This document shows positions 1 to 64,000 of a stretch of 64,000 nucleotides of DNA, piece after piece. How positions within the stretch are numbered: the stretch's first letter is position 1; the number at the start of each line of letters is the position of its first letter. The stretch spans positions 36,830,001-36,894,000 of the forward strand of contig CM119371.1 of the NCBI GenBank assembly GCA_051294905.1, in the 5' to 3' direction. The notes under the pieces were generated by a model. It made no database searches. It worked only from the letters and a program-made list of their open reading frames with translations, and was not told where the DNA came from. Made by a program: the position numbers and the translations under genes. The DNA is from Botryllus schlosseri (Eukaryota).

Positions 1-529
1 AAATGTTTTGTCGACGATCTCGCTGCGAGAGCACAAGCGAAGCCGTATCTCCTAATAGCAAATATAGTTAGACTCAATTCTGTGAATAATATGTATTTAT
101 AATTTTCAGAAGGGGGCTCAAATACTGATTGCAAGAAATCTAGTGACAATGAATCATGCGAAGTACCGACAAAAAATTCAAGTCAAATAAATCTGCTATG
201 AAATATTCTACTTCATGGTCATATACGAAGATCTGAGATAAATGTGGCTGACCCCTGGATACGTCAATGCGTCAGAACTGTTGTTTTAGTCATCATCAAA
301 TTTCGCGGTTATGCTAATCAAATTTTGGTTGGCCTTGCAATTGTTCTTGATGTCATAAATAATTTCGAGAATTATCTCGCAGGCCACACCTAACCTTCTC
401 GTGTGCCAAATTTGGCCTGCGTGCCACGGGCTGGCCGCACCTGATCTGTATGGTTAATAATAACAGTGATTGGTGGTACATAAAAATTCTATTGAAAATT
501 CTTTGAAAGCAAATGTTTTCATGATAGAG

Positions 530-742
530 AAGTTGGAGTCGGAGTCGGAGTCGAAGTCATAGTCTTTCTCACAAACTCCGACTCCGACTCCAGTCAGTAT
601 TTTCCCACCGACTCCGACTCCGACTCCGACTCCAGCTATTATAGTTTTCACGACTCCGACTCCGACTCCGACTCCATCAAGCGAAAATTACCCCGACTCC
701 GACTCCGACTCCACCGACTCCGACTCCGACTTCACAGCCCTG
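530..742. mobile_element. End of a hAT-type MITE with (CCGACT)n subterminal repeats
   Basis: GGAGTC/GACTCC hexamer arrays ending in TTCACAGCCCTG. Confidence 0.65.
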
Positions 743-744
743 AT

Positions 745-909
745 CTGCACCCTCAATTGACGTCAATTTTCATGGCATTCTTGATTTTTGGAACGCCTTC
801 CAAACATAGCTCATAGTACATAACATGCTGATCCCCTGCTTGAGACTTTGGCAGATTTGACAGTAGTGTATCCAAAAGTACACCCAACCACGCAGCACTT
901 AAGAACCAT
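745..909 (-). pseudogene. Possible THAP-domain (transposon-derived) remnant
   Basis: The minus strand reads MVLKCCVVGCTFGY, the usual THAP start, and then decays. Confidence 0.35.
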
Positions 910-2371
910 CGCCTATTAACTACACTAGAAAATGAATATTAACAAATTTGCCTATATATCACTTTAAAATAGTATTCCGACACAGCACCATATCCAAGCC
1001 TTGCAACAATTAATGAAATTCTATCGAAACAGTTACAATGAACATGCCTTCGTCATCATAAATGCCTTAGAACCAAAGCTACCAGTTATACAATTAGTCA
1101 AATAGACTATACCGTATCCAAGACTATGTTTGCGAGAAAGCAGATTATGATACTACAATGGAGCCGTTCAAACACGACGTTCTTCGCGTCAACTTGAACC
1201 GCTGGCACTGTCGAGGAACCGTAACCTGATTGCCAACTAGCCTATCAAATGATAATACTGACCCTTAGCTCGTGAATATACTCTAGACAGCGAAAGAAAC
1301 AAGTGCAATGCGACGAACAGCAACACACGGCGCAACCCGCACAACTGCAAATGTCTTGACTTCTTCAACAACAACAACTACAACTGTATTCATCCGCACG
1401 AGTTTTTGCAGTGATATCAGTGGGTTATCCACCTGACTAGCAGCTCTTTTAGGACTAAAATGATTGTTTCCGTGTTAAAACGATATTCCATCATCTTAAC
1501 ACAATAAACCCTGGTCAGAATCCACTTGTGGTTTTGACTTGCGCGCTACTTACCATCTGCGTAAGTATAACCGTGAGATTTACACTGTTTCAGAGCTGGC
1601 CTCTTAATTTTCAGGTCAATAGGCAGACTGTAAGGCCGTGTTTTTAGTAGGCCATGCCCTAACATATATCAATAGCATTTTTGCGTAAAATCCGTTCTAT
1701 TTCACCTCGCATCTATACAATGTACATAGTCGATTCGAAAAATTCTATGTAAAATTGTCCGACTTGTTAATAAAATTGGTATTTATTTTACAAAAACCCA
1801 AGTGTAAAAGTAGTTTCTATATCTACTTTACAAAATTTGGTGTTAAGTGTCCGACGATTTAATAAAATTGCTATTCATTTTACAAAATTCTCTGTGTAAA
1901 AGTATATACCAAATCTACTTAGGTACTATGAAAAGCAGAAGTACTTCGTTACCAACCACATCCGCCTAGATTGTTAAATCCATATGAATGCGATGGTCGG
2001 GTTTTCAAGTAAATCAACTTCATAATCTTCCCCCGTTATGCTGGTTCTTGGATGTCATTTACGACTGTCACACCAAAGAGATTTAAAATTTTATTTGTCT
2101 CCCATTGAATATTGGTTTGGCAGTGATGGGGAGACAACAGAAAATGACTTTCAGGTGCACCTGCTTAGTATACCAGACATTTACCGGCCTAATGAATATT
2201 ACATGCAAGTTCAGGTTAAGAATTGCGTGCATTCTACCTTTATTTTTCACATGATAAGTGATCTCATTTCAAACTCTTTCGTCAATCACTCCATTTCTAT
2301 ACTACGTCTTTACGATACCAGTTACGCGGCCAAATATTAGAGTATGATAAATCGTTTTGTATTACTGTACA

Positions 2372-2592
2372 AGAGGCCGATATTTTATATTTTTCGATTC
2401 CGTAGCTGCCCACTTGTAGCACGGCCCACCTCTGGGCTTTTGAAGACGCCACTTACTCGGATTAGATGAAGAGGAGAAACCTAGATAAACCTCCAACACT
2501 TAGGTAGGAATTCTGGAGTCGACCTCAGTCGGACTCGAACCCGCAACCCAATGGTGTTGTAGTTGTGGATCACAATAGTACGCTATCTCGCC
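2372..2592 (-). mobile_element. tRNA-derived SINE, family A
   Basis: Homologous to 60513-60778, with A-box-like GGCGAGATAGCG and B box GGTTCGAGTCC. Confidence 0.8.
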
Positions 2593-2759
2593 ACATTGTG
2601 TTCTGTGTGACTGCAGGGAATTATTCTCGCATATCGAATCGACTCTATTTGGGTTGGATATTGTAGGAGCAGTTGGTCTGTCGTTGTTGTAGGGGATGAA
2701 CCGACTTTTAAACACCGTCGTCAATCCGGTTTTTACTCTTGCTGTTTGATGATTGATAC

Positions 2760-3574
2760 CAGACATGGGGTAATCGCGATTAGTAATCGTAATCGATTAC
2801 GACGATTACAGCATTTTCAAGTAATCGTAATCGCAATCGATTACATTTGAAAAAAATCCAAAGTAATCGTAATCGTAATCGACTACTTCGCATTTCCAAT
2901 CGATTTCTTTGTGAAAGAACGATTACTTTTTATTTGTACAATGAATTTGACATAACCGAACATTTGTGAACAAGGAAAAGATATTCTACTAGGTTATTGA
3001 TAGCGCAAACGGTTGATTTTCAAACGCCATTGCTCATTATTACGTCAGAAGTATTAGCTTTGCTCGACCTGGCGTAAGACATATCCACACGTAGTAAATA
3101 TATATCCGATGTCATTGTTGTGTCATTGTTGTGTCGCGTCATGTACGCCATGACGTGTATCAGGTTATCAATACGCTCCAGACGCCACTACCTCGCAGCA
3201 AGATAATAATCACCACTCTGCCTAGTTTCTAATAGTAACTTATGTATTGATGTTTGGTTATGCTTAGTTAAACGCAGTTTGGCCGTTGCTGCTTGGCGAG
3301 CAAGCAGTAGGCCTAGCTATGTACGTAATCTGTTATATCATTAGACCTTATTTGCATCGAAATCCTTATATTGTCTTCCAATATCTCTTCCATTATATTA
3401 GTTATAAGAAGCAAAACAAATGTAATCGTGAGTAATCGTGATTACTTTTGAAATGTAATCGTAATCGTAATCGACTACTTCCTGATTTTGCTGTAATCGT
3501 AATCGTAATCGCGGGATTCACAAGTAATCGTAATCGCAATCGATTACATTCGTGAAGTAATCACCCCATGTCTG
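2760..3574. mobile_element. hAT-type MITE with (GTAATC)n subterminal repeats
   Basis: TIR CAGACATGGGGT / ACCCCATGTCTG, TSD ATTGATAC / ATGGATAC (7/8). Confidence 0.85.
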
Positions 3575-4009
3575 ATGGATACACAGTGGGTACTCCACGT
3601 TTTGTGACTTTCGTTTGATAATAAAGAATAAACTATACAGAGTTTTACATCGAAAATTCGAGTGTACAAATATGCAATCCTAGCAATGACAAAACTGCTA
3701 AAAATGAAATCTAAAAATGCAAAAAATATGTTTGTTTGTTTTTATATTCTTGGGATATTCCAATAATAACACTGCCTGCTAATAAGTAGTCTCGTCTAGA
3801 CAATGATATCTCCGGTGCATAGACGATCGAGGCTCAGATTCATGTGCTCAGATGTCGCAATTTCGCCAGCTTGTTAACGGCCTCGTTACCGTTGATGAAT
3901 TTGTGGCCTGAGATCCAAATAAAAGTAACTGCGATACCATAAACGTAAGATCTTGGTAGCTTTCACACTCTATTTGACGTCCACTTGCGAATGAATATAA
4001 CTTTATTAG

Positions 4010-4050
4010 TTACTCGAGCTTTCGGAGCGCCGCTCCTTCATCAGGTGTCA
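4010..4050 (-). ncRNA. Degenerate minimal hammerhead ribozyme motif of Penelope-like element type
   Basis: Minus strand TGACAC-CTGATGA-A-GGAGC GGC GCTCC-GAAA-GC-TC-GAGTAA. Core boxes and stem II are intact; stem I pairs only 4/6. Confidence 0.5.
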
Positions 4051-4429
4051 AAGCCATAGAAAGATGGTACTTGCACTCTCAATAACATTTGTTTACGCCC
4101 CGTTGACCTACTACAAGAATTAAGCATTTTGAAACACGCGGTCGATTACTGGGTTGCGTAGTCGCTTCATTTGAATTACTGACACATTATAGCTTATTAA
4201 TATGTAAGCGCACAGCACAGCTTAAACACGCCGCTAGCTCAGCAATGCGTGTTTATTCATTTGTCTCCGAGTCCTTTAACAATCTTTCACGCACTTATTT
4301 TAAGAATCACTGCCCGAGAAGATTAACCTTACGTTGGATAAATTGCCTTGCTTAGTGCAGTGGCTAAGCGTTCCTCATGCTTTCTGCCCTGATATGTGTA
4401 TCAATGAATTTAGCTCTACTGATTTTTTA

Positions 4430-4531
4430 TATTGCATTTAATAATAACATCAAATGAACTGGGCAATGACGCTGTCGCGCTTGCAGCTGTTCGGTAGCTG
4501 AAGGCTGGTTCCAGAGACTTGGCAGGTATCA
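4430..4531 (-). other. Putative terminal exon (TGA stop plus 3'UTR with ATTAAA) of the defensin-like gene
   Basis: Acceptor TCTTTCAG|TGA in phase 0, with ATTAAA near 4437-4442. An alternative is unspliced read-through to a TGA near 4958. Confidence 0.45.
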
Positions 4532-4589
4532 CTGAAAGACACAGATGTTTCCAAATATGAATCAATTACATATCTAATGCGTCACGACA

Positions 4590-4905
4590 TCAATGGCAGT
4601 GGTTCGAATCCCGGTTCGGACCTACTTCTATGTGTCGGTGGTTTATCTGGGCTCCTCGTCGCTGACCCCGCTGCATATGCGGTGTCGCATGGAAAGCCCA
4701 GATGAATCAAATAAAGTCTAGCTTTCAGAATCGATTTCAATAGACTCTGGCGAGGGAGATGTGAGTGAATTCGTGACCGCAAGTCGTCCGCAAAGCGTAC
4801 CGAAAGCAAAGACATACAGACATTACAATATTCGTGATCTGGCGCAAATGACCGTATCGGCGATAAGCGCCAAAGCTTTTCAATAAAAACATACAAACAA
4901 ACATA
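4590..4905 (+). mobile_element. 5'-truncated tRNA-derived SINE, family B
   Basis: B box GGTTCGAATCCC. The 3' tail CAAATGACC..GGCGATAAGCGCCAA..AATAAAA(CAAA)n is shared with 5721-5820. Confidence 0.65.
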
Positions 4906-5005
4906 TAAAATGAGTACTGTATACGCCACGTCATCACAAGCAAATTAAAAAGACGCATCATGCAGTAACCTGCTCATCCGTACGGATTAAACTATGACCT
5001 CTCAC

Positions 5006-5073
5006 CTGTTCCTGGTCTTCGGCAATCGTATCCGGACTTTTGCAGCAACTCTCTCCAACTGGACATTCACGGC
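5006..5073 (-). CDS. Exon 3 (GRECPVGESCCKSPDTIAEDQEQ) of the beta-defensin-like gene
   Basis: Polypyrimidine tract plus TACAG|GC acceptor in matching phase 1. Supplies Cys4 and the terminal CC. Donor CAG|GTGAGA. Confidence 0.75.
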
Positions 5074-5720
5074 CTGTATCAAATAAAAAAAGAAATTCGT
5101 TGCACAACCGGTTGTACAACATTCTGCTTCAAAGCATTAAGAAGAAGCACTGGCAAATATAAGCTTGCGGAAACTGGAGGTTCACTCCGCTTGTTATAGT
5201 TAGTAATGACCGTGACCTCGGGCGGCGGTGAGTTTTTATTCTAGATTCAATATGTAGTGAGTTATGCCTTCTGGAGATCTTGGGCATTTGACATGCGTTA
5301 CACCTGATTTCTGATTCAGGTTTAAAGCTACAACGAAACTTATATGGTCATGAGATTGGGATTGTGCCATACACTGATCACTCTCGTATCTCATTTGCAA
5401 TATACCAGCTACAATATGCCTATATAATTGGAAGGGATTCGAATGCAATATGCGTATTAATGACAACATGCTGCGCTAATCGCATGCAAAATATAGGGAT
5501 GTGGAGTTGGAGTCAGAGCTTCGTTGAACCTTCCTTATTGATACACCCGGTGGAGTCCCTGGAATTGTAGTATGACGAGACATCATACTAATTTGAGTAG
5601 GAGCATGGGTTTGTTGCGATGATTCGACTTCCACTCCAAATACTTTATCATAGAACTAAATTTTACATTAAAGTACCGGTGTAGTTGAAGAGATTATCAA
5701 GCTTTTTACGTCGTCAGGCA

Positions 5721-5820
5721 CCGTAAAAGACCGTTGACATTACTGAAATTGATGTACTGGTTGCAAATGACCTTATAGGCGATAAGCGCCAATGTTGTGC
5801 GAATAAAACAAACAAACAAA
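5721..5820 (+). mobile_element. 100-bp 3' retroposon fragment with TSD
   Basis: Flanked by CGTCGTCAGGCA (5709-5720, 5821-5832), with an (AAAC)n tail. Confidence 0.8.
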
Positions 5821-6057
5821 CGTCGTCAGGCATTCAAACTCTCAATTTCCTTTTCCGAGCACATTGTTTTCCAAATGCAAAAAGTAAGTTAATTCACTTG
5901 GTGACAATAACAACTCAAATATAATAGACATATGGTTTTCTTGGCAGACTTATAAGGATGATTATATCGCAGTTGAGGTTGCGTAAAAGAATACTAGTAG
6001 TCGGAGTTGGAGTCGGTGGTAAAGTGAGACGACAGAGCGGCCCAGCTCGAAACTTAC

Positions 6058-6079
6058 CAGCGCCGCCTATCCATCCTTC
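6058..6079 (-). CDS. Exon 2, 3' part (EGWIGGA), on the far side of E1
   Basis: Removing E1 and one TSD gives a 90-nt phase1-phase1 exon ending at a consensus donor CTG|GTAAGT. Confidence 0.8.
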
Positions 6080-8291
6080 CACGCAAGTAGTGTTGTCATC
6101 CTTTTTTCGTGCAGGCCAATCAAATTTCGCCACGTCGCCCTAATTGCCACGCCTATATGACGCCCATTGCCGCACCTATAGGACACCCCTTGCCACATCA
6201 TCCACCCATTGCCGCACCTATAGGACACCCCTTGTCACATCATCCACAATTGCTGCGTCAAAACTTACCTTGGCTAGAATCGACAGATTTTCTATTATGT
6301 GTATTTAGGAATATGTATTTAAATTCCTATTCAGATTATACATAAATGCGAAAACTATGATGTCTATGTAAGGCTATATTCTCCGGATAATATTATTAAT
6401 ATCAAAAATCTACACATCATCACTAATTACTTAATATAAAATGCGATTTTGAGCGCTGCGACTTGATAATATGAGCCCCTACGCTTCTGATGCATGATTT
6501 TTTGTGATAAGGACCTAGGTAACATTCAGAGTCTGCAACGATTGTTTGGATATACATTATACCAATACCCCACTAAACTATAGGCGGTTATATTACTCTA
6601 TTGCTCAGAGATAACTCATCCGTCCATATTTTTAAACTCGATTTTATGTATACAAGTTACTGTCTCTCTGCAGCCTCCCCATTTTACGACTTATTTTCAT
6701 TAGACGCAGGCAAGCGATTCTCCAGTTCGGAGCTACGGAAACAAATCACTCGCATGTGCGCGTTCCGAATAGTCTTGTAGAATTTTCTAAAGTCGTAACA
6801 GCTTAGTAGCATATACGCGAATCCCAAGGTGAAAATAATCGAACGAACTATAGCCGTAGGCGTGCGATTCGCAGGGCTTTATTTATACAAACTCATTCGA
6901 TGCCTGTACGCGAACCCCAGCGTTAAAACGATTAGGTCTAATTAACACGTTCTGAAGCCGAAAATTTAGTCAACATCATTGAGATAGCCATGATTTGAAG
7001 ATGGTGATCGAGTGTGACAATAGCACTCGCCAAGGTTAGACAAACATAACCTTAAACTACTCTCTACTTCACAAAATATAAAGTTATAAAAGTAAGCAGA
7101 TTTTGTCGATATTGCTTTGTGATGATTTTGATGTTGTTCCATAGCGATTGGGAAGATAGGACTCGTAATTCCTTAACTAACTACATAATCCCTAGTAACG
7201 TAGTCAGACGCATAACGGAATTTACGCAAATCGATATTGCTCTGCGATAATTTTGACCACTATGTTTTGATAATAACTTGCTTCCGAGAAATAGATAACA
7301 TTCATTATACGTTAGATGATACTTTTCCTTTATATTCTATTATGTGTATTTAGGGCTAATGCGACATCACTATGTTGGCGACAGGCCTGATTTGAACGCG
7401 CTAATTTTGCAAATTAAACTTATCACCCAACACGAACACTCAATGAAGAGCACCCTAGAGCACCCACATAAATGCTCCACAATTTGTGACGTATAATATA
7501 CTGAGCATATAATAAGCTGACAAAACTGATACTTGAGTACTCCGAAATGTACAAGTACTTTACCTTTACACGACGTTTTTGTAAAATGAATACTAATGGT
7601 ACGCGAATGATCATAGACTAAGCTTGCTTTCAGAGTTGGAAACTAAATGCATATGAAAATTTACCTATGTTTTCCCCTCACGCATCAGATGTAGGCCTAC
7701 TCAAGTGTTTATGAGGCGGCGAATAGTTCGGAGGTTGTTGGTATGCAAGGACGTCACATAGAATTGTGGAGTTTTCTGTAAACTATATTCCAGTGATCTA
7801 TTTTCAATCACTATACTTTTATTAATCTAAACTAAGTACTGTTAGTAGGCAAATCCTAGAAAAGTATCCTCTGATAAAAGTAGGAGTAATTCGTTATCTG
7901 TGAAATAAATAGATAGCGCGCAATATGAGCGGTGTTACGATGACTGACAAATACTTTGAATTAATGCATAGAAGTAGCGATTTCGAACTACGTAAAAAGT
8001 TAGTCGAGCTCACGCATTTTCCATTTTCAAAAGTCGACGTTTTTTGTAAAATGAATACTTATTTTATTAAAAATTAAAAAATAAAGAAAAGAGCGAAAAA
8101 TTACATTTTATCCTGGAACGCAACAAGAAAAATCGTATGAATTTTAACTACTTATTCATGACATACTAATAACTACTTGTACACTTTTTCACATTTTATA
8201 ACACTTTAGTAGTACTTAACAGTTTCAGTTTTAAATAAAATTCGGAATCTAAACTAATCAAAAAAATTCGGTAACCAATTTCGCGTAGGCT

Positions 8292-8621
8292 ATGCATACA
8301 AATGAGGAAAGTTACATCACGGAAGCGAAAGAGGCCAGAGATCTATTCACTCGATACAGCCATCACGCAAAGATCAGTGTCGTGTTCATATGTCAAAATT
8401 TGTTCTATAGGGGTCAAGGCTTTCGGGATATGACCTTGAGCGCGAGCTATATCGTGATATTTAAAAATCCCCGCGATGCGAGTCAAATCAGTTTTCTTTC
8501 ACGTCAAATGTTCCCGGATAAAGCCGGATTCCTTACGGAGGCTTATAAAAAGGCAACTCGAAAACCGTTCTCGTACATACTGGTTGACGTGACGCAAGAG
8601 ACAGACGAAAATTATCGTTGA
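8292..8621 (+). pseudogene. C-terminal fragment of a Polinton/Maverick A32/FtsK-like DNA packaging ATPase
   Basis: The motif string LFTRYSHHAKISVVFICQNLF, SASYIVIFKNPRDASQI..LSRQMFP, EAYKKAT.KPFSYILVD is typical of Polinton ATPases. Walker A and B are absent. The ORF stops at the junction (~8618) with the module shared with E2. Confidence 0.85.
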
Positions 8622-9854
8622 TTTCGTGAGCTTTACTTAAGTTTTATAAATTGACGAAAAAGTAGTCATTTCCGAGTAAGTAAAACGTTCGTATTGTAGG
8701 TTCATTTCTGCTTAATACTATAATTATCATGGAGTTGAAGCAGTCCAATATCAAAAACACCCGAAAGTATTTGTTGCATATAGCTAAAAACCTAATTGAG
8801 TACTCTGAAGAAGTACAAGTGGCACAGTTTGTGGTATTTCTATGACATCGAAATTTAGCTAACCAGAACTTATACTTGAGTACTCCGAAATGTACAAGTA
8901 CTTTACCTTTACACGACGTTTCTGTAAAATGAATACTGATTTTATTAAAAAATAAAAAAGCACGAAAAATTACATTTTATCCCAAACCATCAGAATACTA
9001 AAGTAGCTTATCGCGTATATGGACCTAATACTAAAGTGTTTATGATTTCAGTTCGCTTCAACTTCATGACATTTTCAGTATTAAACAGAAGTATAAGCCT
9101 AGAATGCTAACTTTCTTCGTAAATTGCTACTTCTGCCTTAATTTAACGGATTTATCCGAGATCATTGCTTTACTTAATCTCTCCAAAATGTGCATTATAC
9201 TAGTACGTCACCATCGAATCCCTCTGGCTATAACTACTCGATAGTATAATTGAGCCAAATACTCGAGTACTAATTTTAAAGTAGCTTAGGTATCTAAATG
9301 AACCGACGGTCAGTAAACCATTTCGAAGTGCAAGTACAGGAATATCATAGTTCTTGAACCGTGCTCAATGCTCAATAGACCATTTTTGCTATTTTTCATC
9401 GCCATAAGTCATTCTGGACCGCGTAAACGCATTGTACGTTATAGATGAAACTTATGCAAATCCCCGGAACGCAACAAGAAAAATCGTATAAATTTGTAAA
9501 CTACTTATTCATGACATAATAATAATTCTACTTGTACACATTTTCACATTTTATAACACTTCAAGTAGTACTTGAAAGTTTTGTCAAGTTAACAGGTTAA
9601 AAACTTATACTTGAGCACTACGAAATGTACAAGTACTTTACCTTTACACGACGTTTTGTAAAATGAATACTAATTAAAAAATAAAAAATAAAAAAGAGCG
9701 AAAAATTACATGTTATCCCGGAACGCAACAAGAAAAAATCGTAGGAATTTGTAAACTACTTATTCGGTAAACTACTCTTTACTTCACAAAACAAAGTTAC
9801 AAAAGTAAGCAGATTTATATGAAAACCCGTTAAATAGAAGTAAAAGTAATAACA

Positions 9855-10400
9855 ATGCATCATACCAAATTTGATCGCAATTTCATGATGCAATACCTTT
9901 AAAACTAACGCAGTTCTCTATACACTTTTGCGTAAATCTGTGTTTCGCTAGCGTAGCACGTACCTATACATAGTAAGCTTCAATAACGGAATTACCATGC
10001 TAATAATCAAATCCCCACCCTGAAACTCGGTACGCGGTTGTAAGACATTATGAAAATACAACATACCAAATTTCATCAGACATTTCATGATGTAACACCT
10101 TTAAAACCAACGCAGTTCTATACCGACTTTTGGCTAAATCTGTTATCCATAGCGCAGCACGTACCTATACATAGTCAACTTTAAAACGGAATTACCATGT
10201 TAATAATCGGCTCCCCACCTTGAAACTCGGTACGCAGTTGTAAGACATTATGACAATGTAGCATGTCAAATTTTGTTACGCATTTCATGATTGAACAACT
10301 TGAAAACTAACGCAGTTCTATACCGACATTTGCGTGAAACTGTTTTGCGGGAGCTTAGCGCATACCTATGCGTAGTCAACTTTAATGACGGAATTACAGA
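9855..10400 (+). repeat. ~200-bp unit tandem array (~2.7 copies), mirrored at ~15800-16347
   Basis: TTTCATGAT recurs at 9881, 10083 and 10283, along with AACGGAATTAC and TGAAACTCGGTACGC. Confidence 0.85.
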
Positions 10401-10604
10401 TGTAATTAGGTTTCAACACTTTTACAACGATTCTTCTTGCTTCCTATAACATCGCACTCGAAGCCCTCGTTATTAGGCTATGATCTCAGCCTGAGCTATG
10501 TCTTGAAGCCTACGGGACTTTGCAAATTGTTTCGATTTATTCTATACCCGTTTTAATTTAAGGAAGCCCATTTCACTCAATGTATCGATGCCTACAGTAT
10601 AGAG

Positions 10605-11926
10605 CAGGGGTTCTCAACCCGCGGCCCGCGGGCCGCATGCGGCCCGCAGACGATTCTTTTGCGGCCCGCGACATATTTCAATATAATCTCTACTGGCCCC
10701 ATATTGTTATGGAAGACCGATGAGTCACATTTGTCGAAGAACAGTTGTTGTAACAAAGCCTAGAAGCTTGAAATGATAGCACGATAGTTTCATCTGGAGT
10801 TATACCTATCAAACGTTGCTAGCTTGGTTTCAAGCCCAGCAATCCATATTTCGAATGATTTTTAAAATTTCCGCCGACGTGACAGACGCATTGTTCAAAA
10901 TGGCTTGGAATATCGCTAAACCCAATAATCTGCTAGAGAAGGTATGAGGTATGACTTCAATAACGCTTTAACGTACTGTGCGAATATTCGCTGTTTCCGG
11001 AATTTAGCAGCAAGTCCTATCACCTGACAAATTTCGAAGCTACAGTTGTCACCAGAAGAGTAACAGCGATAAGGTATGACTTGAATAAAGCTTTAACGTA
11101 CTGTGCGAATATTCGGTGTTTCCGGAACTTAGTAGCAAGTCCTGTCATCTGACAAATTTCGAAGCTACAGTTGTCACCAGAAGAGTAACAGCGATCTCAG
11201 TCGATCTTTTATCGCATGTTCTGTAACACGTTGCCACGTAGACTACGTTAGCCGAGCATTGGACCTATCCATCGATGCACACAGTGCAGACACATTGCAT
11301 AGCTAATTATCCAGGTGCTTTTTATCGGAGTGGGCATGGGCATATTTCCAGAGGAAATGCTGACGGGACAAACGTGGGAAGGGGACCAGGACATCAATTT
11401 GACAAAGCTGACTTCTGTAACTATTGGTGTAGGGCTCCAGTCATGGAAGGAAAGGAGAAGAGTTGATTGATTTGCTCGGAAATGACCCCTAACGTCTCGA
11501 TTCTTCTCATATCATATCTGAGAGCTCAAGATGATAATGGCCTCAGTAACGAAAAAGTCACCGTAATTTTATACTTGCTCGCTAACGCATTGAAACAGAA
11601 AGTTCGGTTCTCTGGTGGTGGAAAGGTTTGATGGTTGCATATACTATATACCGACATGGCAATGGATGGAATGTACGCTCCATGAAGGGATTTACTTGCG
11701 CCACTTGAAGATCGATATTCTCACAAAAACAGCAACTGCAAACTTACGAACGCTCTCCATTAATGCTTTAGAATGCATAAGAATGTACTAAATGCCCGAA
11801 TAAGACTGATAAATAGGCCTAAATTTAATAGTAGCCCACAAATACATGGTGATAATGTTCTGCGGCCCGCGGCGTCTTTTAGTGTGAAAATGCGGCCCGT
11901 TATACGAGGGAAGTTGAGAACCCCTG
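10605..11926 (+). mobile_element. hAT (Charlie-like) deletion derivative inserted in the left arm of E1
   Basis: TIR CAGGGGTTCTCAAC / GTTGAGAACCCCTG with a perfect 8-bp TSD GTATAGAG. The empty site is present in the right arm (~15598-15605). Subterminal GCGGCCCGC repeats and an internal ~125-bp tandem duplication. Confidence 0.93.
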
Positions 11927-13254
11927 GTATAGAGTATACTCTACAAAATTTTCTGTTTAATTCTCCCTATGTTAATTTACCATAAGACAGACAATTTGAC
12001 TCCTAAAGTCCGAAATACTTGTTCGCTTGAGCTAAGCCGCAGCGCCCGGAGTGGAATTTTATAGTTCTTGTAAAAAGTTGTTTATACACAATATATGTTT
12101 AAGGTAAGTCCTACGCATTCATGATTTCGTCCGAGTTTGTATTTTAGTAATATATACTAATACCGCGTTTGTAACTTGTGCAAGTAGGCCTACAGGAATA
12201 TCATAGGTAAAGTCTCTGTCTTGCATTTAGTTGCCGGCTCTGAAAGCAAGCAAAGTTTGTGGTATTTGAGCAACAGCGAAATTTGTACACTTCACGCGGG
12301 GCCTACGATACTTACGGCCTAATATGGCACATTACACTTGCTGGATATAAGAGGCCGACACTCCCAACCAGACATCACGACTGACTCAATGATTGCTTGC
12401 GATCTCACTTCTCGATACCAGACGCCTCGCCATACAAGTCTAATAAAGTATTATAACAGACAAAATTAGTTCTTTCAGATGAAACAACCCAATTAAGAGC
12501 CAAGTGATAGCGTCGCAATGTATTTAATCGTTCGGGTAGACTTGAATCGTGATCCGGATCTCGTAACATAGTAAAATCGAGGTATGTAGTTTAATTACTC
12601 ACTCACTACTCTATATGTTGGTGGTGGTCATACCCTGCAAACTTTTTTGCTGCGAACGTAGTGTTTCACCTTACATCAGTTGGTTCAATGTATGTACCGG
12701 GTTGTGAAAACTGTCGCTGTTTTGAGTATGTGTCACAATCAATACTAAATACGAGAATTCGTTACTCGTCGAAACGCCGCAGTCAGACATCGTTAACAGC
12801 GAGACGGAGACTATCAAAATATCGAAAGAAGACGTCTATTCTTTTCTGAAATAATCAAGGTTTTATCAGGACTTCCCTTCATATAAACTCCAGCAGAATC
12901 ACTAATAACCTCTCAAGTTTACTCAATTTACTCTAATTTGATACTCGTGTACCAAATCCCTATTTTCCGCAAGTAGGATAGAGGCTATCGCTCGATACTC
13001 AACGATTCGTAATTTTGCTGGAATTTTGGTACAATTAGGGATTGAAAAGTGACTGATACAAGTGGTTATGTTTGTAGGATATTTACACTTCTACTAAGCG
13101 GTTTTTCAGGAGAAACTACCTACTTTTAGGACTTTATATTTTAAAGTAGTTTAAGGTTACGGTTGTATCACCTTGAGAAATGCTATGATCAAAAACTGCT
13201 TTTGCTAAACTCTTACACATTCACTAAACTTCTACACTGAATCTTGAGCTCCAG

Positions 13255-14285
13255 GGCATTGTGATTATGCAGCATACCAAATTGCGTCACACATTTACAC
13301 TTCATGATGGAATAACTGTAAAACTAACCCAGTTCTATAGCAACTTTTGCCTACATCTGTTTTCGGTAGCGTGTACATGTACATATACATAGTCAGCTTT
13401 AATAACAGAATTACCATGCTAATATGTAACTCCTCACCTTGAAACTTGGTACGTAGTTGTAGGACATTGTTATTATGCAGCATACGAAATTTTCTTACGC
13501 ATTTCATAATGGAACAACTTTAAAACTAACGCGGCTCTATATCGACATTTTGCGTGCATCTGTTTTGTGGGGGCGTATAGTACGTACCCATACATAGCCA
13601 ACTTTAATAACGGAATTACCATGCTTAACATTGAATCCCAACTCTAAACTTGATACGTAGTTGTAGGACATTATGGCAATGCACCATGCTAGATTTCATC
13701 CCACATCTAATGATGGAACACCTTTGAAACTATCGCAGTCGAATACCGACTTTTACGCATATCTGTTTTTCGTGAACACAGCATATGCCAATACATAGTC
13801 AATTTTAATAACAGAATTAGTATGCTAAACATTAAATTCTCACCTTGAACGTTGGTACGCAGTTGTAGGACATAATAAGAATGCACCATACCAAATTTCG
13901 TCAGACATTTCATGATGTAACACCTTTAAAACCAACGCAGTTCTATACAGACTTTTGGCTAAGTCTGTTTTTCCGTAGCGTATAGCACGTACCTATGCAT
14001 AGTCAACTTTAATAACGGAATTACCATGTTAATAATCGACTCCCAACCTTGAAACTCGCTACACCGTTGTAAGACATTATGACAATGCACCATGTCAAAT
14101 TTTGTTACGCATTTCATGATTGAACAACTTCAAAACTAATCCAGTTCCATGCCGACTTTTGCGGGGGCGTAGCACGTATATGCATACTCAACTTTAATAA
14201 CGGAATTACCGAGCTTAACATTGAATGCGCAACTTGAAGATTGGTTCACAGGTGTAGGACATTATGACAATGGAACATACCACTG
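13255..14285 (+). repeat. ~200-bp unit tandem array (~5 diverged copies)
   Basis: Same unit, with a period of about 200-204 bp. Confidence 0.85.
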
Positions 14286-14929
14286 CGCTAACTTTCAGAA
14301 TTGTTAAGTATAGTACTCGCACTTTGTGAGAATACCCAAGTAGCTTCTTTGCCTACATGCACCAAATACTCTCAAGTCCTTATGATATTGGAGTACATCA
14401 ACTTCATGATAGCTAGAGTATTGAACAGAAATAGACCCAGAGTACTAACGTTTTACTTACTCGGAAATGACTACTTCTACCTTATTTTAAAGGATACCTC
14501 GTTCGAAGCGAAATTTATGTGGTTTTGGATAATATCCAAGATGTAGGCTCACTTTGAAGGGTACTTCCTAAAACTCAAATATTGCGCAAAAGTACAATTA
14601 GGGATCTAAAAGTAACTAATATAGATGGGTATTTTCGTAGATTACTTACCCTCTACTCAAGAGGTTTTTCAGGTGGAACTACCTACTTTTATGACTGTGT
14701 ATGTCAAAGTAGTTTGAGCTTACGTTTATATCACCTTGACAAGTGACATTATCACACATGAAAATGATATTATCGCGTAATACCAGAAGTTAACACACGT
14801 CAATGTGTTTCGGAAGTCACTAGAAATTGGTTACTAAGAAAAGTATTTGTGTACACAATAGCGGAGAGAATATTTAAAATGTAGTAAGCAGGCCGATGGG
14901 TATTCATTGAGTTGTATAAGCATAAAAAA

Positions 14930-14999
14930 CATTCCCGCGCGCGTCTTAGGATTAGGTGGTAGGGTTAGGCAGGGTTGGGTTTAGGAGCGCGCGGGAATG
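14930..14999. other. Symmetry-axis hairpin of E1: 13-bp GC stem plus 44-nt telomere-like G-rich loop
   Basis: CATTCCCGCGCGC / GTCTTAGGATTAGGTGGTAGGGTTAGGCAGGGTTGGGTTTAGGA / GCGCGCGGGAATG. Confidence 0.85.
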
Positions 15000-17580
15000 A
15001 ACGATTAAATACATTGCGACGATGTCACTTGGCTCTTAATTGGGTTGTTTCATCTGAAAGAACTAATTTTGTCTGTTATAATACTTTATTAGACTTGTAT
15101 GGCGAGGCGTCTGGTATCGAGAAGTGAGATCGCAAGCAATCATTGAGTCAGTCGTGATGTCTGGTTGGGAGTGTCGGCCTCTTATATCCAGCAAGTGTAA
15201 TGTGCCATATTAGGCCGTAAGTATCGTAGGCCCCGCGTGAAGTGTACAAATTTCGCTGTTGCTCAAATACCACAAACTTTGCTTGCTTTCAGAGCCGGCA
15301 ACTAAATGCAAGACAGAGACTTTACCTATGATATTCCTGTAGGCCTACTTGCACAAGTTACAAACGCGGTATTAGTATATATTACTAAAATACAAACTCG
15401 GACGAAATCATGAATGCGTAGGACTTACCTTAAACATATATTGTGTATAAACAACTTTTTACAAGAACTATAAAATTCCACTCCGGGCGCTGCGGCTTAG
15501 CTCAAGCGAACAAGTATTTCGGACTTTAGGAGTCAAATTGTCTGTCTTATGGTAAATTAACATAGGGAGAATTAAACAGAAAATTTTTTAGAGTATACTC
15601 TATACTGTAGGCATCGATACATTGAGTGAAATGGGCTTCCTTAAATTAAAACGGGTATAGAATAAATCGAAACAATTTGCAAAGTCCCGTAGGCTTCAAG
15701 ACATAGCTCAGGCTGAGATCATAGCCTAATAACGAGGGCTTCGAGTGCGATGTTATAGGAAGCAAGAAGAATCGTTGTAAAAGTGTTGAAACCTAATTAC
15801 ATCTGTAATTCCGTCATTAAAGTTGACTACGCATAGGTATGCGCTAAGCTCCCGCAAAACAGTTTCACGCAAATGTCGGTATAGAACTGCGTTAGTTTTC
15901 AAGTTGTTCAATCATGAAATGCGTAACAAAATTTAACATGCTACATTGTCATAATGTCTTACAACTGCGTACCGACTTTCAAGGTGGGGAGCCGATTATT
16001 AACATGGTAATTCCGTTTTAAAGTTGACTATGTATAGGTACGTGCTGCGCTATGGATAACAGATTTAGCCAAAAGTCGGTATAGAACTGCGTTGGTTTTA
16101 AAGGTGTTACATCATGAAATGTCTGATGAAATTTGGTATGTTGTATTTTCATAATGTCCTACAACCGCGTACCGAGTTTCAGGGTGGGGATTTGATTATT
16201 AGCATGGTAATTCCGTTATTGAAGCTTACTATGTATAGGTACGTGCTACGCTAGCGAAACACAGATTTACGCAAAAGTGTATAGAGAACTGCGTTAGTTT
16301 TAAAGGTATTGCATCATGAAATTGCGATCAAATTTGGTATGATGCATTGTTATTACTTTTACTTCTATTTAACGGGTTTTCATATAAATCTGCTTACTTT
16401 TGTAACTTTGTTTTGTGAAGTAAAGAGTAGTTTACCGAATAAGTAGTTTACAAATTCCTACGATTTTTTCTTGTTGCGTTCCGGGATAACATGTAATTTT
16501 TCGCTCTTTTTTATTTTTTATTTTTTAATTAGTATTCATTTTACAAAACGTCGTGTAAAGGTAAAGTACTTGTACATTTCGTAGTGCTCAAGTATAAGTT
16601 TTTAACCTGTTAACTTGACAAAACTTTCAAGTACTACTTGAAGTGTTATAAAATGTGAAAATGTGTACAAGTAGAATTATTATTATGTCATGAATAAGTA
16701 GTTTACAAATTTATACGATTTTTCTTGTTGCGTTCCGGGGATTTGCATAAGTTTCATCTATAACGTACAATGCGTTTACGCGGTCCAGAATGACTTATGG
16801 CGATGAAAAATAGCAAAAATGGTCTATTGAGCATTGAGCACGGTTCAAGAACTATGATATTCCTGTACTTGCACTTCGAAATGGTTTACTGACCGTCGGT
16901 TCATTTAGATACCTAAGCTACTTTAAAATTAGTACTCGAGTATTTGGCTCAATTATACTATCGAGTAGTTATAGCCAGAGGGATTCGATGGTGACGTACT
17001 AGTATAATGCACATTTTGGAGAGATTAAGTAAAGCAATGATCTCGGATAAATCCGTTAAATTAAGGCAGAAGTAGCAATTTACGAAGAAAGTTAGCATTC
17101 TAGGCTTATACTTCTGTTTAATACTGAAAATGTCATGAAGTTGAAGCGAACTGAAATCATAAACACTTTAGTATTAGGTCCATATACGCGATAAGCTACT
17201 TTAGTATTCTGATGGTTTGGGATAAAATGTAATTTTTCGTGCTTTTTTATTTTTTAATAAAATCAGTATTCATTTTACAGAAACGTCGTGTAAAGGTAAA
17301 GTACTTGTACATTTCGGAGTACTCAAGTATAAGTTCTGGTTAGCTAAATTTCGATGTCATAGAAATACCACAAACTGTGCCACTTGTACTTCTTCAGAGT
17401 ACTCAATTAGGTTTTTAGCTATATGCAACAAATACTTTCGGGTGTTTTTGATATTGGACTGCTTCAACTCCATGATAATTATAGTATTAAGCAGAAATGA
17501 ACCTACAATACGAACGTTTTACTTACTCGGAAATGACTACTTTTACGTCAATTTATAAAACTTAAGTAAAGCTCACGAAA

Positions 17581-17910
17581 TCAACGATAATTTTCGTCTG
17601 TCTCTTGCGTCACGTCAACCAGTATGTACGAGAACGGTTTTCGAGTTGCCTTTTTATAAGCCTCCGTAAGGAATCCGGCTTTATCCGGGAACATTTGACG
17701 TGAAAGAAAACTGATTTGACTCGCATCGCGGGGATTTTTAAATATCACGATATAGCTCGCGCTCAAGGTCATATCCCGAAAGCCTTGACCCCTATAGAAC
17801 AAATTTTGACATATGAACACGACACTGATCTTTGCGTGATGGCTGTATCGAGTGAATAGATCTCTGGCCTCTTTCGCTTCCGTGATGTAACTTTCCTCAT
17901 TTGTATGCAT
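17581..17910 (-). pseudogene. Mirror copy of the Polinton packaging ATPase fragment
   Basis: Translation is identical to 8292-8621, in the right arm of E1. Confidence 0.85.
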
Positions 17911-20074
17911 AGCCTACGCGAAATTGGTTACCGAATTTTTTTGATTAGTTTAGATTCCGAATTTTATTTAAAACTGAAACTGTTAAGTACTACTAAAGTG
18001 TTATAAAATGTGAAAAAGTGTACAAGTAGTTATTAGTATGTCATGAATAAGTAGTTAAAATTCATACGATTTTTCTTGTTGCGTTCCAGGATAAAATGTA
18101 ATTTTTCGCTCTTTTCTTTATTTTTTAATTTTTAATAAAATAAGTATTCATTTTACAAAAAACGTCGACTTTTGAAAATGGAAAATGCGTGAGCTCGACT
18201 AACTTTTTACGTAGTTCGAAATCGCTACTTCTATGCATTAATTCAAAGTATTTGTCAGTCATCGTAACACCGCTCATATTGCGCGCTATCTATTTATTTC
18301 ACAGATAACGAATTACTCCTACTTTTATCAGAGGATACTTTTCTAGGATTTGCCTACTAACAGTACTTAGTTTAGATTAATAAAAGTATAGTGATTGAAA
18401 ATAGATCACTGGAATATAGTTTACAGAAAACTCCACAATTCTATGTGACGTCCTTGCATACCAACAACCTCCGAACTATTCGCCGCCTCATAAACACTTG
18501 AGTAGGCCTACATCTGATGCGTGAGGGGAAAACATAGGTAAATTTTCATATGCATTTAGTTTCCAACTCTGAAAGCAAGCTTAGTCTATGATCATTCGCG
18601 TACCATTAGTATTCATTTTACAAAAACGTCGTGTAAAGGTAAAGTACTTGTACATTTCGGAGTACTCAAGTATCAGTTTTGTCAGCTTATTATATGCTCA
18701 GTATATTATACGTCACAAATTGTGGAGCATTTATGTGGGTGCTCTAGGGTGCTCTTCATTGAGTGTTCGTGTTGGGTGATAAGTTTAATTTGCAAAATTA
18801 GCGCGTTCAAATCAGGCCTGTCGCCAACATAGTGATGTCGCATTAGCCCTAAATACACATAATAGAATATAAAGGAAAAGTATCACCTAACGTATAATGA
18901 ATGTTATCTATTTCTCGGAAGCAAGTTATTATCAAAACATAGTGGTCAAAATTATCGCAGAGCAATATCGATTTGCGTAAATTCCGTTATGCGTCTGACT
19001 ACGTTACTAGGGATCATGTAGTTAGTTAAGGAATTACGAGTCCTATCTTCCCAATCGCTATGGAACAACATCAAAATCATCACAAAGCAATATCGACAAA
19101 ATCTGCTTACTTTTATAACTTTATATTTTGTGAAGTAGAGAGTAGTTTAAGGTTATGTTTGTCTAACCTTAGCGAGTGCTATTGTCACACTCGATCACCA
19201 TCTTCAAATCATGGCTATCTCAATGATGTTGACTAAATTTTCGGCTTCAGAACGTGTTAATTAGACCTAATCGTTTTAACGCTGGGGTTCGCGTACAGGC
19301 ATCGATAGAGTTTGTATAAATAAAGCCCTGCGAATCGCACGCCTACGGCTATAGTTCGTTCGATTATTTTCACCTTGGGATTCGCGTATATGCTACTAAG
19401 CTGTTACGACTTTAGAAAATTCTACAAGACTATTCGGAACGCGCACATGCGAGTGATTTGTTTCCGTAGCTCCGAACTGGAGAATCGCTTGCCTGCGTCT
19501 AATGAAAATAAGTCGTAAAATGGGGAGGCTGCAGAGAGACAGTAACTTGTATACATAAAATCGAGTTTAAAAATATGGACGGATGAGTTATCTCTGAGCA
19601 ATAGAGTAATATAACCGCCTATAGTTTAGTGGGGTATTGGTATAATGTATATCCAAACAATCGTTGCAGACTCTGAATGTTACCTAGGTCCTTATCACAA
19701 AAAATCATTCATCAGAAGCGTAGGGGCTCATATTATCAAGTCGCAGCGCTCAAAATCGCATTTTATATTAAGTAATTAGTGATGATGTGTAGAATTTTGA
19801 TATTAATAATATTATCCGGAGAATATAGCCTTACATAGACATCATAGTTTTCGCATTTATGTATAATCTGAATAGGAATTTAAATACATAGTCCTAAATA
19901 CACATAATAGAAAATCTGTCGATTCTAGCCAAGGTAAGTTTTGACGCAGCAATTGTGGATGATGTAACAAGGGGTGTCCTATAGGTGCGGCAATGGGCGT
20001 CATATAGGCGTGGCAATTAGGGCGACGTGGCGAAATTTGATTGGCCTGCACGAAAAAAGGATGACAACACTACT

Positions 20075-20142
20075 CACGCACCCGTCGTTAGGGGATTTGC
20101 AGTATCCGTGATTATTTGCCTCGCAATTCGGTACGGCGGACA
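20075..20142 (-). CDS. Exon 2, 5' part (VSAVPNCEANNHGYCKSPNDGCV), interrupted by E1
   Basis: Acceptor TTTTTTCAG|TG. The frame continues up to the TSD (TGCGTG = Cys-Val). Confidence 0.8.
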
Positions 20143-20238
20143 CTGAAAAAACGAATAACAGCAAATATATATCTATATATATGCTTTTTAACCTATACTT
20201 CACGTACGCCATCATGGTTATGGCAGAAATATATTTAC

Positions 20239-20293
20239 CTTGGTTGAATACGATCGATACCACGACGAGAAAGACGAAAATCTTGGAGTTCAT
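20239..20293 (-). CDS. Exon 1 (signal peptide MNSKIFVFLVVVSIVFNQ) of a secreted six-Cys beta-defensin-like peptide gene
   Basis: ATG at 20293, hydrophobic signal peptide, phase-1 donor AAG|GTAAAT, and an upstream TATATAAAG. Confidence 0.8.
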
Positions 20294-20358
20294 GATGATC
20301 AAGCTGTCTCGACTATTTGCTGAATAGAGGTAGAATACAGACGACTGTAAGTCACCAG

Positions 20359-20367
20359 CTTTATATA
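20359..20367 (-). promoter_or_regulatory. TATA box of the defensin-like gene
   Basis: TATATAAAG about 65 nt upstream of the ATG on the same strand. Confidence 0.55.
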
Positions 20368-21655
20368 AAAATCTGCTGTATCAGAAATGGATTGGAAACA
20401 ATGCTGCTGGAAGCCACATGTGCATTGACGCAACTACACTTCTGTGTATCAACGTCTTTTTGCGATAACGAACCGATTGCAACAACACAAGAATGACTCA
20501 AAGAATTCATTGTTTTTTCTAAATTTGTAAGAACTGTATGTTCTTCTTTCCGGTAATCGGTTTGATGTTTGTGGCCAACCTATCGTGAGGTTCTCAGAAA
20601 CGTATCAAGATGACAATGTAACGCTCAATAATAATGTCTATACCCATCAGACCAAGCACCATCATATCAGTTTCGAATTACGTACTATTGCGTAAAAACC
20701 AGTAATTTTGATCCTCTATACCAGACCTGGGCAAAGTGCGGCCGCGAAGCTATTCTGTGCGGCCCGCGAAAGGTATCTTGGAATTCAAAATATAAAACTT
20801 TCTTTTAGAATGACTGAAACCATAGGCTGTATCAGAAGAACAGAGAATTCGTTTAATTTGAAGCCTGTTCATTAATATACCAGGATTACGGTGCCTACCT
20901 GACATGCGTAATCCAGATTCAGAATAACTGCAATGTGGCAAAGTATGAGTATCATATCTATCTCCCAAAAAGGATTAACGGACATGCCCCAAAAAAAAAA
21001 GCCGAAAACAGAAATTCAAAGAAGGTTTAGGTTCATAATTTAGAGCACTATATTCGTATACTGGATTCAGGGGTAAACCCGTTCTTTCAGTTTTTGCCGA
21101 GCATGTCGCCGAGACTAGGGATTTTAATTAAAGTCGGTCTTATGACAAAAACACGAAACACTCGGTCACGGGAGTGCCAAGTTCAGAAAAAAACACAACT
21201 CACCAATACCTGATAATACGAATGACTCTATTGCAGTGCTTTTCAACCTGTGTGACGGTTCGCACTTGTGCGAATGAAAAAAATTGCAGTGCGAATGACG
21301 ATGGTGGTGCGAACGGTGCGAATGAAAATCCCAGATGAGTGCAAATGAGGAAGGTGATACGAATGATGCGAATGAAAATCCCGGATGAGTGCGAATGAAA
21401 ATCGCGAATAATAATTGTTCATTTTTTTGACCTAGAATAATACAAATAAACCTAATAGGAAATTCAAGGGCAGTGTAACTTTTGTTGTTGCGACGCAATT
21501 GTAAAAACTTGTTTAACTTACGACCCACCACTAATCGTAGATTTCACAAGCCATAGTGAAAAATGACGTCAACTTGACTTCCTGCTTTCTTTCGCTAAAC
21601 AATCTTTCGTAATTATTGTTCGATTAGTGCGAGGCACGGGGATAGTAGTAAATAC

Positions 21656-22180
21656 CAGGGATGGTGTGAACGTGAGGTTCTCGTTCGCGTTCTATGTGTG
21701 AACCTCAGAAATTTAGAGGTTCACGTTCACAAACGAACCTTGACAGGTTCTGCACTGTGAAACTTTTTTCATATATTACAATTTTCACTTCAATAAAACA
21801 TATTTTGTCGAAATTAATTGCATTTCAACTGCGGGCCACTATGCATGGCAGTGGCAGCATAAAAAAATCAACACTAAACGAGCACCCACCTTGACAATCT
21901 CAAAAATTTTACTTGCTTTGTTACAAAAGTTTGGTCGAATATTTAGTGACTCTCTGCTGTGAACTTGACCCGCGATCACACAACATCAAGAGCGAAATAC
22001 TCTACCTGTGGGTAGTCAGCGAATGATGCTTATTCAACCAGTCAATGAAGTTGATATCGTTGTTTGATGTAAAAAATCTAGCAGGCGTACGGGGTCAAAC
22101 TTGATTTCACTTGTTTATTGTATCCATGCGATTGGGTTGTTGGCTGCTTCTGTATAACTTGTTAATGGGGTAATATCGGT
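21656..22180 (-). mobile_element. Partial copy of the MITE at 51943-52831
   Basis: Begins CAGGGATGGTGTGAACGTGAGGTTC, with reverse-complement homology to ~52370-52831. Confidence 0.75.
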
Positions 22181-22699
22181 AACAAGTGAAGTAACCCGTT
22201 TTACACTTTGCTCGATATCAAAGTAGCAATACTCCGCCGAATACATATTACATTGTGTGTAATATTTGTTAAATTTATTGCAAAAAATCCTGCGATAGTT
22301 TTTACAAATCTAAGGTCACGGTGTTGGATACTGAAGCCAATAAGCGAGACACGCATAAAATATGGCTTTATCATGATAAGGTTTGTGCGACCGGTAAACA
22401 TGGTCGAAGACCGTTGGGAAAAACTAGTGTAGGGACTAGGGATGTGTACCGAGCGGGTTCAGGTCTATGAGACTCATTCATTTCGAGGTCAACCTCTTCT
22501 GCGTCGGGGCACATGACGACGTAAAGTTCTGGCCAACAAACCGCCGATATAAATGCGGTGCCAAACATAAGCGCCGACAAAACCTTGGCCAAACATGACC
22601 GATGCTGGATGGCCAAACCATTCGATATTAATATGCTCCGTTGTCGACACGGAATAGTCCCGTTCTTGCAATCTGAGTAGAATGCAGTAGTACAACTGC

Positions 22700-22908
22700 G
22701 ACAATTCACCCTAATCTGAGATCGCGTTCGTCAGACATATTTTGTAGAGCTGAGTTGGATAGAATTGTGGTGTGCGCGTTCTGTATGTCATACATGTCCG
22801 TAAAATCGTAGCATATACTACTGTAATCTTAAAAATTAATTCATTTTCATGGGTGAGGCTCGGGTCGCGAGATGCCACAAAAACTCAGATTTTGGTGGTA
22901 GTCTAAAA
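22700..22908. repeat. Dispersed repeat with an inverted copy at ~63706-63910
   Basis: GAGATGCCACAAAAACTCAGATTTTGGTGGTAGTCTAAAA and its flanks match the reverse complement near 63710. Confidence 0.75.
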
Positions 22909-24183
22909 TGCTCCTTTGACGTTATTAAACTGAATTCTCAAGTTAGATTGTGCTAAAAGAGCAGAACACACAATATCGTGAGTTTATTTGCTCTTCCCAC
23001 ATACTCGCGAGACAGAAAATGTGAAATAAATAAAAAAGTTGGAGCAGCTTATCATAAGGTAGCGAGCTCTAATGTGTCTACTCTCCTTCATCGTTTGGAC
23101 CTTATTTTCTAAGACATAAGGCAAAAGCCTCAACAAAAAAGTGGGTTTCTCAACCTTTCGACATACTGCAGCCTTCTAGACCCTTTTGTCAGCTCTCAAA
23201 ATCGATTTCTTCCAGCAAGCACTTTTCACTCCTGAAAAAATACGTTGTATTTTGGATAGGTGGGCATAACAAATTTTAGGACCTGGCCATCCAAGCACTA
23301 AGAGACGTTCTTGTACAAAACCCAACAACTTGTTTGGCCGAGAAGGGTTTTAGTGAAATTGTTGAAATCAAAACTAGCGAAAATAGTAGCCTTTTTAATG
23401 AGACACTTGATAGCTTAAGATTTGTTGCAAATCTGAACAACTAAGTGTTATATTTTCATCTTCTTTTTGTGTAACAATTTTCGGTTAGTTTGTGCGAATG
23501 AAATTTATTTTAGAAAAAAAGTGCGAACGAAGCTAAAAAAGGTTGAAAAGCACTGCTAAAAATAAAAATAAGCTAAGGAATATCCGAAAAAAACATTTAT
23601 ATTTCAAAGGGAAGGGATTTCGAGAAGTAAATGGAAGGTGTCCTTACCTCAAACACCAACGCCCTGGCTGCGCGACTATTGGTATTGGTGTCTAGGACCT
23701 AGCAATTTCTACAAGAGCATCGCGCGACAGAATAATGGCATGAGGATTCATGCCAAATAGCGACACGAGCTTTCTAGTTGTTTTGCAATAAAATTATTTT
23801 TAAATGTTCAGATAGAACTAAAACTAGAACGAAACAAAACAGTGGTTAGTTGACCGCCAAGGTCAGGGGTCGCCAACTCAAAACGGGTCGAGGCCCACTT
23901 CTCAAAATTCGTAGAGGCCGCGGGCCACATGACTTCAATATCCAGATAAAAATAAGCGACGCAGTTTACCAATCATGTTTTGATGACTCTTCTTCAGTAC
24001 AACGCTGTGATTCCTAACGTGATCATCACTTCCATTCTATTTTGAACCATGAGCTGCGCACGATTCCTGACAACACTCTTCAGGAATTGAAGCAGTGGGG
24101 TGGGTATTTGTGATGAGTGGTGCTTAGCTGCTAAGGCTTTGTGCACCAGAACCGCGTTTACTGCTTATTCCTTAAACCCCTTG

Positions 24184-25788
24184 TTATATGTCTCTTCCGG
24201 TCAATATAACATAGTCGATTAACGGTTGAATCGTTCTCTGATTAACTATCAGAGAAAATACTGTATAAGGTGTTCGATACTTCTGTACGTCTCTGCTCAG
24301 ATGGGTCCGTTCTACGGAATATTTATTACAGAATAGCACGAAATGGTCCACCGTTTCCGGCACACCACATTCCGCACAGACTCCACTTTCGTGTAAGCCG
24401 AGTTTGTGCAGGTGTTTGTTTAGCCTGCAATGACCGGTGTACAATCGGGTCAAGATCGAATTCTCTCTTCGGTTTCGATTGGTTTGCTTATGAAAAGTTA
24501 CTTGGAGCGACTCCATCTCCTGATTGCCGAGTTCGAGTATTTGTTGAGTGGTATTACGTCGTATGTCCCTGTAATATTCTGCTACGATGGCTTGACATTC
24601 TTTTGCTGTAAGAGGGACCATGTTTGGATGATCGACGGGTTCCCTGGATGCTTCCTTTGCCAAATTATCGGCGGTTTCGTTATATGCAAGTCCTTTGTGT
24701 GCGGGAATCCAAACAAACGTGACTGTTGATCCTCTTGCCGATAAATGGATGGTTTGTAAGTGAATGTCCCTGATTAAGTCATTGTCTTTAGATCGGTTGT
24801 CGATTGCTTTTATTGAGCTACTACTGTCCGAGAAAATTGCTAATTGTATGTTAGGTTCGCAATTGTTACAAGCCCATGCTAGACTGTCTCTGATAGCCGT
24901 CAGCTCCGCCGTAAATATACTCACAAGTCTGTTCAGTGATTTTTTATACGAAAATTCAAAACTGGGTACATAGAATGCTGATCCACATCCTGCGTCAGTT
25001 TTCGAGCCGTCTGTATAAATAGCACAATAGTTTTTGTATCGCTCTACTATTACTTCCCTGCATTCGATATTCATAGCTTGGGGATTATTGAGTTCGCGTA
25101 ATTTCATTTCTAGATCAAGGTCACAAGTGCTATTTACCGACGTCCAAGGGGGAATTTGTGAATATTGTATGCATTCTATTGCTATGTCCTTTAAGCACCC
25201 AACCTTTGAAACCATATTAAAGGTTTCAAATTGTATAGAGTCTGGAAATATTTCGTGCCAAGAGTCCTGGACGATCGAAGTACAGGGGTGATCTCTTTGT
25301 GATCTTATGATACACCGGTAATTTGCACACGCCTGTTTGTAACGCATTTCTACGGGCGGCTCGTTGCAAAGAAATTGTAGTGCATGTATCGGAGTGCTCC
25401 TCATTGCTCCGCTGCAGAGTCTCAACGCGTTATTTTGTAGCGTCTGAAGTCCTTTGGAGACATATTTCGGTGAAGCGAAATATGCTTCGATGCCATATTC
25501 GATGATCGAGCGTATCAGTGCCCTATACAGTACTAACATGCATTCTTTGGAGGCCCCCCATGTAGTTCCACTCAGACAACGAAGAATATTCATCCTGGAT
25601 GTGCATTTTTTGACCACAGATTGTAGGTGTGGTTTATATGAGAGTCTCGAATCAAATATTATGCCGAGATATGTGTATTCTTTTAGGAAGGGTATGGGAT
25701 CACTTCCAGACAAAATCTCAAGGGAAGGTAACTTGCGACGTCTCGTGAACAAAATGGCGGCAGATTTTGCGCTATTTATCTTCATGCC
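24184..25788 (-). pseudogene. LINE ORF2 C-terminal part: RT thumb, RNase H and Zn knuckle
   Basis: Motifs YLGIIFD, IYTDGSK, FTAELTAI, SDSSS, WIPAHKGLAYNETADNLAK and CAECGVPETVDHFVLFC. Same frame as the RT across the single stop (WCLK*GMKIN). Confidence 0.95.
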
Positions 25789-26813
25789 TCATTTCAAGCA
25801 CCAATTTGTGATCGCCGTGAGAGTCGTCTGTGTATCATTGCGTACCGTGTCGATGTTTAGCCCGGACTCGTAAAAACAAATGTCATCAGCGTATATGTTA
25901 AGTTTTGAGGCGATTTTATCAGGAAGGTCGTTCATCATCACAGCGAATAATAATGGCGAGAGAATACTTCCCTGGGCAATTCCATTGTCAGTATGGAAGA
26001 TTTCGGACAGGGTTGTACCCACGCGCACTCGAAATGTTCTCTGTTTCAGGAATGAGTGTATCCATCGTATTGCATTTCCTGAGATACCCATTTTGCGCAA
26101 TTTAAATAAGATAGCTCCTTGCCACGCCATGTCGTAGGCTTTCTCTAAATCGAGGAAGACCGATATTGTGTATCTCTTATTTGCGATAGCTTTGTAGACT
26201 TCGTCGTGTAGCGATAAGATGCAGTCTCGGGTACCGCGTCCTTTTCGAAACCCACTCTGTGCAGGGTGGAGGAGATTGTTACTTTCCAGATACCAAGTCA
26301 ACCGATTGCTAATCATACGCTCAAAGATTTTACATAAATCGCTTGTGAGCGAGATTGGTCTGTAACTGCTAACTTCGGAAGCGGGTTTTGCTTTTTTGTG
26401 AATCGGAACTACCACTGCGTGCTTCCAAGAAGGAGGGCATATGCCATCGCTCCAGGACTTGTTGATTATTCGGAGATATTCAATTGCGGTTCGTTGGGAC
26501 ACGTTTCGCATCATCTGGTGGCATATTCCATCATGGCCGGGCGACGCACCTTTTCTTTGACGGATTACCGTCATCAGTTCGTCCATTGTATACGGCGCGT
26601 TTATTCCAGTGTTCGACCCTATTTCCTGTAACAGCGGGGTCAGCTTATCAGCTTCAAACAAGTTGCGTCTAGTTTGCTCTACTTGTCCAAGGTTTTGGTT
26701 CCCACATACCGATGCGAAGTGCTTTCCAAGTGCGTTTGCTATCTGTTTTTCGTCAGTGAAAACGAGATTGTCGCTTTTCAGCGCAGTAATCACATTCCAG
26801 GATTGACTACCCC
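25789..26813 (-). pseudogene. LINE ORF2 middle part: reverse transcriptase
   Basis: Motifs SPGHDG, YRPISLTS, QSGFR, FLDLEKAYD, GIAQGSILSP and YADD. In frame with the EN part once E2 is removed. Ends at a premature TGA (likely TGG). Confidence 0.95.
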
Positions 26814-28290
26814 AGTAGTGAGGGTTGATCAAATTGGTACGCACCAATCACAGAACGCCACGTCATCCTAATTGCCACGCCTATATGACGCCCATTGTCA
26901 CGCCTACAGGATGCCCATTGCCACGTCACCTACCACTGCCACATCGTGTGTATTTATGAGCAAATTTCATTGTTTTGTGAATTTCAATACCGGTTTTCCA
27001 TGTATATTTAGCAATATGTATTGAATAACTTGAAATGTATCATCACTAATTAATTAATATAAAATGCGATTTTAAGCGCTGCGACTTGAAAATATTAATA
27101 TAATAACTTACTTTTTTGGATATAAATAACATTCAGATTACACATAAATTTCTAAAACTATGACGTCAATAGAATACTATATTTGCCAGATATTCACAGA
27201 TAACACTCATCAACGTTGAACTAGGCGCGGGGTTCTATGATGATATATCAAAATTCTACACATCATCACTAATTAATTAATTCATATAAAATGCGATTTT
27301 GAGCGCAGACAGATCGCGGTTTCGATTGCCGAGGTCTCCGCATTTCATGACCTTATATGAGCGCACACTACAACTGAATTCATTCCAATACCTGCAAATT
27401 TACTTTGCATGTCGAGTATAAGGATAATTTAATCAGCACTAAACGCCAACGGACTAGCCGTAGGCGCACAATTCTCGGCGTTACAATTAAACAAACTTTT
27501 CGCGGCAGGTACGCGATTCCCGACGTTATAATGATAGTGACAAATTAGCCGCATGAAAGCGAGTCTAATGAATATAACGACAGACAACAAGTTAGTTGAA
27601 AAGTAAAACTAATCGTGACCGATGCAAGACGACGTAAAACAGCGCTTTCGCTCGATTCTTGTAGTGACCACATTTCATACGATTCAGTCCTTTTCATGTC
27701 ACTAGAATAAGGGTGATTAAACCAACAGTGAAACGCCGCCGACGTCTTATAACGTAATAATGTAAGCTGCGTCGGGTGCTGCTATAATGTTAGGAGCGAA
27801 TATAGTAGAAAGTCCACGTCTGGACACCTATAAGCAAGTGTGCATACTACCGTAGTAAACGCATAACAGAATTCATGCAAAAGTCTATATTGCTTTGTGA
27901 TGATTTTGATGTTGTTCCATACCGATTGGGAAGATAGGACTCCTAATTTCCTTATCCCGGAACGTAGCAAGAAAAATCGTATAAATTTTGTAAAGTAGAT
28001 AGAAAACTACACTATTCCGATGCAGTAAAGACTCTTACATGCTGGATTTTGTGCAGTATATACTAATTTTACATTGCGGAGTATTCCATAAACGTTAATC
28101 CAGTGATCCTCCTTCTATTTTCAATCACGATCCGCTTATTATTCTAGGCTTCGAACCCCACACCCAGTACATTTTATGGGGATTAATATTTTTAGATTAA
28201 ATATAGCGTATCGAGACTTCGTGAAACTTACTCGGAAATAGTTATTTCTACCCTAATTTAATAGATTTCTCAGATATCGTAGCAACGGAA

Positions 28291-28372
28291 CTGGCTTCAG
28301 CGAGCGGTTAAGGCGTTGGACTTAAGTTTCAATGAACAAGTGTTCACATAGGTTCGAATCCCACACCCACTA
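28291..28372 (+). tRNA. Degenerate tRNA-Leu(UAA)-like sequence inside E2
   Basis: CGAGCGGTTAAGGCG D-arm, TTGGA-CTTAAGT-TTCAA anticodon arm, long variable arm GAACA..TGTTC and GGTTCGAATCC T-arm. The acceptor stem does not pair, so it is probably a pseudogene. Confidence 0.7.
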
Positions 28373-29696
28373 CGTTTACGAGAATTAATATTTTTAGATT
28401 CAAATTTAGCGTATTGAGTACTTTTTCTGCCTTTTTCAGCGCATTAGAGACGTTTACACTATTGATTTCATGAGCTTTACTTAAGTTTTATAAATTAACG
28501 TAAAAGTAGTCATTTCCGAGTAAGTAAAACGTTCGTATTGTAGGTTCATTTCTGCTTAATACTATAATTATCATGGAGTTGAAGCAGTCCAATATCAAAA
28601 ACACCCGAAAGTATTTGTTGCATATAGCTAAAATCCTAATTGAGTACTCTGAAGAAGTACAAGTAGCACAGTTTGTGGTATTTCTATGACATCGAAATTT
28701 AGCTAACCAGAACTTATACTTGAGTAGTCCGAAATGTACAAGTACTTTACCTTTACACGACGTTTCTGTAAAATGAATACTGATTTTATTAAAAATAAAA
28801 AAGCACGAAAAATTACATTTTATCCCAAACCATCAGAATACTAAAGTAGCTTATCGCGTATATGGAGCTAATACTAAAGTGTTTATGATTTCAGTTCGCT
28901 TCAACTTCATGACATTTTCAGTATTAAACAGAAGTATAGGCCTAGAATGCTAACTTTCTTCGTAAATTGCTACTTCTACCTTAATTTAACGGATTTATCT
29001 GAGATCATTGCTTTACTTAATCTCTCCAAAATGTGCATTATACTAGTACGTCACCATCGAATCCCTCTGGCTATAACTACCCGATAGTATAATTGAGCCA
29101 AATACTCGAGTACTAATTTTAAAGTAGCTTAGGTATCTAAATGAACCGACGGTCAGTAAACCATTTCGAAGTGCAAGTACAGGAATATCATAGTTCTTGA
29201 ACCGTGCTCAATGCTCAATAGACCATTTTTGCTATTTTTCATCGCCATAAGTCATTCTGGACCGCGTAAACGCATTGTACGTTATAGATGAAACTTATGC
29301 AAATCCCCGGAACGCAACAAGAAAAATCGTATGAATTTGTAAACTACTTATTCATGACATAATAATAATTCTACTTGTACACATTTTCACATTTTATAAC
29401 ACTTTAAGTAGTACTTGAAAGTTTTGTCAAGTTAACAGGTTAAAAACTTATACTTGAGCACTACGAAATGTACAAGTACTTTACCTTTACACGACGTTTT
29501 GTAAAATGAATACTAATTAAAAAATAAAAAATAAAAAAGAGCGAAAAATTACATGTTATCCCGGAACGCAACAAGAAAAATCGTAGGAATTTGTAAACTA
29601 CTTATTCGGTAAACTACTCTTTCCTTCACAAAACAAAGTTACAAAAGTAAGCAGATTTATATGAAAACCCGTTAAATAGAAGTAAAAGTAATAACA

Positions 29697-30245
29697 ATGC
29701 ATCATACCAAATTTGATCGCAATTTCATGATGCAATACCTTTAAAACTAACGCAGTTCTCTATACACTTTTGCGTAAATCTGTGTTTCGCTAGCGTAGCA
29801 CGTACCTATACATAGTAAGCTTCAATAACGGAATTACCATGCTAATAATCAAATCCCCCACCCTGAAACTCGGTACGCGGTTGTAGGACATTATGAAAAT
29901 ACAACATACCAAATTTCATCAGACATTTCATGATGTAACACCTTTAAAACCAACGCAGTTCTATACCGACTTTTGGCTAAATCTGTTATCCATAGCGCAG
30001 CACGTACCTATACATAGTCAACTTTAAAACGGAATTACCATGTTAATAATCGGCTCCCCACCTCGAAACTCGGTACGCAGTTGTAAGACATTATGACAAT
30101 GTACCATGTCAAATTTTGTTACGCATTTCATGATTGAACAACTTGAAAACTAACGCAGTTCTATACCGACATTTGCGTGAAACTGTTTTGCGGGAGCTTA
30201 GCGCATACCTATGCGTAGTCAACTTTAATGACGGAATTACAGATG
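29697..30245 (+). repeat. ~200-bp unit array in E2, mirrored at ~38596-39144
   Basis: Near-identical to 9855-10400. Confidence 0.85.
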
Positions 30246-32719
30246 TAATTAGGTTTCAACACTTTTACAACGATTCTTCTTGCTTCCTATAACATCACAC
30301 TCGAAGCCCTCGTTATTAGGCTATGATCTCAGCCTGAGCTATGTCTTGAAGCCTACGGACAATTTCATGATGCAATACCTTTAAAACTAACGCAGTTCTC
30401 TACACACTGATTAATTCTCCCTATGTTAATTTACCATAAGACAGACAATTTGACTCCTAAAGTCCGAAATACTTGTTCGCTTGAGCTAAGCCGCAGCGCC
30501 TGGAGTGGAATTTTATAGTTCTTGTAAAAAGTTGTTTATACACAATATATGTTTAAGGTAAGTCCTACGCATTCATGATTTCGTCCGAGTTTGTATTTTA
30601 GTAATATATACTAATACCGCGTTTGTAACTTGTGCAAGTAGGCCTACAGGAATATCATAGGTAAAGTCTCTGTCTTGCATTTAGTTGCCGGCTCTGAAAG
30701 CAAGCAAAGTTTGTGGTATTTGCGCAACATCGAAATTTGTACACTTCACGCGGGGCCTACGATACTTACGGCCTAATATGGCACATTACACTTGCTGGAT
30801 ATAAGAGGCCGACACTCCCAACCAGACATCACGACTGACTCAATGATTGCTTGCGATCTCACTTCTCGATACCAGACGCCTCGCCATACAAGTCTAATAA
30901 AGTATTATAACAGACAAAATTAGTTCTTTCAGATGAAACAACCCAATTAAGAGCCAAGTGACAGCGTCGCAATGTATTTAATCGTTCAGGTAGACTTGAA
31001 TCGTGATCCGGATCTCGTAACATAGTAAAATCGAGGTATGTAGTTTAATTACTCACTCACTACTCTATATGTTGGTGGTGGTCATACCCTGCAAACTTTT
31101 TTGCTGCGAACGTAGTGTTTCACCTTACATCAGTTGGTTCAATGTATGTACCGGGTTGTGAAAACTGTCGCTGTTTTGACTATGTGTCACAATCAATACT
31201 AAATACGAGAATTCGTTACTCGTCGAAACGCCGCAGTCAGACATCGTTAACAGCGATTCCGTGTATGGCAATCTTGAGTTCAATTGCGGTTTTGTGATGT
31301 TAACCAAGCGGCTGTGTTTCTGCGGTGTGAAGACTGAATTCGTGTTGTTTCCCTGCAAGAGTGCGATGTCTATTTCACACCTAGAGCAATTATAAAACGC
31401 ATCTTCGAAACTTTTGGTCTAGTTCATCCGCTTGCATTTCGAAACGGACCATCACGACAAGACTCTAACCCACCACATCCGAGGTTTCAGTTGATCATAT
31501 CGAAGAATATCATGTCCATCCGTGTTACCACCCACAGATTTCGCCATCCTCACACGGTAGTGCTAAGACACAGACAAGATGCGGTGGTGGAAATATTGAA
31601 AATGAGAAAGCAGACCTTGGTGTCATTTGATTTGGATTTTACACCCGATGAACCCACCATTCGAACTGCGCATTGGGATGAGGATTCTATCATTGATGTC
31701 GAGGGAAAGGAGATGTACAGATTTGTTGGTGTCGTGAATATTCAACGAAAGTCGGGGTATATGCTTGTGCATGGTTCGCGTATTTGACTGTGAAGATATC
31801 GCTATACATAACGTGCTGTTCACCGTATCGATAGCACCAACGAATATCCGTGAAAGGGTTGTAATCTCGGTGAAATAGTGTGCGACACATTTTTCCACAA
31901 TTCGAATGCATGTCGGTTCATACTAAGACCATGTTACGGTCAAATATGTGTGTTTTTCTGTCTCCAAGTCAGCTACCCCTCACATTGAATGTACAGAGTC
32001 GGTGCATGTATGAGACTTCAGAACATGAATTTGTAATCCATGATGCTTGTAATGCCGGCCATGATGTTATCCATGATGTATGTAATGTCACACACCTCGT
32101 TTACGCGAATACTTGGTATCTATGAACAATCGTGAAGTATACTGGATGTGTAATGTCTTGTTATTTTCATGGAAACACGAGGGTGTAACATGTTTGAATA
32201 TTGTTCATTGGTTTGTCGATTCAGAGTTAAAATACGTATTGACCAATAAAGAGTGACACAATATAGTAAACATGTGTGAGAAAACTCACAAGTAACCCGG
32301 ATTTGTTAGCGCGACGGGGACATAAATTCAACCATTATCCGTGTACCAAGCAGTTACCAAAGTCATGGAGGTTGCTAATTTCAACATATTGACTCTGTGG
32401 GAGGCTAAAGCACGAACCGGGACACACACAGACACACACACCAGGACACACAATATCCGTCGATTTCCAAAGCATACATTTCGATATACAAGAGCATATT
32501 GTTATTTCATGTGGTTAACCGTTGATATAGATGCGATGCGATCGACGCGGGTATACTCTGAAACCGGTTGTCCGTTTATATGAGAAAAGATGCTGTGAAG
32601 GACTTTAAAAAGCGGCAATTGAGCATAGTTGTGTCGAGTTACCGAATGATTTTTTCCTTACATCAAAACAACTAGAATGTGTAACTACATTAAACACGTA
32701 TCTAAATGAGCTCCAGGGC

Positions 32720-33735
32720 TTTGTGATTATGCAGCATACCAAATTGCATCACACATTTACATTTCATGATGGAATAACTTTAAAACTAACGCAGTTCTAT
32801 AGCAACTTTTGCCTACATCTGTTTCGCTAGCGTGTACATGTACATATACATAGTCAGCTTTAATACCAGAATTACCATGCTAATATGTGAATCCTCACCT
32901 TGAAACTTGGTACGTAGTTGTAGGACATTGTGATTATGCAGCATACGAAATTTCCTCACGCATTTCATAATGGAACAACTTTAAAACTAACGCGGCTCTA
33001 CATCGACATTTTGCGTACATCTGTTTTGTGAGGGGCGTATAGTACGTACCCAACTTTAATAACGGAATTACCATGCTTAACATTGAATCCCAACTCTAAA
33101 CTTGATACGTAGTTGTAGGAGATTATGGCAATGCACCATGCTAGATTTCATCATCACACATCTAATGATGGAACACCTTTGAAACTATCGCAGTCGAATA
33201 CCGACTTTTACGCATATCTGCTTTTCGTGAACACAGCATATACCCATACATAGTCAATTTTAATACCAGAATTAGTATGCTAAACATCAAATTCTCGCCT
33301 TGAACGTTGGTACGCAGTTGTAGGACATAATAAGAATGAACCATACCAAATTTCGTCACACATTTCATGATGTAACACCTTTAAAACCAACGCAGTTCTA
33401 TACAGACTTTTGGTTAAGTCTGTTTTTCCGTAGCGTAGCACGTACCTATGCATAGTCAACTTTAATAACGGAATTACCATGTTAATAATCGACTCCCAAC
33501 CTTGAAACTCGCTACACCGTTGTAAGACATTATGAAAATGCACCATGTCAAATTTTGTTACGCATTTCATGATTGAACAACTTTAAAACTAATCCAGTTC
33601 CATGCCGACTTTTGCGGGGGCGTAGCACGTACCTATGCATACTCAACTTTAATAACGGAATTACCGAGCTTAACATTGAATGCGCAACTTGAAGATCGGT
33701 TCACAGGTGTAGGACATTATGACAATGGAACATAC
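32720..33735 (+). repeat. ~200-bp unit array in E2 (~5 copies), mirrored at ~35106-36121
   Basis: Near-identical to 13255-14285. Confidence 0.85.
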
Positions 33736-34387
33736 CACTGCGCTAACTTTCAGAATTGTTAAGTATAGTACTCGCACTTTGTGAGAATACCCAAGTAGGT
33801 TTTTTGCCTACATGCACCAAATACTCTCAAGTCCTTATGATATTGGAGTACATCAACTTCATGATAGCTAGAGTATTGAACAGAAATGGACCTAGAGTAC
33901 TAACGTTTTACTTACTCGGAAATGACTACTTCTACCTTATTTTAAAGGATACCTCGTTCGAAGCGAAATTTATGTGGTTTTGGATAATATCCAAGATGTT
34001 GGCTCGCTTTGAAGGGTACTTCCTAAAACTCAAATATTGCGCAAAAGTACAATTAGGGATCTAAAAGTAACTAATATAGATGGTTATTTCCGTAGATAAC
34101 TTACCCTCTACTCAAGAGGTTTTTCAGGTGGAACTACCTACTTTTAGGACTGTGTATGTCAAAGTAGTTTGAGCTTACGTTTATATCACCTTGACAAGTG
34201 ACATTATCAGACATGAAAATGATATTATCACGTAATACCAGAAGTTAACACACGTCAATGTGTTTCGTAATTCAAGAGAAATTGGTTACTAAGAGAAGTA
34301 TATTCTTGTGTACACAATAGCGGAGAGAATATTTAAAATGTAGTAAGCAGGCCGATGGGTATTCATTGAGTTGTATAAGCATAAAAA

Positions 34388-34452
34388 CATTCCCGCGCGC
34401 TTCTAAACCCTGCCTAACCCTACCACCTAATCCTAAGACGCACGCGGGAATG
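34388..34452. other. Symmetry axis of E2: same GC stem plus 39-nt telomere-like loop (C-rich strand on +)
   Basis: Loop 34401-34439 TTCTAAACCCTGCCTAACCCTACCACCTAATCCTAAGAC is the reverse complement of the E1 loop minus one GGGTT, with one substitution. Confidence 0.9.
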
Positions 34453-37400
34453 TTTTTATGCTTATACAACTCAATGAATACCCATCGGCCTGCTTACTAC
34501 ATTTTAAATATTCTCTCCGCTATTGTGTACACAAGAATATACTTCTCTTAGTAACCAATTTCTCTTGAATTCCGAAACACATTGACGTGTGTTAACTTCT
34601 GGTATTACGTGATAATATCATTTTCATGTCTGATAATGTCACTTGTCAAGGTGATATAAACGTAAGCTCAAACTACTTTGACATACACAGTCCTAAAAGT
34701 AGGTAGTTCCACCTGAAAAACCTCTTGAGTAGAGGGTAAGTTATCTACGGAAATAACCATCTATATTAGTTACTTTTAGATCCCTAATTGTACTTTTGCG
34801 CAATATTTGAGTTTTAGGAAGTACCCTTCAAAGCGAGCCAACATCTTGGATATTATCCAAAACCACATAAATTTCGCTTCGAACGAGGTATCCTTTAAAA
34901 TAAGGTAGAAGTAGTCATTTCCGAGTAAGTAAAACGTTAGTACTCTAGGTCCATTTCTGTTCAATACTCTAGCTATCATGAAGTTGATGTACTCCAATAT
35001 CATAAGGACTTGAGAGTATTTGGTGCATGTAGGCAAAAAAACCTACTTGGGTATTCTCACAAAGTGCGAGTACTATACTTAACAATTCTGAAAGTTAGCG
35101 CAGTGGTATGTTCCATTGTCATAATGTCCTACACCTGTGAACCGATCTTCAAGTTGCTCATTCAATGTTAAGCTCGGTAATTCCGTTATTAAAGTTGAGT
35201 ATGCATAGGTACGTGCTACGCCCCCGCAAAAGTCGGCATGGAACTGGATTAGTTTTAAAGTTGTTCAATCATGAAATGCGTAACAAAATTTGACATGGTG
35301 CATTTTCATAATGTCTTACAACGGTGTAGCGAGTTTCAAGGTTGGGAGTCGATTATTAACATGGTAATTCCGTTATTAAAGTTGACTATGCATAGGTACG
35401 TGCTACGCTACGGAAAAACAGACTTAACCAAAAGTCTGTATAGAACTGCGTTGGTTTTAAAGGTGTTACATCATGAAATGTGTGACGAAATTTGGTATGG
35501 TTCATTCTTATTATGTCCTACAACTGCGTACCAACGTTCAAGGCGAGAATTTGATGTTTAGCATACTAATTCTGGTATTAAAATTGACTATGTATGGGTA
35601 TATGCTGTGTTCACGAAAAGCAGATATGCGTAAAAGTCGGTATTCGACTGCGATAGTTTCAAAGGTGTTCCATCATTAGATGTGTGATGATGAAATCTAG
35701 CATGGTGCATTGCCATAATCTCCTACAACTACGTATCAAGTTTAGAGTTGGGATTCAATGTTAAGCATGGTAATTCCGTTATTAAAGTTGGGTACGTACT
35801 ATACGCCCCTCACAAAACAGATGTACGCAAAATGTCGATGTAGAGCCGCGTTAGTTTTAAAGTTGTTCCATTATGAAATGCGTGAGGAAATTTCGTATGC
35901 TGCATAATCACAATGTCCTACAACTACGTACCAAGTTTCAAGGTGAGGATTCACATATTAGCATGGTAATTCTGGTATTAAAGCTGACTATGTATATGTA
36001 CATGTACACGCTAGCGAAACAGATGTAGGCAAAAGTTGCTATAGAACTGCGTTAGTTTTAAAGTTATTCCATCATGAAATGTAAATGTGTGATGCAATTT
36101 GGTATGCTGCATAATCACAAAGCCCTGGAGCTCATTTAGATACGTGCTTAATGTAGTTACACATTCTAGTTGTTTTGATGTAAGGAAAAAATCATTCGGT
36201 AACTCGACACAACTATGCTCAATTGCCGCTTTTTAAAGTCCTTCACAGCATCTTTTCTCATATAAACGGACAACCGGTTTCAGAGTATACCCGCGTCGAT
36301 CGCATCGCATCTATATCAACGGTTAACCACATGAAATAACAATATGCTCTTGTATATCGAAATGTATGCTTTGGAAATCGACGGATATTGTGTGTCCTGG
36401 TGTGTGTGTCTGTGTGTGTCCCGGTTCGTGCTTTAGCCTCCCACAGAGTCAATATGTTGAAATTAGCAACCTCCATGACTTTGGTAACTGCTTGGTACAC
36501 GGATAATGGTTGAATTTATGTCCCCGTCGCGCTAACAAATCCGGGTTACTTGTGAGTTTTCTCACACATGTTTACTATATTGTGTCACTCTTTATTGGTC
36601 AATACGTATTTCAACTCTGAATCGACAAACCAATGAACAATATTTAAACATGTTACACCCTCGTGTTTCCATGAAAATAACAAGACATTACACATCCAGT
36701 ATACTTCACGATTGTTCATAGATACCAAGTATTCGCGTAAACGAGGTGTGTGACATTACATACATCATGGATAACATCATGGCCGGCATTACAAGCATCA
36801 TGGATTACAAATTCATGTTCTGAAGTCTCATACATGCACCGACTCTGTACATTCAATGTGAGGGGTAGCTGACTTGGAGACAGAAAAACACACATATTTG
36901 ACCGTAACATGGTCTTAGTATGAACCGACATGCATTCGAATTGTGGAAAAATGTGTCGCACACTATTTCACCGAGATTACAACCCTTTCACGGATATTCG
37001 TTGGTGCTATCGATACGGTGAACAGCACGTTATGTATAGCGATATCTTCACAGTCAAATACGCGAACCATGCACAAGCATATACCCCGACTTTCGTTGAA
37101 TATTCACGACACCAACAAATCTGTACATCTCCTTTCCCTCGACATCAATGATAGAATCCTCATCCCAATGCGCAGTTCGAATGGTGGGTTCATCGGGTGT
37201 AAAATCCAAATCAAATGACACCAAGGTCTGCTTTCTCATTTTCAATATTTCCACCACCACATCTTGTCTGTGTCTTAGCACTACCGTGTGAGGATGGCGA
37301 AATCTGTGGGTGGTAACACGGATGGACATGATATTCTTCGATATGATCAACTGAAACCTCGGATGTGGTGGGTTAGAGTCTTGTCGTGATGGTCCGTTTC

Positions 37401-40400
37401 GAAATGCAAGCGGATGAACTAGACCAAAAGTTTCGAAGATGCGTTTTATAATTGCTCTAGGTGTGAAATAGACATCGCACTCTTGCAGGGAAACAACACG
37501 AATTCAGTCTTCACACCGCAGAAACACAGCCGCTTGGTTAACATCACAAAACCGCAATTGAACTCAAGATTGCCATACACGGAATCGCTGTTAACGATGT
37601 CTGACTGCGGCGTTTCGACGAGTAACGAATTCTCGTATTTAGTATTGATTGTGACACATAGTCAAAACAGCGACAGTTTTCACAACCCGGTACATACATT
37701 GAACCAACTGATGTAAGGTGAAACACTACGTTCGCAGCAAAAAAGTTTGCAGGGTATGACCACCACCAACATATAGAGTAGTGAGTGAGTAATTAAACTA
37801 CATACCTCGATTTTACTATGTTACGAGATCCGGATCACGATTCAAGTCTACCTGAACGATTAAATACATTGCGACGCTGTCACTTGGCTCTTAATTGGGT
37901 TGTTTCATCTGAAAGAACTAATTTTGTCTGTTATAATACTTTATTAGACTTGTATGGCGAGGCGTCTGGTATCGAGAAGTGAGATCGCAAGCAATCATTG
38001 AGTCAGTCGTGATGTCTGGTTGGGAGTGTCGGCCTCTTTTATCCAGCAAGTGTAATGTGCCATATTAGGCCGTAAGTATCGTAGGCCCCGCGTGAAGTGT
38101 ACAAATTTCGATGTTGCGCAAATACCACAAACTTTGCTTGCTTTCAGAGCCGGCAACTAAATGCAAGACAGAGACTTTACCTATGATATTCCTGTAGGCC
38201 TACTTGCACAAGTTACAAACGCGGTATTAGTATATATTACTAAAATACAAACTCGGACGAAATCATGAATGCGTAGGACTTACCTTAAACATATATTGTG
38301 TATAAACAACTTTTTACAAGAACTATAAAATTCCACTCCAGGCGCTGCGGCTTAGCTCAAGCGAACAAGTATTTCGGACTTTAGGAGTCAAATTGTCTGT
38401 CTTATGGTAAATTAACATAGGGAGAATTAATCAGTGTGTAGAGAACTGCGTTAGTTTTAAAGGTATTGCATCATGAAATTGTCCGTAGGCTTCAAGACAT
38501 AGCTCAGGCTGAGATCATAGCCTAATAACGAGGGCTTCGAGTGTGATGTTATAGGAAGCAAGAAGAATCGTTGTAAAAGTGTTGAAACCTAATTACATCT
38601 GTAATTCCGTCATTAAAGTTGACTACGCATAGGTATGCGCTAAGCTCCCGCAAAACAGTTTCACGCAAATGTCGGTATAGAACTGCGTTAGTTTTCAAGT
38701 TGTTCAATCATGAAATGCGTAACAAAATTTGACATGGTACATTGTCATAATGTCTTACAACTGCGTACCGAGTTTCGAGGTGGGGAGCCGATTATTAACA
38801 TGGTAATTCCGTTTTAAAGTTGACTATGTATAGGTACGTGCTGCGCTATGGATAACAGATTTAGCCAAAAGTCGGTATAGAACTGCGTTGGTTTTAAAGG
38901 TGTTACATCATGAAATGTCTGATGAAATTTGGTATGTTGTATTTTCATAATGTCCTACAACCGCGTACCGAGTTTCAGGGTGGGGGATTTGATTATTAGC
39001 ATGGTAATTCCGTTATTGAAGCTTACTATGTATAGGTACGTGCTACGCTAGCGAAACACAGATTTACGCAAAAGTGTATAGAGAACTGCGTTAGTTTTAA
39101 AGGTATTGCATCATGAAATTGCGATCAAATTTGGTATGATGCATTGTTATTACTTTTACTTCTATTTAACGGGTTTTCATATAAATCTGCTTACTTTTGT
39201 AACTTTGTTTTGTGAAGGAAAGAGTAGTTTACCGAATAAGTAGTTTACAAATTCCTACGATTTTTCTTGTTGCGTTCCGGGATAACATGTAATTTTTCGC
39301 TCTTTTTTATTTTTTATTTTTTAATTAGTATTCATTTTACAAAACGTCGTGTAAAGGTAAAGTACTTGTACATTTCGTAGTGCTCAAGTATAAGTTTTTA
39401 ACCTGTTAACTTGACAAAACTTTCAAGTACTACTTAAAGTGTTATAAAATGTGAAAATGTGTACAAGTAGAATTATTATTATGTCATGAATAAGTAGTTT
39501 ACAAATTCATACGATTTTTCTTGTTGCGTTCCGGGGATTTGCATAAGTTTCATCTATAACGTACAATGCGTTTACGCGGTCCAGAATGACTTATGGCGAT
39601 GAAAAATAGCAAAAATGGTCTATTGAGCATTGAGCACGGTTCAAGAACTATGATATTCCTGTACTTGCACTTCGAAATGGTTTACTGACCGTCGGTTCAT
39701 TTAGATACCTAAGCTACTTTAAAATTAGTACTCGAGTATTTGGCTCAATTATACTATCGGGTAGTTATAGCCAGAGGGATTCGATGGTGACGTACTAGTA
39801 TAATGCACATTTTGGAGAGATTAAGTAAAGCAATGATCTCAGATAAATCCGTTAAATTAAGGTAGAAGTAGCAATTTACGAAGAAAGTTAGCATTCTAGG
39901 CCTATACTTCTGTTTAATACTGAAAATGTCATGAAGTTGAAGCGAACTGAAATCATAAACACTTTAGTATTAGCTCCATATACGCGATAAGCTACTTTAG
40001 TATTCTGATGGTTTGGGATAAAATGTAATTTTTCGTGCTTTTTTATTTTTAATAAAATCAGTATTCATTTTACAGAAACGTCGTGTAAAGGTAAAGTACT
40101 TGTACATTTCGGACTACTCAAGTATAAGTTCTGGTTAGCTAAATTTCGATGTCATAGAAATACCACAAACTGTGCTACTTGTACTTCTTCAGAGTACTCA
40201 ATTAGGATTTTAGCTATATGCAACAAATACTTTCGGGTGTTTTTGATATTGGACTGCTTCAACTCCATGATAATTATAGTATTAAGCAGAAATGAACCTA
40301 CAATACGAACGTTTTACTTACTCGGAAATGACTACTTTTACGTTAATTTATAAAACTTAAGTAAAGCTCATGAAATCAATAGTGTAAACGTCTCTAATGC

Positions 40401-40468
40401 GCTGAAAAAGGCAGAAAAAGTACTCAATACGCTAAATTTGAATCTAAAAATATTAATTCTCGTAAACG

Positions 40469-40550
40469 TAGTGGGTGTGGGATTCGAACCTATGTGAACA
40501 CTTGTTCATTGAAACTTAAGTCCAACGCCTTAACCGCTCGCTGAAGCCAG
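40469..40550 (-). tRNA. Mirror copy of the tRNA-Leu(UAA)-like sequence
   Basis: Reverse complement of 28291-28372 in the right arm of E2. Confidence 0.7.
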
Positions 40551-42027
40551 TTCCGTTGCTACGATATCTGAGAAATCTATTAAATTAGGGTAGAAATAAC
40601 TATTTCCGAGTAAGTTTCACGAAGTCTCGATACGCTATATTTAATCTAAAAATATTAATCCCCATAAAATGTACTGGGTGTGGGGTTCGAAGCCTAGAAT
40701 AATAAGCGGATCGTGATTGAAAATAGAAGGAGGATCACTGGATTAACGTTTATGGAATACTCCGCAATGTAAAATTAGTATATACTGCACAAAATCCAGC
40801 ATGTAAGAGTCTTTACTGCATCGGAATAGTGTAGTTTTCTATCTACTTTACAAAATTTATACGATTTTTCTTGCTACGTTCCGGGATAAGGAAATTAGGA
40901 GTCCTATCTTCCCAATCGGTATGGAACAACATCAAAATCATCACAAAGCAATATAGACTTTTGCATGAATTCTGTTATGCGTTTACTACGGTAGTATGCA
41001 CACTTGCTTATAGGTGTCCAGACGTGGACTTTCTACTATATTCGCTCCTAACATTATAGCAGCACCCGACGCAGCTTACATTATTACGTTATAAGACGTC
41101 GGCGGCGTTTCACTGTTGGTTTAATCACCCTTATTCTAGTGACATGAAAAGGACTGAATCGTATGAAATGTGGTCACTACAAGAATCGAGCGAAAGCGCT
41201 GTTTTACGTCGTCTTGCATCGGTCACGATTAGTTTTACTTTTCAACTAACTTGTTGTCTGTCGTTATATTCATTAGACTCGCTTTCATGCGGCTAATTTG
41301 TCACTATCATTATAACGTCGGGAATCGCGTACCTGCCGCGAAAAGTTTGTTTAATTGTAACGCCGAGAATTGTGCGCCTACGGCTAGTCCGTTGGCGTTT
41401 AGTGCTGATTAAATTATCCTTATACTCGACATGCAAAGTAAATTTGCAGGTATTGGAATGAATTCAGTTGTAGTGTGCGCTCATATAAGGTCATGAAATG
41501 CGGAGACCTCGGCAATCGAAACCGCGATCTGTCTGCGCTCAAAATCGCATTTTATATGAATTAATTAATTAGTGATGATGTGTAGAATTTTGATATATCA
41601 TCATAGAACCCCGCGCCTAGTTCAACGTTGATGAGTGTTATCTGTGAATATCTGGCAAATATAGTATTCTATTGACGTCATAGTTTTAGAAATTTATGTG
41701 TAATCTGAATGTTATTTATATCCAAAAAAGTAAGTTATTATATTAATATTTTCAAGTCGCAGCGCTTAAAATCGCATTTTATATTAATTAATTAGTGATG
41801 ATACATTTCAAGTTATTCAATACATATTGCTAAATATACATGGAAAACCGGTATTGAAATTCACAAAACAATGAAATTTGCTCATAAATACACACGATGT
41901 GGCAGTGGTAGGTGACGTGGCAATGGGCATCCTGTAGGCGTGACAATGGGCGTCATATAGGCGTGGCAATTAGGATGACGTGGCGTTCTGTGATTGGTGC
42001 GTACCAATTTGATCAACCCTCACTACT

Positions 42028-43120
42028 TACCCCCCATAGCGCGGATAACTCTCCATACCTTCGAGACGCTCGTTGTTCTGTTCAATGAGCTACAGAACGA
42101 TTCCCAGTAGGATTTTTTTACTGTTATGATAGTCTTCTTCGCCATAGCCCGTCGGCGCTTGAAGTTTACCACATCGTCCACTTGGAAGCTCCGTTTCATC
42201 TTAAGAAAGGCTGCGCGTTTGAGACGTACGGCCTTTGCACACTCCGCATTCCACCATGGGACGCTTGGTTTGTTCGAAGGTTTTGTTGGGGGAATAGTAG
42301 CTTTCGCGGCTTGAGAGAGAGCTTGAGTGAATTCCTCTGGCGATAGAGGCTCTGTTTCGTCTTTAATTTTCGATTGTATATGGTTTTCACTCGTCTGTCT
42401 GAATTTTTTCCAGTTCGCATTCCGCAAAGACCAGGTTTCAAGATGCACATCGTTTACATGAATTTTGTGATCAATTCGACTCCAAATCACGTAGTGATCG
42501 CTTCCAAAAAGATTTTCGGTGACGTGGGTAGTGCATCTATTTGCGATACCGTTTGAAGTGATCGTTAAATCCAACAGTGACGCCCGGCCGCGGTTGGGGA
42601 ACGACAAATCGATTCTAGTTGGAACTGTGGTGTTCAGCACTACCATGTCTTTGCTATCGATAATATGCCCCATGTGTCTTCCACAGGTATTCATCGCGCT
42701 ACTACCCCATAAAGGATGATGCGCATTGAAATCTCCCAGAATTACGAATTTCGCTGTGCATCTACTGAAACATCGTTGCAGCAGTGACCTTGAGAGTTTT
42801 TTGTTAGGAGGGATGTACACGTTCATTATTGTAAGGCCTTGAATTGATATGATCTGGGACTCGATTGGCTGTACACTTTCTGTTGACATTTCTAAAAATG
42901 GGATTCGCGACTTGATAAACATGCATAGGCCACCGCCGTGGATATTTCTGTCCTTCCTCAGAATAACATAACCCGGTATTTTTGGAGAGTATTTTGGTAC
43001 CAAATGCGTCTCTTGTAATGCAATAATATCCGGCTTTCCATCCAAATCTAGAATGTACTTTTTGAGTTCGTCCAGTTTCCTATAGATACCTCGGCAATTC
43101 CACTGCATTATTTTTAACAT
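42028..43120 (-). pseudogene. LINE ORF2 N-terminal part: AP-like endonuclease
   Basis: Motifs MQWNCRG, IALQETHL, GDFNAHHPLWGS, LDLT, GSDH and PWWN. Truncated by E2. Confidence 0.95.
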
Positions 43121-44538
43121 GGTGAATTCTCTTGGTATGACATGCTCAAATCCATGACCGGCTCAAAATCTGCTTGCTCGTTGTGTGTTGTTGTGAGTTC
43201 TCGTTGTGATGAAATCGATTGATTTGACGTGGTTTCTGTGTTCGACGCGGCTGCATTGGACATCGGTCGATTTGGCATGCTTTTTGTGTTTGACGCGGCT
43301 TTATTTGATGTCGATCGATTTGGGGTGTTTTCTGTAAATGACGAAGCTGTATTGGGTAAAGACATACCGAGAAAAGATTCTGCGGACTTGGCAACAATGG
43401 ATGCAACGTTTATTTCTGTACCTTCATTCATGCAGATGAATGCACTTTTTATCACGTCTGCTGTAAATTGGAGAAATTCTGTTGTGGCAATGGAGATGTA
43501 GCCAGCACGGTTGTGGTTAGCGGCTATCGGGTTACTGTGTTTTTTGGCGTTGGGAGCAGTGTCAGTCGCGGGTGCATCTCTCCTTGGAGTGATGGCCGTG
43601 GGCATTGTTACTGCGTTGTTTCCTACAGGTGTCGAGTTTTGATGATGAAGGATAATTGCAGCGGGGCGCGGCAGAGTCGGAAAATCATCATATGATTGTG
43701 TGTTTGGCGGCATTTGTGTTAAAGTGTACTGTTGTCTGGCTTCCCAGTAACCTATTCCCTGTTGTGTCATTATCGAGTTAATTTTCCCTTCCTGTCGGTA
43801 ACGCGCACAACCGCCGTAACCAGCAGAGTGTTTCTCACCACAGTTCACACATCTTGGCTCTTTGTCGCAATTCTCGTATTTGTGCTGTTCTCCACATCTG
43901 GTGCAGCGTTGTGTGCTACGGCAGTATTTAGACTTGTGCCCAAACCGATTGCAGTTATAACATCTAGTTGGCGGTGGGTTATAAACTCGCGTGCGAAATT
44001 GCATGAAACCGATTTTTACCACCGTTGGTAATATGGTAGAGGCGAAGCATAACAGAACTGATCGACTCGGCTTAGACTCTCCGTTTGACTTATAAGAAAA
44101 CCGTCGCACAAATGTGACTTTGTGCATTGCTAATTCAGTTTGGATCTCTTCGTTGGTTAGATCCAAGGGAACATCTCCTATAACTCCCCGCGTCTCGGGT
44201 GTTTTCGTTTTGTACAGCTCGGCTCGTACCTCTATTGGTTTATCAGTAGTACCAAGGTTAGTGCACGTCAGCAGTTTCGAGACCTGATCGTAGCTCGCGC
44301 ATAATACGCACAAGTCGCCGGAAGGAAGTACTTTGATATCTTTTTAGGCACCGCCTAACACCTTATACAGCTGTCTATTGATGACCAATGGATTGAAAGA
44401 TCGTAGTTGCCTAGTTATACCCTTGACGATAACTGAAATACTAGTTTGTACCGAGTTGCTTGGAGCTGATTCTTTAGAAGCAGGTCCATTGAGCTGGTCT
44501 TCTGCGGAGCGCTTATGCGCTCCTTTTTTACTTGACAT
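43114..44538 (-). pseudogene. LINE ORF1 gag-like nucleic-acid-binding protein with one in-frame stop
   Basis: ORFs 44344-44538 and 43114-44313 are in the same frame (LGGA*KDIKVLPSGDLCV). Knuckles are CYNCNRFGHKSKYC, CTRCGEQHKYENC and CVNCGEKHSAGYGGC. Overlaps the ORF2 ATG by 7 nt. Confidence 0.9.
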
Positions 44539-47349
44539 TAACTACGAAACTCTGACAACTACGAAACTCTGACAACACTGACTATTAGGAATGTAATGTA
44601 ATATAAACGACTGTTCTCTTGAAGAGACTTCTCCACACGCGCTGCAGCCTTCGTGTCGAAGCTAATTCCCTTGATTAGGACACGTCCTTTCGCCACGACG
44701 CTCACCTCACGAATGTGCATAAGTCAAGCCTTCAAAATTCCGGACATTTAGGCATATTTTAGAAATTCCTCCCGGACGCAAGTTTGAACAGTGAAATTCC
44801 GGACATGTCCGGGAAATGCCGGACGTATGGCAACCCTAATATTTATATTGGGTATGCGCCAAATATAGTCATATGTCTCTTCGGCCACCGTTTCCAACCT
44901 GATCAGTAGGACGGTTCAAAAACATTCTTTTTCCAAATCTTGCTTGCTATAGGCAATTAAATCGGCAGGTTGAACAGAAAGACGGTGCACAGCAAGTTTG
45001 AATCCATTCCAACCAGTAGAAATGAAGTTAAATGAGTTTGAATTTTTAAACTTTAATCTAATATATTTTAAAAGAAAGAAATTTCAAATTTCAATTGCTA
45101 CCCCGTCAAATTGGAAAGTTGTATATAAAAACGATGCAAAACAAATTTGGCTCAATTCCAAGCCGTAGAAGCCATTTCAGTTTTTAGTTGGTAATGCTGA
45201 GATTGCCCACAGTCAATGCTATAATTTCAAATCAAAAATTCTCAGCTGCAATAACTTCGCTTCTACCGGTTGTAAATTAGCAAAAATTGTTATGCATCGT
45301 GATATCAAACTTAGATAGATTCTCTACGCCAGTGGTTCCCAATTTTTTTCCACTCGCGTACCATTTCGAGGTTTTCTGGAATGCTCGCGTACCACCTACA
45401 TAAGTTCCGCCATTTATGACGTCATATTCATGTATCTGACCTATGCGAGGTGTAATAACAAATTCTATTAAACTAGGCATTATCTGCCAGGGTTGATGTG
45501 ATGCATGGCACTGTTTTTTCGCCACCAGTCACAAGAAGAACAACATAATGAAATAACAAAAGTCAATATATTGAATGCGATGGTTGAATTTGTTTATTTT
45601 AACAAGCTGGTCGATGCGTGGCTCACAGCGCATCGAAAGTCATGTATAGGCGCAACAAGTCGGTTTCGTTTCTTCGACTTGAAAGTCATCAGGGATGAAA
45701 ATTCTTGCTAGCACTCCCACGCAGAAGTGAAAATTAGCAGCGGGGGAATAGCGTGAGAAGGTAGCGTCCAGTATGAGGAGTCCATGCTAAGCCAGCAGTT
45801 TATTGGAGAACAATATTTGTTTTTCGTCTTAGCTCTCTGGTCATCCTGTATATTTATGAGTTCCCCTTGCTCTCCGTTTGAGTGGTTTTTATTCAGATAT
45901 GTACATAAAATATCAATAATTTCATAACGAAAATCTTGCTCTCCAGTCCCGACAGGCAGGTCGGCTGGATCAACAGCGAATGGATCGGTCATGTAGGCAC
46001 AACATGTCACAGTGGTGAGAAAAAAAAGACATACCTTATCACGGACGTACCATCAGGGCATTTCGTCCCCCCCAAACGTTGATCTTGCCCCCCCCCCCCC
46101 CCATAGGATGATAAACCGAACTTCTGGGGAACTTCCCCCCGGAACCTCTTTGGATATCAGCTCTTTGCTGCTACTTGTCATCTAGATTGGGTGTTCTTAC
46201 AGTGAGTCAGCTATTCTCGCCCAGACACGCTAAGGGCGAAAAATCTCAATAAATCATGATTGAATTGATCAATATGATCGGGAACTGCATATATATTGCT
46301 ATCAATTTTTATATTCTCTCTGCTCCTGAATCAGATTTACCGGTAGAGCTGAATGAGGTGTGTTCGAAAAAGTAGGGCCCCTCAATAAAAATTTAACATC
46401 TTCGGGCGTATACCCGTTGGCAAGAACAAAACAGCACTTCGTCAGGCCCCCTAAAAATAACATGGATCTTGGGGTCCCATAGGGTGATAAACCGACCCCC
46501 CCCCCCCCCCATCACGGTATTCGCTTTTGCCATGAAATTCGCTGTACTGTAATGCTCGATAATTCATGATAAAATCAGTCAATAAGATTAGGAGTTGCAC
46601 ATATATTGCTATCAATTTCTTGTCCTCTCCGTCCGATTTACCGGTAAAGCTGAGGGAGGAGTCTTGGAAACTGTAGAGCCCGTAAATAATAATTAAACAT
46701 CTTCGGACGGGCTGACTTGTTGGTATGACTTCGTTACATAATGTTATTTCGTGGCCTCCTGTCTACCATATCAAAAACTATAGAATCACCCAAACGTATT
46801 AAACTAAAAGACGCTCACGATTTTAAATTGTTATTTTCCTGCGGGATGGCACTTTTCTTCTGAAGTTCAGATTGCCAAGACAGGAACATTTGGCGCCAGT
46901 CATTTAGGCACCTATGGACAATTAAACCTACATGTATTTTGTATATTTAACGAAGTTATCGGTCAGCGTAATGCCAGTTCTTTTCGGCCAAGGTTTTCTC
47001 GCTGCCGATCGTTCTGGAACACTTCTTGGAGTCGCATGTAATATGTCCTAAATCGTTATATCTCTTGGTGCGTCGTGGCGCAGCTGAGAGGGAACATGAG
47101 TTCCAACCATCCCATATCGATATACGTCGGCTATATCGGGTGTTAATTGTCCGTAGTCTCATTCAACAAGCTTTTTGTAAAGTATATAGACAATTTTGGC
47201 ATAATTTTACAACTTGAATAAAACACAATTTTGTATTTTTAAAAAACGCCTTTGTTTAAAACACTGTTCAAAACATGTTTTAAACAAAGTGTTTTAATAC
47301 ACCGTTTGTTTTAAATGCCACGCTATGCGTAACCTTGGTATACACCATC

Positions 47350-47940
47350 GATTTATATTTAAAACGTCCATTTTCATTCAGTCATACCCTTAAATTCATC
47401 GACTCTTCACCTTCTAGCTATCGGACAAGAGACAGCTTGCAACATACAATACTAGGTTATTTCATGTTACTAATAAATGCATTTTCGAAAATCGATCGAT
47501 CGTAGCAACATGGCGTGGTTCTCCAGACAAAGTATCCAATTTCGTTCATCCTGCTTTGTTTTAGCTAGAGTACAAGTCAGATTTGAAAGAGTATGTACTG
47601 TACAGTCGCAAGACGCAAAACATCCGATTATCCTCGCAGATCTTTGACTTCGAGGGTGACGCTGATGTTCGGTTGTTTGACGTGTTCAAGAATTTTGGTG
47701 TTGGTGTAAGGATCCACGTACTCAAGGCACGATACTTGACTCAGTGTAATGAAGCCTTGCTTGCGTAACAGTAGCTGAACATAGTAGTTAGCTGTCACAG
47801 CCGATATAGCATCACATCCTTCCGACCGCGCGACTCGTTCGGCCCTGCATATAGAAAGAAGGGAGTTCGCAATATAAGTATATAATACCATTTACCGTAA
47901 CACGTTCATAAATAGTCCAGTGCGCTAAAATGGAGTCACA
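47350..47940. repeat. Dispersed repeat with a second copy at ~57180-57735
   Basis: Shared CATCACATCCTTCCGACCGCGCGA, AATGAAGCCTTGCTT and CTAAAATGGAGT, in the same order. Confidence 0.75.
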
Positions 47941-48414
47941 GAAAAGTGGAGTCGCAGAAAATATTATGAAAAATAAAAGAGTTGTGTGTACTCATAAATG
48001 TTCTAGCCGGTTGTGTTAGGAAATTTCTTCTCAATCCGTTTCGATATTAATCACAGAGATGGTGGTTAAAGCATAGTCATCGTTGGTATGCCAGTACAAG
48101 AACAATTACGTATGCATATAGCTACTCAAGTGCAAGTGTAAGTGGCGATTTCCGAGTAATTGTATAAGTATGTAATAAAACAACTAGTTCCGGAAAACTG
48201 TGACGTAAAAGCAGAAATTGTGTAGTAGTTTACAAACATAACTTCCTGAGCAGATTTCGACAAAGTACCAATCCAGTGTGTTGACCGTGAACAAACTGCT
48301 ATGGTTGTTTGAGTCGTTCGAGTTCGAGTTGCAAGTTTTAAAGTATAGCTGTTAATTTCGTGTTTAGATTTGAAGCACTTGGTCCTCGTGAGCGCGACAG
48401 GGCTCAGTCTAAGG

Positions 48415-48481
48415 CAGTGGTTCCCAACCTTTTCCGACTCATAGCCCCCTTAACAGGGTAGACATATATTTATCGACCCCC

Positions 48482-48517
<36 letters not shown>

Positions 48518-48875
48518 GTCGGATTCGAGAAGGAGGAAATATATACGAGAAGTTTATAAAGTTAACTCGCTGGTCGCTGGTAAATTGACTGCTGGAAAAA
48601 AGGCCAACTTACCGCGGTGATCCTGGTATCTGGAGATAGTTTGTGCCAATTAAGGTGACCTTTTTCTACTCACCTTTCGCGGCAGTTCCAGAAAAAAAAA
48701 CGCTTTTCACGAGTATTTTGCGTCGGTATCCGATTGCTGGCTAATTTAGTATATCCTACTGAACGCTCTAACATTTTCTCCCATGTCGCCCACTTTATAC
48801 GTTTACGCCCCCCAATCGCCTTTATAATATTTTCGCCTCCCTGCTTCTCAAAATCGCTCACGTTGGGAACCACTG
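48415..48875. mobile_element. hAT (Charlie-like) MITE containing (CA)n
   Basis: TIR CAGTGGTTCCCAAC / GTTGGGAACCACTG, TSD GTCTAAGG / GTCTACGG. Confidence 0.85.
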
Positions 48876-49957
48876 GTCTACGGGTAAGGTGATACTACTT
48901 TAACGTACGGGCCCCGGTATTGGCCCTGTGTTCGTACCGAGCAAAAAGAGAATTATCTCACCTTCTGACTAACTCGGTGGCTAATCCCTTTCTGGCGTGT
49001 GCTTCCAGACATGCTATCCCGTTGATAAGCGAACATTTGCTTCCCGCTAATGAATCAATGTCACTTGTACGAATGAGTGATCGGAAGCACTGTTAAATCG
49101 AAAACGAATTAGCTATGGTGGTGACACAGGGACGGGGATCTCTCCGTGTTTTCGACATATAGATCAACGCTATCAACTGCGCATTTCAACCAGTGCATCT
49201 ACCGCGTTTGAAGGAAATATATATGCACGTATTCAATTTTGACCGCAAGACGTTCATGGTTATTCATTTACAAAGGCCAGACCTGGGCAATGTGCGCCCC
49301 GCGAAAAGTTTCTTTAGAATTCAAAATATGATACCTGAATTTAATGCGTGGACAAAAACAATAGGCTGAACTGAACTGAACCGCCAACTGAACCAGCTAT
49401 ACCATTTTGGTTTGTATATTTGTAAATGTTACTGTGAAGGGGTCAGTGCCTCACAAACCATGAACCTCACCGCCCGTTACTGTAATGATGTACCCCACTG
49501 AAGAACACCGCAGGTATACGCTACTGTACCTGATACATTTGCCTTCTTTGAAGTGTATACGCGATATCGTCCTGATATTGTGGAATATGATGATCTTGTA
49601 TTACAGCCATCACGAACGCAGCCATATCATACATGGGTTTCACGAACGCGCCAATGGCAAATCCTTGCTTGAAAACCTTCTGTATATGATAACTGAGCGT
49701 ATTAATGCACACGGCAAGATGAAACGCAATCCTATTCAAAACGGGAGGGTATGGATACAGTAAATGATCACAGCAAAATTGAGAAACCAACCACCTTGCA
49801 TGATTTAATGCGAACAAATATCAATATGCGTTTATATCACTCGTCAACAGCATAGAATGCGACTTAAATTGTACTTCATGGATGTGTACTTATGTAATGC
49901 ATTGCATCATATCAATTTGTTTCAACTTCTCGGGGTTTCGTATTCGGTCCTCTGACA

Positions 49958-50226
49958 TTTGGTGTTGGGGTATTCATGTTGTTTGTCGACTACTATGGTC
50001 ATTTACACCAGGCCGATATTCTTCTTATCTTCCGTAACTGCCGACTTACAGCACGGCCCACCTCTAGGCTTTTGTAAGACACCGCTGATGCGGATGAGGT
50101 GGCGAGGAGGAGCCTAGGTAAACCTCCAACACTTGGGTATCGGAATTCGGAAGTCGACCTCGGTCGGACTCGAACCTGCACCCATTGGTGTTGCAGACGC
50201 GGATTATTCCACTGCGTTATCGCGCC
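49958..50226 (-). mobile_element. tRNA-derived SINE, family A
   Basis: Full-length homolog of 60513-60778. Confidence 0.85.
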
Positions 50227-50853
50227 ACTATTCGGTCCTCTGTTTTGACCGTTATACAGGCTGAAGCTGTACAGTTACTTGCGTATGACATTAGCAGTTC
50301 CGCATCTGGATGAGCGATTCAACGCCTTTCTGCCTGTATATTCAACTCTGTCTTCGTTCCTTGATATAGAATTAAGGACGACTCTATCCGTGTTACGAAT
50401 AGCTACCAAAATGTAATGACCTTGAATCAGTGTCTCATGCCCTCATCCTTCGATAACTCTATTTGACTTGACCAGTGACTTCACTGGTGATTTGACTTGA
50501 CTCGATTCGTCTCCAGAGATCGAGTGACTTGACCTGACTTGAGTCACTTTCGAAAATCGATTGACTTTACTTGACTCGAGGCAAAATTTACAATGACTCG
50601 ACGGTTATGATTGGTCCTAATATTGCCTTAAAGTGCCCGTGGCCTCATATTCACCCTACGATATCTAGTGTAAATCTCGTAGGTACATTATAAATCTATG
50701 CCTTTACAGTGTAGTTGACGTAATTAATAGGGACAATCTATATTCAATAGGCACAGACTCAGTATTATTCCGACTTATCGAGACAACGCATATGAAATTA
50801 TTGGACTCAATTTTGTTTGCCAATATTATTATCGGCGCGCATTTAGGCTATAC

Positions 50854-51033
50854 CTGCACTAAAATTCTTTTTCTTTCTCTCACATCTTCTGGTGGACATC
50901 CCAGACACACACACATTGGTTCGCTCTCGGGGTAAACATCTTCAAAGATTCGCAACATGTGCTCAGTATCGCATTCTTGCAGTTTCCGGAAATAATAGCT
51001 TTCCGGCGTTGCAGTATTTGCGTCTGTATTCAT
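50854..51033 (-). CDS. Probable exon of an insect-type AANAT-like GNAT acetyltransferase (possibly a pseudogene)
   Basis: YYFRKLQECDTEHMLRIFEDVYPESEPMCVCLG resembles the N-terminal EP-motif region of this family. Upstream acceptor TTCTGCAG and donor CAG|GTATAG. A possible next exon lies near 50300-50440 (ETLIQGHYILVAI). Confidence 0.45.
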
Positions 51034-51942
51034 TAGCACAGTTTGTTTCTGCAGAAGTAGCGGTTTTAAAGTAAGGCAGAACTGCTTCAGACTAAACCAA
51101 AGACGGGCGAATCACGGCTCGCGGGCCGCATGCGGTCTGCAACTACGTTTCGCGCGAGCCATAAAAGCTTTAAGAATCGTTATATAAAATATTGACCAAT
51201 ACCTAATAAAACCGATTGCGTAAAGTCGGTTAGGGCTCTATTACAGCTTTCGGTAGATACATAAGGTGGCGGATTCGGCCCACTATGAGATACGAACAAT
51301 CTAATGAAAGACCTATATTACTTGGATTCATTCGAATGGTGAATGGCATGTAGGGTGTAGATATGAACACAATATTTTGCATCCTAGAAGAAACATATAT
51401 GTCAAGATTGTTCACAATCGAACAAGGACATGACTTTCACAATTTCTTTTTGTCGGCACCATTAGTCCATTACCGCCAAACTCTCACAATCTGCCATGGA
51501 ATGTCAAACTATGCGCCGAAACCCATCCCCCAGAATTCGCACAATATGTAGACTCTCTTGCGGCACAAAAGAAATTTCAGGACATATTTATTAAACTTGA
51601 ATAATTCGTATCACTAGGAAACGAATGGCATTAGCGCTGGCAGCCTCCGAAGAGATTTCAATAGATGAGAGAAACAGCAACACGCTGGCGTGGGATAAAC
51701 TTATGATAAGAGTTGCATATCCTCCATGGTTTATTTACTCATGACACGGTATGCGTCCTGCGTTAGCGTCGACATCAGTCACACAGAGCGTGGAGCAGAA
51801 TGTGTGGTCGGAAATAGGTTCAAATGGCTATTTGAATGCTGAAGGTTGCTATCCTATCCTCTGCGCTTTCCTACCCGCGACAGATGGAAATATTAGGGTG
51901 TACTTGAACGACTCAGGATGGATTAGACTTGTGGATATATAG

Positions 51943-52831
51943 TAGGGATGGTGTGAACCTCTAAAAGGTTCAGGTTCGTGTGAACGTGAACCTTTTTGAA
52001 AGGTTCTGTGTGAACGCGAACGTGAGCCTCATGACGTCACGTGACGTCATATTGTCAATTCCAACCCTACATTTCAGTGGAGTGATAGCCATATTAATGT
52101 ACAGATTGTACACGATGCCTAGCGACAACTCGGGCCACATAATGCCACAATGCTGAAGTATACATATTGACGTTTTTAACGTCGCCAAATGTCTCAAATG
52201 GGGCGATCAAATATTATAATGATCCCGTGAAATCAATATCTTCCGTCGCTTTGTCAACAATTTCGACGACGACTTGCAAGGAATGTAAACTTACGCCCAG
52301 ACAGCGTATTCAGCGTCTTAGTATAGCTACGTTGATATTGAGCAGAGTGTAAAACGGGTACCGATATTAGGCCTACCCCATTACCAAGTCATACAGCAGT
52401 AGCCAACCCCCGAATCGCACGGATTTGGTCAAGATTGCCCCGTACGGCTGCTAGATTTTTACATCCGACAGGGATATCAATTTCAATGATTGGTTGAATA
52501 AGCATCATTCACTGACGACCTACATGTAGTGTATTTCGCTCACAATATCGTGTGATTGCGGATCAAGCTCACAGCGGAGATTTTTGTGATTTCCAAGGTG
52601 CATACTACTTTAGTGTTGATTTTTTACGCTGCCAGTGCCATGCACAGAGTGACCTTCAGTTGGAATGCAATAAATTTCAGCCAACGATGTTATAATTAAG
52701 TGAAAATTGTAATATATGAGAAAGGTTCACAGTGCAGAACCTACCAAGGTTCGTTTGTGAACGTGAACCTCTAGATTTCTGAGATTCACGCACAGAACAC
52801 GAACGTGAACCTCACGTTCACACCATCCCTA
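51943..52831. mobile_element. hAT-type MITE with GTGAAC subterminal repeats
   Basis: TIR TAGGGATGGTGTGAAC / GTTCACACCATCCCTA, perfect TSD ATATATAG. Confidence 0.9.
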
Positions 52832-53815
52832 ATATATAGTCATGGTTCCTTACTATCTTTAGGTTTAAATACCTCGATGGTGCGCAGCAGGTAGACGATA
52901 TAATCCTCGATACTGTCGTACTGACCCAAACTACAATCTGGTTGATTCATTGGCAGCAACCGCACAGAGAATACATTCCTCATTACATTAAGAGTTATAT
53001 TTTCCTTGGGAATCATACAAACTCCTTCAACTGACACTGCTTCCATATTGCAAGTACCGCTACTCAATCCTGTACGCAATGTAAGCATGGATCAACATAG
53101 TATATTGAGCAAGCTTGTTAAATGAGCATGGTATCGTTATATGAGAGGTGTTTTATCGGTAAATATTTAAGAAGTCGAGTGTAGATTGCGACCTTTTAAA
53201 AGGGTTTCAGACGATCAATTTCAAAGGCATCTTTGTTGAAAACTAACAGATGTAAGTGCAGCGACATATTTCATCGCAGACGGCACAATGTAAGTGTAAG
53301 CCTATGTATACATACCGCAGATTGCACGCAATTGTTCTATATCGCCATGTGCCGCATTGTAATGTACTAATAAAATAGGTTTCATTAATCAGGGAGTTGA
53401 GTGTTAATATTACTGACTTCGTGAGAGGTATCCGGAATCGTGATTTCATTAGATTCTCGGGTATACGGATATGATTCGTTTTAACGTACGAGCTTCACCA
53501 AAATGATTCAAGGCTGTTTATTGTGGGCATTACATTTGTAAGCCAAATGAATAAACTGCATACAAGCTTTTTATCATCGCATCGCCACTGGATTTTGCTC
53601 AGAATTGGGCATATTTAATGCCTGCAAATTACTTGATTAGAGTTAAAAGCAGGGCTTTGGAGCAGTCGTAAATGTTGCATTGCTCCGGTTCCGACTCTGA
53701 AGCTTCTTCTGTCATAGATTAGCTCCGCCTCCAGCTCCGAAGCCGTATTATTACCACTGCGCCAGTTCCAGCTCCGGCTCCGGCTCTAAAAACTATGGAA
53801 TGGGCCTGTCTATAT

Positions 53816-54500
53816 CAGGGATGGCCATATGTGACCCGAGAGAAGGTTTTGAGTGGCACGCGAGTTAATTTCCTAAATTTGTTACAGCATCGAAAATGAA
53901 TTGCTCAGCTTGTGAACTTGCAAGGCCAACCAAATATTTGATTAGTCTTAACGCGACACTTGGGATGTTGATTACTAAAATATCAGTTCCAGCGCATTGG
54001 CAGATCCAGGGTCCAGTCACATCTGTAGTTAATCGTCGTACATTACAATAAACTAAAATAGTAGTGAAATTTTTCTTCAGGCTTCACGTGTTTCATTCAC
54101 ACACGATTTCTTGCTTGTTAGCCTATCCCCTCCTGAAAATGAAAAAACGCCTTATTTACCCGATTTAGTCTAACTATATTCGCAATTACCAGAGAAAGTC
54201 TTTTCGCATTTGCGCTCGCAGAAAGATCGTCGACGATGAAATGTATACGCACAAAATGATTGTCGCATATTTAGCGGAATCCTTCAGTATCGATATGTTC
54301 TGATGCCGAATAGTCATGTCCTTGCAAACTGAGCCCAGCAGTCTGCATACGGTAGACCGGCAATATACTCAAGTAATAATATTATTGACCTAGTTCATTT
54401 ATAAACTTTGAATATTTCACGCGCTTGGCGCGGCTTGAGGACCGCGCCCTCGTTCATCAATTTCATGTGACCCTTCAGCCGAAAAGGTAGGCCACTCCTG
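53816..54500. mobile_element. Nested older hAT MITE
   Basis: CAGGGATGGCC / GGCCACTCCTG imperfect TIR, TSD GTCTATAT / TTCTGTAT. Confidence 0.6.
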
Positions 54501-54685
54501 TTCTGTATAAATTACTAATCTACCCGTAGGTTAGTTATCTATAGTAATCTAGAGTCTGGCAGCCGTCAGTAACATCGAATGCAGCAACGAAGACCAAGTG
54601 CCGCCGTGTCCGCCTGTGACGTCATAATCAATACTTGTCAATTGTCGATACCATCATAGCTGCACCAGACGCACTTTGTTCCATG

Positions 54686-55820
54686 CAGTGGTGCCACTCC
54701 TAGTGTTTTAACACTAGATCTAGTGTTTTTTCGGTCGTCCTAGTGTTCTAGTGTTTTTTGTCGCACAATTTTGCTAATCTAGTGTTTTTCTGCAATCGTG
54801 CGAAGAAGGAATATTCTAAGAACATACTAACTAAATCATACGCTAAATTTATCGCTAATAGGGTGATTTGGTGTCTCTGGCTGTGTTTGTTTTCAACAAT
54901 TCCTTGTGGTGGTGCAGTAAGAAGCAATCATTACGTAATAGGGTGCGCTGTGAATCCGTATTTATAAGCGAATGTACCGGAAAAATGAAAAGCGATTTCG
55001 GTGAAATCCTTTGTCGTTTCTTGTTGAACTCACTCTGCAGATTCGGGAAAGATTTTCATTTGCCGGCTTGAGTGTATTGAATCCGTTAACAGCCTTGTCA
55101 ACACAAAGAGAAATAGAATCAATCGTTCCTCTAGCTGTGCAATTTCCCTCTGTGATATTATTTGTTGAATTTAATGATTTGTCAGAAGAATGGTCTGCTT
55201 TGGCAAATTCGCAAAATGAGCTGCAGGTTATCAGTCAATGCCATCCAACATAATTTTGGCTGGATTGAAATATGTGCACAATGGATTCGGTGAATCAAAA
55301 TTCCCTTTACTGGGGAAGCTCATGACGAATCTCTTGGCATTGTCACATTCCTGTGCATGCATGGAAATGAAGTATACTGCACATGGACACCTCCCCATTG
55401 TTTGGTTGAAGATGTACGGTAGTGAGAACGATATGCCACACAAAATATACTTTCTTTGATCGATGGTGTACCATCGAAAGATAAATAATATTTATGATGC
55501 CGTACAATTCGAAAGCGACAATATTTGATTTTTTCTTGTGTTGAATTCGTTTCATTAATTTACGTTGATTAATCTTGCAGTATATCAATTCGTTTCATTA
55601 ATTTTCGTTGAATGATCATGCAGTAGGCCTATATCATACATATGTATCGAATTCATGTGTGGAACACTTCTTATCTATGGATTTGTACCTTGATCATCAT
55701 GGTTACTTGAAAACGGCAAATTTTTCCTGCAATTTAGTAATCTAGTGTTTTTTTCGCCGATCTAGTGTTTTTTTACGACACAATCTTGTGTTTTTCCGGA
55801 AACGTAGAGTGGCAACACTG
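54686..55820 (+). mobile_element. Nested hAT deletion derivative with a transposase C-terminal remnant
   Basis: TIR CAGTG(G/T)TGCCACTC, perfect TSD GTTCCATG and CTAGTG repeats. FLVELTLQIRERF and KFPLLGKLMTNLLALSHSCACME resemble the hAT dimerisation domain. Confidence 0.88.
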
Positions 55821-57842
55821 GTTCCATGCCATTGCTGTGTACAACATTGAAATTCTGATGCGGCGTTTTTTTACACTGGCACTGTACTCGTTAACATTAA
55901 GCCAGACAGCTAAATATGCGATTTTTATTCAACTGTAACTGCAGTAAGAGCAACATGGGCGCACATCACGAGCCGATCAATACAAATCCGATTTGTACCA
56001 TGGCCAATGGTTTGACGTCCGATATTGGAGCACTCGTTACCAGTTCATCCGGTGTCGATCAAGTTTATCGGAATATAATCTTTTTCCGTTGAAACGAATC
56101 GAATAAATTCTGAATTGGTGCCACGGAGAATCTTATCTTTCATTTATATTGCGACTTAATTAAGCACTGTGCCATGTACATTGCGCCATGCCCGTAACGA
56201 ATTAAACGATGGACAGTTACAAGTCGCAGTGCGCGATAATTCGGGAATACTAGAATATCAAGCAGACATCAAGAATGAATACACGAGACAGATGATTATA
56301 AATTGGAAATCGCGTATCAAATAAGGAATTTGTCTCCGACATATAATACCATGGGGTATTACAACGGCGTTTTGGGTTACTCTTCTGCCATCCCCTACTC
56401 CCGCTCGAAAATCCTTACTGGAGTGAATGACGATCATGCGCAGTAATTAATTGCAATTCGCATGCATAGTTGCATACAAAATGTCACTGGCCAATTTCGC
56501 GCCGCGATTAAAAAACTATCACGAAAGAACGAGTGTTTACTCATCCGATTCATAGCAACGATGAGATGGAATTTCTCGGCGCGTGCTAGTCATATCGACA
56601 TGTGCAACGAAATCACGGCTTTATCCTCTGTCCCATTGTCCTCTGATCATTATTTTCGAATCGTACAATTGGCCAACACGGTTGTGCTGATCATGAAATT
56701 GCGGGTAGGCCGAATGCCCACAATACTCTCAGACATATCTAGCGTACCGAGGTTCGGCGCTCATGTATGAAAATTGAACATTGAACATATGACTGCACTG
56801 TGTTGTTAAATCCCCAGGTACATGGTTAGTCAGTAAAGGTAGCGCCGAAGAGGCAATGATTCTTAATTTCGCAAAGGCCTGCTGCTGAATTATGTGAAAT
56901 CAGCAGATATGGTTGTTGCATATATAATAGCAACTTATGAAATACGTCAGAGCCGAAGCTACTGCTCAAATAACGGGCTCCAGCTCCACTCCGACTCTGG
57001 CTGAATTTCATGTAGAGCTCTGGCTCCGGCTCCAGCTCCGGTGAAAATGCGCGGCTCCAGGGCTCCGGCTCCTTGCTCCAACTATAAAGCCCTGTTTATA
57101 AGGACCTAATCAATACTTTTGTAAGTGGACATTTGCTTAAAATAGTAGTAGGCCTGCCACATGCCGCCCATTCATATTTCGTAACATCCTTTTTCATTCA
57201 GTGACATGTTGAAATTCGTCGACTTTCAACCTTCCCAGCCGCCGGACAACTGCAAGTTTCGATAAGACAATACATACTTCGGAATTTCTTGTTCTCTCGA
57301 ATATAGAAAGATTGTGGTAAAAATCAGAACTGGAAACATGGAGTGGCTTTCCAGACGGATTATCCGATTTCTGGAGTACGTCTCAGTTTAAAATCGGATT
57401 GACAGTTGCGTGATACTGAACATCAGGTTATGCTCGCAGATTTTTGACTTCAAGACGCTGTGGTTCGGTGTTTGAACATGTTGAAAAATTTTGGTGTTGG
57501 TGTGAAGGTCCACGTATTTTAGGCATGACAGTTGACTTAATGCAATGAAGCCTTGCTTTCGAGACAGTTGCTGAAGATAATGGTTAGCTGTCACCGCCGA
57601 CATATCATCACATCCTTCCGACCGCGCGATTCGTTCGTTCCTGTATATCGAATGAAGGGGGTTCGCAATATGAGCGAATAATACCATTTTGCATACCACT
57701 TTCATAAAGATCCCAGTGTGCTAAAATGGAGTAGCAGATAACAATTAGTCATGCCTGATAAATTTAATATATAATAATAGAGTTGTGCATGCCCGTGCCC
57801 GTAGATGGTTTTTTACGGGGGATACTTGTCGTGAGCACGAAA

Positions 57843-58670
57843 CAGTGTTGGGATCAAGTCACTACCTTCGAGTCACGAGTCATTTCGAGTCATTGCACAT
57901 TTTGACTCGAGTCAAGTCAAGTCAATCGATTTTCGAAGGTGACTCGAGTCAAGTCAAGTCACTTGATTTTTGGAGGTGACTCGAGTCAAGTCGAGTCAAG
58001 TCAAGTCAAGTCACGAGTCAAGTCACATTTCAAGTCAAGTTGCATTTTCGAATGCCTACGCCATTGCATTTTGCTAGCTGTCTGAAATACAGATCAACAG
58101 GTCATTGATTTTGAACCGATGAACGAATATGAAGGTAAATATACACGTAAGACGGCGCTGTATCGCTTACATATACGTAGAAATGCTGAACTACGCAAGT
58201 ATAACGGCAATTCGAGCCTGCGCCAGTGGTCGAGGACTATATAAACTATCTTCGAATTTAATTTCAAGAAAGAGGTTTGGTTCAGGTACAGAGAACAGTA
58301 ATAGACATTTTTCTATTAAAATACATTACTATACTAGTTTACGACAGCGTAAGCTGTAAGCTTCGATCACTTCGTAAGCGGACAATTTATTTGTTAGAGA
58401 ACAATGGAGGCTCAGTAAAACGCACGATCATTGAATGATTGGTCGCTCTCACGGGTTACACTAGCGTTTTGCGAACAATCCGATTGCAAGATAAAGTGAT
58501 TTTTATCGACATCGAGTGCTTGATGACTTGAAATTGACTCGTGAATTTTGCTTCGAGTCACGAGTCAATCCACATTTCTGATACGCCGAGTCAAGTCAAG
58601 TCATTTTAACAAAGTGACTCGAGTCAAGTCAAGTCATACGAAAAAGGTGACTCGAGTCATCCCAACACTG
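57843..58670. mobile_element. hAT-type MITE with (CAAGT)n / GACTCGAGTC repeats
   Basis: TIR CAGTGTTGGGAT / ATCCCAACACTG, perfect TSD GCACGAAA. A related fragment lies at ~50460-50600. Confidence 0.9.
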
Positions 58671-58841
58671 GCACGAAATAATATTCGTAAGCAGTTTATT
58701 ACTTCGACGTGAATGAACTAATACCTTGACTACGATACTCGCAATACTAACTGTTAAGATAACAGCAACATAAATGAGGAACGGCTCTAAGCACGCGAAA
58801 CAGGTAGACATGTAATCATCGTAGTCAACACCAGTACTTAC

Positions 58842-59358
58842 TAGGGCTGGGCACAATGATTCGAGTACTCGAATCTGAATCGAGTATTAAGTTTCATGAT
58901 TCATGTCGAGTGGCAAAATACGATATTTTTCGAATACTGAAATATTACGGTCCTTGCAACTGAAAGTTAATTTAGTAACAAGAATTATAGTTTTGATATT
59001 ATTTTCCACCGAGGTAGCCTTGGAACCTTAATTTGCCGTGTCGCAGCATTCGAGACATAGTACAAACCTACGAACATTACTAGAAATAACACATTTCCGA
59101 AGTCATGATCATCACACAACATTGTCAACTAGTGCAATGAAATCGGTATGGTCGAAAAAAATACCAAAGTATCCCTAATGTGACGGATAACAGGCAGTAG
59201 GTTCTTTGTGGTGGCATAAAAAGTACATATTTGAACTTTGACATAGTACATTCCGCTGTGACGTCATAATGAGTGATACTCGAATACTCGACTCGACTCG
59301 AAGCGTAATACGTGATTCAGAATCGAATCACTGAGGTACTCGATTTTGCCCAGTCCTA
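58842..59358. mobile_element. hAT-type MITE
   Basis: TAGGGCTGGGCA / TGCCCAGTCCTA ends with ACTCGA repeats; the TSD is degenerate. Confidence 0.7.
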
Positions 59359-60512
59359 TACATTACGACTAATTATATCATTAACGCAGAAAGGCAATCA
59401 CAACAAAACTGAAATCGATACCAATTTAACAACAAACATACAGCAATACTGAAACACAACAGAAATATATGCTCCATAAACGAATTTGTTGTCCGGAATT
59501 TGTTTTTTCTTTTTGAGGTATTCATGGTGAGTGTTGACTGCTATCATCATTTACACCAGGCCAATTTTCTTCATTTTCCTTCCGTAGCCGCCGACTTGTA
59601 TCACGGCCCACTTCTATACTTTTATAAGACACAGCCTATGATCAAAGTCAATTCATCGTTGGTATTCCAGTATAAGTGGATTCAACGATGCATATATCTA
59701 CTCAAGTACTAGTAAGTATGGGCCTGAATCCGTATAGTTCAGAAAAACTATGACGTAGAAGTAAAAGTAGTTTAAAATCATGACCTCCTGAGCAGACTCG
59801 TTCAAACTGCCAATCCATTTCGTTGAGGGTCAATCAACTGCTGTTGCTTTTTAAGTAGTTCTAGTTGCGCATTTTGACAAATGCCAAAAATAAGGCTTTT
59901 TGAAAATATAGATAATGTATGAAATATTTTGATAGAAATGTCAACAAGAATTGGCAAGAGTTTGTATAAAGCGACGAAACAAGTCTGTAGAGCAGAATTC
60001 TTAAATTAGACCCGTGAATCCTTCGGGGTTATGCAGACTACTATTCAAGGGGTCCAGGAAAGGTGAATTAAAAGTCCAAAAAGTCCAGTGATTAAATTTG
60101 CATTTACGACCAATATGTGGATTGATCAATCCAGTCACTAGGAAATAGATGATATCCAGAGATTAGGAAATAGATGATATTAAGCGATTAGGAAGTAGAT
60201 TGTCTCTGCACGCCGAAGTAGTAATAAGCATATTTCATAATCTATGATAGTGGGCTCTCATTTTCAAATTTAGTGAGGTTACTAGGTATTTTCCTGTTGG
60301 CAATGCTCATTGCTCATACATTTTGTTACCACGCACGATCCAGGCTGCATTTAGCTCATTTAATCACCACAGTTGATTGGAAAATAATCCTGTTGAGAAG
60401 TCACAAAGTGCATTTTCACAGACATCTAAGGGATTGAAAGCTTTCAAGCAGCTCTTTGACCAGTTCTTCGTAATCATTGCTTCTATGCTTTTCGCGGAAG
60501 TTTAAAATAGCT

Positions 60513-60978
60513 GGCGAGATAGCGCAGTGGTATAATCCGCGGCTGCAACACCAATGGGTGCGGGTTCGAGTCCGACTTCCAAATTCCGATACCGAAGTGT
60601 TGGAGGTTTACCTAGGCTCCTCCTCGCCACCTGATCCGCGTAAGCGGTGGCTTGCAAAAGTCTAGAGGTGGGCCGTGCTATAAGTCAGCAGTTACGGAAA
60701 AGAAGAAGAATATCGCCCTGGTGCAAATGACCATAGTAGTCGACAAACACCATGAATGCCCCAAAACAAACAAACCAACGGGTGCGGGTTCGAGTCAGAC
60801 CTAGGTCGACTTCAGAATTCCGATGCATAAGTGTTGGAGGTTTACCTTGGCTCCTCCTCGCCACCTCATCCACGTAAGCGGTGTCTTACAAAAAGTCTAG
60901 AGGTGGGCCCTGCTATAAGTCGGCAGTTACGGAAAATAATGAAGAATATCGGCCTGGTGTGAATAACCATAGTAGTAG
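60513..60978 (+). mobile_element. Tandem pair of tRNA-derived SINEs, family A (full copy plus 5'-truncated copy)
   Basis: A box TAGCGCAGTGG, B box GGTTCGAGTCC and an (AAAC)n tail at ~60763-60778. The second copy restarts at GGGTGCGGGTTCGAGTC. Confidence 0.85.
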
Positions 60979-62576
60979 ACAGAGGTGGTCAGTAACATAG
61001 TACTTCTACTTTTTCGAAGTACTCAAGTAGTTTTCCTATACTTCTGTTACTTATTCAAGTAGACCTTTTTTCGATACTTCTATTTCTACCTCGTAATATT
61101 TTGTGAACTACTTACTTACTTTTCGCTACTTTAAGTTTGTCGAGTAGAAGTAGTTTAATCCCCCAATAAGAAATGTAGCCTAAGGAATTTCGGGGCTGTT
61201 TTTACGTAGAACCAACATTCAATTTTCATAAAAGTCATGTTTATGCCCATAATTTTCGTTGCGTTTAGATACCGGGTTGCGTGCTTCCGTTCACATCGCA
61301 TTGTTGCCTATGTCGAATATCTCATCACAGTAAGTATGACCCCCATAACGTTTGAAACTACCGTTTTGCAATCGAGCAATTACATATTATACGCAGAAGC
61401 CCATGATGTGTCCTAATCTGGAAAAGTGGACGTCAACTTTTTTTTAACGTGAGACCTGTTTTAGCTGACCACCGTTGAAACTTTCTGCACAAAAGACATG
61501 AAATATATTTTCCGCTTGTTAGAAGTAATATTTGTATTTTTCTTTCCATTACGAGTATTATACGTGCCTTATATGTATGCCTTATATTTTCAGAAAAAAA
61601 CTATACACTATATGGCATTTTTACGATCTGCCATATTTTTAATTAACGTATACTAATCACGCAAAGTGTTAAAGCCGTATTCGACACAATTTCTCCGTTT
61701 TACTCTTCGACTGAACCAGGGGCCTTATAAAATGGGAGAGGGCGCCATGCCATGATATTCCCTAAATAGGGGTGTTCGAGTAAACAAAGGATTAGTATCG
61801 CATTTTCATATCAATAGTATCATTCACATCCCATGATGTGGACGACTGCTTATTCTGTCAAAAATTGACACCTCTTGAGATGCATGAATATGAATCAAGT
61901 TCTCTAAACCTTCCGTATAACTCCATTTGCAGCTTTTGACAGTCCATGCGCACGAATTACGACAGTACAATGCGCGAAAATTCGTTGGGCCTTAATGCAT
62001 TCTGTGGACCCAGTTCTACCCTTACAAGTCAAGGAAAGGCTGGTAATTTGTGTGTTCGCTTCTACTATCCTTTCCTCGCGTTTGTATTTGCAGCGCAACG
62101 TTTCTCTGCGACGCGATGCACTTCGAAATACAAGCTCATTTCCCATTGCCGCGACGGGAACGCCGCGCAGCCACTCATTTGCTCCTGAGCTACACTCTTG
62201 TTTCGCCATACAGCATTGTTGCGTCACTATGCCACTCTCCATAACAATGAAAAATGCGAGGCTGATTGTGGGGGTTCCAGGGCCATGAGCGAAACAAAAT
62301 TTATATTTTGGTAATCAGTACATCGGCAGCTTTCGATTGACACCCGTTTTATCAAATTTGATGCTCGACAAACCGATCAAAATTATCGTCAAATTGCCTT
62401 TAGCCAAATGGAAAATGTGACGAAGACCAATTTCACTGAGCCGTGAGATTTGCTCGTGTCCAAACAATATAGGACACTATAGTTTCACCATTTTGCTAGA
62501 GAGGTTTAACCTGGTTTTAAATTGATGCATTCTATCGCGTATTTTAACAATATGCGCATCGTAGGTGGCACAACAG

Positions 62577-63014
62577 TAGGCTTACCATACGTCCTCTTTT
62601 AAGAGGATTTGTCCTCTTTTTCGACTTTTTTGAAAGTGTCCTCGGAGGACGCCCTTTTGTCCTCTTTTTTGAGATTTTGTCCTCTTTTTTGAAAATTTAG
62701 GTCAGATTTAGAGCAAATTGCGAGTGATATGCCGAAAATTAGCACAGAAGTGACGGTCCGGCGGATATTTCGGTGTGAATTTAGCACTGAGCGAGAAGAT
62801 GACCTTTTTTTTTTTTAGTCATCCACCTAGCAATGTGGAGAAACAAACGGTATTTTGAGCTCTGAGCGGAAGTGATGACCTTTTTTTTTCTCTAGTCAAC
62901 CGATCACAAAGTGGGAAAAATTCACCGGTTTTTGAGAATTCTACTCCGGTTTTGCATCTTGCAAATTTCTGAAAAAGTGTCCTCTTTTTACATTTTCAAA
63001 ATATGGTAAGCCTA
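62577..63014. mobile_element. hAT-type MITE
   Basis: TIR TAGGCTTACCATA / TATGGTAAGCCTA, perfect TSD CACAACAG and GTCCTCTTTTT repeats. Confidence 0.9.
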
Positions 63015-64000
63015 CACAACAGGGTTAGGGATTTGCAATTGAATTCTAGAATCGAGTTCGTATAAACCTACGTTTCACCCGCAACAACGGTACGTGATCA
63101 TCAATCAATGATTATTCATTGTGTTCAACGAGGAACCTGGTAATTAATCACGCTAGCGCAGGTCACAATCATTTGCGGGCAAACAATGGTGAATGCGGCT
63201 CTTCCATTTGTATTGTGAAGGCTAGCAATACCTAAAGAGTTTGGCCAAGAATATGTCGTCGGGCGATAGTTGCAAGAAAAGAAAGTATGAACAGGAAGAT
63301 AGAACAGAAACTTATTGAAACGTCATTATGAAACAAAACTCCCAAACTTTGCCGCGAGTTACCCAACGAAGGCGGATTTACGGAGCAATACGATTACCGA
63401 GGCGAAATCTTCCTTAAAAGCACTTGAAGGAATTGCTCGGCACTGCTTTGACGTCATATCAGCCTGATTTCAAACACATTGCAGTCCAGCAGTGTACCTC
63501 TCTGCGTGTTCAAGTGTAACGACTGAGTTTCTCATCTATCCATAGGTTGGTAATCTATAGATCAGGTGTTAGCAAACTGCGGCTCTTTCGGCCTCTGGTT
63601 GCGGCTCTTTAATGATTGCACATTAGCGCTCGCTACCTCAAAGTCACGATACCGCGCGTCCGGCTATTTAGCTCAATCTAACTTGGAAGTTAATATTAAA
63701 ACAGCTTTTTAGACTACCACCAAAATCTGAGTTTTTGTGGCATCTCGCGACCCGTGCTTCACCGTGAAAAAGAATTCATTATCAATATTACAGTAGTGTG
63801 CCACGATTTTACGGACATGTATGACATACAGAACGCGCACACCGCAATTCCACCCAGCACAGCTCTATAAAACATGTCTGACGCACGCGATTTCAAATTA
63901 GGATGAATTAAATTTCTTTGCGTCTCGCATTTGTTAGTGCGGAGTGAATCGACAAATTCTCTGGTCCGACTCCGATCCGGTTTTCCAATTCTCTGGTCCG

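Follow-up and report, generated by a model that had tools for sequence, protein, structure and literature searches.

A segregating Polinton-type palindrome interrupts an expressed gene for a six-cysteine, putatively beta-defensin-like peptide in Botryllus schlosseri

The window analysed here is a stretch of 64,000 nucleotides of contig CM119371.1 of Botryllus schlosseri, and its minus strand carries a gene (the window gene, W) that is interrupted by a large palindromic insertion, E1. After removal of E1 and one copy of the flanking hexamer from the sequence, W consists of four exons and has a product of 71 aa. Its coding exons comprise 55, 90 (62+28) and 68 nt, the stop being the first codon of exon 4, and the introns of 96, 984 and 474 nt are all GT-AG and lie in phases 1, 1 and 0 (Table 1). 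Exon 1 shows a hydropathy peak of 3.45 over 12 residues, and the peptide has the cysteine spacing C-x7-C-x6-C-x11-C-x5-CC with 9 D/E versus 3 K/R. The first-pass annotation had described a spliced minus-strand gene with a TATA box and a hydrophobic N-terminus that is split by E1 but shows no further lesion; it could be rebuilt exactly, including length, spacing and residue counts, the TATA box is present, all three introns are used by RNA, and the lack of other lesions is supported. RNA depth begins at ~20335-20350 and, in run X12, dwindles below ~4440 in exon 4.

Table 1. Features of the window gene W and of the insertion E1 (positions within the window)
Feature	Position	Strand	Basis or remark
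TATA box TATATAAA of W	20360..20367	-	sequence; paralogues have a similarly placed TATA box
Exon 1, coding part, 55 nt; bulk of predicted signal peptide, phase-1 end	20239..20293	-	hydropathy
Intron 1, 96 nt, GT-AG	20143..20238	-	RNA joint 20142-20239
Exon 2, 5' part; end of signal peptide, Cys1, Cys2	20081..20142	-	sequence and RNA reads
TSD, right copy; encodes Cys3-Val	20075..20080	.	sequence
Donor-like site GTGAGT made by the E1/W junction	20072..20077	-	sequence; out of frame with exon 3
E1, 13,989 bp, palindromic non-autonomous Polinton/Maverick-type	6086..20074	.	sequence, arms, family copies
Pox_A32-type packaging ATPase fragment in E1	8289..8621	+	mirror copy 17581-17913, minus
TSD, left copy	6080..6085	.	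sequence
Exon 2, 3' part, 28 nt including left hexamer	6058..6085	-	sequence and RNA reads
Intron 2, 984 nt, phase 1; separates Cys3 from Cys4	5074..6057	-	RNA joint
Exon 3; Cys4, Cys5-Cys6, acidic tail	5006..5073	-	sequence and RNA
Intron 3, 474 nt, phase 0	4532..5005	-	RNA joint
Exon 4; stop codon 4529-4531, 3' UTR, ATTAAA 4437-4442	4420..4531	-	sequence and RNA depth

In RNA run X12, splicing of intron 1 is seen in 34 reads with 24 starts (4 reads in X14), matched at 90% likeness, so that paralogues may supply some of them; intron 2 is joined by 17 reads (11 starts) and intron 3 by 9 reads (7 starts). The empty site is crossed by 17 X12 reads, whose loose ends run from 20075 into the 3' part of exon 2 and on to exon 3. 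This splicing, together with the empty site in RNA, means that W is real and expressed and not a chance arrangement. The exons are covered in one of the three RNA runs examined, which counts against the interpretation favoured below. X16 has zero depth on the 3' part of exon 2 and on exons 3 and 4, and X14 has zero depth at the insertion site. In DNA run X1, contigs of the filled junctions have a depth of 8-10 and the contig of the empty junction one of 7, and the filled left junction was also found in a second DNA sample, X5. As filled and empty junctions occur together in one DNA sample, the E1-filled form of W is a segregating allele, and intact alleles occur in other DNA and RNA. A transcript, paralogues and an empty allele that use these splice junctions were all found. 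The earlier suggestion of a recent, possibly polymorphic null allele is upheld with respect to polymorphism, while its recency is supported indirectly, by the few mismatches between the arms of E1 and by the 99% likeness among copies of its family.

Both ends of E1 read AGTAGT inward and are flanked by the identical hexamer. The outer arms of ~4.5 kb are 98.8% alike, with 13 mismatches in 4400 positions outside a 42-bp terminal indel, and the inner arms measure 607 bp. The longest stop-to-stop frames span 110 aa, and the packaging ATPase fragment is the sole gene identified; it has 12 homologues at E<=1e-3, nine of which contain PF04665, and a Pfam search with the fragment alone gave no match. 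Neither a protein-primed polymerase nor an integrase gene was found in E1. AG-terminal inverted repeats and a 6-bp TSD, the defining features of Polintons/Mavericks, are both seen in E1, and because the ATPase fragment is left without polymerase and integrase genes, the element is filed as a non-autonomous derivative. Lacking an ORF of more than 110 aa, it likely relied for its insertion on integrase supplied in trans from an autonomous Polinton. E1 matters as a giant palindromic Polinton satellite of a kind that disrupts coding exons by insertions that are still polymorphic. The main texts of the open-access literature yielded no paper on palindromic Polinton satellites and none describing the W family, although gene lists in supplements may include its members under locus ids.

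W belongs to a tandem cluster that comprises two fragments and nine homologues with complete coding exons. Besides W itself, which counts as complete once E1 is left out, these nine are gene B, five A copies that are nearly identical, and a pair of C-x-C genes. Within 100 kb there are six close paralogues that are intact; another two intact genes have the same exon arrangement as W but a C-x-C start, as in alpha-defensins. Every intron position and phase of W is kept in the paralogues. Within the W family, dN is 0.02-0.09 for the signal peptide versus 0.36-0.46 for the mature part, where dS is 0.44-0.91, all being rough counts over 71 codons or fewer. A conserved signal peptide with a diverged mature part is typical of defence-peptide families. 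A further paralogue-like sequence occurs in DNA and RNA reads and is absent from the assembly, and presence/absence variation is described for bivalve big defensins (PMC7203481). The C-x-C subfamily matches the W family at 93.6% over 40 columns and has the spacing 1-6-15-6-CC; set against the alpha-defensin motif C-X1-C-X3-4-C-X9-C-X6-10-C-C, the first, fourth and last elements fit, and the middle two do not.

The spacing of W was compared with the beta-defensin consensus C-X4-8-C-X3-5-C-X9-13-C-X4-7-C-C, as given in PMC515299. Four of the five intervals fit and the Cys2-Cys3 interval (6) is one residue too long, for which reason W is filed as beta-defensin-like and not as a member. A phase-1 intron just 5' of the cysteine domain is reported for beta and big defensins (PMC7203481), and W has both a predicted signal peptide and such an intron, an agreement that is weak because it is common among secreted genes. 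Intron 2, in contrast to the one-exon cysteine motif of vertebrate beta-defensins, separates Cys3 from Cys4, and reads show that it is spliced; an intron within the cysteine domain is unlike beta-defensins and also unlike the rusticalin repeats discussed below, and argues against a beta-defensin-like reading, as does the lack of a match of either W exon to the Pfam defensin families. A structure model, made of exon 2 only, was uninformative (pLDDT 51). The earlier designation as beta-defensin-like stands as plausible with respect to spacing, and the fold could not be modelled. The alternative name big defensin found no support, as Cys1 is the fourth residue past the predicted cleavage site and neither a prodomain nor a hydrophobic N-terminal domain is present.

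It had also been argued from the anionic charge that the peptide may be a protease inhibitor or signalling peptide and not a cationic antimicrobial, and this argument is overstated. Four of the nine acidic residues lie in the C-terminal tail after the CC pair (across five representative members this tail holds 2-6 D/E), the core of the expressed empty allele has 5 K/R versus 4 D/E (N37R, E56K; net +1), and that of paralogue B has 3 K/R versus 1 D/E. Core charges are -2 for filled W, +1 for empty W, 0 for A4, +2 for B, +1 for C1 and -1 for C2, so the cores are near neutral (-2 to +2) and a cationic mature peptide, as expected of vertebrate beta-defensins, is not found.

No homologues of the W family were found outside this ascidian-type genome. 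A word-index search with exon 1, intron 1 and the 5' part of exon 2 gave no candidate among proteins of 40-128 aa, a PDB sequence search gave 0 matches, and the Atlas matches all stayed below 0.9 and are leads only. A HMMER scan of the exon-2 profile against 1.84 billion representatives gave two matches at E<=1e-3, a fasciclin-containing and a Sushi protein, both long repeat proteins that were dismissed as summed repeat matches. A rusticalin repeat used as query likewise found no database homologue, so the empty searches partly reflect poor database coverage of this animal. Within the genome, 12 rusticalin-like repeats were found (C-x6-C-x6/7-C-x8-C-x7/8-CC), with a cluster on C6. Aligned to the W family over 33-39 columns, they outscore all but one of 60 Cys-fixed shuffles in local mode and all 60 in global mode; of the two repeat types, one is no better than shuffles, the match of the W family to the rusticalin profile is weak (local hhalign probability 9%), and 44-175 of 500 Cys-fixed shuffles score as high as single W-family sequences with the rusticalin HMM. 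A single rusticalin-like gene was inspected, and there, as in W, codon 25 encodes Cys1 and follows a short phase-1 intron. A control model of one rusticalin repeat reached pLDDT 84 and had defensin-fold chains in most of 15 rows of fold matches, all with Z <=4.3. Judged by sequence, the cysteine spacing and gene plan of W resemble these beta-defensin-like repeats.

Two other functions have to be weighed for the peptide. It could share the beta-defensin-like fold, and the same gene and null allele, but act, like the carboxypeptidase inhibitor of ticks and as has been proposed for the N-domain of rusticalin, as a secreted inhibitor or regulator of a protease (carboxypeptidase), in which case the conserved acidic tail would engage the enzyme. 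The near-neutral cores and conserved tail motif of the W family are in line with this, the tick inhibitor has a likeness to rusticalin repeats (PMC6339383) and is also among the control model matches (Z 2.2). W is, however, a single domain and not double-headed, PF10468 gave nothing above cut-off in the genome and no match at the W cluster (three sub-threshold matches are unrelated), and the rapid divergence of the mature part is compatible with an inhibitor yet does not favour it, so that we regard this role as rather doubtful. Less probable still, and in our view unlikely, is a secreted signalling ligand with a remodelled EGF module as its core, in which EGF cysteines 2, 3, 5 and 6 are kept, 1 and 4 lost and the CC gained. 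Exon 2 has EGF_Teneurin as its top Pfam match (below cut-off, E 0.005-0.006), the first Atlas matches are EGF-like (0.86; a lead only), hhalign against a set of 21 EGF repeats from this genome reaches 93% across 19 columns and exceeds 60 of 60 shuffles, and with the EGF profile none of 500 shuffles scores as high as A4, A5 or B, and 24 of 500 do so for W. This match scores above the rusticalin match, but it is missing in the homologous C-x-C subfamily, where the GHG motif is lacking and the score against the EGF set is 1.5%. The EGF set was picked as the top Pfam match and forms a deeper profile (Neff 5.8 vs 2.4), and it is also matched (48%) by rusticalin repeats, which are modelled as defensin folds. 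Of the EGF pattern (six Cys, C4-x-C5, C5-x8-C6) only four positions map to W, and an EGF origin requires the loss of two non-partner cysteines, the gain of two others and two insertions.

With respect to the allele, E1 in exon 2 would abolish the W peptide in this chromosome copy: read-through into E1 would give a 65-aa product that keeps three native cysteines out of six, and the donor made by the junction, if used, would put exon 3 out of frame. The fate of the filled allele is what we infer, because no filled-allele read was seen in the RNA examined, and this leaves room for E1 being spliced out. A filled allele that still makes functional peptide, with E1 removed by cryptic splicing or excision, is nevertheless extremely improbable. 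The GTGAGT donor matches the consensus, but it is in phase 0 against the phase-1 start of exon 3, giving a frameshifted 89-aa product; a scripted scan of the final 340 nt ahead of the intron-2 donor turned up no acceptor with a pyrimidine tract, and four AATAAA sites lie on the sense strand within the first 3 kb of E1. It would also be very improbable that the empty allele is a separate, close and unassembled paralogue, and the window copy a fixed pseudogene. The assembly does miss at least one other paralogue-like sequence, and the expressed form departs from the window copy at six coding sites; against this, the two forms in X1 are of similar depth, at 8-11 each, and fuse into single contigs of depth 16-19 over introns and exons, which is the behaviour of alleles.

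On balance, and with moderate confidence, we think that W is an expressed gene for a predicted-secreted six-cysteine peptide, probably a host-defence effector with a beta-defensin fold, that is broken here by a 14-kb Polinton-type palindrome in exon 2 and intact elsewhere; host defence is the most likely predicted function. The signal would be cleaved after residue 21, and three disulfides would close a beta-defensin-like core of ~39 residues, followed by the acidic tail, which likely serves at the C-terminus to neutralise or solubilise. The core, near neutral and with an invariant Trp, would bind an enzyme or a microbial surface and not lyse membranes by charge alone. As W is one member of a multigene cluster, its loss may be buffered by paralogues, letting the null allele drift; a transposon knockout inside such a redundant cluster is ordinary in itself. 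In this clonal animal, the segregating null is a genotype readily available for testing function. More speculatively, and as a rather improbable generalisation, tunicates may possess a stand-alone trans-defensin cluster in which duplication gave beta-type (C-x7-C) and alpha-type (C-x-C) frames independently of mammals, with a repertoire that varies between colonies by copy number and by Polinton-satellite knockouts acting as natural nulls.

Among known systems, E1 resembles Polintons/Mavericks in its AG-starting terminal inverted repeats, 6-bp TSD and A32-type ATPase remnant, but it is palindromic over nearly its whole length and has no polymerase or integrase ORF. The A/B/W subfamily shares the motif N-x-H-G-x-C-x6-C-x-x-G-W with teneurin/tenascin-type EGF repeats (PF23106, PF07974), but lacks two EGF cysteines and has the CC pair, and the motif is missing in the C-x-C subfamily. 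The latter resembles mammalian alpha-defensins in its C-x1-C start, its C-x6-CC end and its link by duplication to a beta-like paralogue, a likeness that would be convergent; its intervals are 6 and 15 versus 3-4 and 9, and it lacks the long N-terminal propiece of alpha-defensins. With rusticalin (PMC6339383), from the same animal group, W shares predicted secretion, six cysteines ending in CC, G-x-C at Cys2, Cys3-x-x-(G/S)-aromatic-x-x-G and a short signal exon with a phase-1 intron. It differs by its single domain instead of two repeats, its spacing of 7-6-11-5 versus 6-6/7-8-7/8, the intron inside the domain, the acidic tail and the weak profile similarity, and also by lacking the C-terminal M15 peptidase domain, as its stop comes after the tail and PF13539 is matched on C6 and C7 and not at the W cluster. 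Big defensins (amphioxus, molluscs, horseshoe crab), apparently absent from Urochordata according to PMC7203481, are similar in their beta-defensin-like cysteine array, tandem duplication and presence/absence variation, whereas W lacks their prodomain, dibasic site and hydrophobic N-terminal domain. Vertebrate beta-defensins and beta-defensin-like peptides (panusins, non-canonical big defensins) share with W the signal peptide, the single six-cysteine domain with four of five intervals, the phase-1 intron 5' of the domain and a tandem cluster with divergent mature parts; W departs from them in its Cys2-Cys3 interval of 6 versus 3-5, its intron-split domain, near-neutral core and acidic C-tail, and in having no Pfam or PDB sequence match. 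The turgencins and St-CRPs of a colonial ascidian (PMC7024374, PMC13208793) differ from W in cysteine pattern (no adjacent Cys; CC-C-C-CC) and length, but they too are six-cysteine peptides, with three disulfides as predicted for W, and the St-CRPs are neutral yet moderately antibacterial.

The allele that carries E1, a 14-kb palindromic transposon within exon 2, is strongly supported as a polymorphic null allele. When E1 and one target-site hexamer are dropped, minus-strand coding exons of 55, 90 and 68 nt are restored, with introns of 96, 984 and 474 nt, GT-AG borders in all three, and the stop as first codon of exon 4. On recomputation, the first-pass annotation proved exact in its description of this spliced gene, of the 71-aa product with the cysteine spacing 7-6-11-5-CC, and of nine D/E versus three K/R residues. 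The predicted junctions are also used in transcripts: in RNA run X12, of which about 6% was read, 17 reads are spliced at intron 2, nine at intron 3 and 34 at intron 1, the last count possibly deriving in part from paralogues (90% likeness). As RNA run X16 has zero depth over exons 2b (the part of exon 2 that lies 3' of E1) to 4, and run X14 has zero depth at the insertion site and exon-1 reads with paralogue-type letters, expression is seen in one of the three RNA runs compared. Intron 1 (within 20000-20380) is stop-free in frame, so that ORF finders call a spurious frame of 126 aa that enters E1. Introns 2 and 3 contain a short high-copy repeat that is abundantly transcribed (4579-4690, 4830-4880, 5720-5820), and its loose read ends resemble the head of a tRNA-derived SINE.

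The annotation had considered the null allele possibly polymorphic, and an empty allele was indeed found. Loose ends lying before 20075, with a median of 75 letters and an agreement of 0.96, occur in 17 X12 reads; they continue with exon 2b and then exon 3, so that these reads span the empty site as well as intron 2. The DNA runs X1 and X3, which stem from one sample, contain the empty junction, where loose ends 27 and 24 letters long match the left flank; X1 contains in addition both filled junctions, with zero differences from the window and depths of 8.3 and 8.7, compared to 6.7-10.2 for the empty form. Junction contigs in DNA extend 24-30 letters beyond the junction, just below the 31-letter bridging rule, which the RNA reads satisfy. 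The filled left junction is also present in X5, a DNA run from another sample and study. All X12 reads carry non-window letters at 5027, 5053 and 20108, and the same letters lie on one X1 haplotype. Six listed coding differences between the expressed and the window allele lead to two residue changes, N37R and E56K; as E56 is common to the A copies, a group of close paralogues, the window allele is without sign of decay, in line with the claim that it has no other lesion. At 20200-20204 and 5832-5926, the full read depth of X1 (in intron 1 also that of X3) disagrees with the window, which means that either more than one background carries the filled allele or a bubble was collapsed in the contigs.

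Read-through of the filled allele into E1 would yield a 65-aa product that retains three of the native cysteines. A GTGAGT donor arises at the junction, and its splicing to exon 3 would result in a frameshift and a product of 89 aa. A search close to the far end of E1 detected no pyrimidine-tract acceptor, and four AATAAA sites lie within the first 3 kb of the element.

Judged by its sequence, E1 is a non-autonomous Polinton derivative, as it possesses AG termini and a 6-bp duplication, both features of Polintons. Its longest open frames reach 110 aa, and one of them is a Pox_A32-type ATPase fragment (12 homologues, PF04665 in nine of them). The left end as query gave 738 candidates, with at least 14 inward-facing pairs, 10-17 kb apart and of 99% identity, among the 40 scored. 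Mismatches between the outer arms number 13 in 4400 bases, besides a 42-bp terminal indel. The insertion had been called recent, and E1 is likely young, although palindrome arms may homogenise. Three palindromic elements of this kind lie inside 120 kb; the third gave zero matches to E1 at ≥90% and hence belongs to a different family. A 3-kb tandem array with units of about 84 bp occupies C1:36945992-36948948.

Features in the window (bare positions) and on C1, the cluster-bearing contig of assembly G000
Feature	Position	Strand or size	Remarks
E1	6086-20074	13,989 bp	AGTAGT start on both strands
Target-site hexamer	6080-6085 and 20075-20080		identical copies flanking E1
Second palindrome	26814-42027	15 kb	E1 family; flanked by 6-bp duplication; 55% of E1 matched at ≥90% identity
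LINE ORFs flanking second palindrome	42023-43162 (endonuclease); 24184-26847 (RT + RNase H)		palindrome inserted into LINE
Third palindrome (L012-L013)	C1:36752352-36765732	13.4 kb	AGTAGT ends; 6-bp duplication; 1.5 kb upstream of paralogue A1
C-x-C gene	C1:36733544	minus	intact; pattern/gene-model scan
C-x-C gene	C1:36736369	plus	intact; pattern/gene-model scan
C-x-C subfamily region (L009, L010, L011, L014)	C1:36728250-36771330		two intact genes, two fragments

DNA, protein and pattern searches matched the 5' part of the gene at seven genome places, itself included, all on C1 within 100 kb; an eighth match on contig C3 (E 2.2) was discarded as noise. The other six are intact paralogues: the A copies, five genes that are nearly identical with 0-3 coding differences, and B, which is inverted. 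Their intron positions, phases and TATA box equal those of the window gene. Rough counts gave an overall dN/dS of 0.24/0.50 against A4 and 0.32/0.67 against B, and dN rises from 0.02-0.09 in the signal to 0.36-0.46 in the mature peptide. Loose ends of X3 and X12 at 20114 reveal one more paralogue-like exon 2, whose 18-letter motif is absent from the assembly, which suggests presence/absence variation. Database searches detected zero relatives of the peptide family outside this genome. An unexpected C-x-C subfamily within the cluster emerged from pattern and gene-model scans over 464 kb, which also gave one 5' fragment and one orphan 3' fragment. Its spacing is C-x1-C-x6-C-x15-C-x6-CC, and it shares the 55-nt phase-1 first exon, the phase-1 second intron and the acidic tail with the window gene, A and B; in profile alignment, the mature parts matched theirs at 93.6% over 40 columns, beating 60 of 60 Cys-fixed shuffles.

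The family has a conserved signal and a diverged mature part, has expanded in tandem and varies in copy number, all of which fits an immune effector family. From the anionic charge it had been argued that the peptide may not be a cationic antimicrobial, and a protease inhibitor or a signalling ligand is possible. Of the nine acidic residues, four follow CC in the tail, an acidic tail (2-6 D/E) occurs in every representative member compared, and the core net charge is -2 to +2 across them. These values speak against a membrane-lytic peptide with a strong positive charge; they are compatible with a role in defence. The St-CRPs of an ascidian are neutral and moderately antibacterial (PMC13208793), and botryllin is cleaved from a precursor with a propeptide C-terminal to it (PMC9966394). 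Neither "defensin" nor "rusticalin" occurs in the main text of PMC13635237.

The proposed beta-defensin likeness stands in part, and a defensin-type fold is probable. Four of five intervals fit the beta-defensin consensus of PMC515299, but the profile similarity of the window family to rusticalin-like repeats, cysteine-rich repeats of the same genome, is weak (9%); single family sequences stayed within shuffle range against the rusticalin profile, and one of the two repeat types matched no better than shuffles. Exon 2 alone was modelled at pLDDT 51. A set of 21 EGF repeats scores higher, with 93% over 19 columns, which would favour an EGF origin of the core. However, this set was selected because EGF was the best Pfam hit, it matches the rusticalin repeats as well (48%), the match fails for the C-x-C subfamily (1.5%), and four cysteine changes would be required, so we think that an EGF origin is unlikely.

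For the defensin-type fold, the rusticalin-like repeats of this genome serve as comparator. In their cluster (contig C6, 13.29-13.42 Mb; L078-L082), 12 exons encode cysteine repeats, and the M15 peptidase is matched weakly at three places; at L079 several repeat pairs stand in tandem, perhaps as genes without peptidase. One repeat was modelled at pLDDT 83.7, and the model matched 15 chains (Z 2.0-4.3), mostly beta-defensins, crotamine, defensin-like peptides and a tick inhibitor. Rusticalins are reported solely from tunicates, lancelets, one coral and one placozoan (PMC6339383). The 18S sequence of the 496-Mb assembly, which has large contigs up to at least C16, likewise looks ascidian, and the source is probably a colonial styelid such as Botryllus. 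The window gene has a phase-1 intron 5' of the cysteine domain, as do beta- and big defensins (PMC7203481). Its peptide shares G-x-C, C-x-x-(G/S)-aromatic-x-x-G and the terminal CC with the 12 rusticalin-like repeats, and Cys1 is codon 25 both here and in the one rusticalin-like gene inspected.

Follow-up and report, generated by a model that had tools for sequence, protein, structure and literature searches.

Polinton-ended palindromes near 15 kb in Botryllus schlosseri: a probable length optimum with exchangeable filler and a possible packaging window

Two gene-less palindromic elements, E1 and E2, lie in the 64,000-nucleotide stretch of Botryllus schlosseri DNA analysed here (the window). 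Their internal modules differ in length in opposite directions, and the differences almost cancel. The question raised by this locus is whether the cancellation is an accident of two copies or a sign that total length is held in place. An earlier note on this DNA proposed the latter, with packaging in a capsid as the cause. Our preferred reading is that E1 and E2 are young copies of a Polinton-ended family of about 300 members held near 15 kb, most likely by a packaging window. We assign it a probability of about 0.45, a figure that applies jointly to the view that the near-cancelling replacements seen in E1 and E2 exemplify a length optimum of the whole family.

Structure of E1 and E2

E1 (6086..20074) is a palindromic element of 13,989 bp with Polinton-type ends, flanked by the target site duplication (TSD) CACGCA at 6080-6085 and 20075-20080. 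E2 (26814..42027) is a complete palindrome of 15,214 bp flanked by TACCCC at 26808-26813 and 42028-42033. Both elements start with AGTAGTG and end with CACTACT. The arms of E2 are 99.7% complementary to each other, each half is 7,607 bp long, and the 31-nt centre loop (34405..34435), flanked by GC-rich stems, is conserved across the palindrome family. The conserved centre of E1 (14929..14999) consists of the stem ACATTCCCGCGCGC and the loop, after which the opposite stem begins. The E1 loop is flipped relative to that of E2, which we considered as a sign of hairpin replication and dropped because insertion in either orientation looks identical.

Uncorrected, the left half of E1 (6086 to ~14965, the same centre as in E2) is 8,880 bp long. 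It contains a nested, non-autonomous hAT-like transposon of 1,322 bp on the forward strand (10605..11926), with the short terminal inverted repeats (TIRs; CAGGGGTTCTCAAC) and 8-bp TSD (GTATAGAG, at 10597-10604 and 11927-11934) that define hAT elements; the right arm of E1 holds the corresponding empty site. The left arm alone also carries a 42-bp forward-strand tandem duplication in its subterminal repeat region (6163..6246; period 42, 2.0 copies, 97%), so that the subterminal gap is 119 on the left and 77 on the right. Subtraction of the insert and the duplication leaves 7,508-7,516 bp, and the half-lengths of about 7.5 and 7.6 kb proposed earlier for E1 and E2, together with the two additions to E1, were thus borne out by measurement.

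The right arm of E1 (15000..20074) pairs with 6086-12533 except for the insert and the duplication. Pairing stops at 12533/14999, leaving the right arm short by ~2.4 kb beside the centre, and the sequence breaks near 15000, once it has passed the loop and run 17-19 nt into the opposite stem. Judged from the sequence, the break is the mark of a deletion of ~2.4 kb from that arm. As the sequence runs past the centre, E1 would formerly have been about 15.0 kb long. The proposal that both totals lie near 15 kb therefore holds for E2 but not for E1 in its present state.

Near-perfect palindromes are a known type of artefact in long-read libraries, and E1 and E2 might in principle be fold-back chimeras whose lengths are meaningless. 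We regard this as extremely improbable. Both elements have 6-bp TSDs, and E2 splits the reading frame of a reverse-strand LINE, with reverse transcriptase and RNase H in the downstream part (24184..26813) and the AP endonuclease domain in the upstream part (42034..44343). Moreover, there are about 300 copies with arms that differ by 0.04-1%, and nested transposons occupy one arm only, with empty sites opposite.

Three blocks are shared between the left halves of E1 and E2. Block A (E1 8618..10515, E2 28462-30358) is 98.9% identical and contains a 200-bp tandem array, block B (E1 11953..12802, E2 30407-31256) is 99.2% identical, and block C (E1 13245..14946, E2 32707-34404) is 96% identical and contains 200-bp tandem repeats. 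The modules outside these blocks differ in the way first described, E1 having the longer outer and the shorter inner one. The outer module of E1 (6086..8617; 2,532 bp), mirrored in its right arm, and that of E2 (26814..28461; 1,648 bp) are homologous only in the first ~130 nt (82%) and in small patches. The E2 outer module is 99.5% identical to that of copy C16_7360k, and parts of it occur in several further copies. The E1 inner module (12803..13244; 442 bp) is also present in C12_22142k (99.1%), C5_25844k, C5_14798k and C4_12912k. The E2 inner module (31257..32706; 1,450 bp) is a high-copy module; among the best 40 of 2,507 candidates its first 983 nt were found in both arms of many copies at 98-99%, and its full length in E2 only. 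Relative to E2, the outer replacement adds 884 bp to E1 and the inner replacement removes 1,008 bp. A sign-permutation test of this cancellation on E1 and E2 alone gave P 0.031, which is suggestive only. Relocation would be a trivial cause of conserved length, but the E2 inner module had 0% coverage across the whole of E1, so the difference is a replacement and relocation is ruled out.

A family with a probable length optimum

The subterminal motif CCAATC-N7-GCCACGTC occurs 313 times in forward and 314 times in reverse orientation in the genome, while the reversed control gave 0 in both. The family comprises roughly 300 copies that are non-autonomous and mostly gene-less. All 18 sequenced copies have a 6-bp TSD (14 perfect, 4 matching at 5 of 6 positions), and 17 have AGTAGT at both ends, the remaining copy having AGTATT at one end. 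The same centre motif was found in 18 of the 24 copies looked at, which points to a single palindrome origin. Perfect TTAGGG dimers were absent from the centre of every copy, the loop holding only degenerate CCCTAA-like words, and telomere repeats were rejected as the content of the centre. No Polinton gene was present in any palindrome copy read. In 6 of 25 copies a Bcl-2-like ORF was the sole ORF content, and the long ORFs of other copies came from nested LINE and Penelope-like elements. One 17.3-kb copy (C1_24487k) was considered as an autonomous element and rejected, having no long ORF within its left 8.6 kb.

While the two arms of a copy are 98.9-99.96% identical in 16 of 18 copies, different copies have a median of only 2,074 nt in common per ~7.5-kb half. 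By sensitive blastn, copies of ~15 kb were 9-21% colinear and overlapped by 27-49% when any position was allowed, which is further evidence against relocation. Between copies of the same length, the sequence in common in a 7.5-kb half can fall to 296-1,500 nt.

Lengths were taken from 42 end-pairs on two contigs, paired by the subterminal motif and almost all judged by coordinates only, as were 13 of an initial 31 pairs; genome sequence was read over about 299 kb. A broad, continuous spread of lengths had been named as the result that would count against a length constraint. Raw lengths did range from 4.0 to 34 kb, but 11 of the 42 pairs, with at least six subterminal variants among them, fell within 14.7-15.94 kb, a cluster with P 0.009 under a lognormal or normal null and P 0.0002 under a uniform null. 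On balance, the distribution neither clearly shows nor clearly lacks such a spread. The long copies that were read contain nested transposons, each bounded by TIRs and TSDs, and measure 14.0-15.3 kb without them (for example, 18,046 - 1,909 - 923 = 15,214). Several of the shorter copies have a deletion in one arm adjoining the centre; the junction in an 8.4-kb copy was unique among the best 40 of 431 candidates. The short raw pairs of 3,981, 4,882, 5,204 and 9,064 bp, known from coordinates alone, and one clean copy of 12.9 kb speak against a length limit.

Sixteen clean halves, chosen from copies bearing the centre, averaged 7,483 ± 412 bp (CV 5.5%). The squared length difference divided by the summed squared slot differences had a mean of 0.14 and a median of 0.03, compared to an expectation of ~1. 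For seven disjoint, automatically picked pairs, slot cancellation gave a Fisher P of 0.0053 in a test that anchors lying out of register can inflate; when three asymmetric copies were represented by their other arm, P was 0.037 and the CV 7%. These results support a length optimum with exchangeable filler, and the suggestion that the interior serves as such filler draws support from copies of ~15 kb that share little sequence and whose slot differences cancel.

Simple inheritance could produce a common length if all copies were young descendants of one ~15-kb palindrome and had so far acquired few large indels, with the E1/E2 cancellation a coincidence picked post hoc. The single conserved centre and arms less than 1% apart in most copies agree with this, as do the P of just 0.031 for E1 and E2, the weakening of the family slot test to 0.037 under other arm choices, and length tails from 4 to 34 kb. 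However, since copies of ~15 kb are so poorly colinear, descent alone does not explain their common length. Even equal-length copies retain little common sequence, and the low overlap in any position or orientation implies many kilobase-scale replacements between copies. Unconstrained replacements should have spread the lengths beyond the observed SD of 0.4 kb and brought the mean ratio near 1. We consider inheritance with coincidence unlikely, although it deserves more weight than any other alternative to the packaging window.

Relationship to Polintons and other elements

The palindromes resemble Polintons/Mavericks in that they have AGTAGT...ACTACT termini and inverted ends, produce a 6-bp TSD and fall in the 15-18 kb size class, and the vertebrate Maverick end motif (AGT)2//(ACT)2 reported in PMC8097293 matches the palindrome ends. 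In contrast to Polintons/Mavericks, they contain non-coding mosaic DNA without polymerase, integrase or capsid genes, and their inverted repeat extends from end to end with arms of ~7.5 kb, whereas the TIRs of Mavericks are given as 46-1,447 bp (PMC8097293). The 6-bp TSD and the 5'-AG...CT-3'/(AGT)2 inverted ends are both those of non-autonomous Polintons/Mavericks. A protein-primed family B polymerase and a retrovirus-like integrase, which mark autonomous Polintons, were not found among the ORFs of at least 110 aa in E1 and E2, none of which had a Pfam match, and ORF scans of both elements revealed no capsid, packaging ATPase or protease gene. Among the papers listed by literature searches, no title or abstract described palindromic or dimeric Polinton/Maverick satellites.

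Drosophila Foldback (FB) elements are similar in having very long inverted arms, partly of tandem repeats, and little or no coding capacity. FB elements have a TSD of 9 bp. The palindromes differ from them in their 6-bp TSD and their AGTAGT ends in place of FB ends, and so lack the family-specific ends and TSD length of that family, as these values are generally given. Neither a conserved centre nor a narrow total length is known to us as a Foldback trait. Half-size defective DNAs of geminiviruses and the like, dependent replicons that the capsid keeps at a set fraction of helper genome length, are a further point of comparison; those DNAs differ from the palindromes in being circular and single-stranded, without a palindromic dimer structure and without transposon-like integration.

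A nested element of 17,829 bp, taken to be a Polinton, provided a helper-type element for comparison. Of 18 pairs with its termini, seven measured 17,829-17,882 bp, where the lengths peak. The palindromes are ~85% as long as the 17,829-bp Polinton, not 100%, a point against the packaging explanation. Satellite ends had 29-41 identities in 60 positions with the single helper-type end read, compared to 34.7 ± 2.5 for shuffles, and only 1 of 23 was above every shuffle; a helper-satellite similarity of ends was rejected as no higher than in shuffled controls. Sequence common to the two is confined to AGTAGT and to CCAATC at +31. That one end also lacks the 23-nt subterminal repeats of the satellites, so the search for a cognate helper, which covered this one helper-type Polinton, gave no match in subterminal sequence. 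A genome Pfam search for polymerase and protease (PF03175, PF00770) gave no match, and its controls likewise gave none.

A packaging window as the possible cause

A packaging window is the most likely cause of the length optimum; the length data fit a size limit set by a capsid but do not prove it. According to PMC4189039, adenovirus genomes rearrange if they are shorter than 75% or longer than 105% of the wild type, and dimers, direct as well as inverted, are the form in which helper-dependent adenovirus genomes of 15 kb are packaged. For intact Mavericks of vertebrates, PMC8097293 gives a length of 16,862 ± 1,678 bp and interprets it as a constrained genome size; Polinton/Maverick particles have not been observed, per the same source. 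By analogy, an inverted dimer of a ~7.5-kb unit around one conserved centre would be copied by the protein-primed polymerase of a helper Polinton, and the linear DNA would then be packaged in the helper capsid and integrated by the helper integrase. As in adenovirus, genomes far outside ~75-105% of helper length would not survive. The role of the non-coding interior would be that of exchangeable filler, its modules passing freely among family members to give mosaic arms while unmodified copies stay near 15 kb. After integration, copies would drift off the optimum, lengthened by nested transposons and shortened by deletions adjoining the palindrome centre, as presumably in the right arm of E1.

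The optimum might instead be real and owe nothing to a capsid, arising from a bias in copying or dimer formation, from the efficiency of integration, or because the host loses longer palindromes. The evidence for an optimum applies equally here, the missing match to a helper end agrees with it, and centre-adjacent deletions show the host acting on these palindromes. Host deletion, however, yields tails and not a sharp mode common to unlike sequences, and the helper-type elements are likewise sharply peaked, as expected of a packaged genome. No step in the replication or integration of protein-primed elements is known to us to measure total length. Such an optimum seems improbable, slightly more so than inheritance with coincidence.

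The packaging window has a close parallel in gutless adenovirus vectors, which are also gene-less, retain nothing but their terminal cis-elements and depend on filler DNA (PMC4189039). The half-size adenovirus genome that is packaged when dimerised (PMC4189039) resembles the ~7.5-kb inverted dimer seen here, at ~85% of a 17.8-kb Polinton. The vectors differ in being laboratory constructs with proven virions, whereas the palindromes are integrated germ-line copies with a presumed helper and presumed replication and packaging. More tentatively than the packaging window itself, we propose that the ~300 palindromes may be inverted dimers, formed in nature, of a defective Polinton genome of half size, held by a capsid at ~85% of helper length, with an interior that recombines among co-replicating copies. 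This suggests a reason for the palindrome form, in that dimerising could bring a genome of half size up to a packageable length.

If the dimer reading is true, these elements would correspond in the wild to helper-dependent adenovirus genomes that have dimerised, and would be the genomic footprint of Polinton virions carrying DNA into a chordate germ line. Packaging predicts that 15-kb palindromes and 17.8-kb Polintons would be found together in nuclease-protected DNA. Virion formation by animal Polintons/Mavericks is still argued mainly from genes. Coding gives a dependent element without genes no reason to keep its size, and a sharp optimum across unlike sequences would thus be independent, purely genomic evidence of a physical container.

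E1 and E2: asymmetries and exchanged modules

Comparison of the window with itself revealed two large inverted-repeat elements, E1 and E2, among whose ORFs no Pfam match was found. E2 (26814-42027, 15,214 bp) is palindromic over its full length, its arms being 99.7% complementary about a 31-nt centre (34405-34435). E1 (6086-20074, 13,989 bp), also a palindrome, departs from symmetry at three places: an insert of 1,322 bp (10605-11926) and a 42-bp tandem duplication (6163-6246), both found in the left arm only, and an unpaired stretch (12534-14998). Each element starts with AGTAGTG, ends with CACTACT and is flanked by a perfect 6-bp duplication, CACGCA for E1 and TACCCC for E2. E2 interrupts the ORF2 region of a minus-strand LINE, separating its AP-endonuclease domain from its reverse transcriptase and RNase H (LINE parts at 24184-26813 and 42034-44343). 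Tandem arrays of a 200-204-bp repeat occur twice per arm in E1, E2 and most members of the family to which they belong (9854-10397 and 13297-14162 in E1, 29696-30240 and 32759-33616 in E2, plus their mirror images).

The E1 insert has TIRs (CAGGGGTTCTCAAC), an 8-bp TSD (GTATAGAG) and an empty site in the right arm of E1; it is hAT-like and arrived later, as the earlier note had claimed. At the centre of E1 the conserved loop is followed by 17-19 nt of the opposite stem and then by a jump to the position pairing with 12533. This break shows that about 2.4 kb next to the centre is missing from the right arm, and from it we infer that E1 formerly measured about 15.0 kb.

Alignment of the left halves (terminus to centre) defined three shared blocks: E1 8618-10515 with E2 28462-30358 (98.9% identity), E1 11953-12802 with E2 30407-31256 (99.2%) and E1 13245-14946 with E2 32707-34404 (96%). 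The unshared stretches bear out the earlier description of a longer outer and shorter inner module in E1: the outer stretch, near the terminus, is 2,532 bp in E1 and 1,648 bp in E2, the inner stretch, near the centre, is 442 and 1,450 bp respectively, and a small patch is 115 and 48 bp. These differences could have arisen by relocation of modules within an element, but the E2 inner block was sought throughout E1 and is absent, which rules out relocation and identifies the differences as replacements. The inner modules of E1 and E2 co-occur in one other family copy. The E1 half is 8,880 bp long, of which 7,508-7,516 bp remain once insert and duplication are taken out; that of E2 measures 7,607 bp, so the corrected halves are nearly equal, as claimed. 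The compensating swap between E1 and E2 is thus confirmed; the total of about 15 kb given previously for both elements suits E2, but E1 is now 14.0 kb.

A family with conserved ends and centre and a mosaic interior

In the 495-Mb genome searched, a 30-nt subterminal motif had 69 forward and 72 reverse matches, and the looser pattern CCAATC-N7-GCCACGTC had 313 and 314; controls gave 0/0 in both cases. Sixteen full and seven partial copies were fetched besides E1 and E2. AGTAGT ends and a 6-bp TSD were present in all 18 full copies, E1 and E2 included, the TSD being perfect in 14 and matching at 5/6 positions in four. Within the ends AGTAGT is constant, positions 7-30 are hypervariable among copies, and CCAATC (at +31), GCCACGTC and CTAATTGCCACGCC are conserved; this layout is seen at 6086-6170 and 19990-20074 (E1) and at 26814-26900 and 41940-42027 (E2). 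A CCAAT word near an element end recalls the NFI site of adenovirus origins. A 23-nt subterminal repeat (ATTGCCACGCCTATAGGACGCCC-like, also written ATTGCCAC) occurs in 2-4 copies at both ends (6143-6247 and 19968-20017 in E1; 26871-26925 and 41916-41970 in E2) and is a candidate cis-signal.

The same centre, consisting of the GC-rich stem ACATTCCCGCGCGC, a 31-35-nt loop and the reverse stem, was found in 18 of 24 copies examined (14929-14999 in E1, 34391-34449 in E2), indicating that the palindrome arose once and was then inherited. The loop is made of degenerate CCCTAA-like (telomere-like) words; perfect telomere dimers were sought in family centres and none was found. Likeness between the arms of one copy was 98.9-99.96% in 16 of the 18 full copies, the exceptions being C5_14798k (98.4-99.2%) and C4_7247k (95.3%).

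Between ends and centre the copies are mosaics in which blocks of 97-99% identity alternate, in many combinations, with unrelated sequence. Six of the 25 copies searched have an intact 183-aa Bcl-2-family ORF (Pfam E 1.7e-21) in each arm (L001 at 5209-5757, L008 at 2383-2931, C17_1260k, C8, C10 and C3_15376k); three further copies hold fragments only, and the ORF is absent from E1 and E2. Copies also tend to be near one another: 6.7 kb separate E1 from E2, and other pairs listed on contigs 1 and 2 lie 23-39 kb apart, about two close pairs being expected by chance genome-wide. This closeness may reflect insertion into repeat-rich DNA.

Element length across the family

Ends matching CCAATC-N7-GCCACGTC were paired (plus/minus) on contig 1 and the greater part of contig 2, yielding 42 end-pairs and 14 unpaired matches. 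Raw lengths ranged from 3,981 to 34,258 bp (median 15,842, interquartile range 14.2-20.0 kb), the short pairs including 3,981, 4,882, 5,204 and 9,064 bp. Within this raw range, 11 of the 42 pairs, with at least six subterminal variants among them, fell within 14,700-15,938 bp, a pile-up in a 1.25-kb window with P 0.009 under a lognormal or normal null and 0.0002 under a uniform null.

Among the copies read, the tails of this distribution are largely secondary. In long copies the asymmetric segments are bounded by TIRs and TSDs of their own. Without nested inserts the 18,046-bp copy measures 15,214 bp, the 20,709-bp copy about 14.0 kb, the 21,959-bp copy about 15.2 kb and the 19,285-bp copy, which has a LINE inside, about 14.6 kb; the 34,258-bp copy is a 16.4-kb palindrome containing a nested Polinton of 17,829 bp (TSD AATGTT). 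One 5.5-5.9-kb transposon with ends CCCAGCAAACAC...GTGTTTGCTGGG was inserted independently in two family copies (C1_3645k 11284-17170 and C12_22142k 1248-6736, element coordinates). One-arm deletions adjoining the centre account for some of the short copies and were seen in at least five: about 2.4 kb in E1 (junction 14999/15000), about 5.4 kb in C2_31075k, whose long arm is colinear (98-99%) with an arm of C17_1260k, and smaller ones in C17_1260k, C4_12912k and C12_16992k. The junction of an 8.4-kb copy was unique among 40 scored of 431 candidates, so this short form has not multiplied. Long palindromes are known to be unstable (centre-break revision), and the recurrent deletions starting beside the centre fit such instability.

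Sixteen clean halves measured 6,466-8,040 bp (mean 7,483, SD 412, CV 5.5%), statistics that omit five of the 18 full copies as rearranged because they have no centre (C1_12448k, C5_14798k, C7_5595k, C4_7247k and C14_13648k). Colinear blocks (at least 80% identity) common to pairs of halves had a median of 2,074 nt (range 296-5,651). For unlike pairs, colinear overlap was still just 9-21% in a sensitive search, and 27-49% when any position or orientation was allowed (shuffled controls 0).

In a slot test, halves were cut at shared anchors and the squared total difference was divided by the sum of squared slot differences. The ratio, about 1 if slots are independent, had a mean of 0.14 and a median of 0.03 (105-119 pairs), values to be read with the caveats that anchors at shifted positions yield paired positive and negative differences by construction and that family copies are not independent. 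When signs were permuted exactly for seven disjoint pairs, picked automatically by shared length, the Fisher P was 0.0053 with the arms as first chosen (CV 5.4%, 15 halves) and 0.037 with the other arm for three asymmetric copies (CV 7.0%); the E1-E2 pair by itself gave P 0.031. The family lends real support to the proposal that the elements keep their length although their interior can be exchanged. The evidence that the whole family has a length optimum close to 15 kb is fair but not conclusive.

Helper-type Polintons and a possible packaging limit

A search for the terminal 240 nt of the nested Polinton, in which 40 of 148 candidates were scored, gave 18 pairs of ends of putative helper-type elements, of which seven were 17,829-17,882 bp long, ten lay between 14,480 bp and about 17.4 kb, and one, presumably nested, measured 32,305 bp. 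Two pairs of these elements on different contigs have equal lengths and equal internal offsets (C14:22577299-22594667 and C2:36469771-36487139; C15:7712557-7728523 and C2:1350046-1366012); segmental duplication or uncollapsed haplotypes may account for them. The Polinton end has AGTAGT and CCAATC at +31 in common with the satellite (palindrome) ends and nothing more, overall identity being no higher than the shuffled-sequence level. None of the satellites' 23-nt repeats lies in the first 290 nt of this 17.8-kb Polinton, and no helper with cis-sequences matching the satellites was found. The mode of the palindromes is about 85% of the 17,829-17,882-bp helper-type length, and copies as inserted span about 72-92%.

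No description of palindromic Polinton satellites was found in the literature searched, as judged from listings and passages. Intact vertebrate Mavericks vary by only about 10% around 16.9 kb, and their authors take this to mean that genome size is constrained (PMC8097293). In adenovirus, rearrangement affects genomes smaller than 75% or larger than 105% of wild type, and helper-dependent genomes of 15 kb are packaged as dimers, both direct and inverted (PMC4189039). The palindromes would parallel such helper-dependent genomes closely: they lack genes, contain presumed filler DNA and are inverted dimers whose unit is half-size. The poor match between their ends and the Polinton end, and the absence of the 23-nt repeats from the latter, count against the parallel. 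A capsid that holds the palindromes at their length is the best available mechanism, though a wholly inferred one.

Follow-up and report, generated by a model that had tools for sequence, protein, structure and literature searches.

The replication of animal Polintons has been inferred by analogy with adenoviruses, which replicate through a panhandle. Non-autonomous Polinton families, possibly palindromic, were reportedly described by Kapitonov and Jurka in 2006, and are said to be found in Repbase. It is possible that a palindromic non-autonomous Polinton architecture has been described before. In another field, LTR pairs serve as insertion clocks: the two repeats are presumably alike at insertion, and then drift.

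Passages of Barreat and Katzourakis 2021 (PMC8097293) give the Maverick/Polinton end motif as (AGT)2//(ACT)2 or (AG)3//(CT)3. For AAV, excerpts from the literature report the repair of an end through a panhandle (PMC11575299) and snap-back genomes (PMC10556190). In the human Y palindrome P6, conversion tracts have a mean length of 2 kb and reach more than 9 kb (PMC3723533).

The window analysed here is a stretch of 64,000 nucleotides from Botryllus schlosseri (GCA_051294905.1, CM119371.1:36,830,001-36,894,000, forward strand). All comparisons between copies are drawn from one haploid assembly. The window contains two palindromes without genes, E1 and E2, of 14-15 kb. The longest coding potential inside them consists of ORFs of 100-109 aa, and Rfam gave no matches over positions 6000-42100. 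Both lack genes for a protein-primed polB, an integrase, an ATPase and a capsid, and are therefore not autonomous members of the Maverick/Polinton group. They are shown to be palindromic and non-autonomous, and to derive from a Maverick/Polinton clade in the same genome, given their ends, their target duplication, a shared terminal repeat and a captured ATPase fragment. The preliminary description of this DNA did not make this identification, which supplies a mechanism.

Anatomy of the palindromes and their coding relatives

E1 (6086..20074, unstranded, 13,989 bp) is palindromic and has Maverick ends, AGTAGT...ACTACT. Its 6-bp target-site duplication is CACGCA (6080..6085, plus strand; right copy 20075-20080). 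The terminus (6086..6253, plus strand), where nucleotides 7-30 form a variable window (6092-6115) followed by CCAATC, is 86-87% identical to a coding Polinton (G000:C4:14444530-14463178) across the latter's 168-bp terminal repeat. The outer left arm spans 6086..10604 on the plus strand, with its mirror at 15598-20074. Over 4,519 aligned columns, the two outer arms are 13 substitutions and one 42-bp indel apart. The left arm includes a 303-bp fragment of a Polinton A32-like ATPase gene (8316..8618, plus strand), and the right arm its mirror (17584..17886, minus strand). Coding Polintons in this genome that have this type of end carry a packaging ATPase gene, to which the fragment has 98% nucleotide identity. 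The fragment stops at the start of the core that E1 shares with E2 (8618..10515, plus strand; mirror 15687-17584).

The left arm alone has a nested insertion of 1,322 bp (10605..11926, unstranded), with short terminal repeats and the 8-bp duplication GTATAGAG, which we take to be hAT-like. The inner left arm lies at 12534..14929 on the plus strand; its counterpart of about 2.4 kb has been deleted from the right arm, from the foot of the central stem. The centre itself is a GC stem with a single-copy loop (14930..14999, unstranded). When sequencing runs were searched by words of the left part of E1, four runs of one sample contained 0.49-0.66 of these words, and the others 0.30 or less, which speaks neither for nor against the mirroring.

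E2 (26814..42027, unstranded, 15,214 bp) is a palindrome with AGTAGT/ACTACT ends and the target-site duplication TACCCC (26808..26813, plus strand; right copy 42028-42033). Its arms of about 7.59 kb are 99.87% alike, and the variable window at nucleotides 7-30 (26820..26843, plus strand) has the same sequence at the opposite end. A tRNA-Leu(TAA)-like sequence (28290..28373, plus strand; mirror 40468-40551) is about 84% like the tRNA-Leu of a coding Polinton, with a score under Rfam gathering. The core common to E1 is at 28462-30358 (mirror 38483-40379). There is a 200-bp tandem array of 2.7 units (29696..30240, plus strand) and a second array of 4.3 units (32759-33616); both are mirrored, and both are found in E1 too. 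The centre (34388..34452, unstranded) has a 13-bp GC stem and a 39-nt single-copy C-rich/G-rich loop.

E2 interrupts a host LINE on the minus strand. The 3' part of this LINE (reverse transcriptase, RNase H) is at 24184..26807, and the 5' part (ORF1 and an endonuclease domain) at 42034..44343; Pfam gave no match for ORF1.

A genome search with protein queries found many coding Polintons. The helper clade has a polB-like ORF, a Pox_A32 ATPase and an rve integrase, and ends as in E1. The polB-like and ATPase matches lie between such paired ends. Sequence searches of Pfam and PDB left the polB-like ORF, of 1.3k aa, without a name, and only Atlas gave one (PF03175 clusters, feature score 0.96). 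Coding copies measure about 15.5-18.7 kb, against 12.7-17.1 kb for palindromes, and their terminal repeats of 100-240 bp lie 15-19 kb apart.

The palindromes are dispersed. Eight were read end to end, and their flanks are all different, with seven duplications perfect. The centre was found at a minimum of 40 loci, and arms are 99.8-100% alike as far as the 39-44-nt loop. Seventeen centres were chosen by likeness to the E2 centre, so loop conservation there is not independent. Among copies chosen by core, the loop is present in C3a, C3b and C3c, and absent from C16a. This last copy has no central hairpin; an asymmetric 1,074-nt spacer, derived from one arm, lies at its centre, and its arms are identical across 5,814 bp. 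A need for the hairpin is therefore not shown.

Mirrored variants and two-sided termini

Element-specific variants had been described as symmetrical in both arms, and this is correct. All four motifs on which the claim was based occur once per strand. E1 has GGACCTAATA at 9021 (mirror 17172-17181) and TTTACTTCAC at 9778 (mirror 16415-16424). E2 has GGAGCTAATA at 28864, one base from the earlier figure of 28863 (mirror 39968-39977), and TTTCCTTCAC at 29620 (mirror 39212-39221). A four-way alignment of the core (8618-10515 in E1) has 23 variable columns. Nineteen split by element, 16 as substitutions and 3 as one-base indels, and none split by side or crosswise. The remaining four vary in one arm only, every one in E1.

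The E2-specific replacement of about 50 bp also stands: it is 49 bp long (30359..30407, plus strand; mirror 38434-38482). It was templated, being a copy of 29719-29767 (47/49), and occupies the place of about 115 bp. Its junctions were found at 2 of 30 loci, which are the two arms of E2, and the E1-type left junction at 21 of 30.

The arms cluster by element, as the preliminary description expected, in all nine elements with the core in both arms. Core differences number 0-4 within an element versus 7-26 between elements (median 18). Over these nine elements, 49 substitutions are private and mirrored, 11 are single-arm, 11 are shared and mirrored, and none are mixed; indel columns are excluded from these counts, and five unpaired arms are in the tree but outside the counts. 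Beside the central loop, 30 private mirrored variants stand against 8 single-arm and 3 mixed, in 16 of 17 centres. A handful of one-arm alleles also occur in other elements.

The termini behave in the same way. Of 43 copies, 40 have the same nucleotides 7-30 at their two ends, all 10 coding Polintons among them. Between copies, 12.8 of these 24 nucleotides differ, or about half; between the two ends of one copy, only 4 of 1,032 do. Six elements whose cores are within about 1% of each other carry unlike windows, and the window of one palindrome equals that of two coding copies. This window, variable between copies yet two-sided within them, coding Polintons included, is new here. The layout of the terminus is common, base for base, to palindromes and coding Polintons (10 coding copies), and the mirror symmetry of the palindromes ends exactly at AGTAGT. 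Of 33 elements that are non-coding or untyped, 28 have a perfect 6-bp duplication and five have one mismatch each; among coding copies it is perfect in 9 of 10.

Origin of the symmetry

Two routes to this symmetry had been proposed: a single template from which both arms are regenerated, and conversion between arms. Regeneration is now the better supported of the two; conversion fares less well and is retained as a rival. The symmetry was probably made during helper-driven replication, before insertion, rather than by gene conversion in place. The palindromes would be copied outside the chromosome by the protein-primed, strand-displacing polymerase of the helper, whose integrase would carry out the insertion. 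Folding back of a strand, displaced or nascent, could let one arm serve as template for the other. The strand might turn round at the central hairpin, or the folded molecule might have its 3' end synthesised anew. Point mutations, templated replacements, captured pieces of helper DNA and altered terminal windows would all become two-sided before insertion, and the arms would mostly diverge independently afterwards. The private two-arm changes of each copy are most likely there because both arms were re-copied from one template before insertion.

Regeneration is favoured because even coding Polintons, with their short and widely separated repeats, have mirrored nucleotides 7-30, because the captured ATPase fragment of the helper is mirrored, and because one-arm indels persist while evenly spread divergence reaches 0.9%. 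Several observations count against symmetry before insertion. One-arm differences are uneven, which conversion tracts could also explain, some one-arm alleles are common to other elements, and C16a has identical arms without a hairpin; the mismatched target duplications and the host LINE, described next, count against it too.

Chromosomal conversion between arms after insertion, of the kind known from sex-chromosome palindromes and with mirrored variants as one-arm mutations copied across, is rather unlikely to be the main source. It does agree with target duplications being more mismatched than arms (5 mismatches in 198 positions, versus 0.42% in the terminal arm sequence of one sample), as expected if conversion keeps arms young. 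This excess has a Poisson P of 0.002, or 0.15 without three position-6 mismatches taken as junction errors. Conversion would also account for difference-free stretches of kilobases beside stretches with several differences, as in E2 (the outer 3,988 bp), C11e (4,566 bp) and C3a (the inner 6,097 bp), and the published P6 tracts speak for it as well. Over six whole elements, one-arm differences are unevenly placed (P 0.0007). The idea that outer arms are always the cleaner part was rejected, as E1 and C3a reverse it. The age bound from the host LINE may allow enough time: private changes occur at 8 of 2,605 sites in the LINE (0.31%), and private mirrored substitutions at 7 of 2,795 sites in E2 (0.25%), so the E2 variants could have an origin in place.

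Conversion poorly explains, however, the mirrored nucleotides 7-30 at the extreme ends. Lying only 7-30 nucleotides from non-homologous flanks, this window should be a poor substrate for conversion in place. The mirrored windows of coding Polintons, in short repeats so far apart, are equally hard to account for. Large one-arm lesions have been left unrepaired, such as the 1.3-kb insertion and 2.4-kb deletion of E1 and a 1.28-kb duplication in one arm of C9. Across copies, arm divergence ranges from 0 to 0.9%; two older copies, at 0.5% and 0.9%, have it evenly spread, and 6 of 8 arm pairs are uniform. These uniformity tests exclude a dense one-arm cluster inside the 200-bp arrays of C11a, which may be misaligned repeats. 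The 49 mirrored variants have no GC bias (18 AT-to-GC versus 17 GC-to-AT, with low power and polarity set by column majority), and their mutation spectrum does not differ from that of the 11 single-arm variants, in small numbers. Conversion may be a secondary process beside symmetry made before insertion.

It is very improbable that the palindromes are an assembly or polishing artefact, with reads of one arm overwriting the other or fold-back chimeric reads making palindromes. C13 has 8 one-base indels that resemble sequencing error, but the base is always missing from the same arm, so the arms were called independently. Moreover, target duplications are perfect and flanks unrelated, E2 interrupts the reading frame of a LINE, one-arm substitutions, insertions and deletions have been kept, and coding Polintons show mirrored windows next to unique flanks.

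The internal 200-bp tandem arrays are reminiscent of foldback elements. An origin apart from Polinton replication, as cut-and-paste transposons of foldback type or as inverted duplications induced by breaks, with Polinton pieces acquired by chance, can be all but set aside: most of each arm is indeed unmatched in the two coding Polintons compared, but the symmetry stops at AGTAGT and the duplication is 6 bp, the termini shared with coding Polintons largely refute a foldback origin, and cut-and-paste would transmit parental arm differences, yet the core has no mixed patterns.

With symmetry made before insertion as the preferred reading, homogenisation would apparently proceed in long blocks, and sometimes incompletely, which would make arm divergence only a rough age. 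The earlier proposal that arm divergence dates insertions in the manner of LTR pairs survives as a rough ranking. As a clock it is undermined by the uneven one-arm differences and the more mismatched duplications. Arms may start above zero divergence, or be partly reset, given that unevenness. Arm divergence thus seems to be only a rough age of a copy, and ranking copies by it gives only a rough age order.

Comparison with known systems

The palindromes resemble the non-autonomous Polintons reportedly described by Kapitonov and Jurka in having no genes, Polinton ends and a reliance on helpers. Unlike LTR pairs, their differences are unevenly placed, the reset is perhaps partial, and inverted arms readily undergo deletion and conversion.

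With Mavericks/Polintons, as characterised in passages of PMC8097293, they share the end motif, the 6-bp duplication and a similar size (12-17 kb versus a reported ~17 kb). They also have a terminal repeat in common with co-resident coding copies, and a fragment of the ATPase gene. Unlike Mavericks/Polintons, they have no polymerase, integrase or capsid gene, and have a conserved central hairpin. Their inverted repeat of 6-8.5 kb fills the element, and the arms are a non-coding mosaic.

Like the Y/X palindromes, as far as the excerpted work describes them, they have arms more than 99% alike, variants in both arms and long identical tracts. Unlike those palindromes, the E1/E2 family is dispersed and mobile, no GC bias is seen, and one-arm lesions persist. 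The family also shows that nearly spacerless palindromes of several kilobases can arise repeatedly and survive in chromosomes.

The likeness to AAV snap-back or copy-back genomes, in the parts of the literature cited above, is one of working only. Both are self-complementary, with one end type doubled and with symmetric and asymmetric forms. As in snap-back and panhandle systems, there is dependence on a helper, and an end that would be copied from the other end. Unlike AAV snap-back genomes, the palindromes, known here from sequence alone, sit in the chromosome flanked by a target duplication, are inherited and occur in many copies, and their helper is a protein-primed dsDNA element. Mirrored variants, mirrored helper captures and a shuffled, two-sided origin window would be the traces that a fold-back or panhandle step leaves in sequence.

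Taken together, these likenesses suggest a tentative picture, possible though speculative. The palindromes would be snap-back satellites of an animal polintovirus, capsid-sized and inherited. Each would be half a genome, protein-primed at one end and with a hairpin at the other, and it is the unfolded dimer that would integrate. Satellites and helpers would swap 4-8-nt origin blocks (nucleotides 7-30) via template switching at initiation, and both ends would then receive each new origin. On this reading an animal germline would carry the family as a fixed, DNA-virus-like satellite, and if this picture is true, Polinton replication intermediates that have escaped direct observation are preserved as fossils in its chromosomal copies.

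Mirrored variants in E1, E2 and further copies

Self-comparison of the window reveals two large inverted repeats, E1 (6086-20074) and E2 (26814-42027). Both start with AGTAGT and end with ACTACT, and they are flanked by 6-bp duplications, CACGCA for E1 and TACCCC for E2. E1 has lost its symmetry because of a 1,322-bp insertion with an 8-bp duplication in its left arm, and a 2.4-kb deletion in its right arm. The arms of E2 differ by 9 substitutions and one indel in 7,592 columns, with nothing in the outer 3,988. E2 was inserted into a LINE, between the endonuclease and reverse-transcriptase domains. This LINE (24184-26807 and 42034-44343) is nearly full length, carries a private stop at 25786-25788, and is 99% like its nearest relative.

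The preliminary description held that element-specific variants are mirrored in both arms, and this is confirmed. The core common to both elements (8618-10515) has 23 variable columns, of which 19 divide by element, none by side, and 4 are single. The motif coordinates reported earlier hold, save for one position that is off by one. The replacement ascribed to E2 measures 49 bp and is indeed private to it (2 of 30 loci); its template lies 640 bp upstream.

The search covered the 495-Mb eukaryotic assembly (219 contigs). Arms had been predicted to group by element, and they do so in 9 of 9 elements with both arms. These nine are the best-scoring of 142 genome matches, which favours young copies; their core substitutions comprise 49 private mirrored ones (one element, both arms), 11 in a single arm and 11 shared mirrored ones, with no mixed pattern. 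Beside the loop between the arms, 16 of 17 centres could be scored. They give 30 private mirrored variants, of which 19 belong to a single divergent element and may be partly misalignment, along with 8 single, 16 shared mirrored and 3 mixed ones.

In copy C13 (L018/L019, G000:C13:21.24-21.25 Mb) there are eight one-base indels, the base always missing from one arm; these are probably sequencing errors within the palindrome. The single-copy loop (window 34401-34439; L060-L075) has a C-rich strand of degenerate CCTAA/CCCTAA units and a G-rich opposite strand with seven GG runs. A folded G structure here could stall a polymerase.

Relation to coding Polintons

The end motif and 6-bp duplication of E1 and E2 agree with those of Mavericks (PMC8097293). 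E1 and E2 come out as non-autonomous derivatives; the gene test for autonomous Polintons was negative for both. At C1:20.44 Mb lies a 17.8-kb coding Polinton with terminal repeats of 238 bp and the duplication AATGTT. It encodes an integrase and an A32 ATPase, to which a 109-aa ORF of E1 aligns at 69%. In the genome search, with 150 of 212 candidates scored, the ATPase of one clade, here called the helper, is 97-98% identical to the E1 fragment, and polB-like matches of this clade fall between end pairs detected with the E1 terminus.

One helper copy (G000:C4:14444530-14463178) has a 1,292-aa ORF whose closest Atlas clusters are those of PF03175 (0.96, a lead and not an alignment), as well as Pox_A32, rve with a chromodomain, and a weak double jelly-roll match (E 0.012). 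E1 matches its terminal 168 bp at 86-87%. E1 8316-8618 matches it at 98%; the source lies 7.7 kb inside the helper, and the piece is in both E1 arms. Over most of their length, the arms have no match in either of the coding copies compared. Arms are mosaics, with modules common to different copies in varying combinations.

In another palindrome (L029:265-1280, L030:2923-3938), both arms contain roughly 1 kb from the right end of the helper, at 88%. A coding Polinton nested within a palindrome (L052:1280-3013, L053:6100-6931) has Bcl-2, BIR and ubiquitin-conjugating ORFs, the Bcl-2 ORF within that Polinton's own ends, and one tRNA gene each for Ala, Pro and Leu. In a coding Polinton on G000:C4 (L055:4605-7858), a 713-bp unit is repeated as an array; the units are 98-99% alike and each has an internal AGTAGT, and a short piece of this array is also present in palindromes C11c, C11e and C1c. 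At G000:C5:5918060-5932080 a third arm adjoins a complete palindrome. Pairs of central hairpins in the same orientation, 4.6-11.5 kb apart, are found at C10:21041242 and 21052784, C16:11766895 and 11772164, and C11:4853087 and 4857740. The third arm and the pairs are possible nested or concatemeric forms.

The terminal window

A window of fixed length, 24 nt (E1 6092-6115, E2 26820-26843), separates AGTAGT from CCAATC. Of 47 end pairs examined, 43 had both ends, and these 43 copies (among them loci L031-L050, L095-L152) hold 35 distinct forms. The mean pairwise difference is 12.8 of 24, against 4.0 for the following 24 nt. In 40 of these 43 the two ends carry an identical window. This holds for all 8 palindromes read whole, for 22 of 25 untyped copies, scored on ends alone, and for all 10 coding copies, meaning a polB-like or ATPase match between the ends. 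Column associations exceed shuffles to about 10 nt and fade to background by 14 nt, which suggests that the window is shuffled as short blocks, in coding Polintons and palindromes alike.

Coding Polinton L105/L106 (G000:C4:15.22-15.24 Mb) has matching termini, unrelated flanks and no target duplication. It possibly recombined between two loci, or its ends were mis-paired in analysis.

Origin of the mirroring

Mirroring covers point changes and indels, the templated replacement, the DNA captured from the helper, and the terminal windows. One-arm lesions persist. We favour fold-back before integration. A protein-primed, strand-displacing polymerase would release a strand, this would fold into a long hairpin, and one arm would serve as template for its partner, either starting at the centre (snap-back) or at the end (panhandle repair). 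The strongest argument is that the terminal window is mirrored in coding copies too, whose terminal repeats are short and widely separated and border on unrelated flanks.

The main rival is arm-to-arm gene conversion in place, as described for Y palindromes (PMC3723533). Against it, mirrored variants show no GC bias. Five results count against fold-back. Target duplications mismatch at 5/198 positions (33 non-coding or untyped elements) against 7/1,650 terminal arm positions (one sample of 15); the Poisson P is 0.002, or 0.15 once three position-6 mismatches are set aside. Host LINE private change is 0.31% (8/2,605) and E2 mirrored change 0.25% (7/2,795, outside the replacement), so there was time enough for conversion. 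One-arm differences in six whole elements are uneven, with end-to-loop quartiles of 4, 9, 10 and 15 and heterogeneous per-element mean positions (P 0.0007), in a post hoc test from which E1, C16a, C3c, the indels of C13 and five clustered events in the duplicated piece of C9 were left out. The arms of C16a are perfect although this copy lacks the hairpin. Finally, a few one-arm alleles are found again in other elements. In-place conversion therefore stays in play as a doubtful explanation.

A separate uniformity test on 8 arm pairs found 2 non-uniform (P 0.008, 0.014) and 6 uniform. Position 6 differs in three of the five imperfect duplications (L033/L034, L037/L038, L047/L048), which suggests imprecise junction repair.

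Judging from the assembly, polishing or chimeric reads are a very unlikely source of mirroring, since target duplications sit beside unrelated flanks, one-arm differences are retained, and mirrored terminal windows adjoin unique sequence.

Arm divergence, proposed earlier as an LTR-like clock, ranges from 0 (C16a, 5,814 bp) to 0.9% (C11c). It ranks age roughly, because arm differences tend to be more numerous in copies whose target duplications are mismatched; it may not start at zero or tick evenly. E2 (~0.12%) appears younger than E1 (~0.3%).

Non-autonomous Polintons were reportedly described by Kapitonov and Jurka in 2006. The present analysis adds a test of mirroring over many copies, ties the elements to a specific helper clade, describes the terminal window and sets limits to the clock. 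Neither palindromic Polinton derivatives nor a variable origin window were found in full-text literature that covers few subscription papers, and 'palindrom' is absent from passages of PMC8097293, PMC6431247, PMC11414722 and PMC5499653.

Palindromes read whole span 12.7-17.1 kb, close to helper size; that they are packaged is a guess. Adenovirus replication parallels the proposed fold-back or panhandle step. PMC9863843 deals with adenovirus genome size and cites a paper whose title bears on this parallel. In adeno-associated virus (AAV), panhandle end repair (PMC11575299) and snap-back genomes (PMC10556190) are analogues of the step proposed here.

Follow-up and report, generated by a model that had tools for sequence, protein, structure and literature searches.

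To our knowledge, neither the replication mode of Polintons nor their formation of virions in animals has ever been observed; both have been argued on the basis of gene content. In the published description, these elements are 15–20 kb long, with 6-bp target-site duplications (TSDs) and terminal inverted repeats (TIRs) of 100–1,000 bp, and the model proposed for them involves a racket-like intermediate of single-stranded DNA and short repeats at the termini that serve in protein priming (PMC4196379). Butterfly polintons have ~2-kb TIRs that hold core genes (hexon and adenain), giving two copies per insertion, and polinton derivatives without polB stayed active (10.1101/2025.02.07.637071). Snap-back or copy-back defective viral genomes are portrayed as highly symmetric palindromes that have no coding capacity, keep the replication ends and depend on a helper (PMC13506859). 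The window analysed here, a stretch of 64,000 bp from contig CM119371.1 of Botryllus schlosseri, contains two elements, E1 and E2, that resemble Polintons/Mavericks in their 6-bp TSD, their TIRs and their ends (5'-AG...CT-3', with two tandem AGT units at the terminus), as well as in end blocks common to co-resident elements that carry pPolB, rve and an A32-like ATPase. Comparison of these sequences supports the view that E1 and E2 are Polinton/Maverick derivatives that are not autonomous themselves but have autonomous relatives in this genome.

E2 is a near-perfect palindrome of 15,214 bp (positions 26814–42027, no strand assigned), made up of a left arm of 7,587 nt (26814–34400, forward strand) mirrored by a right arm of 7,588 nt (34440–42027, reverse strand). 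An exact alignment of the arms placed them 8 substitutions and one 1-nt indel apart, in keeping with the earlier note on this DNA, which had described arms of ~7.59 kb with about ten differences. Its 39-nt loop holds when the stem is ended at 34400/34440, leaving 34401–34439 (forward strand) unpaired, and becomes 31 nt (34405–34435) by the repeat tool, which paired 26814–33805 with 35036–42027 (6,992 nt) and 33800–34404 with 34436–35040. The minus strand of the unpaired centre (34401–34439) contains TTAGG/TTAGGG-like words. The AGTAGT (26814–26819) and ACTACT (42022–42027) termini and the 6-bp TSD claimed for E2 were likewise found, the TSD being TACCCC on the forward strand at both 26808–26813 and 42028–42033. 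These duplications lie within a LINE on the reverse strand, with the reverse transcriptase and downstream part of ORF2 at 24184–26813 and the upstream part, comprising ORF1 (CCHC) and the endonuclease region of ORF2, at 42034–44343. When 15,220 nt (E2 plus one copy of the TSD) are removed, the LINE frames on either side are in phase. E2 is a real and recent insertion of a gene-less Polinton offshoot.

Several repeats were found within the left arm, all on the forward strand. Subterminal direct repeats of 23 bp (2.4 copies of a ATTGCCACGCC... motif, 26871–26925) are candidate protein-binding sites, and two tandem arrays, one of ~200 bp in 2.7 copies (29696–30240) and the other of ~202 bp in 4.3 copies (32759–33616), form non-coding filler. 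No frame of at least 60 aa in this arm matched a Pfam family above the cut-off, and the same was true of all 44 such frames in E1 and E2 together. A 149-aa frame in E2 (31338–31784) was considered as a gene and rejected, with no Pfam family, a pLDDT of 0.42 for its Atlas model and no feature match. The ORFs of two autonomous loci, used as tblastn queries, revealed no Polinton gene remnant in E2 beyond the ends, and no Rfam family was found in 6000–42100.

The related element E1 (6086–20074, 13,989 bp, no strand assigned) has the same AGTAGT/ACTACT termini and its own TSD, CACGCA (6080–6085 and 20075–20080), distinct from that of E2. The architecture that the earlier note had given it is accurate in these respects but not for the 5-kb centre (10605–15597), which is not palindromic and in which the sole inverted pair measures 607 bp. 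Its 4.5-kb TIRs (6086–10604, forward strand, and 15598–20074, reverse strand) are 99.7% identical to one another, and inverted repeats make up 65% of E1 as against 99.7% of E2. Internal modules are 99% identical between the two elements. A remnant of an A32-like packaging ATPase gene is present in the left arm (8316–8618, forward strand) and, as a mirror copy, in the right arm (17584–17886, reverse strand). It matches the ATPase of an autonomous copy of 17,666 bp at 97% nucleotide identity over 303 bp and 99% amino acid identity over 101 aa. The same tblastn search, with the ORFs of the two autonomous loci, detected no further Polinton gene in E1 beyond this 101-aa remnant. No gene for pPolB, integrase, capsid or protease was found in either element, so that neither encodes the pPolB and integrase of an autonomous Polinton.

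Autonomous elements were sought elsewhere in the genome, where 78 pPolB matches were scored among 261 candidates, including many open frames of 1,288–1,310 aa. At least five pairs of a subterminal 36-mer motif (at ≤1 mismatch) that span 17.1–18.4 kb enclose open pPolB frames, of 1,294 aa. One copy of this kind that was fetched (17,666 bp, duplication CAAAGA, 140-bp TIR) encodes an A32-like ATPase and an integrase with rve and chromo domains, and has an ORF with a BIR domain near its left end. The 1,294-aa frame is named pPolB because its homologues carry PF03175; a Pfam scan of the frame itself found nothing at E ≤ 0.001, and its only match among PDB sequences was to a zinc finger. A genome-wide search for PF03175 gave no match and was uninformative, the control genomes being likewise silent. 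The earlier note had proposed a search for an autonomous Polinton with the same first ~100 bp as E2, and the 36-mer is indeed shared at ≤1 mismatch, but the first 130 bp of the 17,666-bp element are only ~71% identical to those of E2. The first Polinton found (C11, L052/L053) was set aside as a helper, having no end sequence in common with E2.

A closer match was found in a 34.2-kb element with the TSD GGCAGT, a TIR of 857–861 bp and an open pPolB frame. Positions 25–707 of E2 are 97% identical to its TIR, and it is the one pPolB-bearing element found with the 700-bp end of E2. This element, the structure of which was inferred from match coordinates, is an unusual composite that itself contains the palindromic module. 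Descent of the palindromes from Polintons is further supported by the mirrored ATPase fragment of E1 and by the match of the L049/50 palindrome to the left end of this element (see below). The coding elements here have TIRs of 140 or ~860 bp, against inverted repeats amounting to 65% (E1) to 99.7% (E2) of the non-autonomous elements, far in excess of the published 100–1,000 bp. The attribution of the ends to Polintons was upheld, since the same end blocks bound pPolB-bearing elements with 6-bp duplications.

Mirror-image elements number over a hundred in this genome. The first 487 bp of E2, used as a query, yielded 880 first-look candidates, and the 40 that were scored were all 95–100% identical. 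The E2 type of the subterminal 36-mer matched 221 places (109+112) at ≤2 mismatches and a second variant 203 (101+102) at ≤1 mismatch, with no match to the reversed control in either case; 100 places were listed for each. Among the ten further copies fetched, eight have perfect 6-bp TSDs that differ from one another, seven found by scan and one after a 3-nt shift read off the printed ends, which answers the proposal that copies with their own TSDs be searched for across the genome. Element lengths peak at 15–16 kb, while the autonomous elements are ~17.6 kb. The terminal ~707 bp of E2 (26814–27520, forward strand, with a mirror copy at 41321–42027) are 97–98% identical to those of all fetched family members. 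The end blocks, AGTAGT included, are invariant in 10/10 aligned ends, the autonomous element among them, and the conserved subterminal blocks consist of CCAATC, GCCACGTC, TAATTGCCACGCCTA and iterated ATTGCCAC motifs. A full-text literature search found no paper on palindromic gene-less Polintons, and a scan of IMG/VR with a 31-mer from the element end gave no match.

Contrary to what the earlier note had supposed, the family as a whole is not gene-less, although the description stands for E1 and E2. Four of the ten fetched relatives have an open Bcl-2-family ORF in each arm, which matches PF00452 at 78.4 and 78.7 bits (cut-off 31.4) and also PF06861 (BALF1) at 28 bits. This ORF is absent from the window, E1 and E2 included. 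A genome search with it gave 150 scored matches, which occur genome-wide as +/- pairs. Of the four pairs that were scored in both arms and have a stop in one or both of them, three show nonsense codons recurring in both arms, by our own reading of the matches. No paper on Bcl-2 cargo in Polintons was found in the full-text literature. Large DNA viruses encode homologues of Bcl-2 and IAP, such as BALF1 of herpesviruses and the IAP of baculoviruses, and here a Bcl-2-family ORF is found in relatives of the palindromes and a BIR-domain ORF in an autonomous element. The carrier, in contrast, is endogenous and transposon-like, and the Bcl-2-family gene is present twice, once per arm, in a non-autonomous derivative; E1 and E2 are without it. 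The presence of these genes suggests that the elements may handle host cell death in the manner of large DNA viruses.

The butterfly polintons resemble this family in their long, gene-duplicating TIRs and in having derivatives without polB that still appear to be mobile. They differ from the elements here, which are palindromic as a whole, with arms of up to 7.6 kb that lack core genes and contain a Bcl-2-family ORF at most. Incomplete genomes with long inverted repeats are known in adenoviruses. A possible likeness to snap-back genomes is that both arms would come from the same side, with which the mirrored ATPase fragment in E1 fits; those genomes are transient in infected cells, whereas the elements here are integrated and inherited, with more than 100 germline copies with TSDs.

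We consider it probable that E2 is a gene-less Polinton derivative that keeps only cis-acting parts, is copied and inserted in trans, inherits its palindrome and has its arms re-equalised. The parts retained would be the AGTAGT terminal repeat, the subterminal blocks, ~700 bp of Polinton TIR and a length near that of a complete element. The resident autonomous Polintons would supply in trans both the protein-primed polymerase that copies E2 and the rve integrase that inserts it and leaves the 6-bp duplication, and the mirror build would have been inherited from the family rather than formed anew at this locus. Re-equalisation would most likely take place in one of two ways. The strand displaced in protein-primed replication may fold into a long hairpin, in which mismatches are corrected and which would be the racket or panhandle intermediate taken to its extreme. 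Alternatively, on reaching the central hairpin, the polymerase may turn back and copy the nascent strand. Once a copy is inserted, its arms would slowly diverge. Mobilisation in trans, a step through a hairpin or by copy-back, and packaging if there is any, are what we infer from the sequence comparisons.

Evidence for re-equalisation came from pairs of like copies. A global MAFFT alignment of the arms of four palindromes proved misleading, the subfamilies being mosaics, and was replaced by pairwise tests (L037/38 against L043/44, and E2 against L033/34). In the first pair, 60 substitution sites and 24 gap columns are altered in both arms of one copy, no shared site is arm-specific and there are 20 singleton substitutions, ~10 per copy. 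In the second, there are 23 both-arm substitution sites, none that is arm-specific and one singleton. As sister copies differ in both arms and at no arm-specific site, the arms have been re-equalised during propagation of the lineage. A hairpin or copy-back step in protein-primed replication would be our preferred cause, judging from these patterns. Mismatch repair alone does not readily account for symmetric modules of kilobase scale. Read-based polishing of the assembly could wipe out real differences between arms; singletons survive nonetheless.

Chromosomal gene conversion between the arms could yield the same both-arm pattern. The corresponding alternative, in which these are mobile Polinton derivatives with a symmetry maintained by intrachromosomal conversion in master copies and no replication intermediate is involved, seems to us unlikely, though it is the most serious of the rivals. 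Conversion acts readily on long inverted repeats that are nearly identical, as it does in other large palindromes of genomes, and the both-arm differences show no more than that equalisation occurs somewhere along the lineage. Against it, arm identity ranges from 98.9% to 99.96% across the fetched copies and L037/38 and L043/44 have each acquired ~10 singletons, and therefore inserted copies drift. Whole modules and indels are symmetric too, as seen in the 24 gap columns and the mosaic arms. At the variable positions 7–30, one and the same variant is found at both ends of each copy, as replication in which one end is copied from the other would predict.

That every palindrome arose independently, as a de novo snap-back from an autonomous Polinton that integrated once and never propagated as a palindrome, is improbable. 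The same ATPase fragment is mirrored in both arms of E1, the centres vary in detail between subfamilies, and L049/50, a non-coding palindrome of 15.0 kb, matches the left end of the 34.2-kb pPolB-bearing element over 2,198 bp with 100% identity, all of which would fit such an origin. However, the central hairpin module of E2 (34120–34720, no strand assigned) was found at full length, with 93–97% identity and in a single orientation, at all 40 places scored among 646 candidates, that of E2 included, and is also present in E1 and in eight of the ten fetched copies. L037/38 and L043/44 are alike in arms, centre and orientation yet have different TSDs, and E2 and L033/34 have a common centre and ends. 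With centres, arms and ends common to different copies, the palindromes themselves have therefore multiplied. On these alignments, the palindromic centre is a module inherited by family members in common and not a fresh snap-back in each copy. A snap-back, DI-like origin for the family is plausible nevertheless, with indirect support from the mirrored ATPase fragment and the lockstep of the arms.

Foldback chimeras occur in long-read data, but an artefact of assembly, whether a chimeric read of that kind or collapsed arms, is highly improbable for an element that lies between matching 6-bp duplications in an otherwise continuous LINE ORF, retains nine differences between its arms, has counterparts of the same architecture, with their own duplications, at several loci on other contigs and has relatives with Bcl-2 ORF matches in +/- pairs genome-wide. 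Foldback (FB) transposons are similar in that very long inverted repeats may occupy almost the whole element and the arms contain tandem subrepeats, as in the ~200-bp arrays of E2. In FB elements, the ends, the length of the duplication (not 6 bp) and the transposase are all different; the elements here have 6-bp duplications and share their ends with pPolB-bearing elements. Membership of another superfamily with long inverted repeats (Foldback-like, or Ginger with its rve integrase), with a chance resemblance of the ends to those of Polintons, has very little probability even though 6-bp duplications and AG...CT ends are not unique to Polintons and E2 itself is without a Polinton gene remnant, since the same end blocks bound elements with pPolB, an A32-like ATPase and an rve integrase, and E1 has a 97%-identical Polinton ATPase fragment and 99%-identical modules in common with E2.

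Returning to the derivation of E2 from Polintons with replication in trans, a large family of mirror-image derivatives with one gene or none provides natural read-outs of Polinton replication. The pattern of both-arm substitutions informs on the replication intermediate and the length distribution on packaging, and the common end blocks delimit the smallest set of cis-acting sequences. That the halves of E2-type elements evolve in lockstep hints at the mode by which they are copied. Long palindromes are usually fragile, and the presence of over a hundred of 15 kb, the arms of which are just a few tens of bases apart, is unexpected for genome stability. Tentatively, and with a good deal of doubt, the elements may be helper-dependent satellites on the replication and packaging route of their helpers, in which the sharp 15–16-kb mode, common to members with unlike interiors, would reflect a capsid-size need, with filler kept by gene-less members such as E2 so as to remain packageable, the lockstep of the arms would be the footprint of a single-stranded DNA hairpin or copy-back step, and the twice-carried Bcl-2 ORF (with BIR in the helper) would be functional anti-apoptotic cargo. 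If true, these features would together constitute the first evidence at the sequence level of the manner and the physical form in which Polintons multiply in an animal.

RNA data were examined for L037. Contig runs marked 'RNA?' on this relative span non-coding parts as well and may be DNA. In one RNA raw-read run, 297 reads were placed among 22.2 M records (~3% of the run), a depth too thin for an expression call. The reads lie shallowly on both strands with no splice joint, and the top internal bin is located just 3' of the Bcl-2 ORF.

An inverted-repeat scan of the element under study, E2 (26814–42027), placed its arms at 26814–33805 and 35036–42027 (6,992 nt) and, further in, at 33800–34404 and 34436–35040, leaving 31 nt between the inner arms. 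When 26814–34400 was aligned with the reverse complement of 34440–42027 (7,587 versus 7,588 nt), eight substitutions and one 1-nt indel were found, in agreement with the earlier note, which had described a palindrome with arms differing at about ten sites. The 39-nt loop given there corresponds to a stem closed at 34400/34440, and the termini AGTAGT and ACTACT and the 6-bp target-site duplication (TSD) it had claimed were also seen, with TACCCC on either side. The unpaired centre (34405–34435), read on the minus strand, contains degenerate telomere-like words of the TTAGG, TTAGGG and TTTAGGG types, and this centre is conserved in many copies of the family. Two arrays of ~200-bp tandem repeats are located inside the arms.

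E2 interrupts a minus-strand LINE (24184–26813 and 42034–44343) whose ORF1 is of the CCHC type and whose ORF2 combines endonuclease, RT and RNase H. At the right E2 junction the endonuclease portion of ORF2 (42023–43162, minus strand) terminates, and at the left one the RT portion (25789–26847, minus strand) begins. By arithmetic, the two halves are in phase after removal of 15,220 nt, equal to E2 plus one TSD copy, as is typical of a clean insertion. As the LINE is seemingly intact except for this insertion, it appears to have been recently active.

The first 487 bp of E2 yielded 880 first-look candidates in the genome, and the best 40, which were scored, were 95–100% identical and mostly arranged as plus/minus pairs 11–34 kb apart. 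The E2 version of a subterminal 36-mer occurred 109 + 112 times with at most two mismatches and a second version 101 + 102 times with at most one; reversed-pattern controls for both gave no matches. Ten further copies have inverted arms of 3.2–7.6 kb with 98.9–99.96% identity, and copies with distinct TSDs were indeed recovered by the genome-wide terminus search, as eight of the ten examined carry perfect, mutually different 6-bp TSDs (seven by scan and one after a 3-nt shift). In one copy (L033/34, named for its left and right pieces, as are the others) the right end lacks ACTACT, and in L041/42 the ends differ from each other. The first 650–1,100 bp are common to all copies, and the interiors beyond this shared end are mosaics of modules in variable order, always mirrored in both arms. 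The central hairpin of E2, taken as the 341 bp surrounding the loop, was recovered at full length with 93–97% identity in all of the best 40 of 646 candidates, with one preferred orientation at all 40 places. One half of this hairpin also occurs in E1 and eight of the ten further copies, and was not found in two autonomous loci. Its conservation across copies indicates that the palindromic build is inherited rather than created anew at each locus.

The earlier note had proposed a search for an autonomous Polinton with the same first ~100 bp. One with the end blocks of the family was found at C1:23798357–23816022 (C1 is a contig of the same genome). It is 17,666 bp long, with TSD CAAAGA, AGTAGT ends and a terminal inverted repeat (TIR) of only 140 bp. 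Its coding capacity comprises a polymerase frame of 1,294 aa, an rve integrase carrying a chromodomain, an A32-like ATPase (PF04665) and a BIR-domain ORF. The polymerase frame itself had no match in Pfam; PF03175 is present in its homologues (E values down to 1e-297). When ten ends were aligned, the autonomous one among them, AGTAGT, CCAATC, GCCACGTC, TAATTGCCACGCCTA and iterated ATTGCCAC-type motifs were invariant, and positions 7–30 varied among copies and were the same at both ends of any one copy. About eight versions of positions 7–30 (26820–26843 in E2) were seen among the ten ends, between invariant flanking blocks. The conserved CCAAT at positions 31–35 is reminiscent of the NFI half-site that lies about as far from the ends of adenoviruses.

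When the genome was searched with the polymerase protein, the best 78 of 261 candidates, which were scored, fell into four identity classes, and many were open frames of 1,288–1,310 aa. Pairs of the 36-mer 17.1–18.4 kb apart enclose polymerase frames at at least five places among the matches listed. A larger, 34.2-kb element (C1:20425964–20460221) with TSD GGCAGT and an open 1,310-aa polymerase frame has a TIR of 857–861 bp that is 97% identical to positions 25–707 of E2. Judged from match coordinates, it appears to be made up of a palindromic module with two opposed Bcl-2 ORFs followed by a core of ~17.8 kb, within one TIR pair, and L049/50, a non-coding 15.0-kb palindrome, matches 2,198 bp of it with 100% identity. 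The inner arm halts at the TIR boundary, as though two TIRs placed head to head had been lost.

The earlier note had given E1 (6086–20074) the same architecture as E2. This holds for the AGTAGT/ACTACT termini and the separate TSD (CACGCA) but not for the palindromy, as inverted ends of 4.5 kb (99.7% identity) enclose a 5-kb centre that is not mirrored and contains only a single inner inverted pair of 607 bp. A 303-bp piece of the ATPase gene of the autonomous element is present in both E1 arms in mirror orientation (97% nucleotide identity and 99% amino acid identity over 101 aa), indicating that the right arm is the left one copied in mirror image, not a Polinton right end. The reading that these elements are Polinton derivatives with a helper in the same genome is thus supported, both by elements encoding a protein-primed family B polymerase with the same end blocks and by the E1 ATPase piece. 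E1 and E2 differ in their terminal versions yet have internal modules in common at 99% identity (11927–12802 and 37585–38434, and other pairs too), a sequence pattern that points to subfamilies recombining, or switching templates, while they replicate together.

The two arms of a copy have evolved in lockstep. The sister copies L037/38 and L043/44 are alike in arms, centre and orientation and have different TSDs. Over 7.6 kb they are told apart by substitutions at 60 sites and by gaps in 24 columns, all of them identical in both arms of each copy, with no site shared left with left against right with right and 20 singleton one-arm substitutions, counts to be read with assembly polishing artefacts as a caveat. 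Between E2 and L033/34, 3.4 kb of shared segments included 23 both-arm substitution sites, none specific to an arm and one singleton substitution. Over the terminal 677 bp, 19 of 24 arms had their mate as the nearest arm, and the remaining five mates ranked second or third with at most one difference from the arm itself. Stops in the Bcl-2 frame also recur in both arms in three of the four pairs that had both arms scored and at least one stop. This both-arm pattern indicates that mutations, even indels, arising between the common ancestor and insertion reach both arms. Once inserted, the arms drift apart, by ~0.1% in E2.

In the published Polinton model (PMC4196379), a single-stranded extrachromosomal copy becomes racket-like through TIR pairing and is filled in by the protein-primed polymerase, with the short terminal repeat allowing slide-back priming. 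With TIRs reaching the centre, the racket intermediate would be one long hairpin. The arms would then be equalised in every round, either by mismatch correction in the stem or by copy-back, in which the polymerase changes template to the nascent strand on reaching the central hairpin. Either would explain the lockstep arms, though the step itself is one that we infer. The main rival explanation is equalisation of the arms by gene conversion within the chromosome.

The family had been described as gene-less. This stands for E1 and E2, in which none of 44 frames of at least 60 aa matched a Pfam family above the cut-off; the 149-aa frame of E2 matched nothing in Pfam or Atlas, and no Rfam family was found. 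A sub-threshold Cas_Csn2 match (17.5 bits) was dismissed as chance. It does not stand for the family, as an open Bcl-2 frame of 183 or 220 aa is found in each arm of four of the ten relatives (L037/38, L041/42, L043/44 and L049/50), for example at L037:6325–6984 (plus) and L038:1113–1772 (minus), and at L049:3607–4155 (plus) and L050:3600–4148 (minus), all identified with Pfam. The frame scored 78 bits against Pfam Bcl-2 (cut-off 31.4) and 28 bits against BALF1. No trace of it was seen in the window, E1 and E2 included. Among the best 150 of 419 genomic candidates, most were in plus/minus pairs and 138 were stop-free by our own table count. A single comparison between two subfamilies gave a dN/dS of 0.33 (dS 0.156, 173 codons), and the closest database proteins (nine matches in a large protein database) were at most 33% identical. 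The frame terminates right after GGW, followed by GT, which is presumably the conserved intron position of the Bcl-2 gene family; the thin RNA read coverage of L037 showed no splice joint there. The BIR (inhibitor-of-apoptosis) domain ORF near the left end of the autonomous Polinton (L055:1015–1647, minus strand) gives these elements, beside Bcl-2, a second gene of the anti-apoptosis type.

Among the matches listed, the 72 pairs of the 36-mer with no scored polymerase match had a median size of 15.4 kb, with 22 at 15–16 kb and 31 at 14–16 kb, and five ordinary polymerase-bearing pairs were 17.1–18.4 kb. E2 (15.2 kb), L037/38 (15.75 kb) and L049/50 (15.0 kb) fall in the same size band despite different interiors. 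A length requirement, such as packaging, fits the 15–16-kb band; the band might also stem from a small number of prolific subfamilies.

Snap-back defective genomes (reviewed in PMC13506859) are alike in being palindromes that keep their ends and lack coding capacity, but the family described here is integrated and germline-amplified. The snap-back origin proposed in the earlier note is plausible. A preprint on butterfly polintons (10.1101/2025.02.07.637071) describes long gene-bearing TIRs of ~2 kb and active derivatives lacking polB. A full-text literature search (Repbase and Dfam being outside its scope) returned no account of Polintons that are near-total palindromes, have arms evolving in lockstep or carry Bcl-2 cargo. 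From these comparisons, E2 is classed as a non-autonomous Polinton derivative whose unusual build has apparently not been described before.

In one further copy, an off-centre inner palindrome has an RVT_1 reverse-transcriptase ORF in each arm (L039:2240–4816, minus strand, and L040:3–1928, plus strand), and retroelement sequence is here mirrored inside a Polinton-type element. About half of the sampled 31-mers of E2 were present in sequencing runs under four other organism labels, which suggests that the family has close relatives outside the source organism.

Follow-up and report, generated by a model that had tools for sequence, protein, structure and literature searches.

Whole-length palindromic Maverick-ended elements in Botryllus schlosseri turn around at a common GC stem with a telomere-like loop

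The window, a 64,000-nucleotide stretch of the Botryllus schlosseri genome to which coordinates refer unless another location is named, contains two related palindromic elements, here designated E1 and E2. E2 (26814–42027) is a complete 15,214-bp palindromic element, delimited from an inverted-repeat map and by reading of its ends, which starts with AGTAGTG and finishes with CACTACT in the manner of Mavericks; reading of the flanks places the target-site duplication TACCCC at 26808–26813 and 42028–42033. The two arms meet at a 13-bp GC-rich stem whose left half (CATTCCCGCGCGC; 34388–34400, plus strand) and right half (GCACGCGGGAATG; 34440–34452, plus strand) are separated by a 39-nt loop (34401–34439) of degenerate (TTAGGG)n sequence, G-rich on the minus strand and without internal pairing. 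When folded as single-stranded DNA, the axis forms one hairpin of -25 to -28 kcal/mol (z about -10) with no self-pairing within the loop. The axis coordinates given for E2 and E1 in the initial annotation were correct on re-reading of the sequence, but its description of the loop as the sole asymmetry of E2 does not hold, as alignment of the arms across 7585 bases also shows seven substitutions and a single 1-nt indel between them, and the stem has one mismatch (34398 versus 34442). Each arm carries tandem arrays of 200–202 bp at 29696–30240 and 32759–33616 and at the mirror positions (2.7 and 4.3 copies), and a 23-bp array of 2.4 copies lies about 60 nt from each end. Eight RNA-seq reads from a single-cell run map to 34477–34686 in the right arm beside the axis, all in one orientation and none spanning the loop, and say little given that the family is multi-copy.

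E1 (6086–20074) is a 13,989-bp member of the same family with AGTAGTG at its start and CACTACT at its end as in E2, flanked by the duplication CACGCA at 6080–6085 and 20075–20080. Its axis (14930–14999, plus strand) consists of stem halves at 14930–14942 and 14987–14999 around a G-rich 44-nt loop (14943–14986), and on the plus strand the E1 and E2 loops are reverse complements of one another, with an extra GGGTT in E1 and a G>A change in E2. The right arm restarts at 15000, where it pairs with 12533 and downward, the counterpart of 12534–14929 being deleted flush with the stem base at a 3-nt microhomology, TTC. The left arm alone carries a later 1.3-kb insertion (10605–11926) that is bounded by CAGGGGTTCTCAAC...GTTGAGAACCCCTG and accompanied by the 8-bp duplication GTATAGAG, features by which it is hAT-like. 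CCAATCA is common to both elements about 30 nt from the terminus (26843–26850 in E2, 6116–6123 in E1), and just inside the termini they also share CGCCACGTC / CCTAATTGCCACGCC, with the first 30 nt after AGTAGTG differing between them; these shared motifs are possible origin or protein-binding motifs.

E2 cleanly disrupts a LINE on the minus strand, parts of which flank the insertion on both sides (24187–26813 and 42034–44343) with endonuclease (42026–43162), reverse transcriptase (RVT_1; 25792–26847), and RNase H (24187–25788) domains. The LINE reading frames on either side of E2 are still long and open. Because both elements have perfect 6-bp target duplications and E2 splits the LINE, E1 and E2 are real insertions and not assembly artefacts.

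A search of the whole genome assembly (495 Mb in 219 contigs) with an exact 18-mer spanning the A-run and stem, TAAAAAAYATTCCCGCGC, returned 247 forward and 239 reverse matches (control, 0), corresponding to approximately 250 axes. All 30 loci obtained through an axis search have the same stem and a homologous loop, which lies in one chromosomal orientation in 15 and in the other in 15. The same is true of full copies found through their ends rather than their centre: all eight turn around at a homologous axis, six with the canonical form and two belonging to a diverged but homologous subfamily in which there are concordant changes in both stem halves. The turnaround sequence that the initial annotation had noted in two elements is thus family-wide, with no copy in either sample folding back at an unrelated position. 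The subfamilies have very different arm interiors and hold in common their ends and a few hundred bases beside the axis; at the axis itself they retain the GC stem, the inverted A6/T6 tract that flanks it in nearly all copies, a loop length of about 36–47 nt, and its G/T-rich telomere-like texture. The axis, or part of the loop together with the stem, was also found in contigs of runs whose labels name two other organisms, and the axis pattern had no matches in viral and metagenome contigs. At the presumed centres of two other palindromic elements of this genome, a weak test because the coordinates were inferred, 1.2 kb of one contained neither the axis nor an inverted repeat and 241 nt of the other contained no axis. 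Copies were ascertained by their likeness to E1 and E2 and the sample is therefore biased towards young, intact members; detailed analysis took in 24–30 of the ~250 copies. Two axes lying 5.3 kb apart within one palindromic element on contig 16 (L073 and L074; G000:C16:11760001-11780000) were considered as a concatemer signature and rejected, as they result from a 5165-bp direct duplication with 99.98% identity inside one palindrome, the duplicated segment being made up of one arm, the axis, and 580 bp from the opposite arm.

The Maverick signature given in PMC8097293 comprises terminal inverted repeats, (AGT)2//(ACT)2 or (AG)3//(CT)3 ends, and 6-bp duplications, and E1 and E2 have both the (AGT)2...(ACT)2 ends and the 6-bp target duplications. 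None of their 36 ORFs of at least 60 aa (20 of them in E2, where the longest in an arm is 149 aa) reaches the curated cut-off of any Pfam family, and the sole Pfam row listed for them, Cas_Csn2, was rejected at 17.5 bits against a cut-off of 23.7. An autonomous Maverick encodes a protein-primed PolB and an rve integrase, along with an ATPase, a protease, and capsid proteins; as there is no such family among these ORFs, neither element is an autonomous Maverick.

Autonomous Mavericks with an E1/E2-like end motif and duplication length do co-reside in the genome. One of these, a 17,830-bp element with AGTAGT ends and the duplication AATGTT, is nested in one arm of a palindromic family member (G000:C1:20441537-20459366, or L060:5737 to L062:3566, within the host palindrome G000:C1:20425801-20460400). 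A Pfam search of its 14 ORFs identified an rve and chromodomain integrase, a Pox_A32-type ATPase, and Bcl-2 (PF00452) and ubiquitin-conjugating enzyme genes that adjoin its left end; the homologues of its 1310-aa polymerase carry PF03175, and there is a weak match to a cysteine protease (E 0.003). Structure-database searches returned nothing at E 0.01 or better for the polymerase, and for a capsid candidate the best match was to adenovirus penton at only E 0.99. On its gene content and ends this is apparently an intact Maverick, and no nickase, Rep, or resolvase family was found by Pfam among the 14 ORFs of this one copy. The genome holds at least 355 Maverick polymerase candidates, and the 35 that were scored, most with open frames of 1288–1314 aa, fall into at least four classes of amino acid identity (98–100, 91, ~67, and ~61%), which points to a Maverick population that is large and has probably been active recently.

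Bcl-2 is also a cargo of the palindromic family, many members of which, though not E1 or E2 (tblastn), have a 183–220-aa Bcl-2 ORF in both arms pointing toward the axis (e.g. L059:3569-4117 and its mirror copy). There are 428 candidate Bcl-2 sites genome-wide, most of the 150 scored being without stops. Since the frames are mostly open across 75–100% amino acid identity and dN/dS between subfamilies is 0.23–0.44, these satellites carry a gene under purifying selection. The family Bcl-2 and that of the nested Maverick are 81.5% identical over 449 bp of nucleotide sequence. Internally, E1 and E2 share only 93 bp at 84% with the nested Maverick. The search for a helper whose subterminal repeats match those of E1 and E2 found none: the nested Maverick aligns with the two elements over its first 6 nt, AGTAGT, alone, and an E2-type subterminal 17-mer with 98 matches does not occur close to any of the 35 scored polymerase loci except that of the nested copy, where it belongs to the host element.

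We compared the arms over the 300 bp beside the axis in 24 independent copies, leaving out three that are truncated and, from each of three duplicated pairs, one copy. The two arms agree in 541 of 552 cells (23 sublineage-distinguishing columns in 24 copies), and the mean distance between the arms of a copy is 0.38%, as against 3.2% between copies. Over 1450 bp there are zero to seven arm asymmetries per copy, none common to independent copies; shared asymmetries are present only in segmental duplicates or at an alignment artefact in the A-run. Because the substitutions that mark sublineages are symmetric, each fixed substitution must have passed to the other arm, and the arms are, to judge from these copies, homogenised as the family spreads. 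Differences acquired after insertion persist unrepaired (0–0.56%), and large one-arm events such as the 1.3-kb insertion in E1 and the 17.8-kb Maverick in one arm of another member are likewise uncorrected. This arm homogenisation is consistent with propagation through a snapped-back intermediate, and the combination of symmetric sublineage substitutions with unrepaired later differences fits better with a reset at transposition than with continuous conversion, though arm identity could equally reflect chromosomal gene conversion or the youth of the surviving copies. Two copies with similar one-arm deletions and opposite loop orientations (L008 and L027) were considered as flip-flop evidence and set aside, as their truncated arms are only ~87% alike and their junctions differ.

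The palindrome might on the other hand be a passive scar, derived from a one-off chromosomal fold-back inversion, with its arms kept alike by intrachromosomal gene conversion or simply young, and with a hairpin that is idle in transposition. Palindrome formation after telomere loss is a published model (PMC4981268), and both the freely drifting loop (see below) and the lack of homogenisation of the large one-arm insertions (the hAT-like one in E1 and the 17.8-kb Maverick) are as such a scar would have them. Against this, each of the 24 copies is symmetric for the substitutions that diagnose its sublineage, even as later differences go unrepaired. Moreover, 22-mers spanning the junctions of asymmetric derivatives are single-locus in three of three informative tests, and such derivatives have therefore not multiplied; a further junction pattern, from L083, was uninformative as it matches normal arm sequence (GTGGGAATCGAATTGG). 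We consider a passive scar unlikely.

Among the first 100 listed matches to the 18-mer, which represent 61 axes, 39 axes are paired and 22 unpaired; 18 of the latter were examined at this stage, the other four being among the copies sampled before. These 18 include six intact palindromes with small variants, four with breaks inside the loop, and eight in which one arm is replaced from a point about 0–9 nt outside the GC stem. With E1 and another full copy, the eight among the matches listed give at least 10 independent junctions at the stem base, with 3–6-nt microhomologies that use the outer stem letters (TTC, ATTC, GGGAAT); three further copies are broken 50–110 nt out from the stem. That at least 10 one-sided truncations start ~0–9 nt from the stem base supports the view that the axis behaves as a discrete hairpin. 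The truncated arm is 3′ of the G-rich strand in five cases and 5′ in five, and with no bias towards the G-rich side it is the stem and not the G-rich strand that sets the breakpoint position. E1 does, as originally observed, keep its axis despite losing the adjacent 2.4 kb, and it does so because deletion breakpoints concentrate at the stem base, with which its own deletion is flush.

The telomere-like character of the loop was borne out by a shuffle test, with TTAGGG rather than TTAGG as the repeat unit. The host telomere repeat is TTAGGG, as CCCTAA arrays are present at 8 of 18 contig starts; the arthropod-type repeat was rejected, as (TTAGG)6 has only 25 matches, all internal. Aligned to (TTAGGG)n, the E1 loop scores 25.0 (shuffle mean 9.8) and the E2 loop 20.5 (shuffle mean 8.1), and among 5000 composition-preserving shuffles of each, none and one, respectively, scored equal or better. 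No perfect TTAGGG unit is left in the loop, whose likeness to the host telomere repeat marks it as a degraded array of that repeat.

When 27 distinct loop variants were compared pairwise, divergence was greater in the loop than in the 37-nt flanks in 264 of 351 pairs (mean distance 0.212 versus 0.150), a contrast that is conservative, as some of the flanks are truncated-arm sequence that raises the flank distance. Private substitutions in close relatives number 7 in 1107 loop sites, versus 12 symmetric and 17 one-arm substitutions per 7360 arm sites. Since it diverges no more slowly than its flanks, the loop looks inherited rather than sequence-constrained, kept by descent without detectable selection on its sequence.

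This divergence speaks against the earlier proposal of a dedicated, sequence-specific cis element. In that proposal the axis would be a closed hairpin telomere or a resolution site of a half-length linear replicon, and the palindrome an unresolved dimer junction, comparable to poxvirus concatemer junctions or parvovirus hairpins, so that retention of the axis in all copies examined, homogenised arms, breakpoints gathered at the stem base, and the inverted A6/T6 around the stem in nearly all copies would each find a place in it. However, the loop sequence looks unconstrained, and a likeness to the hairpin end of a parvovirus or poxvirus is not supported: the hairpin is central rather than terminal, integration has involved the entire palindrome, complete with target duplications and Maverick ends, and the 14 ORFs of the nested Maverick include no nickase or resolvase family. 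A dedicated element is accordingly somewhat less probable in our view than a passive scar.

It is most improbable that the G-rich loop folds into a G-quadruplex that stalls polymerases and thereby causes or regulates the turnaround. The seven to eight G-tracts initially counted per loop apply to E1, with eight runs of at least two G, but not to E2, which has six; runs of at least three number three and two, respectively. The propensity of the loop for quadruplex formation is marginal: the motif (G3+N1-7)x4 is absent from the E1, E2, and variant loops, although two-tetrad patterns are possible, and the best 25-nt G4Hunter scores are 1.52 (E1) and 1.24 (E2) in a window where 19 sites reach 1.2. 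The even split of truncations about the G-rich strand also counts against this role, as does the loss of G-runs in many loop variants. As for an assembly artefact, such as an overlooked adapter or a long read that is chimeric and palindromic could produce, the near-perfect mirror-image arms of both elements might invite it, but it has a negligible chance of being right given the perfect target duplications and cleanly split LINE, the ~250 dispersed copies with lineage structure, the later insertions confined to one arm, and the presence of the axis in contigs of other runs and organism labels.

We therefore favour, with a probability of about 0.6, the interpretation that the feature is the axis of a whole-length palindromic, snap-back Maverick derivative that was founded once at a telomere-like tract and has since been mobilised in trans. 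Replication through the hairpin is inferred, and the best reading of the loop is as hairpin tip and spacer. To our knowledge the manner in which Mavericks/Polintons copy themselves is predicted from gene content and has not been shown directly; protein-primed replication is a homology-based prediction for which we know of no direct demonstration.

The snap-back derivative would have originated in a single founding fold-back, in which a short G-rich, telomere-like tract formed the terminus of a DNA with one Maverick end, or lay next to that DNA, whose 3′ end folded onto a self-complementary (CG)n and served to copy the arm. The resulting molecule would possess two identical Maverick ends usable by the protein-primed polymerase and integrase of a helper. 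During strand-displacement replication the single strand of the element would snap back into one long hairpin, in which copy-back synthesis or mismatch correction could keep the arms identical; the loop, which cannot pair, would persist as one asymmetric stretch and drift freely. Once in the chromosome, the ~40-nt spacer probably damps cruciform extrusion, and a role for the loop as a spacer that stabilises the palindrome is plausible. Polymerases or nucleases may slip at the stable GC mini-hairpin, giving flush one-arm deletions such as that in E1. No joints or loose ends indicating hairpin molecules were found at the axis in four RNA/DNA sequencing runs.

A bolder version of the snap-back interpretation, which we regard as a long shot on a par with the passive scar, is that the family consists of hairpin satellite replicons that rebuild the second arm at the axis in each round of replication, and that the loop derives from linear Maverick-end DNA capped by host telomerase before it folded back; the involvement of telomerase is a guess from the sequence of the loop. 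Were the hairpin-satellite version true, the family would be a genomic fossil record of protein-primed strand displacement as the means by which Mavericks replicate in the form of free linear DNA, and a gene-carrying satellite with two Bcl-2 copies rather than junk.

By analogy with defective genomes of the adenovirus type, protein-primed strand-displacement replication would be expected to yield a young and large family of derivatives that are palindromic over their whole length; in its favour are the symmetry of the lineage substitutions, the fixed tip of the hairpin, and the concentration of breakpoints at its base. The family is thus a tractable system for testing the predicted mode of Maverick replication. 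It also shows that a perfect 15-kb palindrome with a ~40-nt spacer can endure and be amplified in the genome of an animal, and it ties the emergence of a mobile element to sequence of the telomere type.

We found no description of whole-length palindromic Maverick derivatives in the literature on Mavericks/Polintons or on protein-primed palindromic genomes, and each of the known systems resembles this family in part. Mavericks/Polintons share with it the (AGT)2...(ACT)2 ends, 6-bp duplications, and terminal inverted repeats, Bcl-2 is a cargo of many family members as it is of the nested Maverick, and the co-resident autonomous copies have a protein-primed PolB, an rve integrase, an A32-type ATPase, and a (weakly matched) cysteine protease. 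In contrast to them, the inverted repeat here is the whole element, with arms of ~7.6 kb, no core genes, and a telomere-like loop at the centre; the terminal inverted repeats of vertebrate Mavericks are given as 46–1447 bp (PMC8097293). For protist virophages and polinton-like viruses, a 2026 preprint discusses whether small palindromes within their terminal repeats might be hairpins used in priming. Parvovirus and poxvirus hairpins are similar in being imperfect, with an unpaired tip, at the axis of an inverted duplication, and the occurrence of both chromosomal loop orientations (15 versus 15) is a further likeness; theirs, however, lie at the end of the genome and are processed by a virus nickase or resolvase, whereas ours is central and the 14 ORFs of the nested Maverick provide neither.

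Foldback (FB) transposons of the Drosophila type also have very long inverted arms, little or no coding sequence, and internal tandem repeats, to which the 200–202-bp arrays of E2 may be likened. FB transposons generate 9-bp duplications and have arms built of terminal tandem subrepeats. The present family differs in its 6-bp duplications, Maverick ends, and fixed homologous centre, and only the 23-bp array of 2.4 copies lies near the ends, the 200-bp arrays being internal.

Viral parallels are offered by protein-primed linear replicons such as adenovirus and phi29, with their panhandle intermediates and their defective genomes bearing large inverted duplications. In these systems a trinucleotide-repeat terminus suits jumping-back initiation, displaced strands pair through their inverted ends, and a genome can replicate with just one of its ends, present as an inverted duplicate; panhandle duplication was reportedly described by Leegwater et al. 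in 1988. Unlike those genomes, the elements described here are integrated, heritable, amplified to ~250 copies, and provided with a host-telomere-like spacer.

Fold-back inversions, as in Tetrahymena rDNA and yeast, resemble the family in that a very large palindrome surrounds a short centre which is itself not palindromic and is bordered by microhomology or by a short inverted repeat; a tie to chromosome ends and telomere loss is a further likeness. In yeast, palindromes that form after telomere loss by short-inverted-repeat-induced synthesis (PMC4981268) are a close chromosomal analogue of the proposed founding fold-back. Such inversions are nevertheless immobile rearrangements of chromosomes or minichromosomes, whereas in Botryllus the product would have gained two transposon ends and spread.
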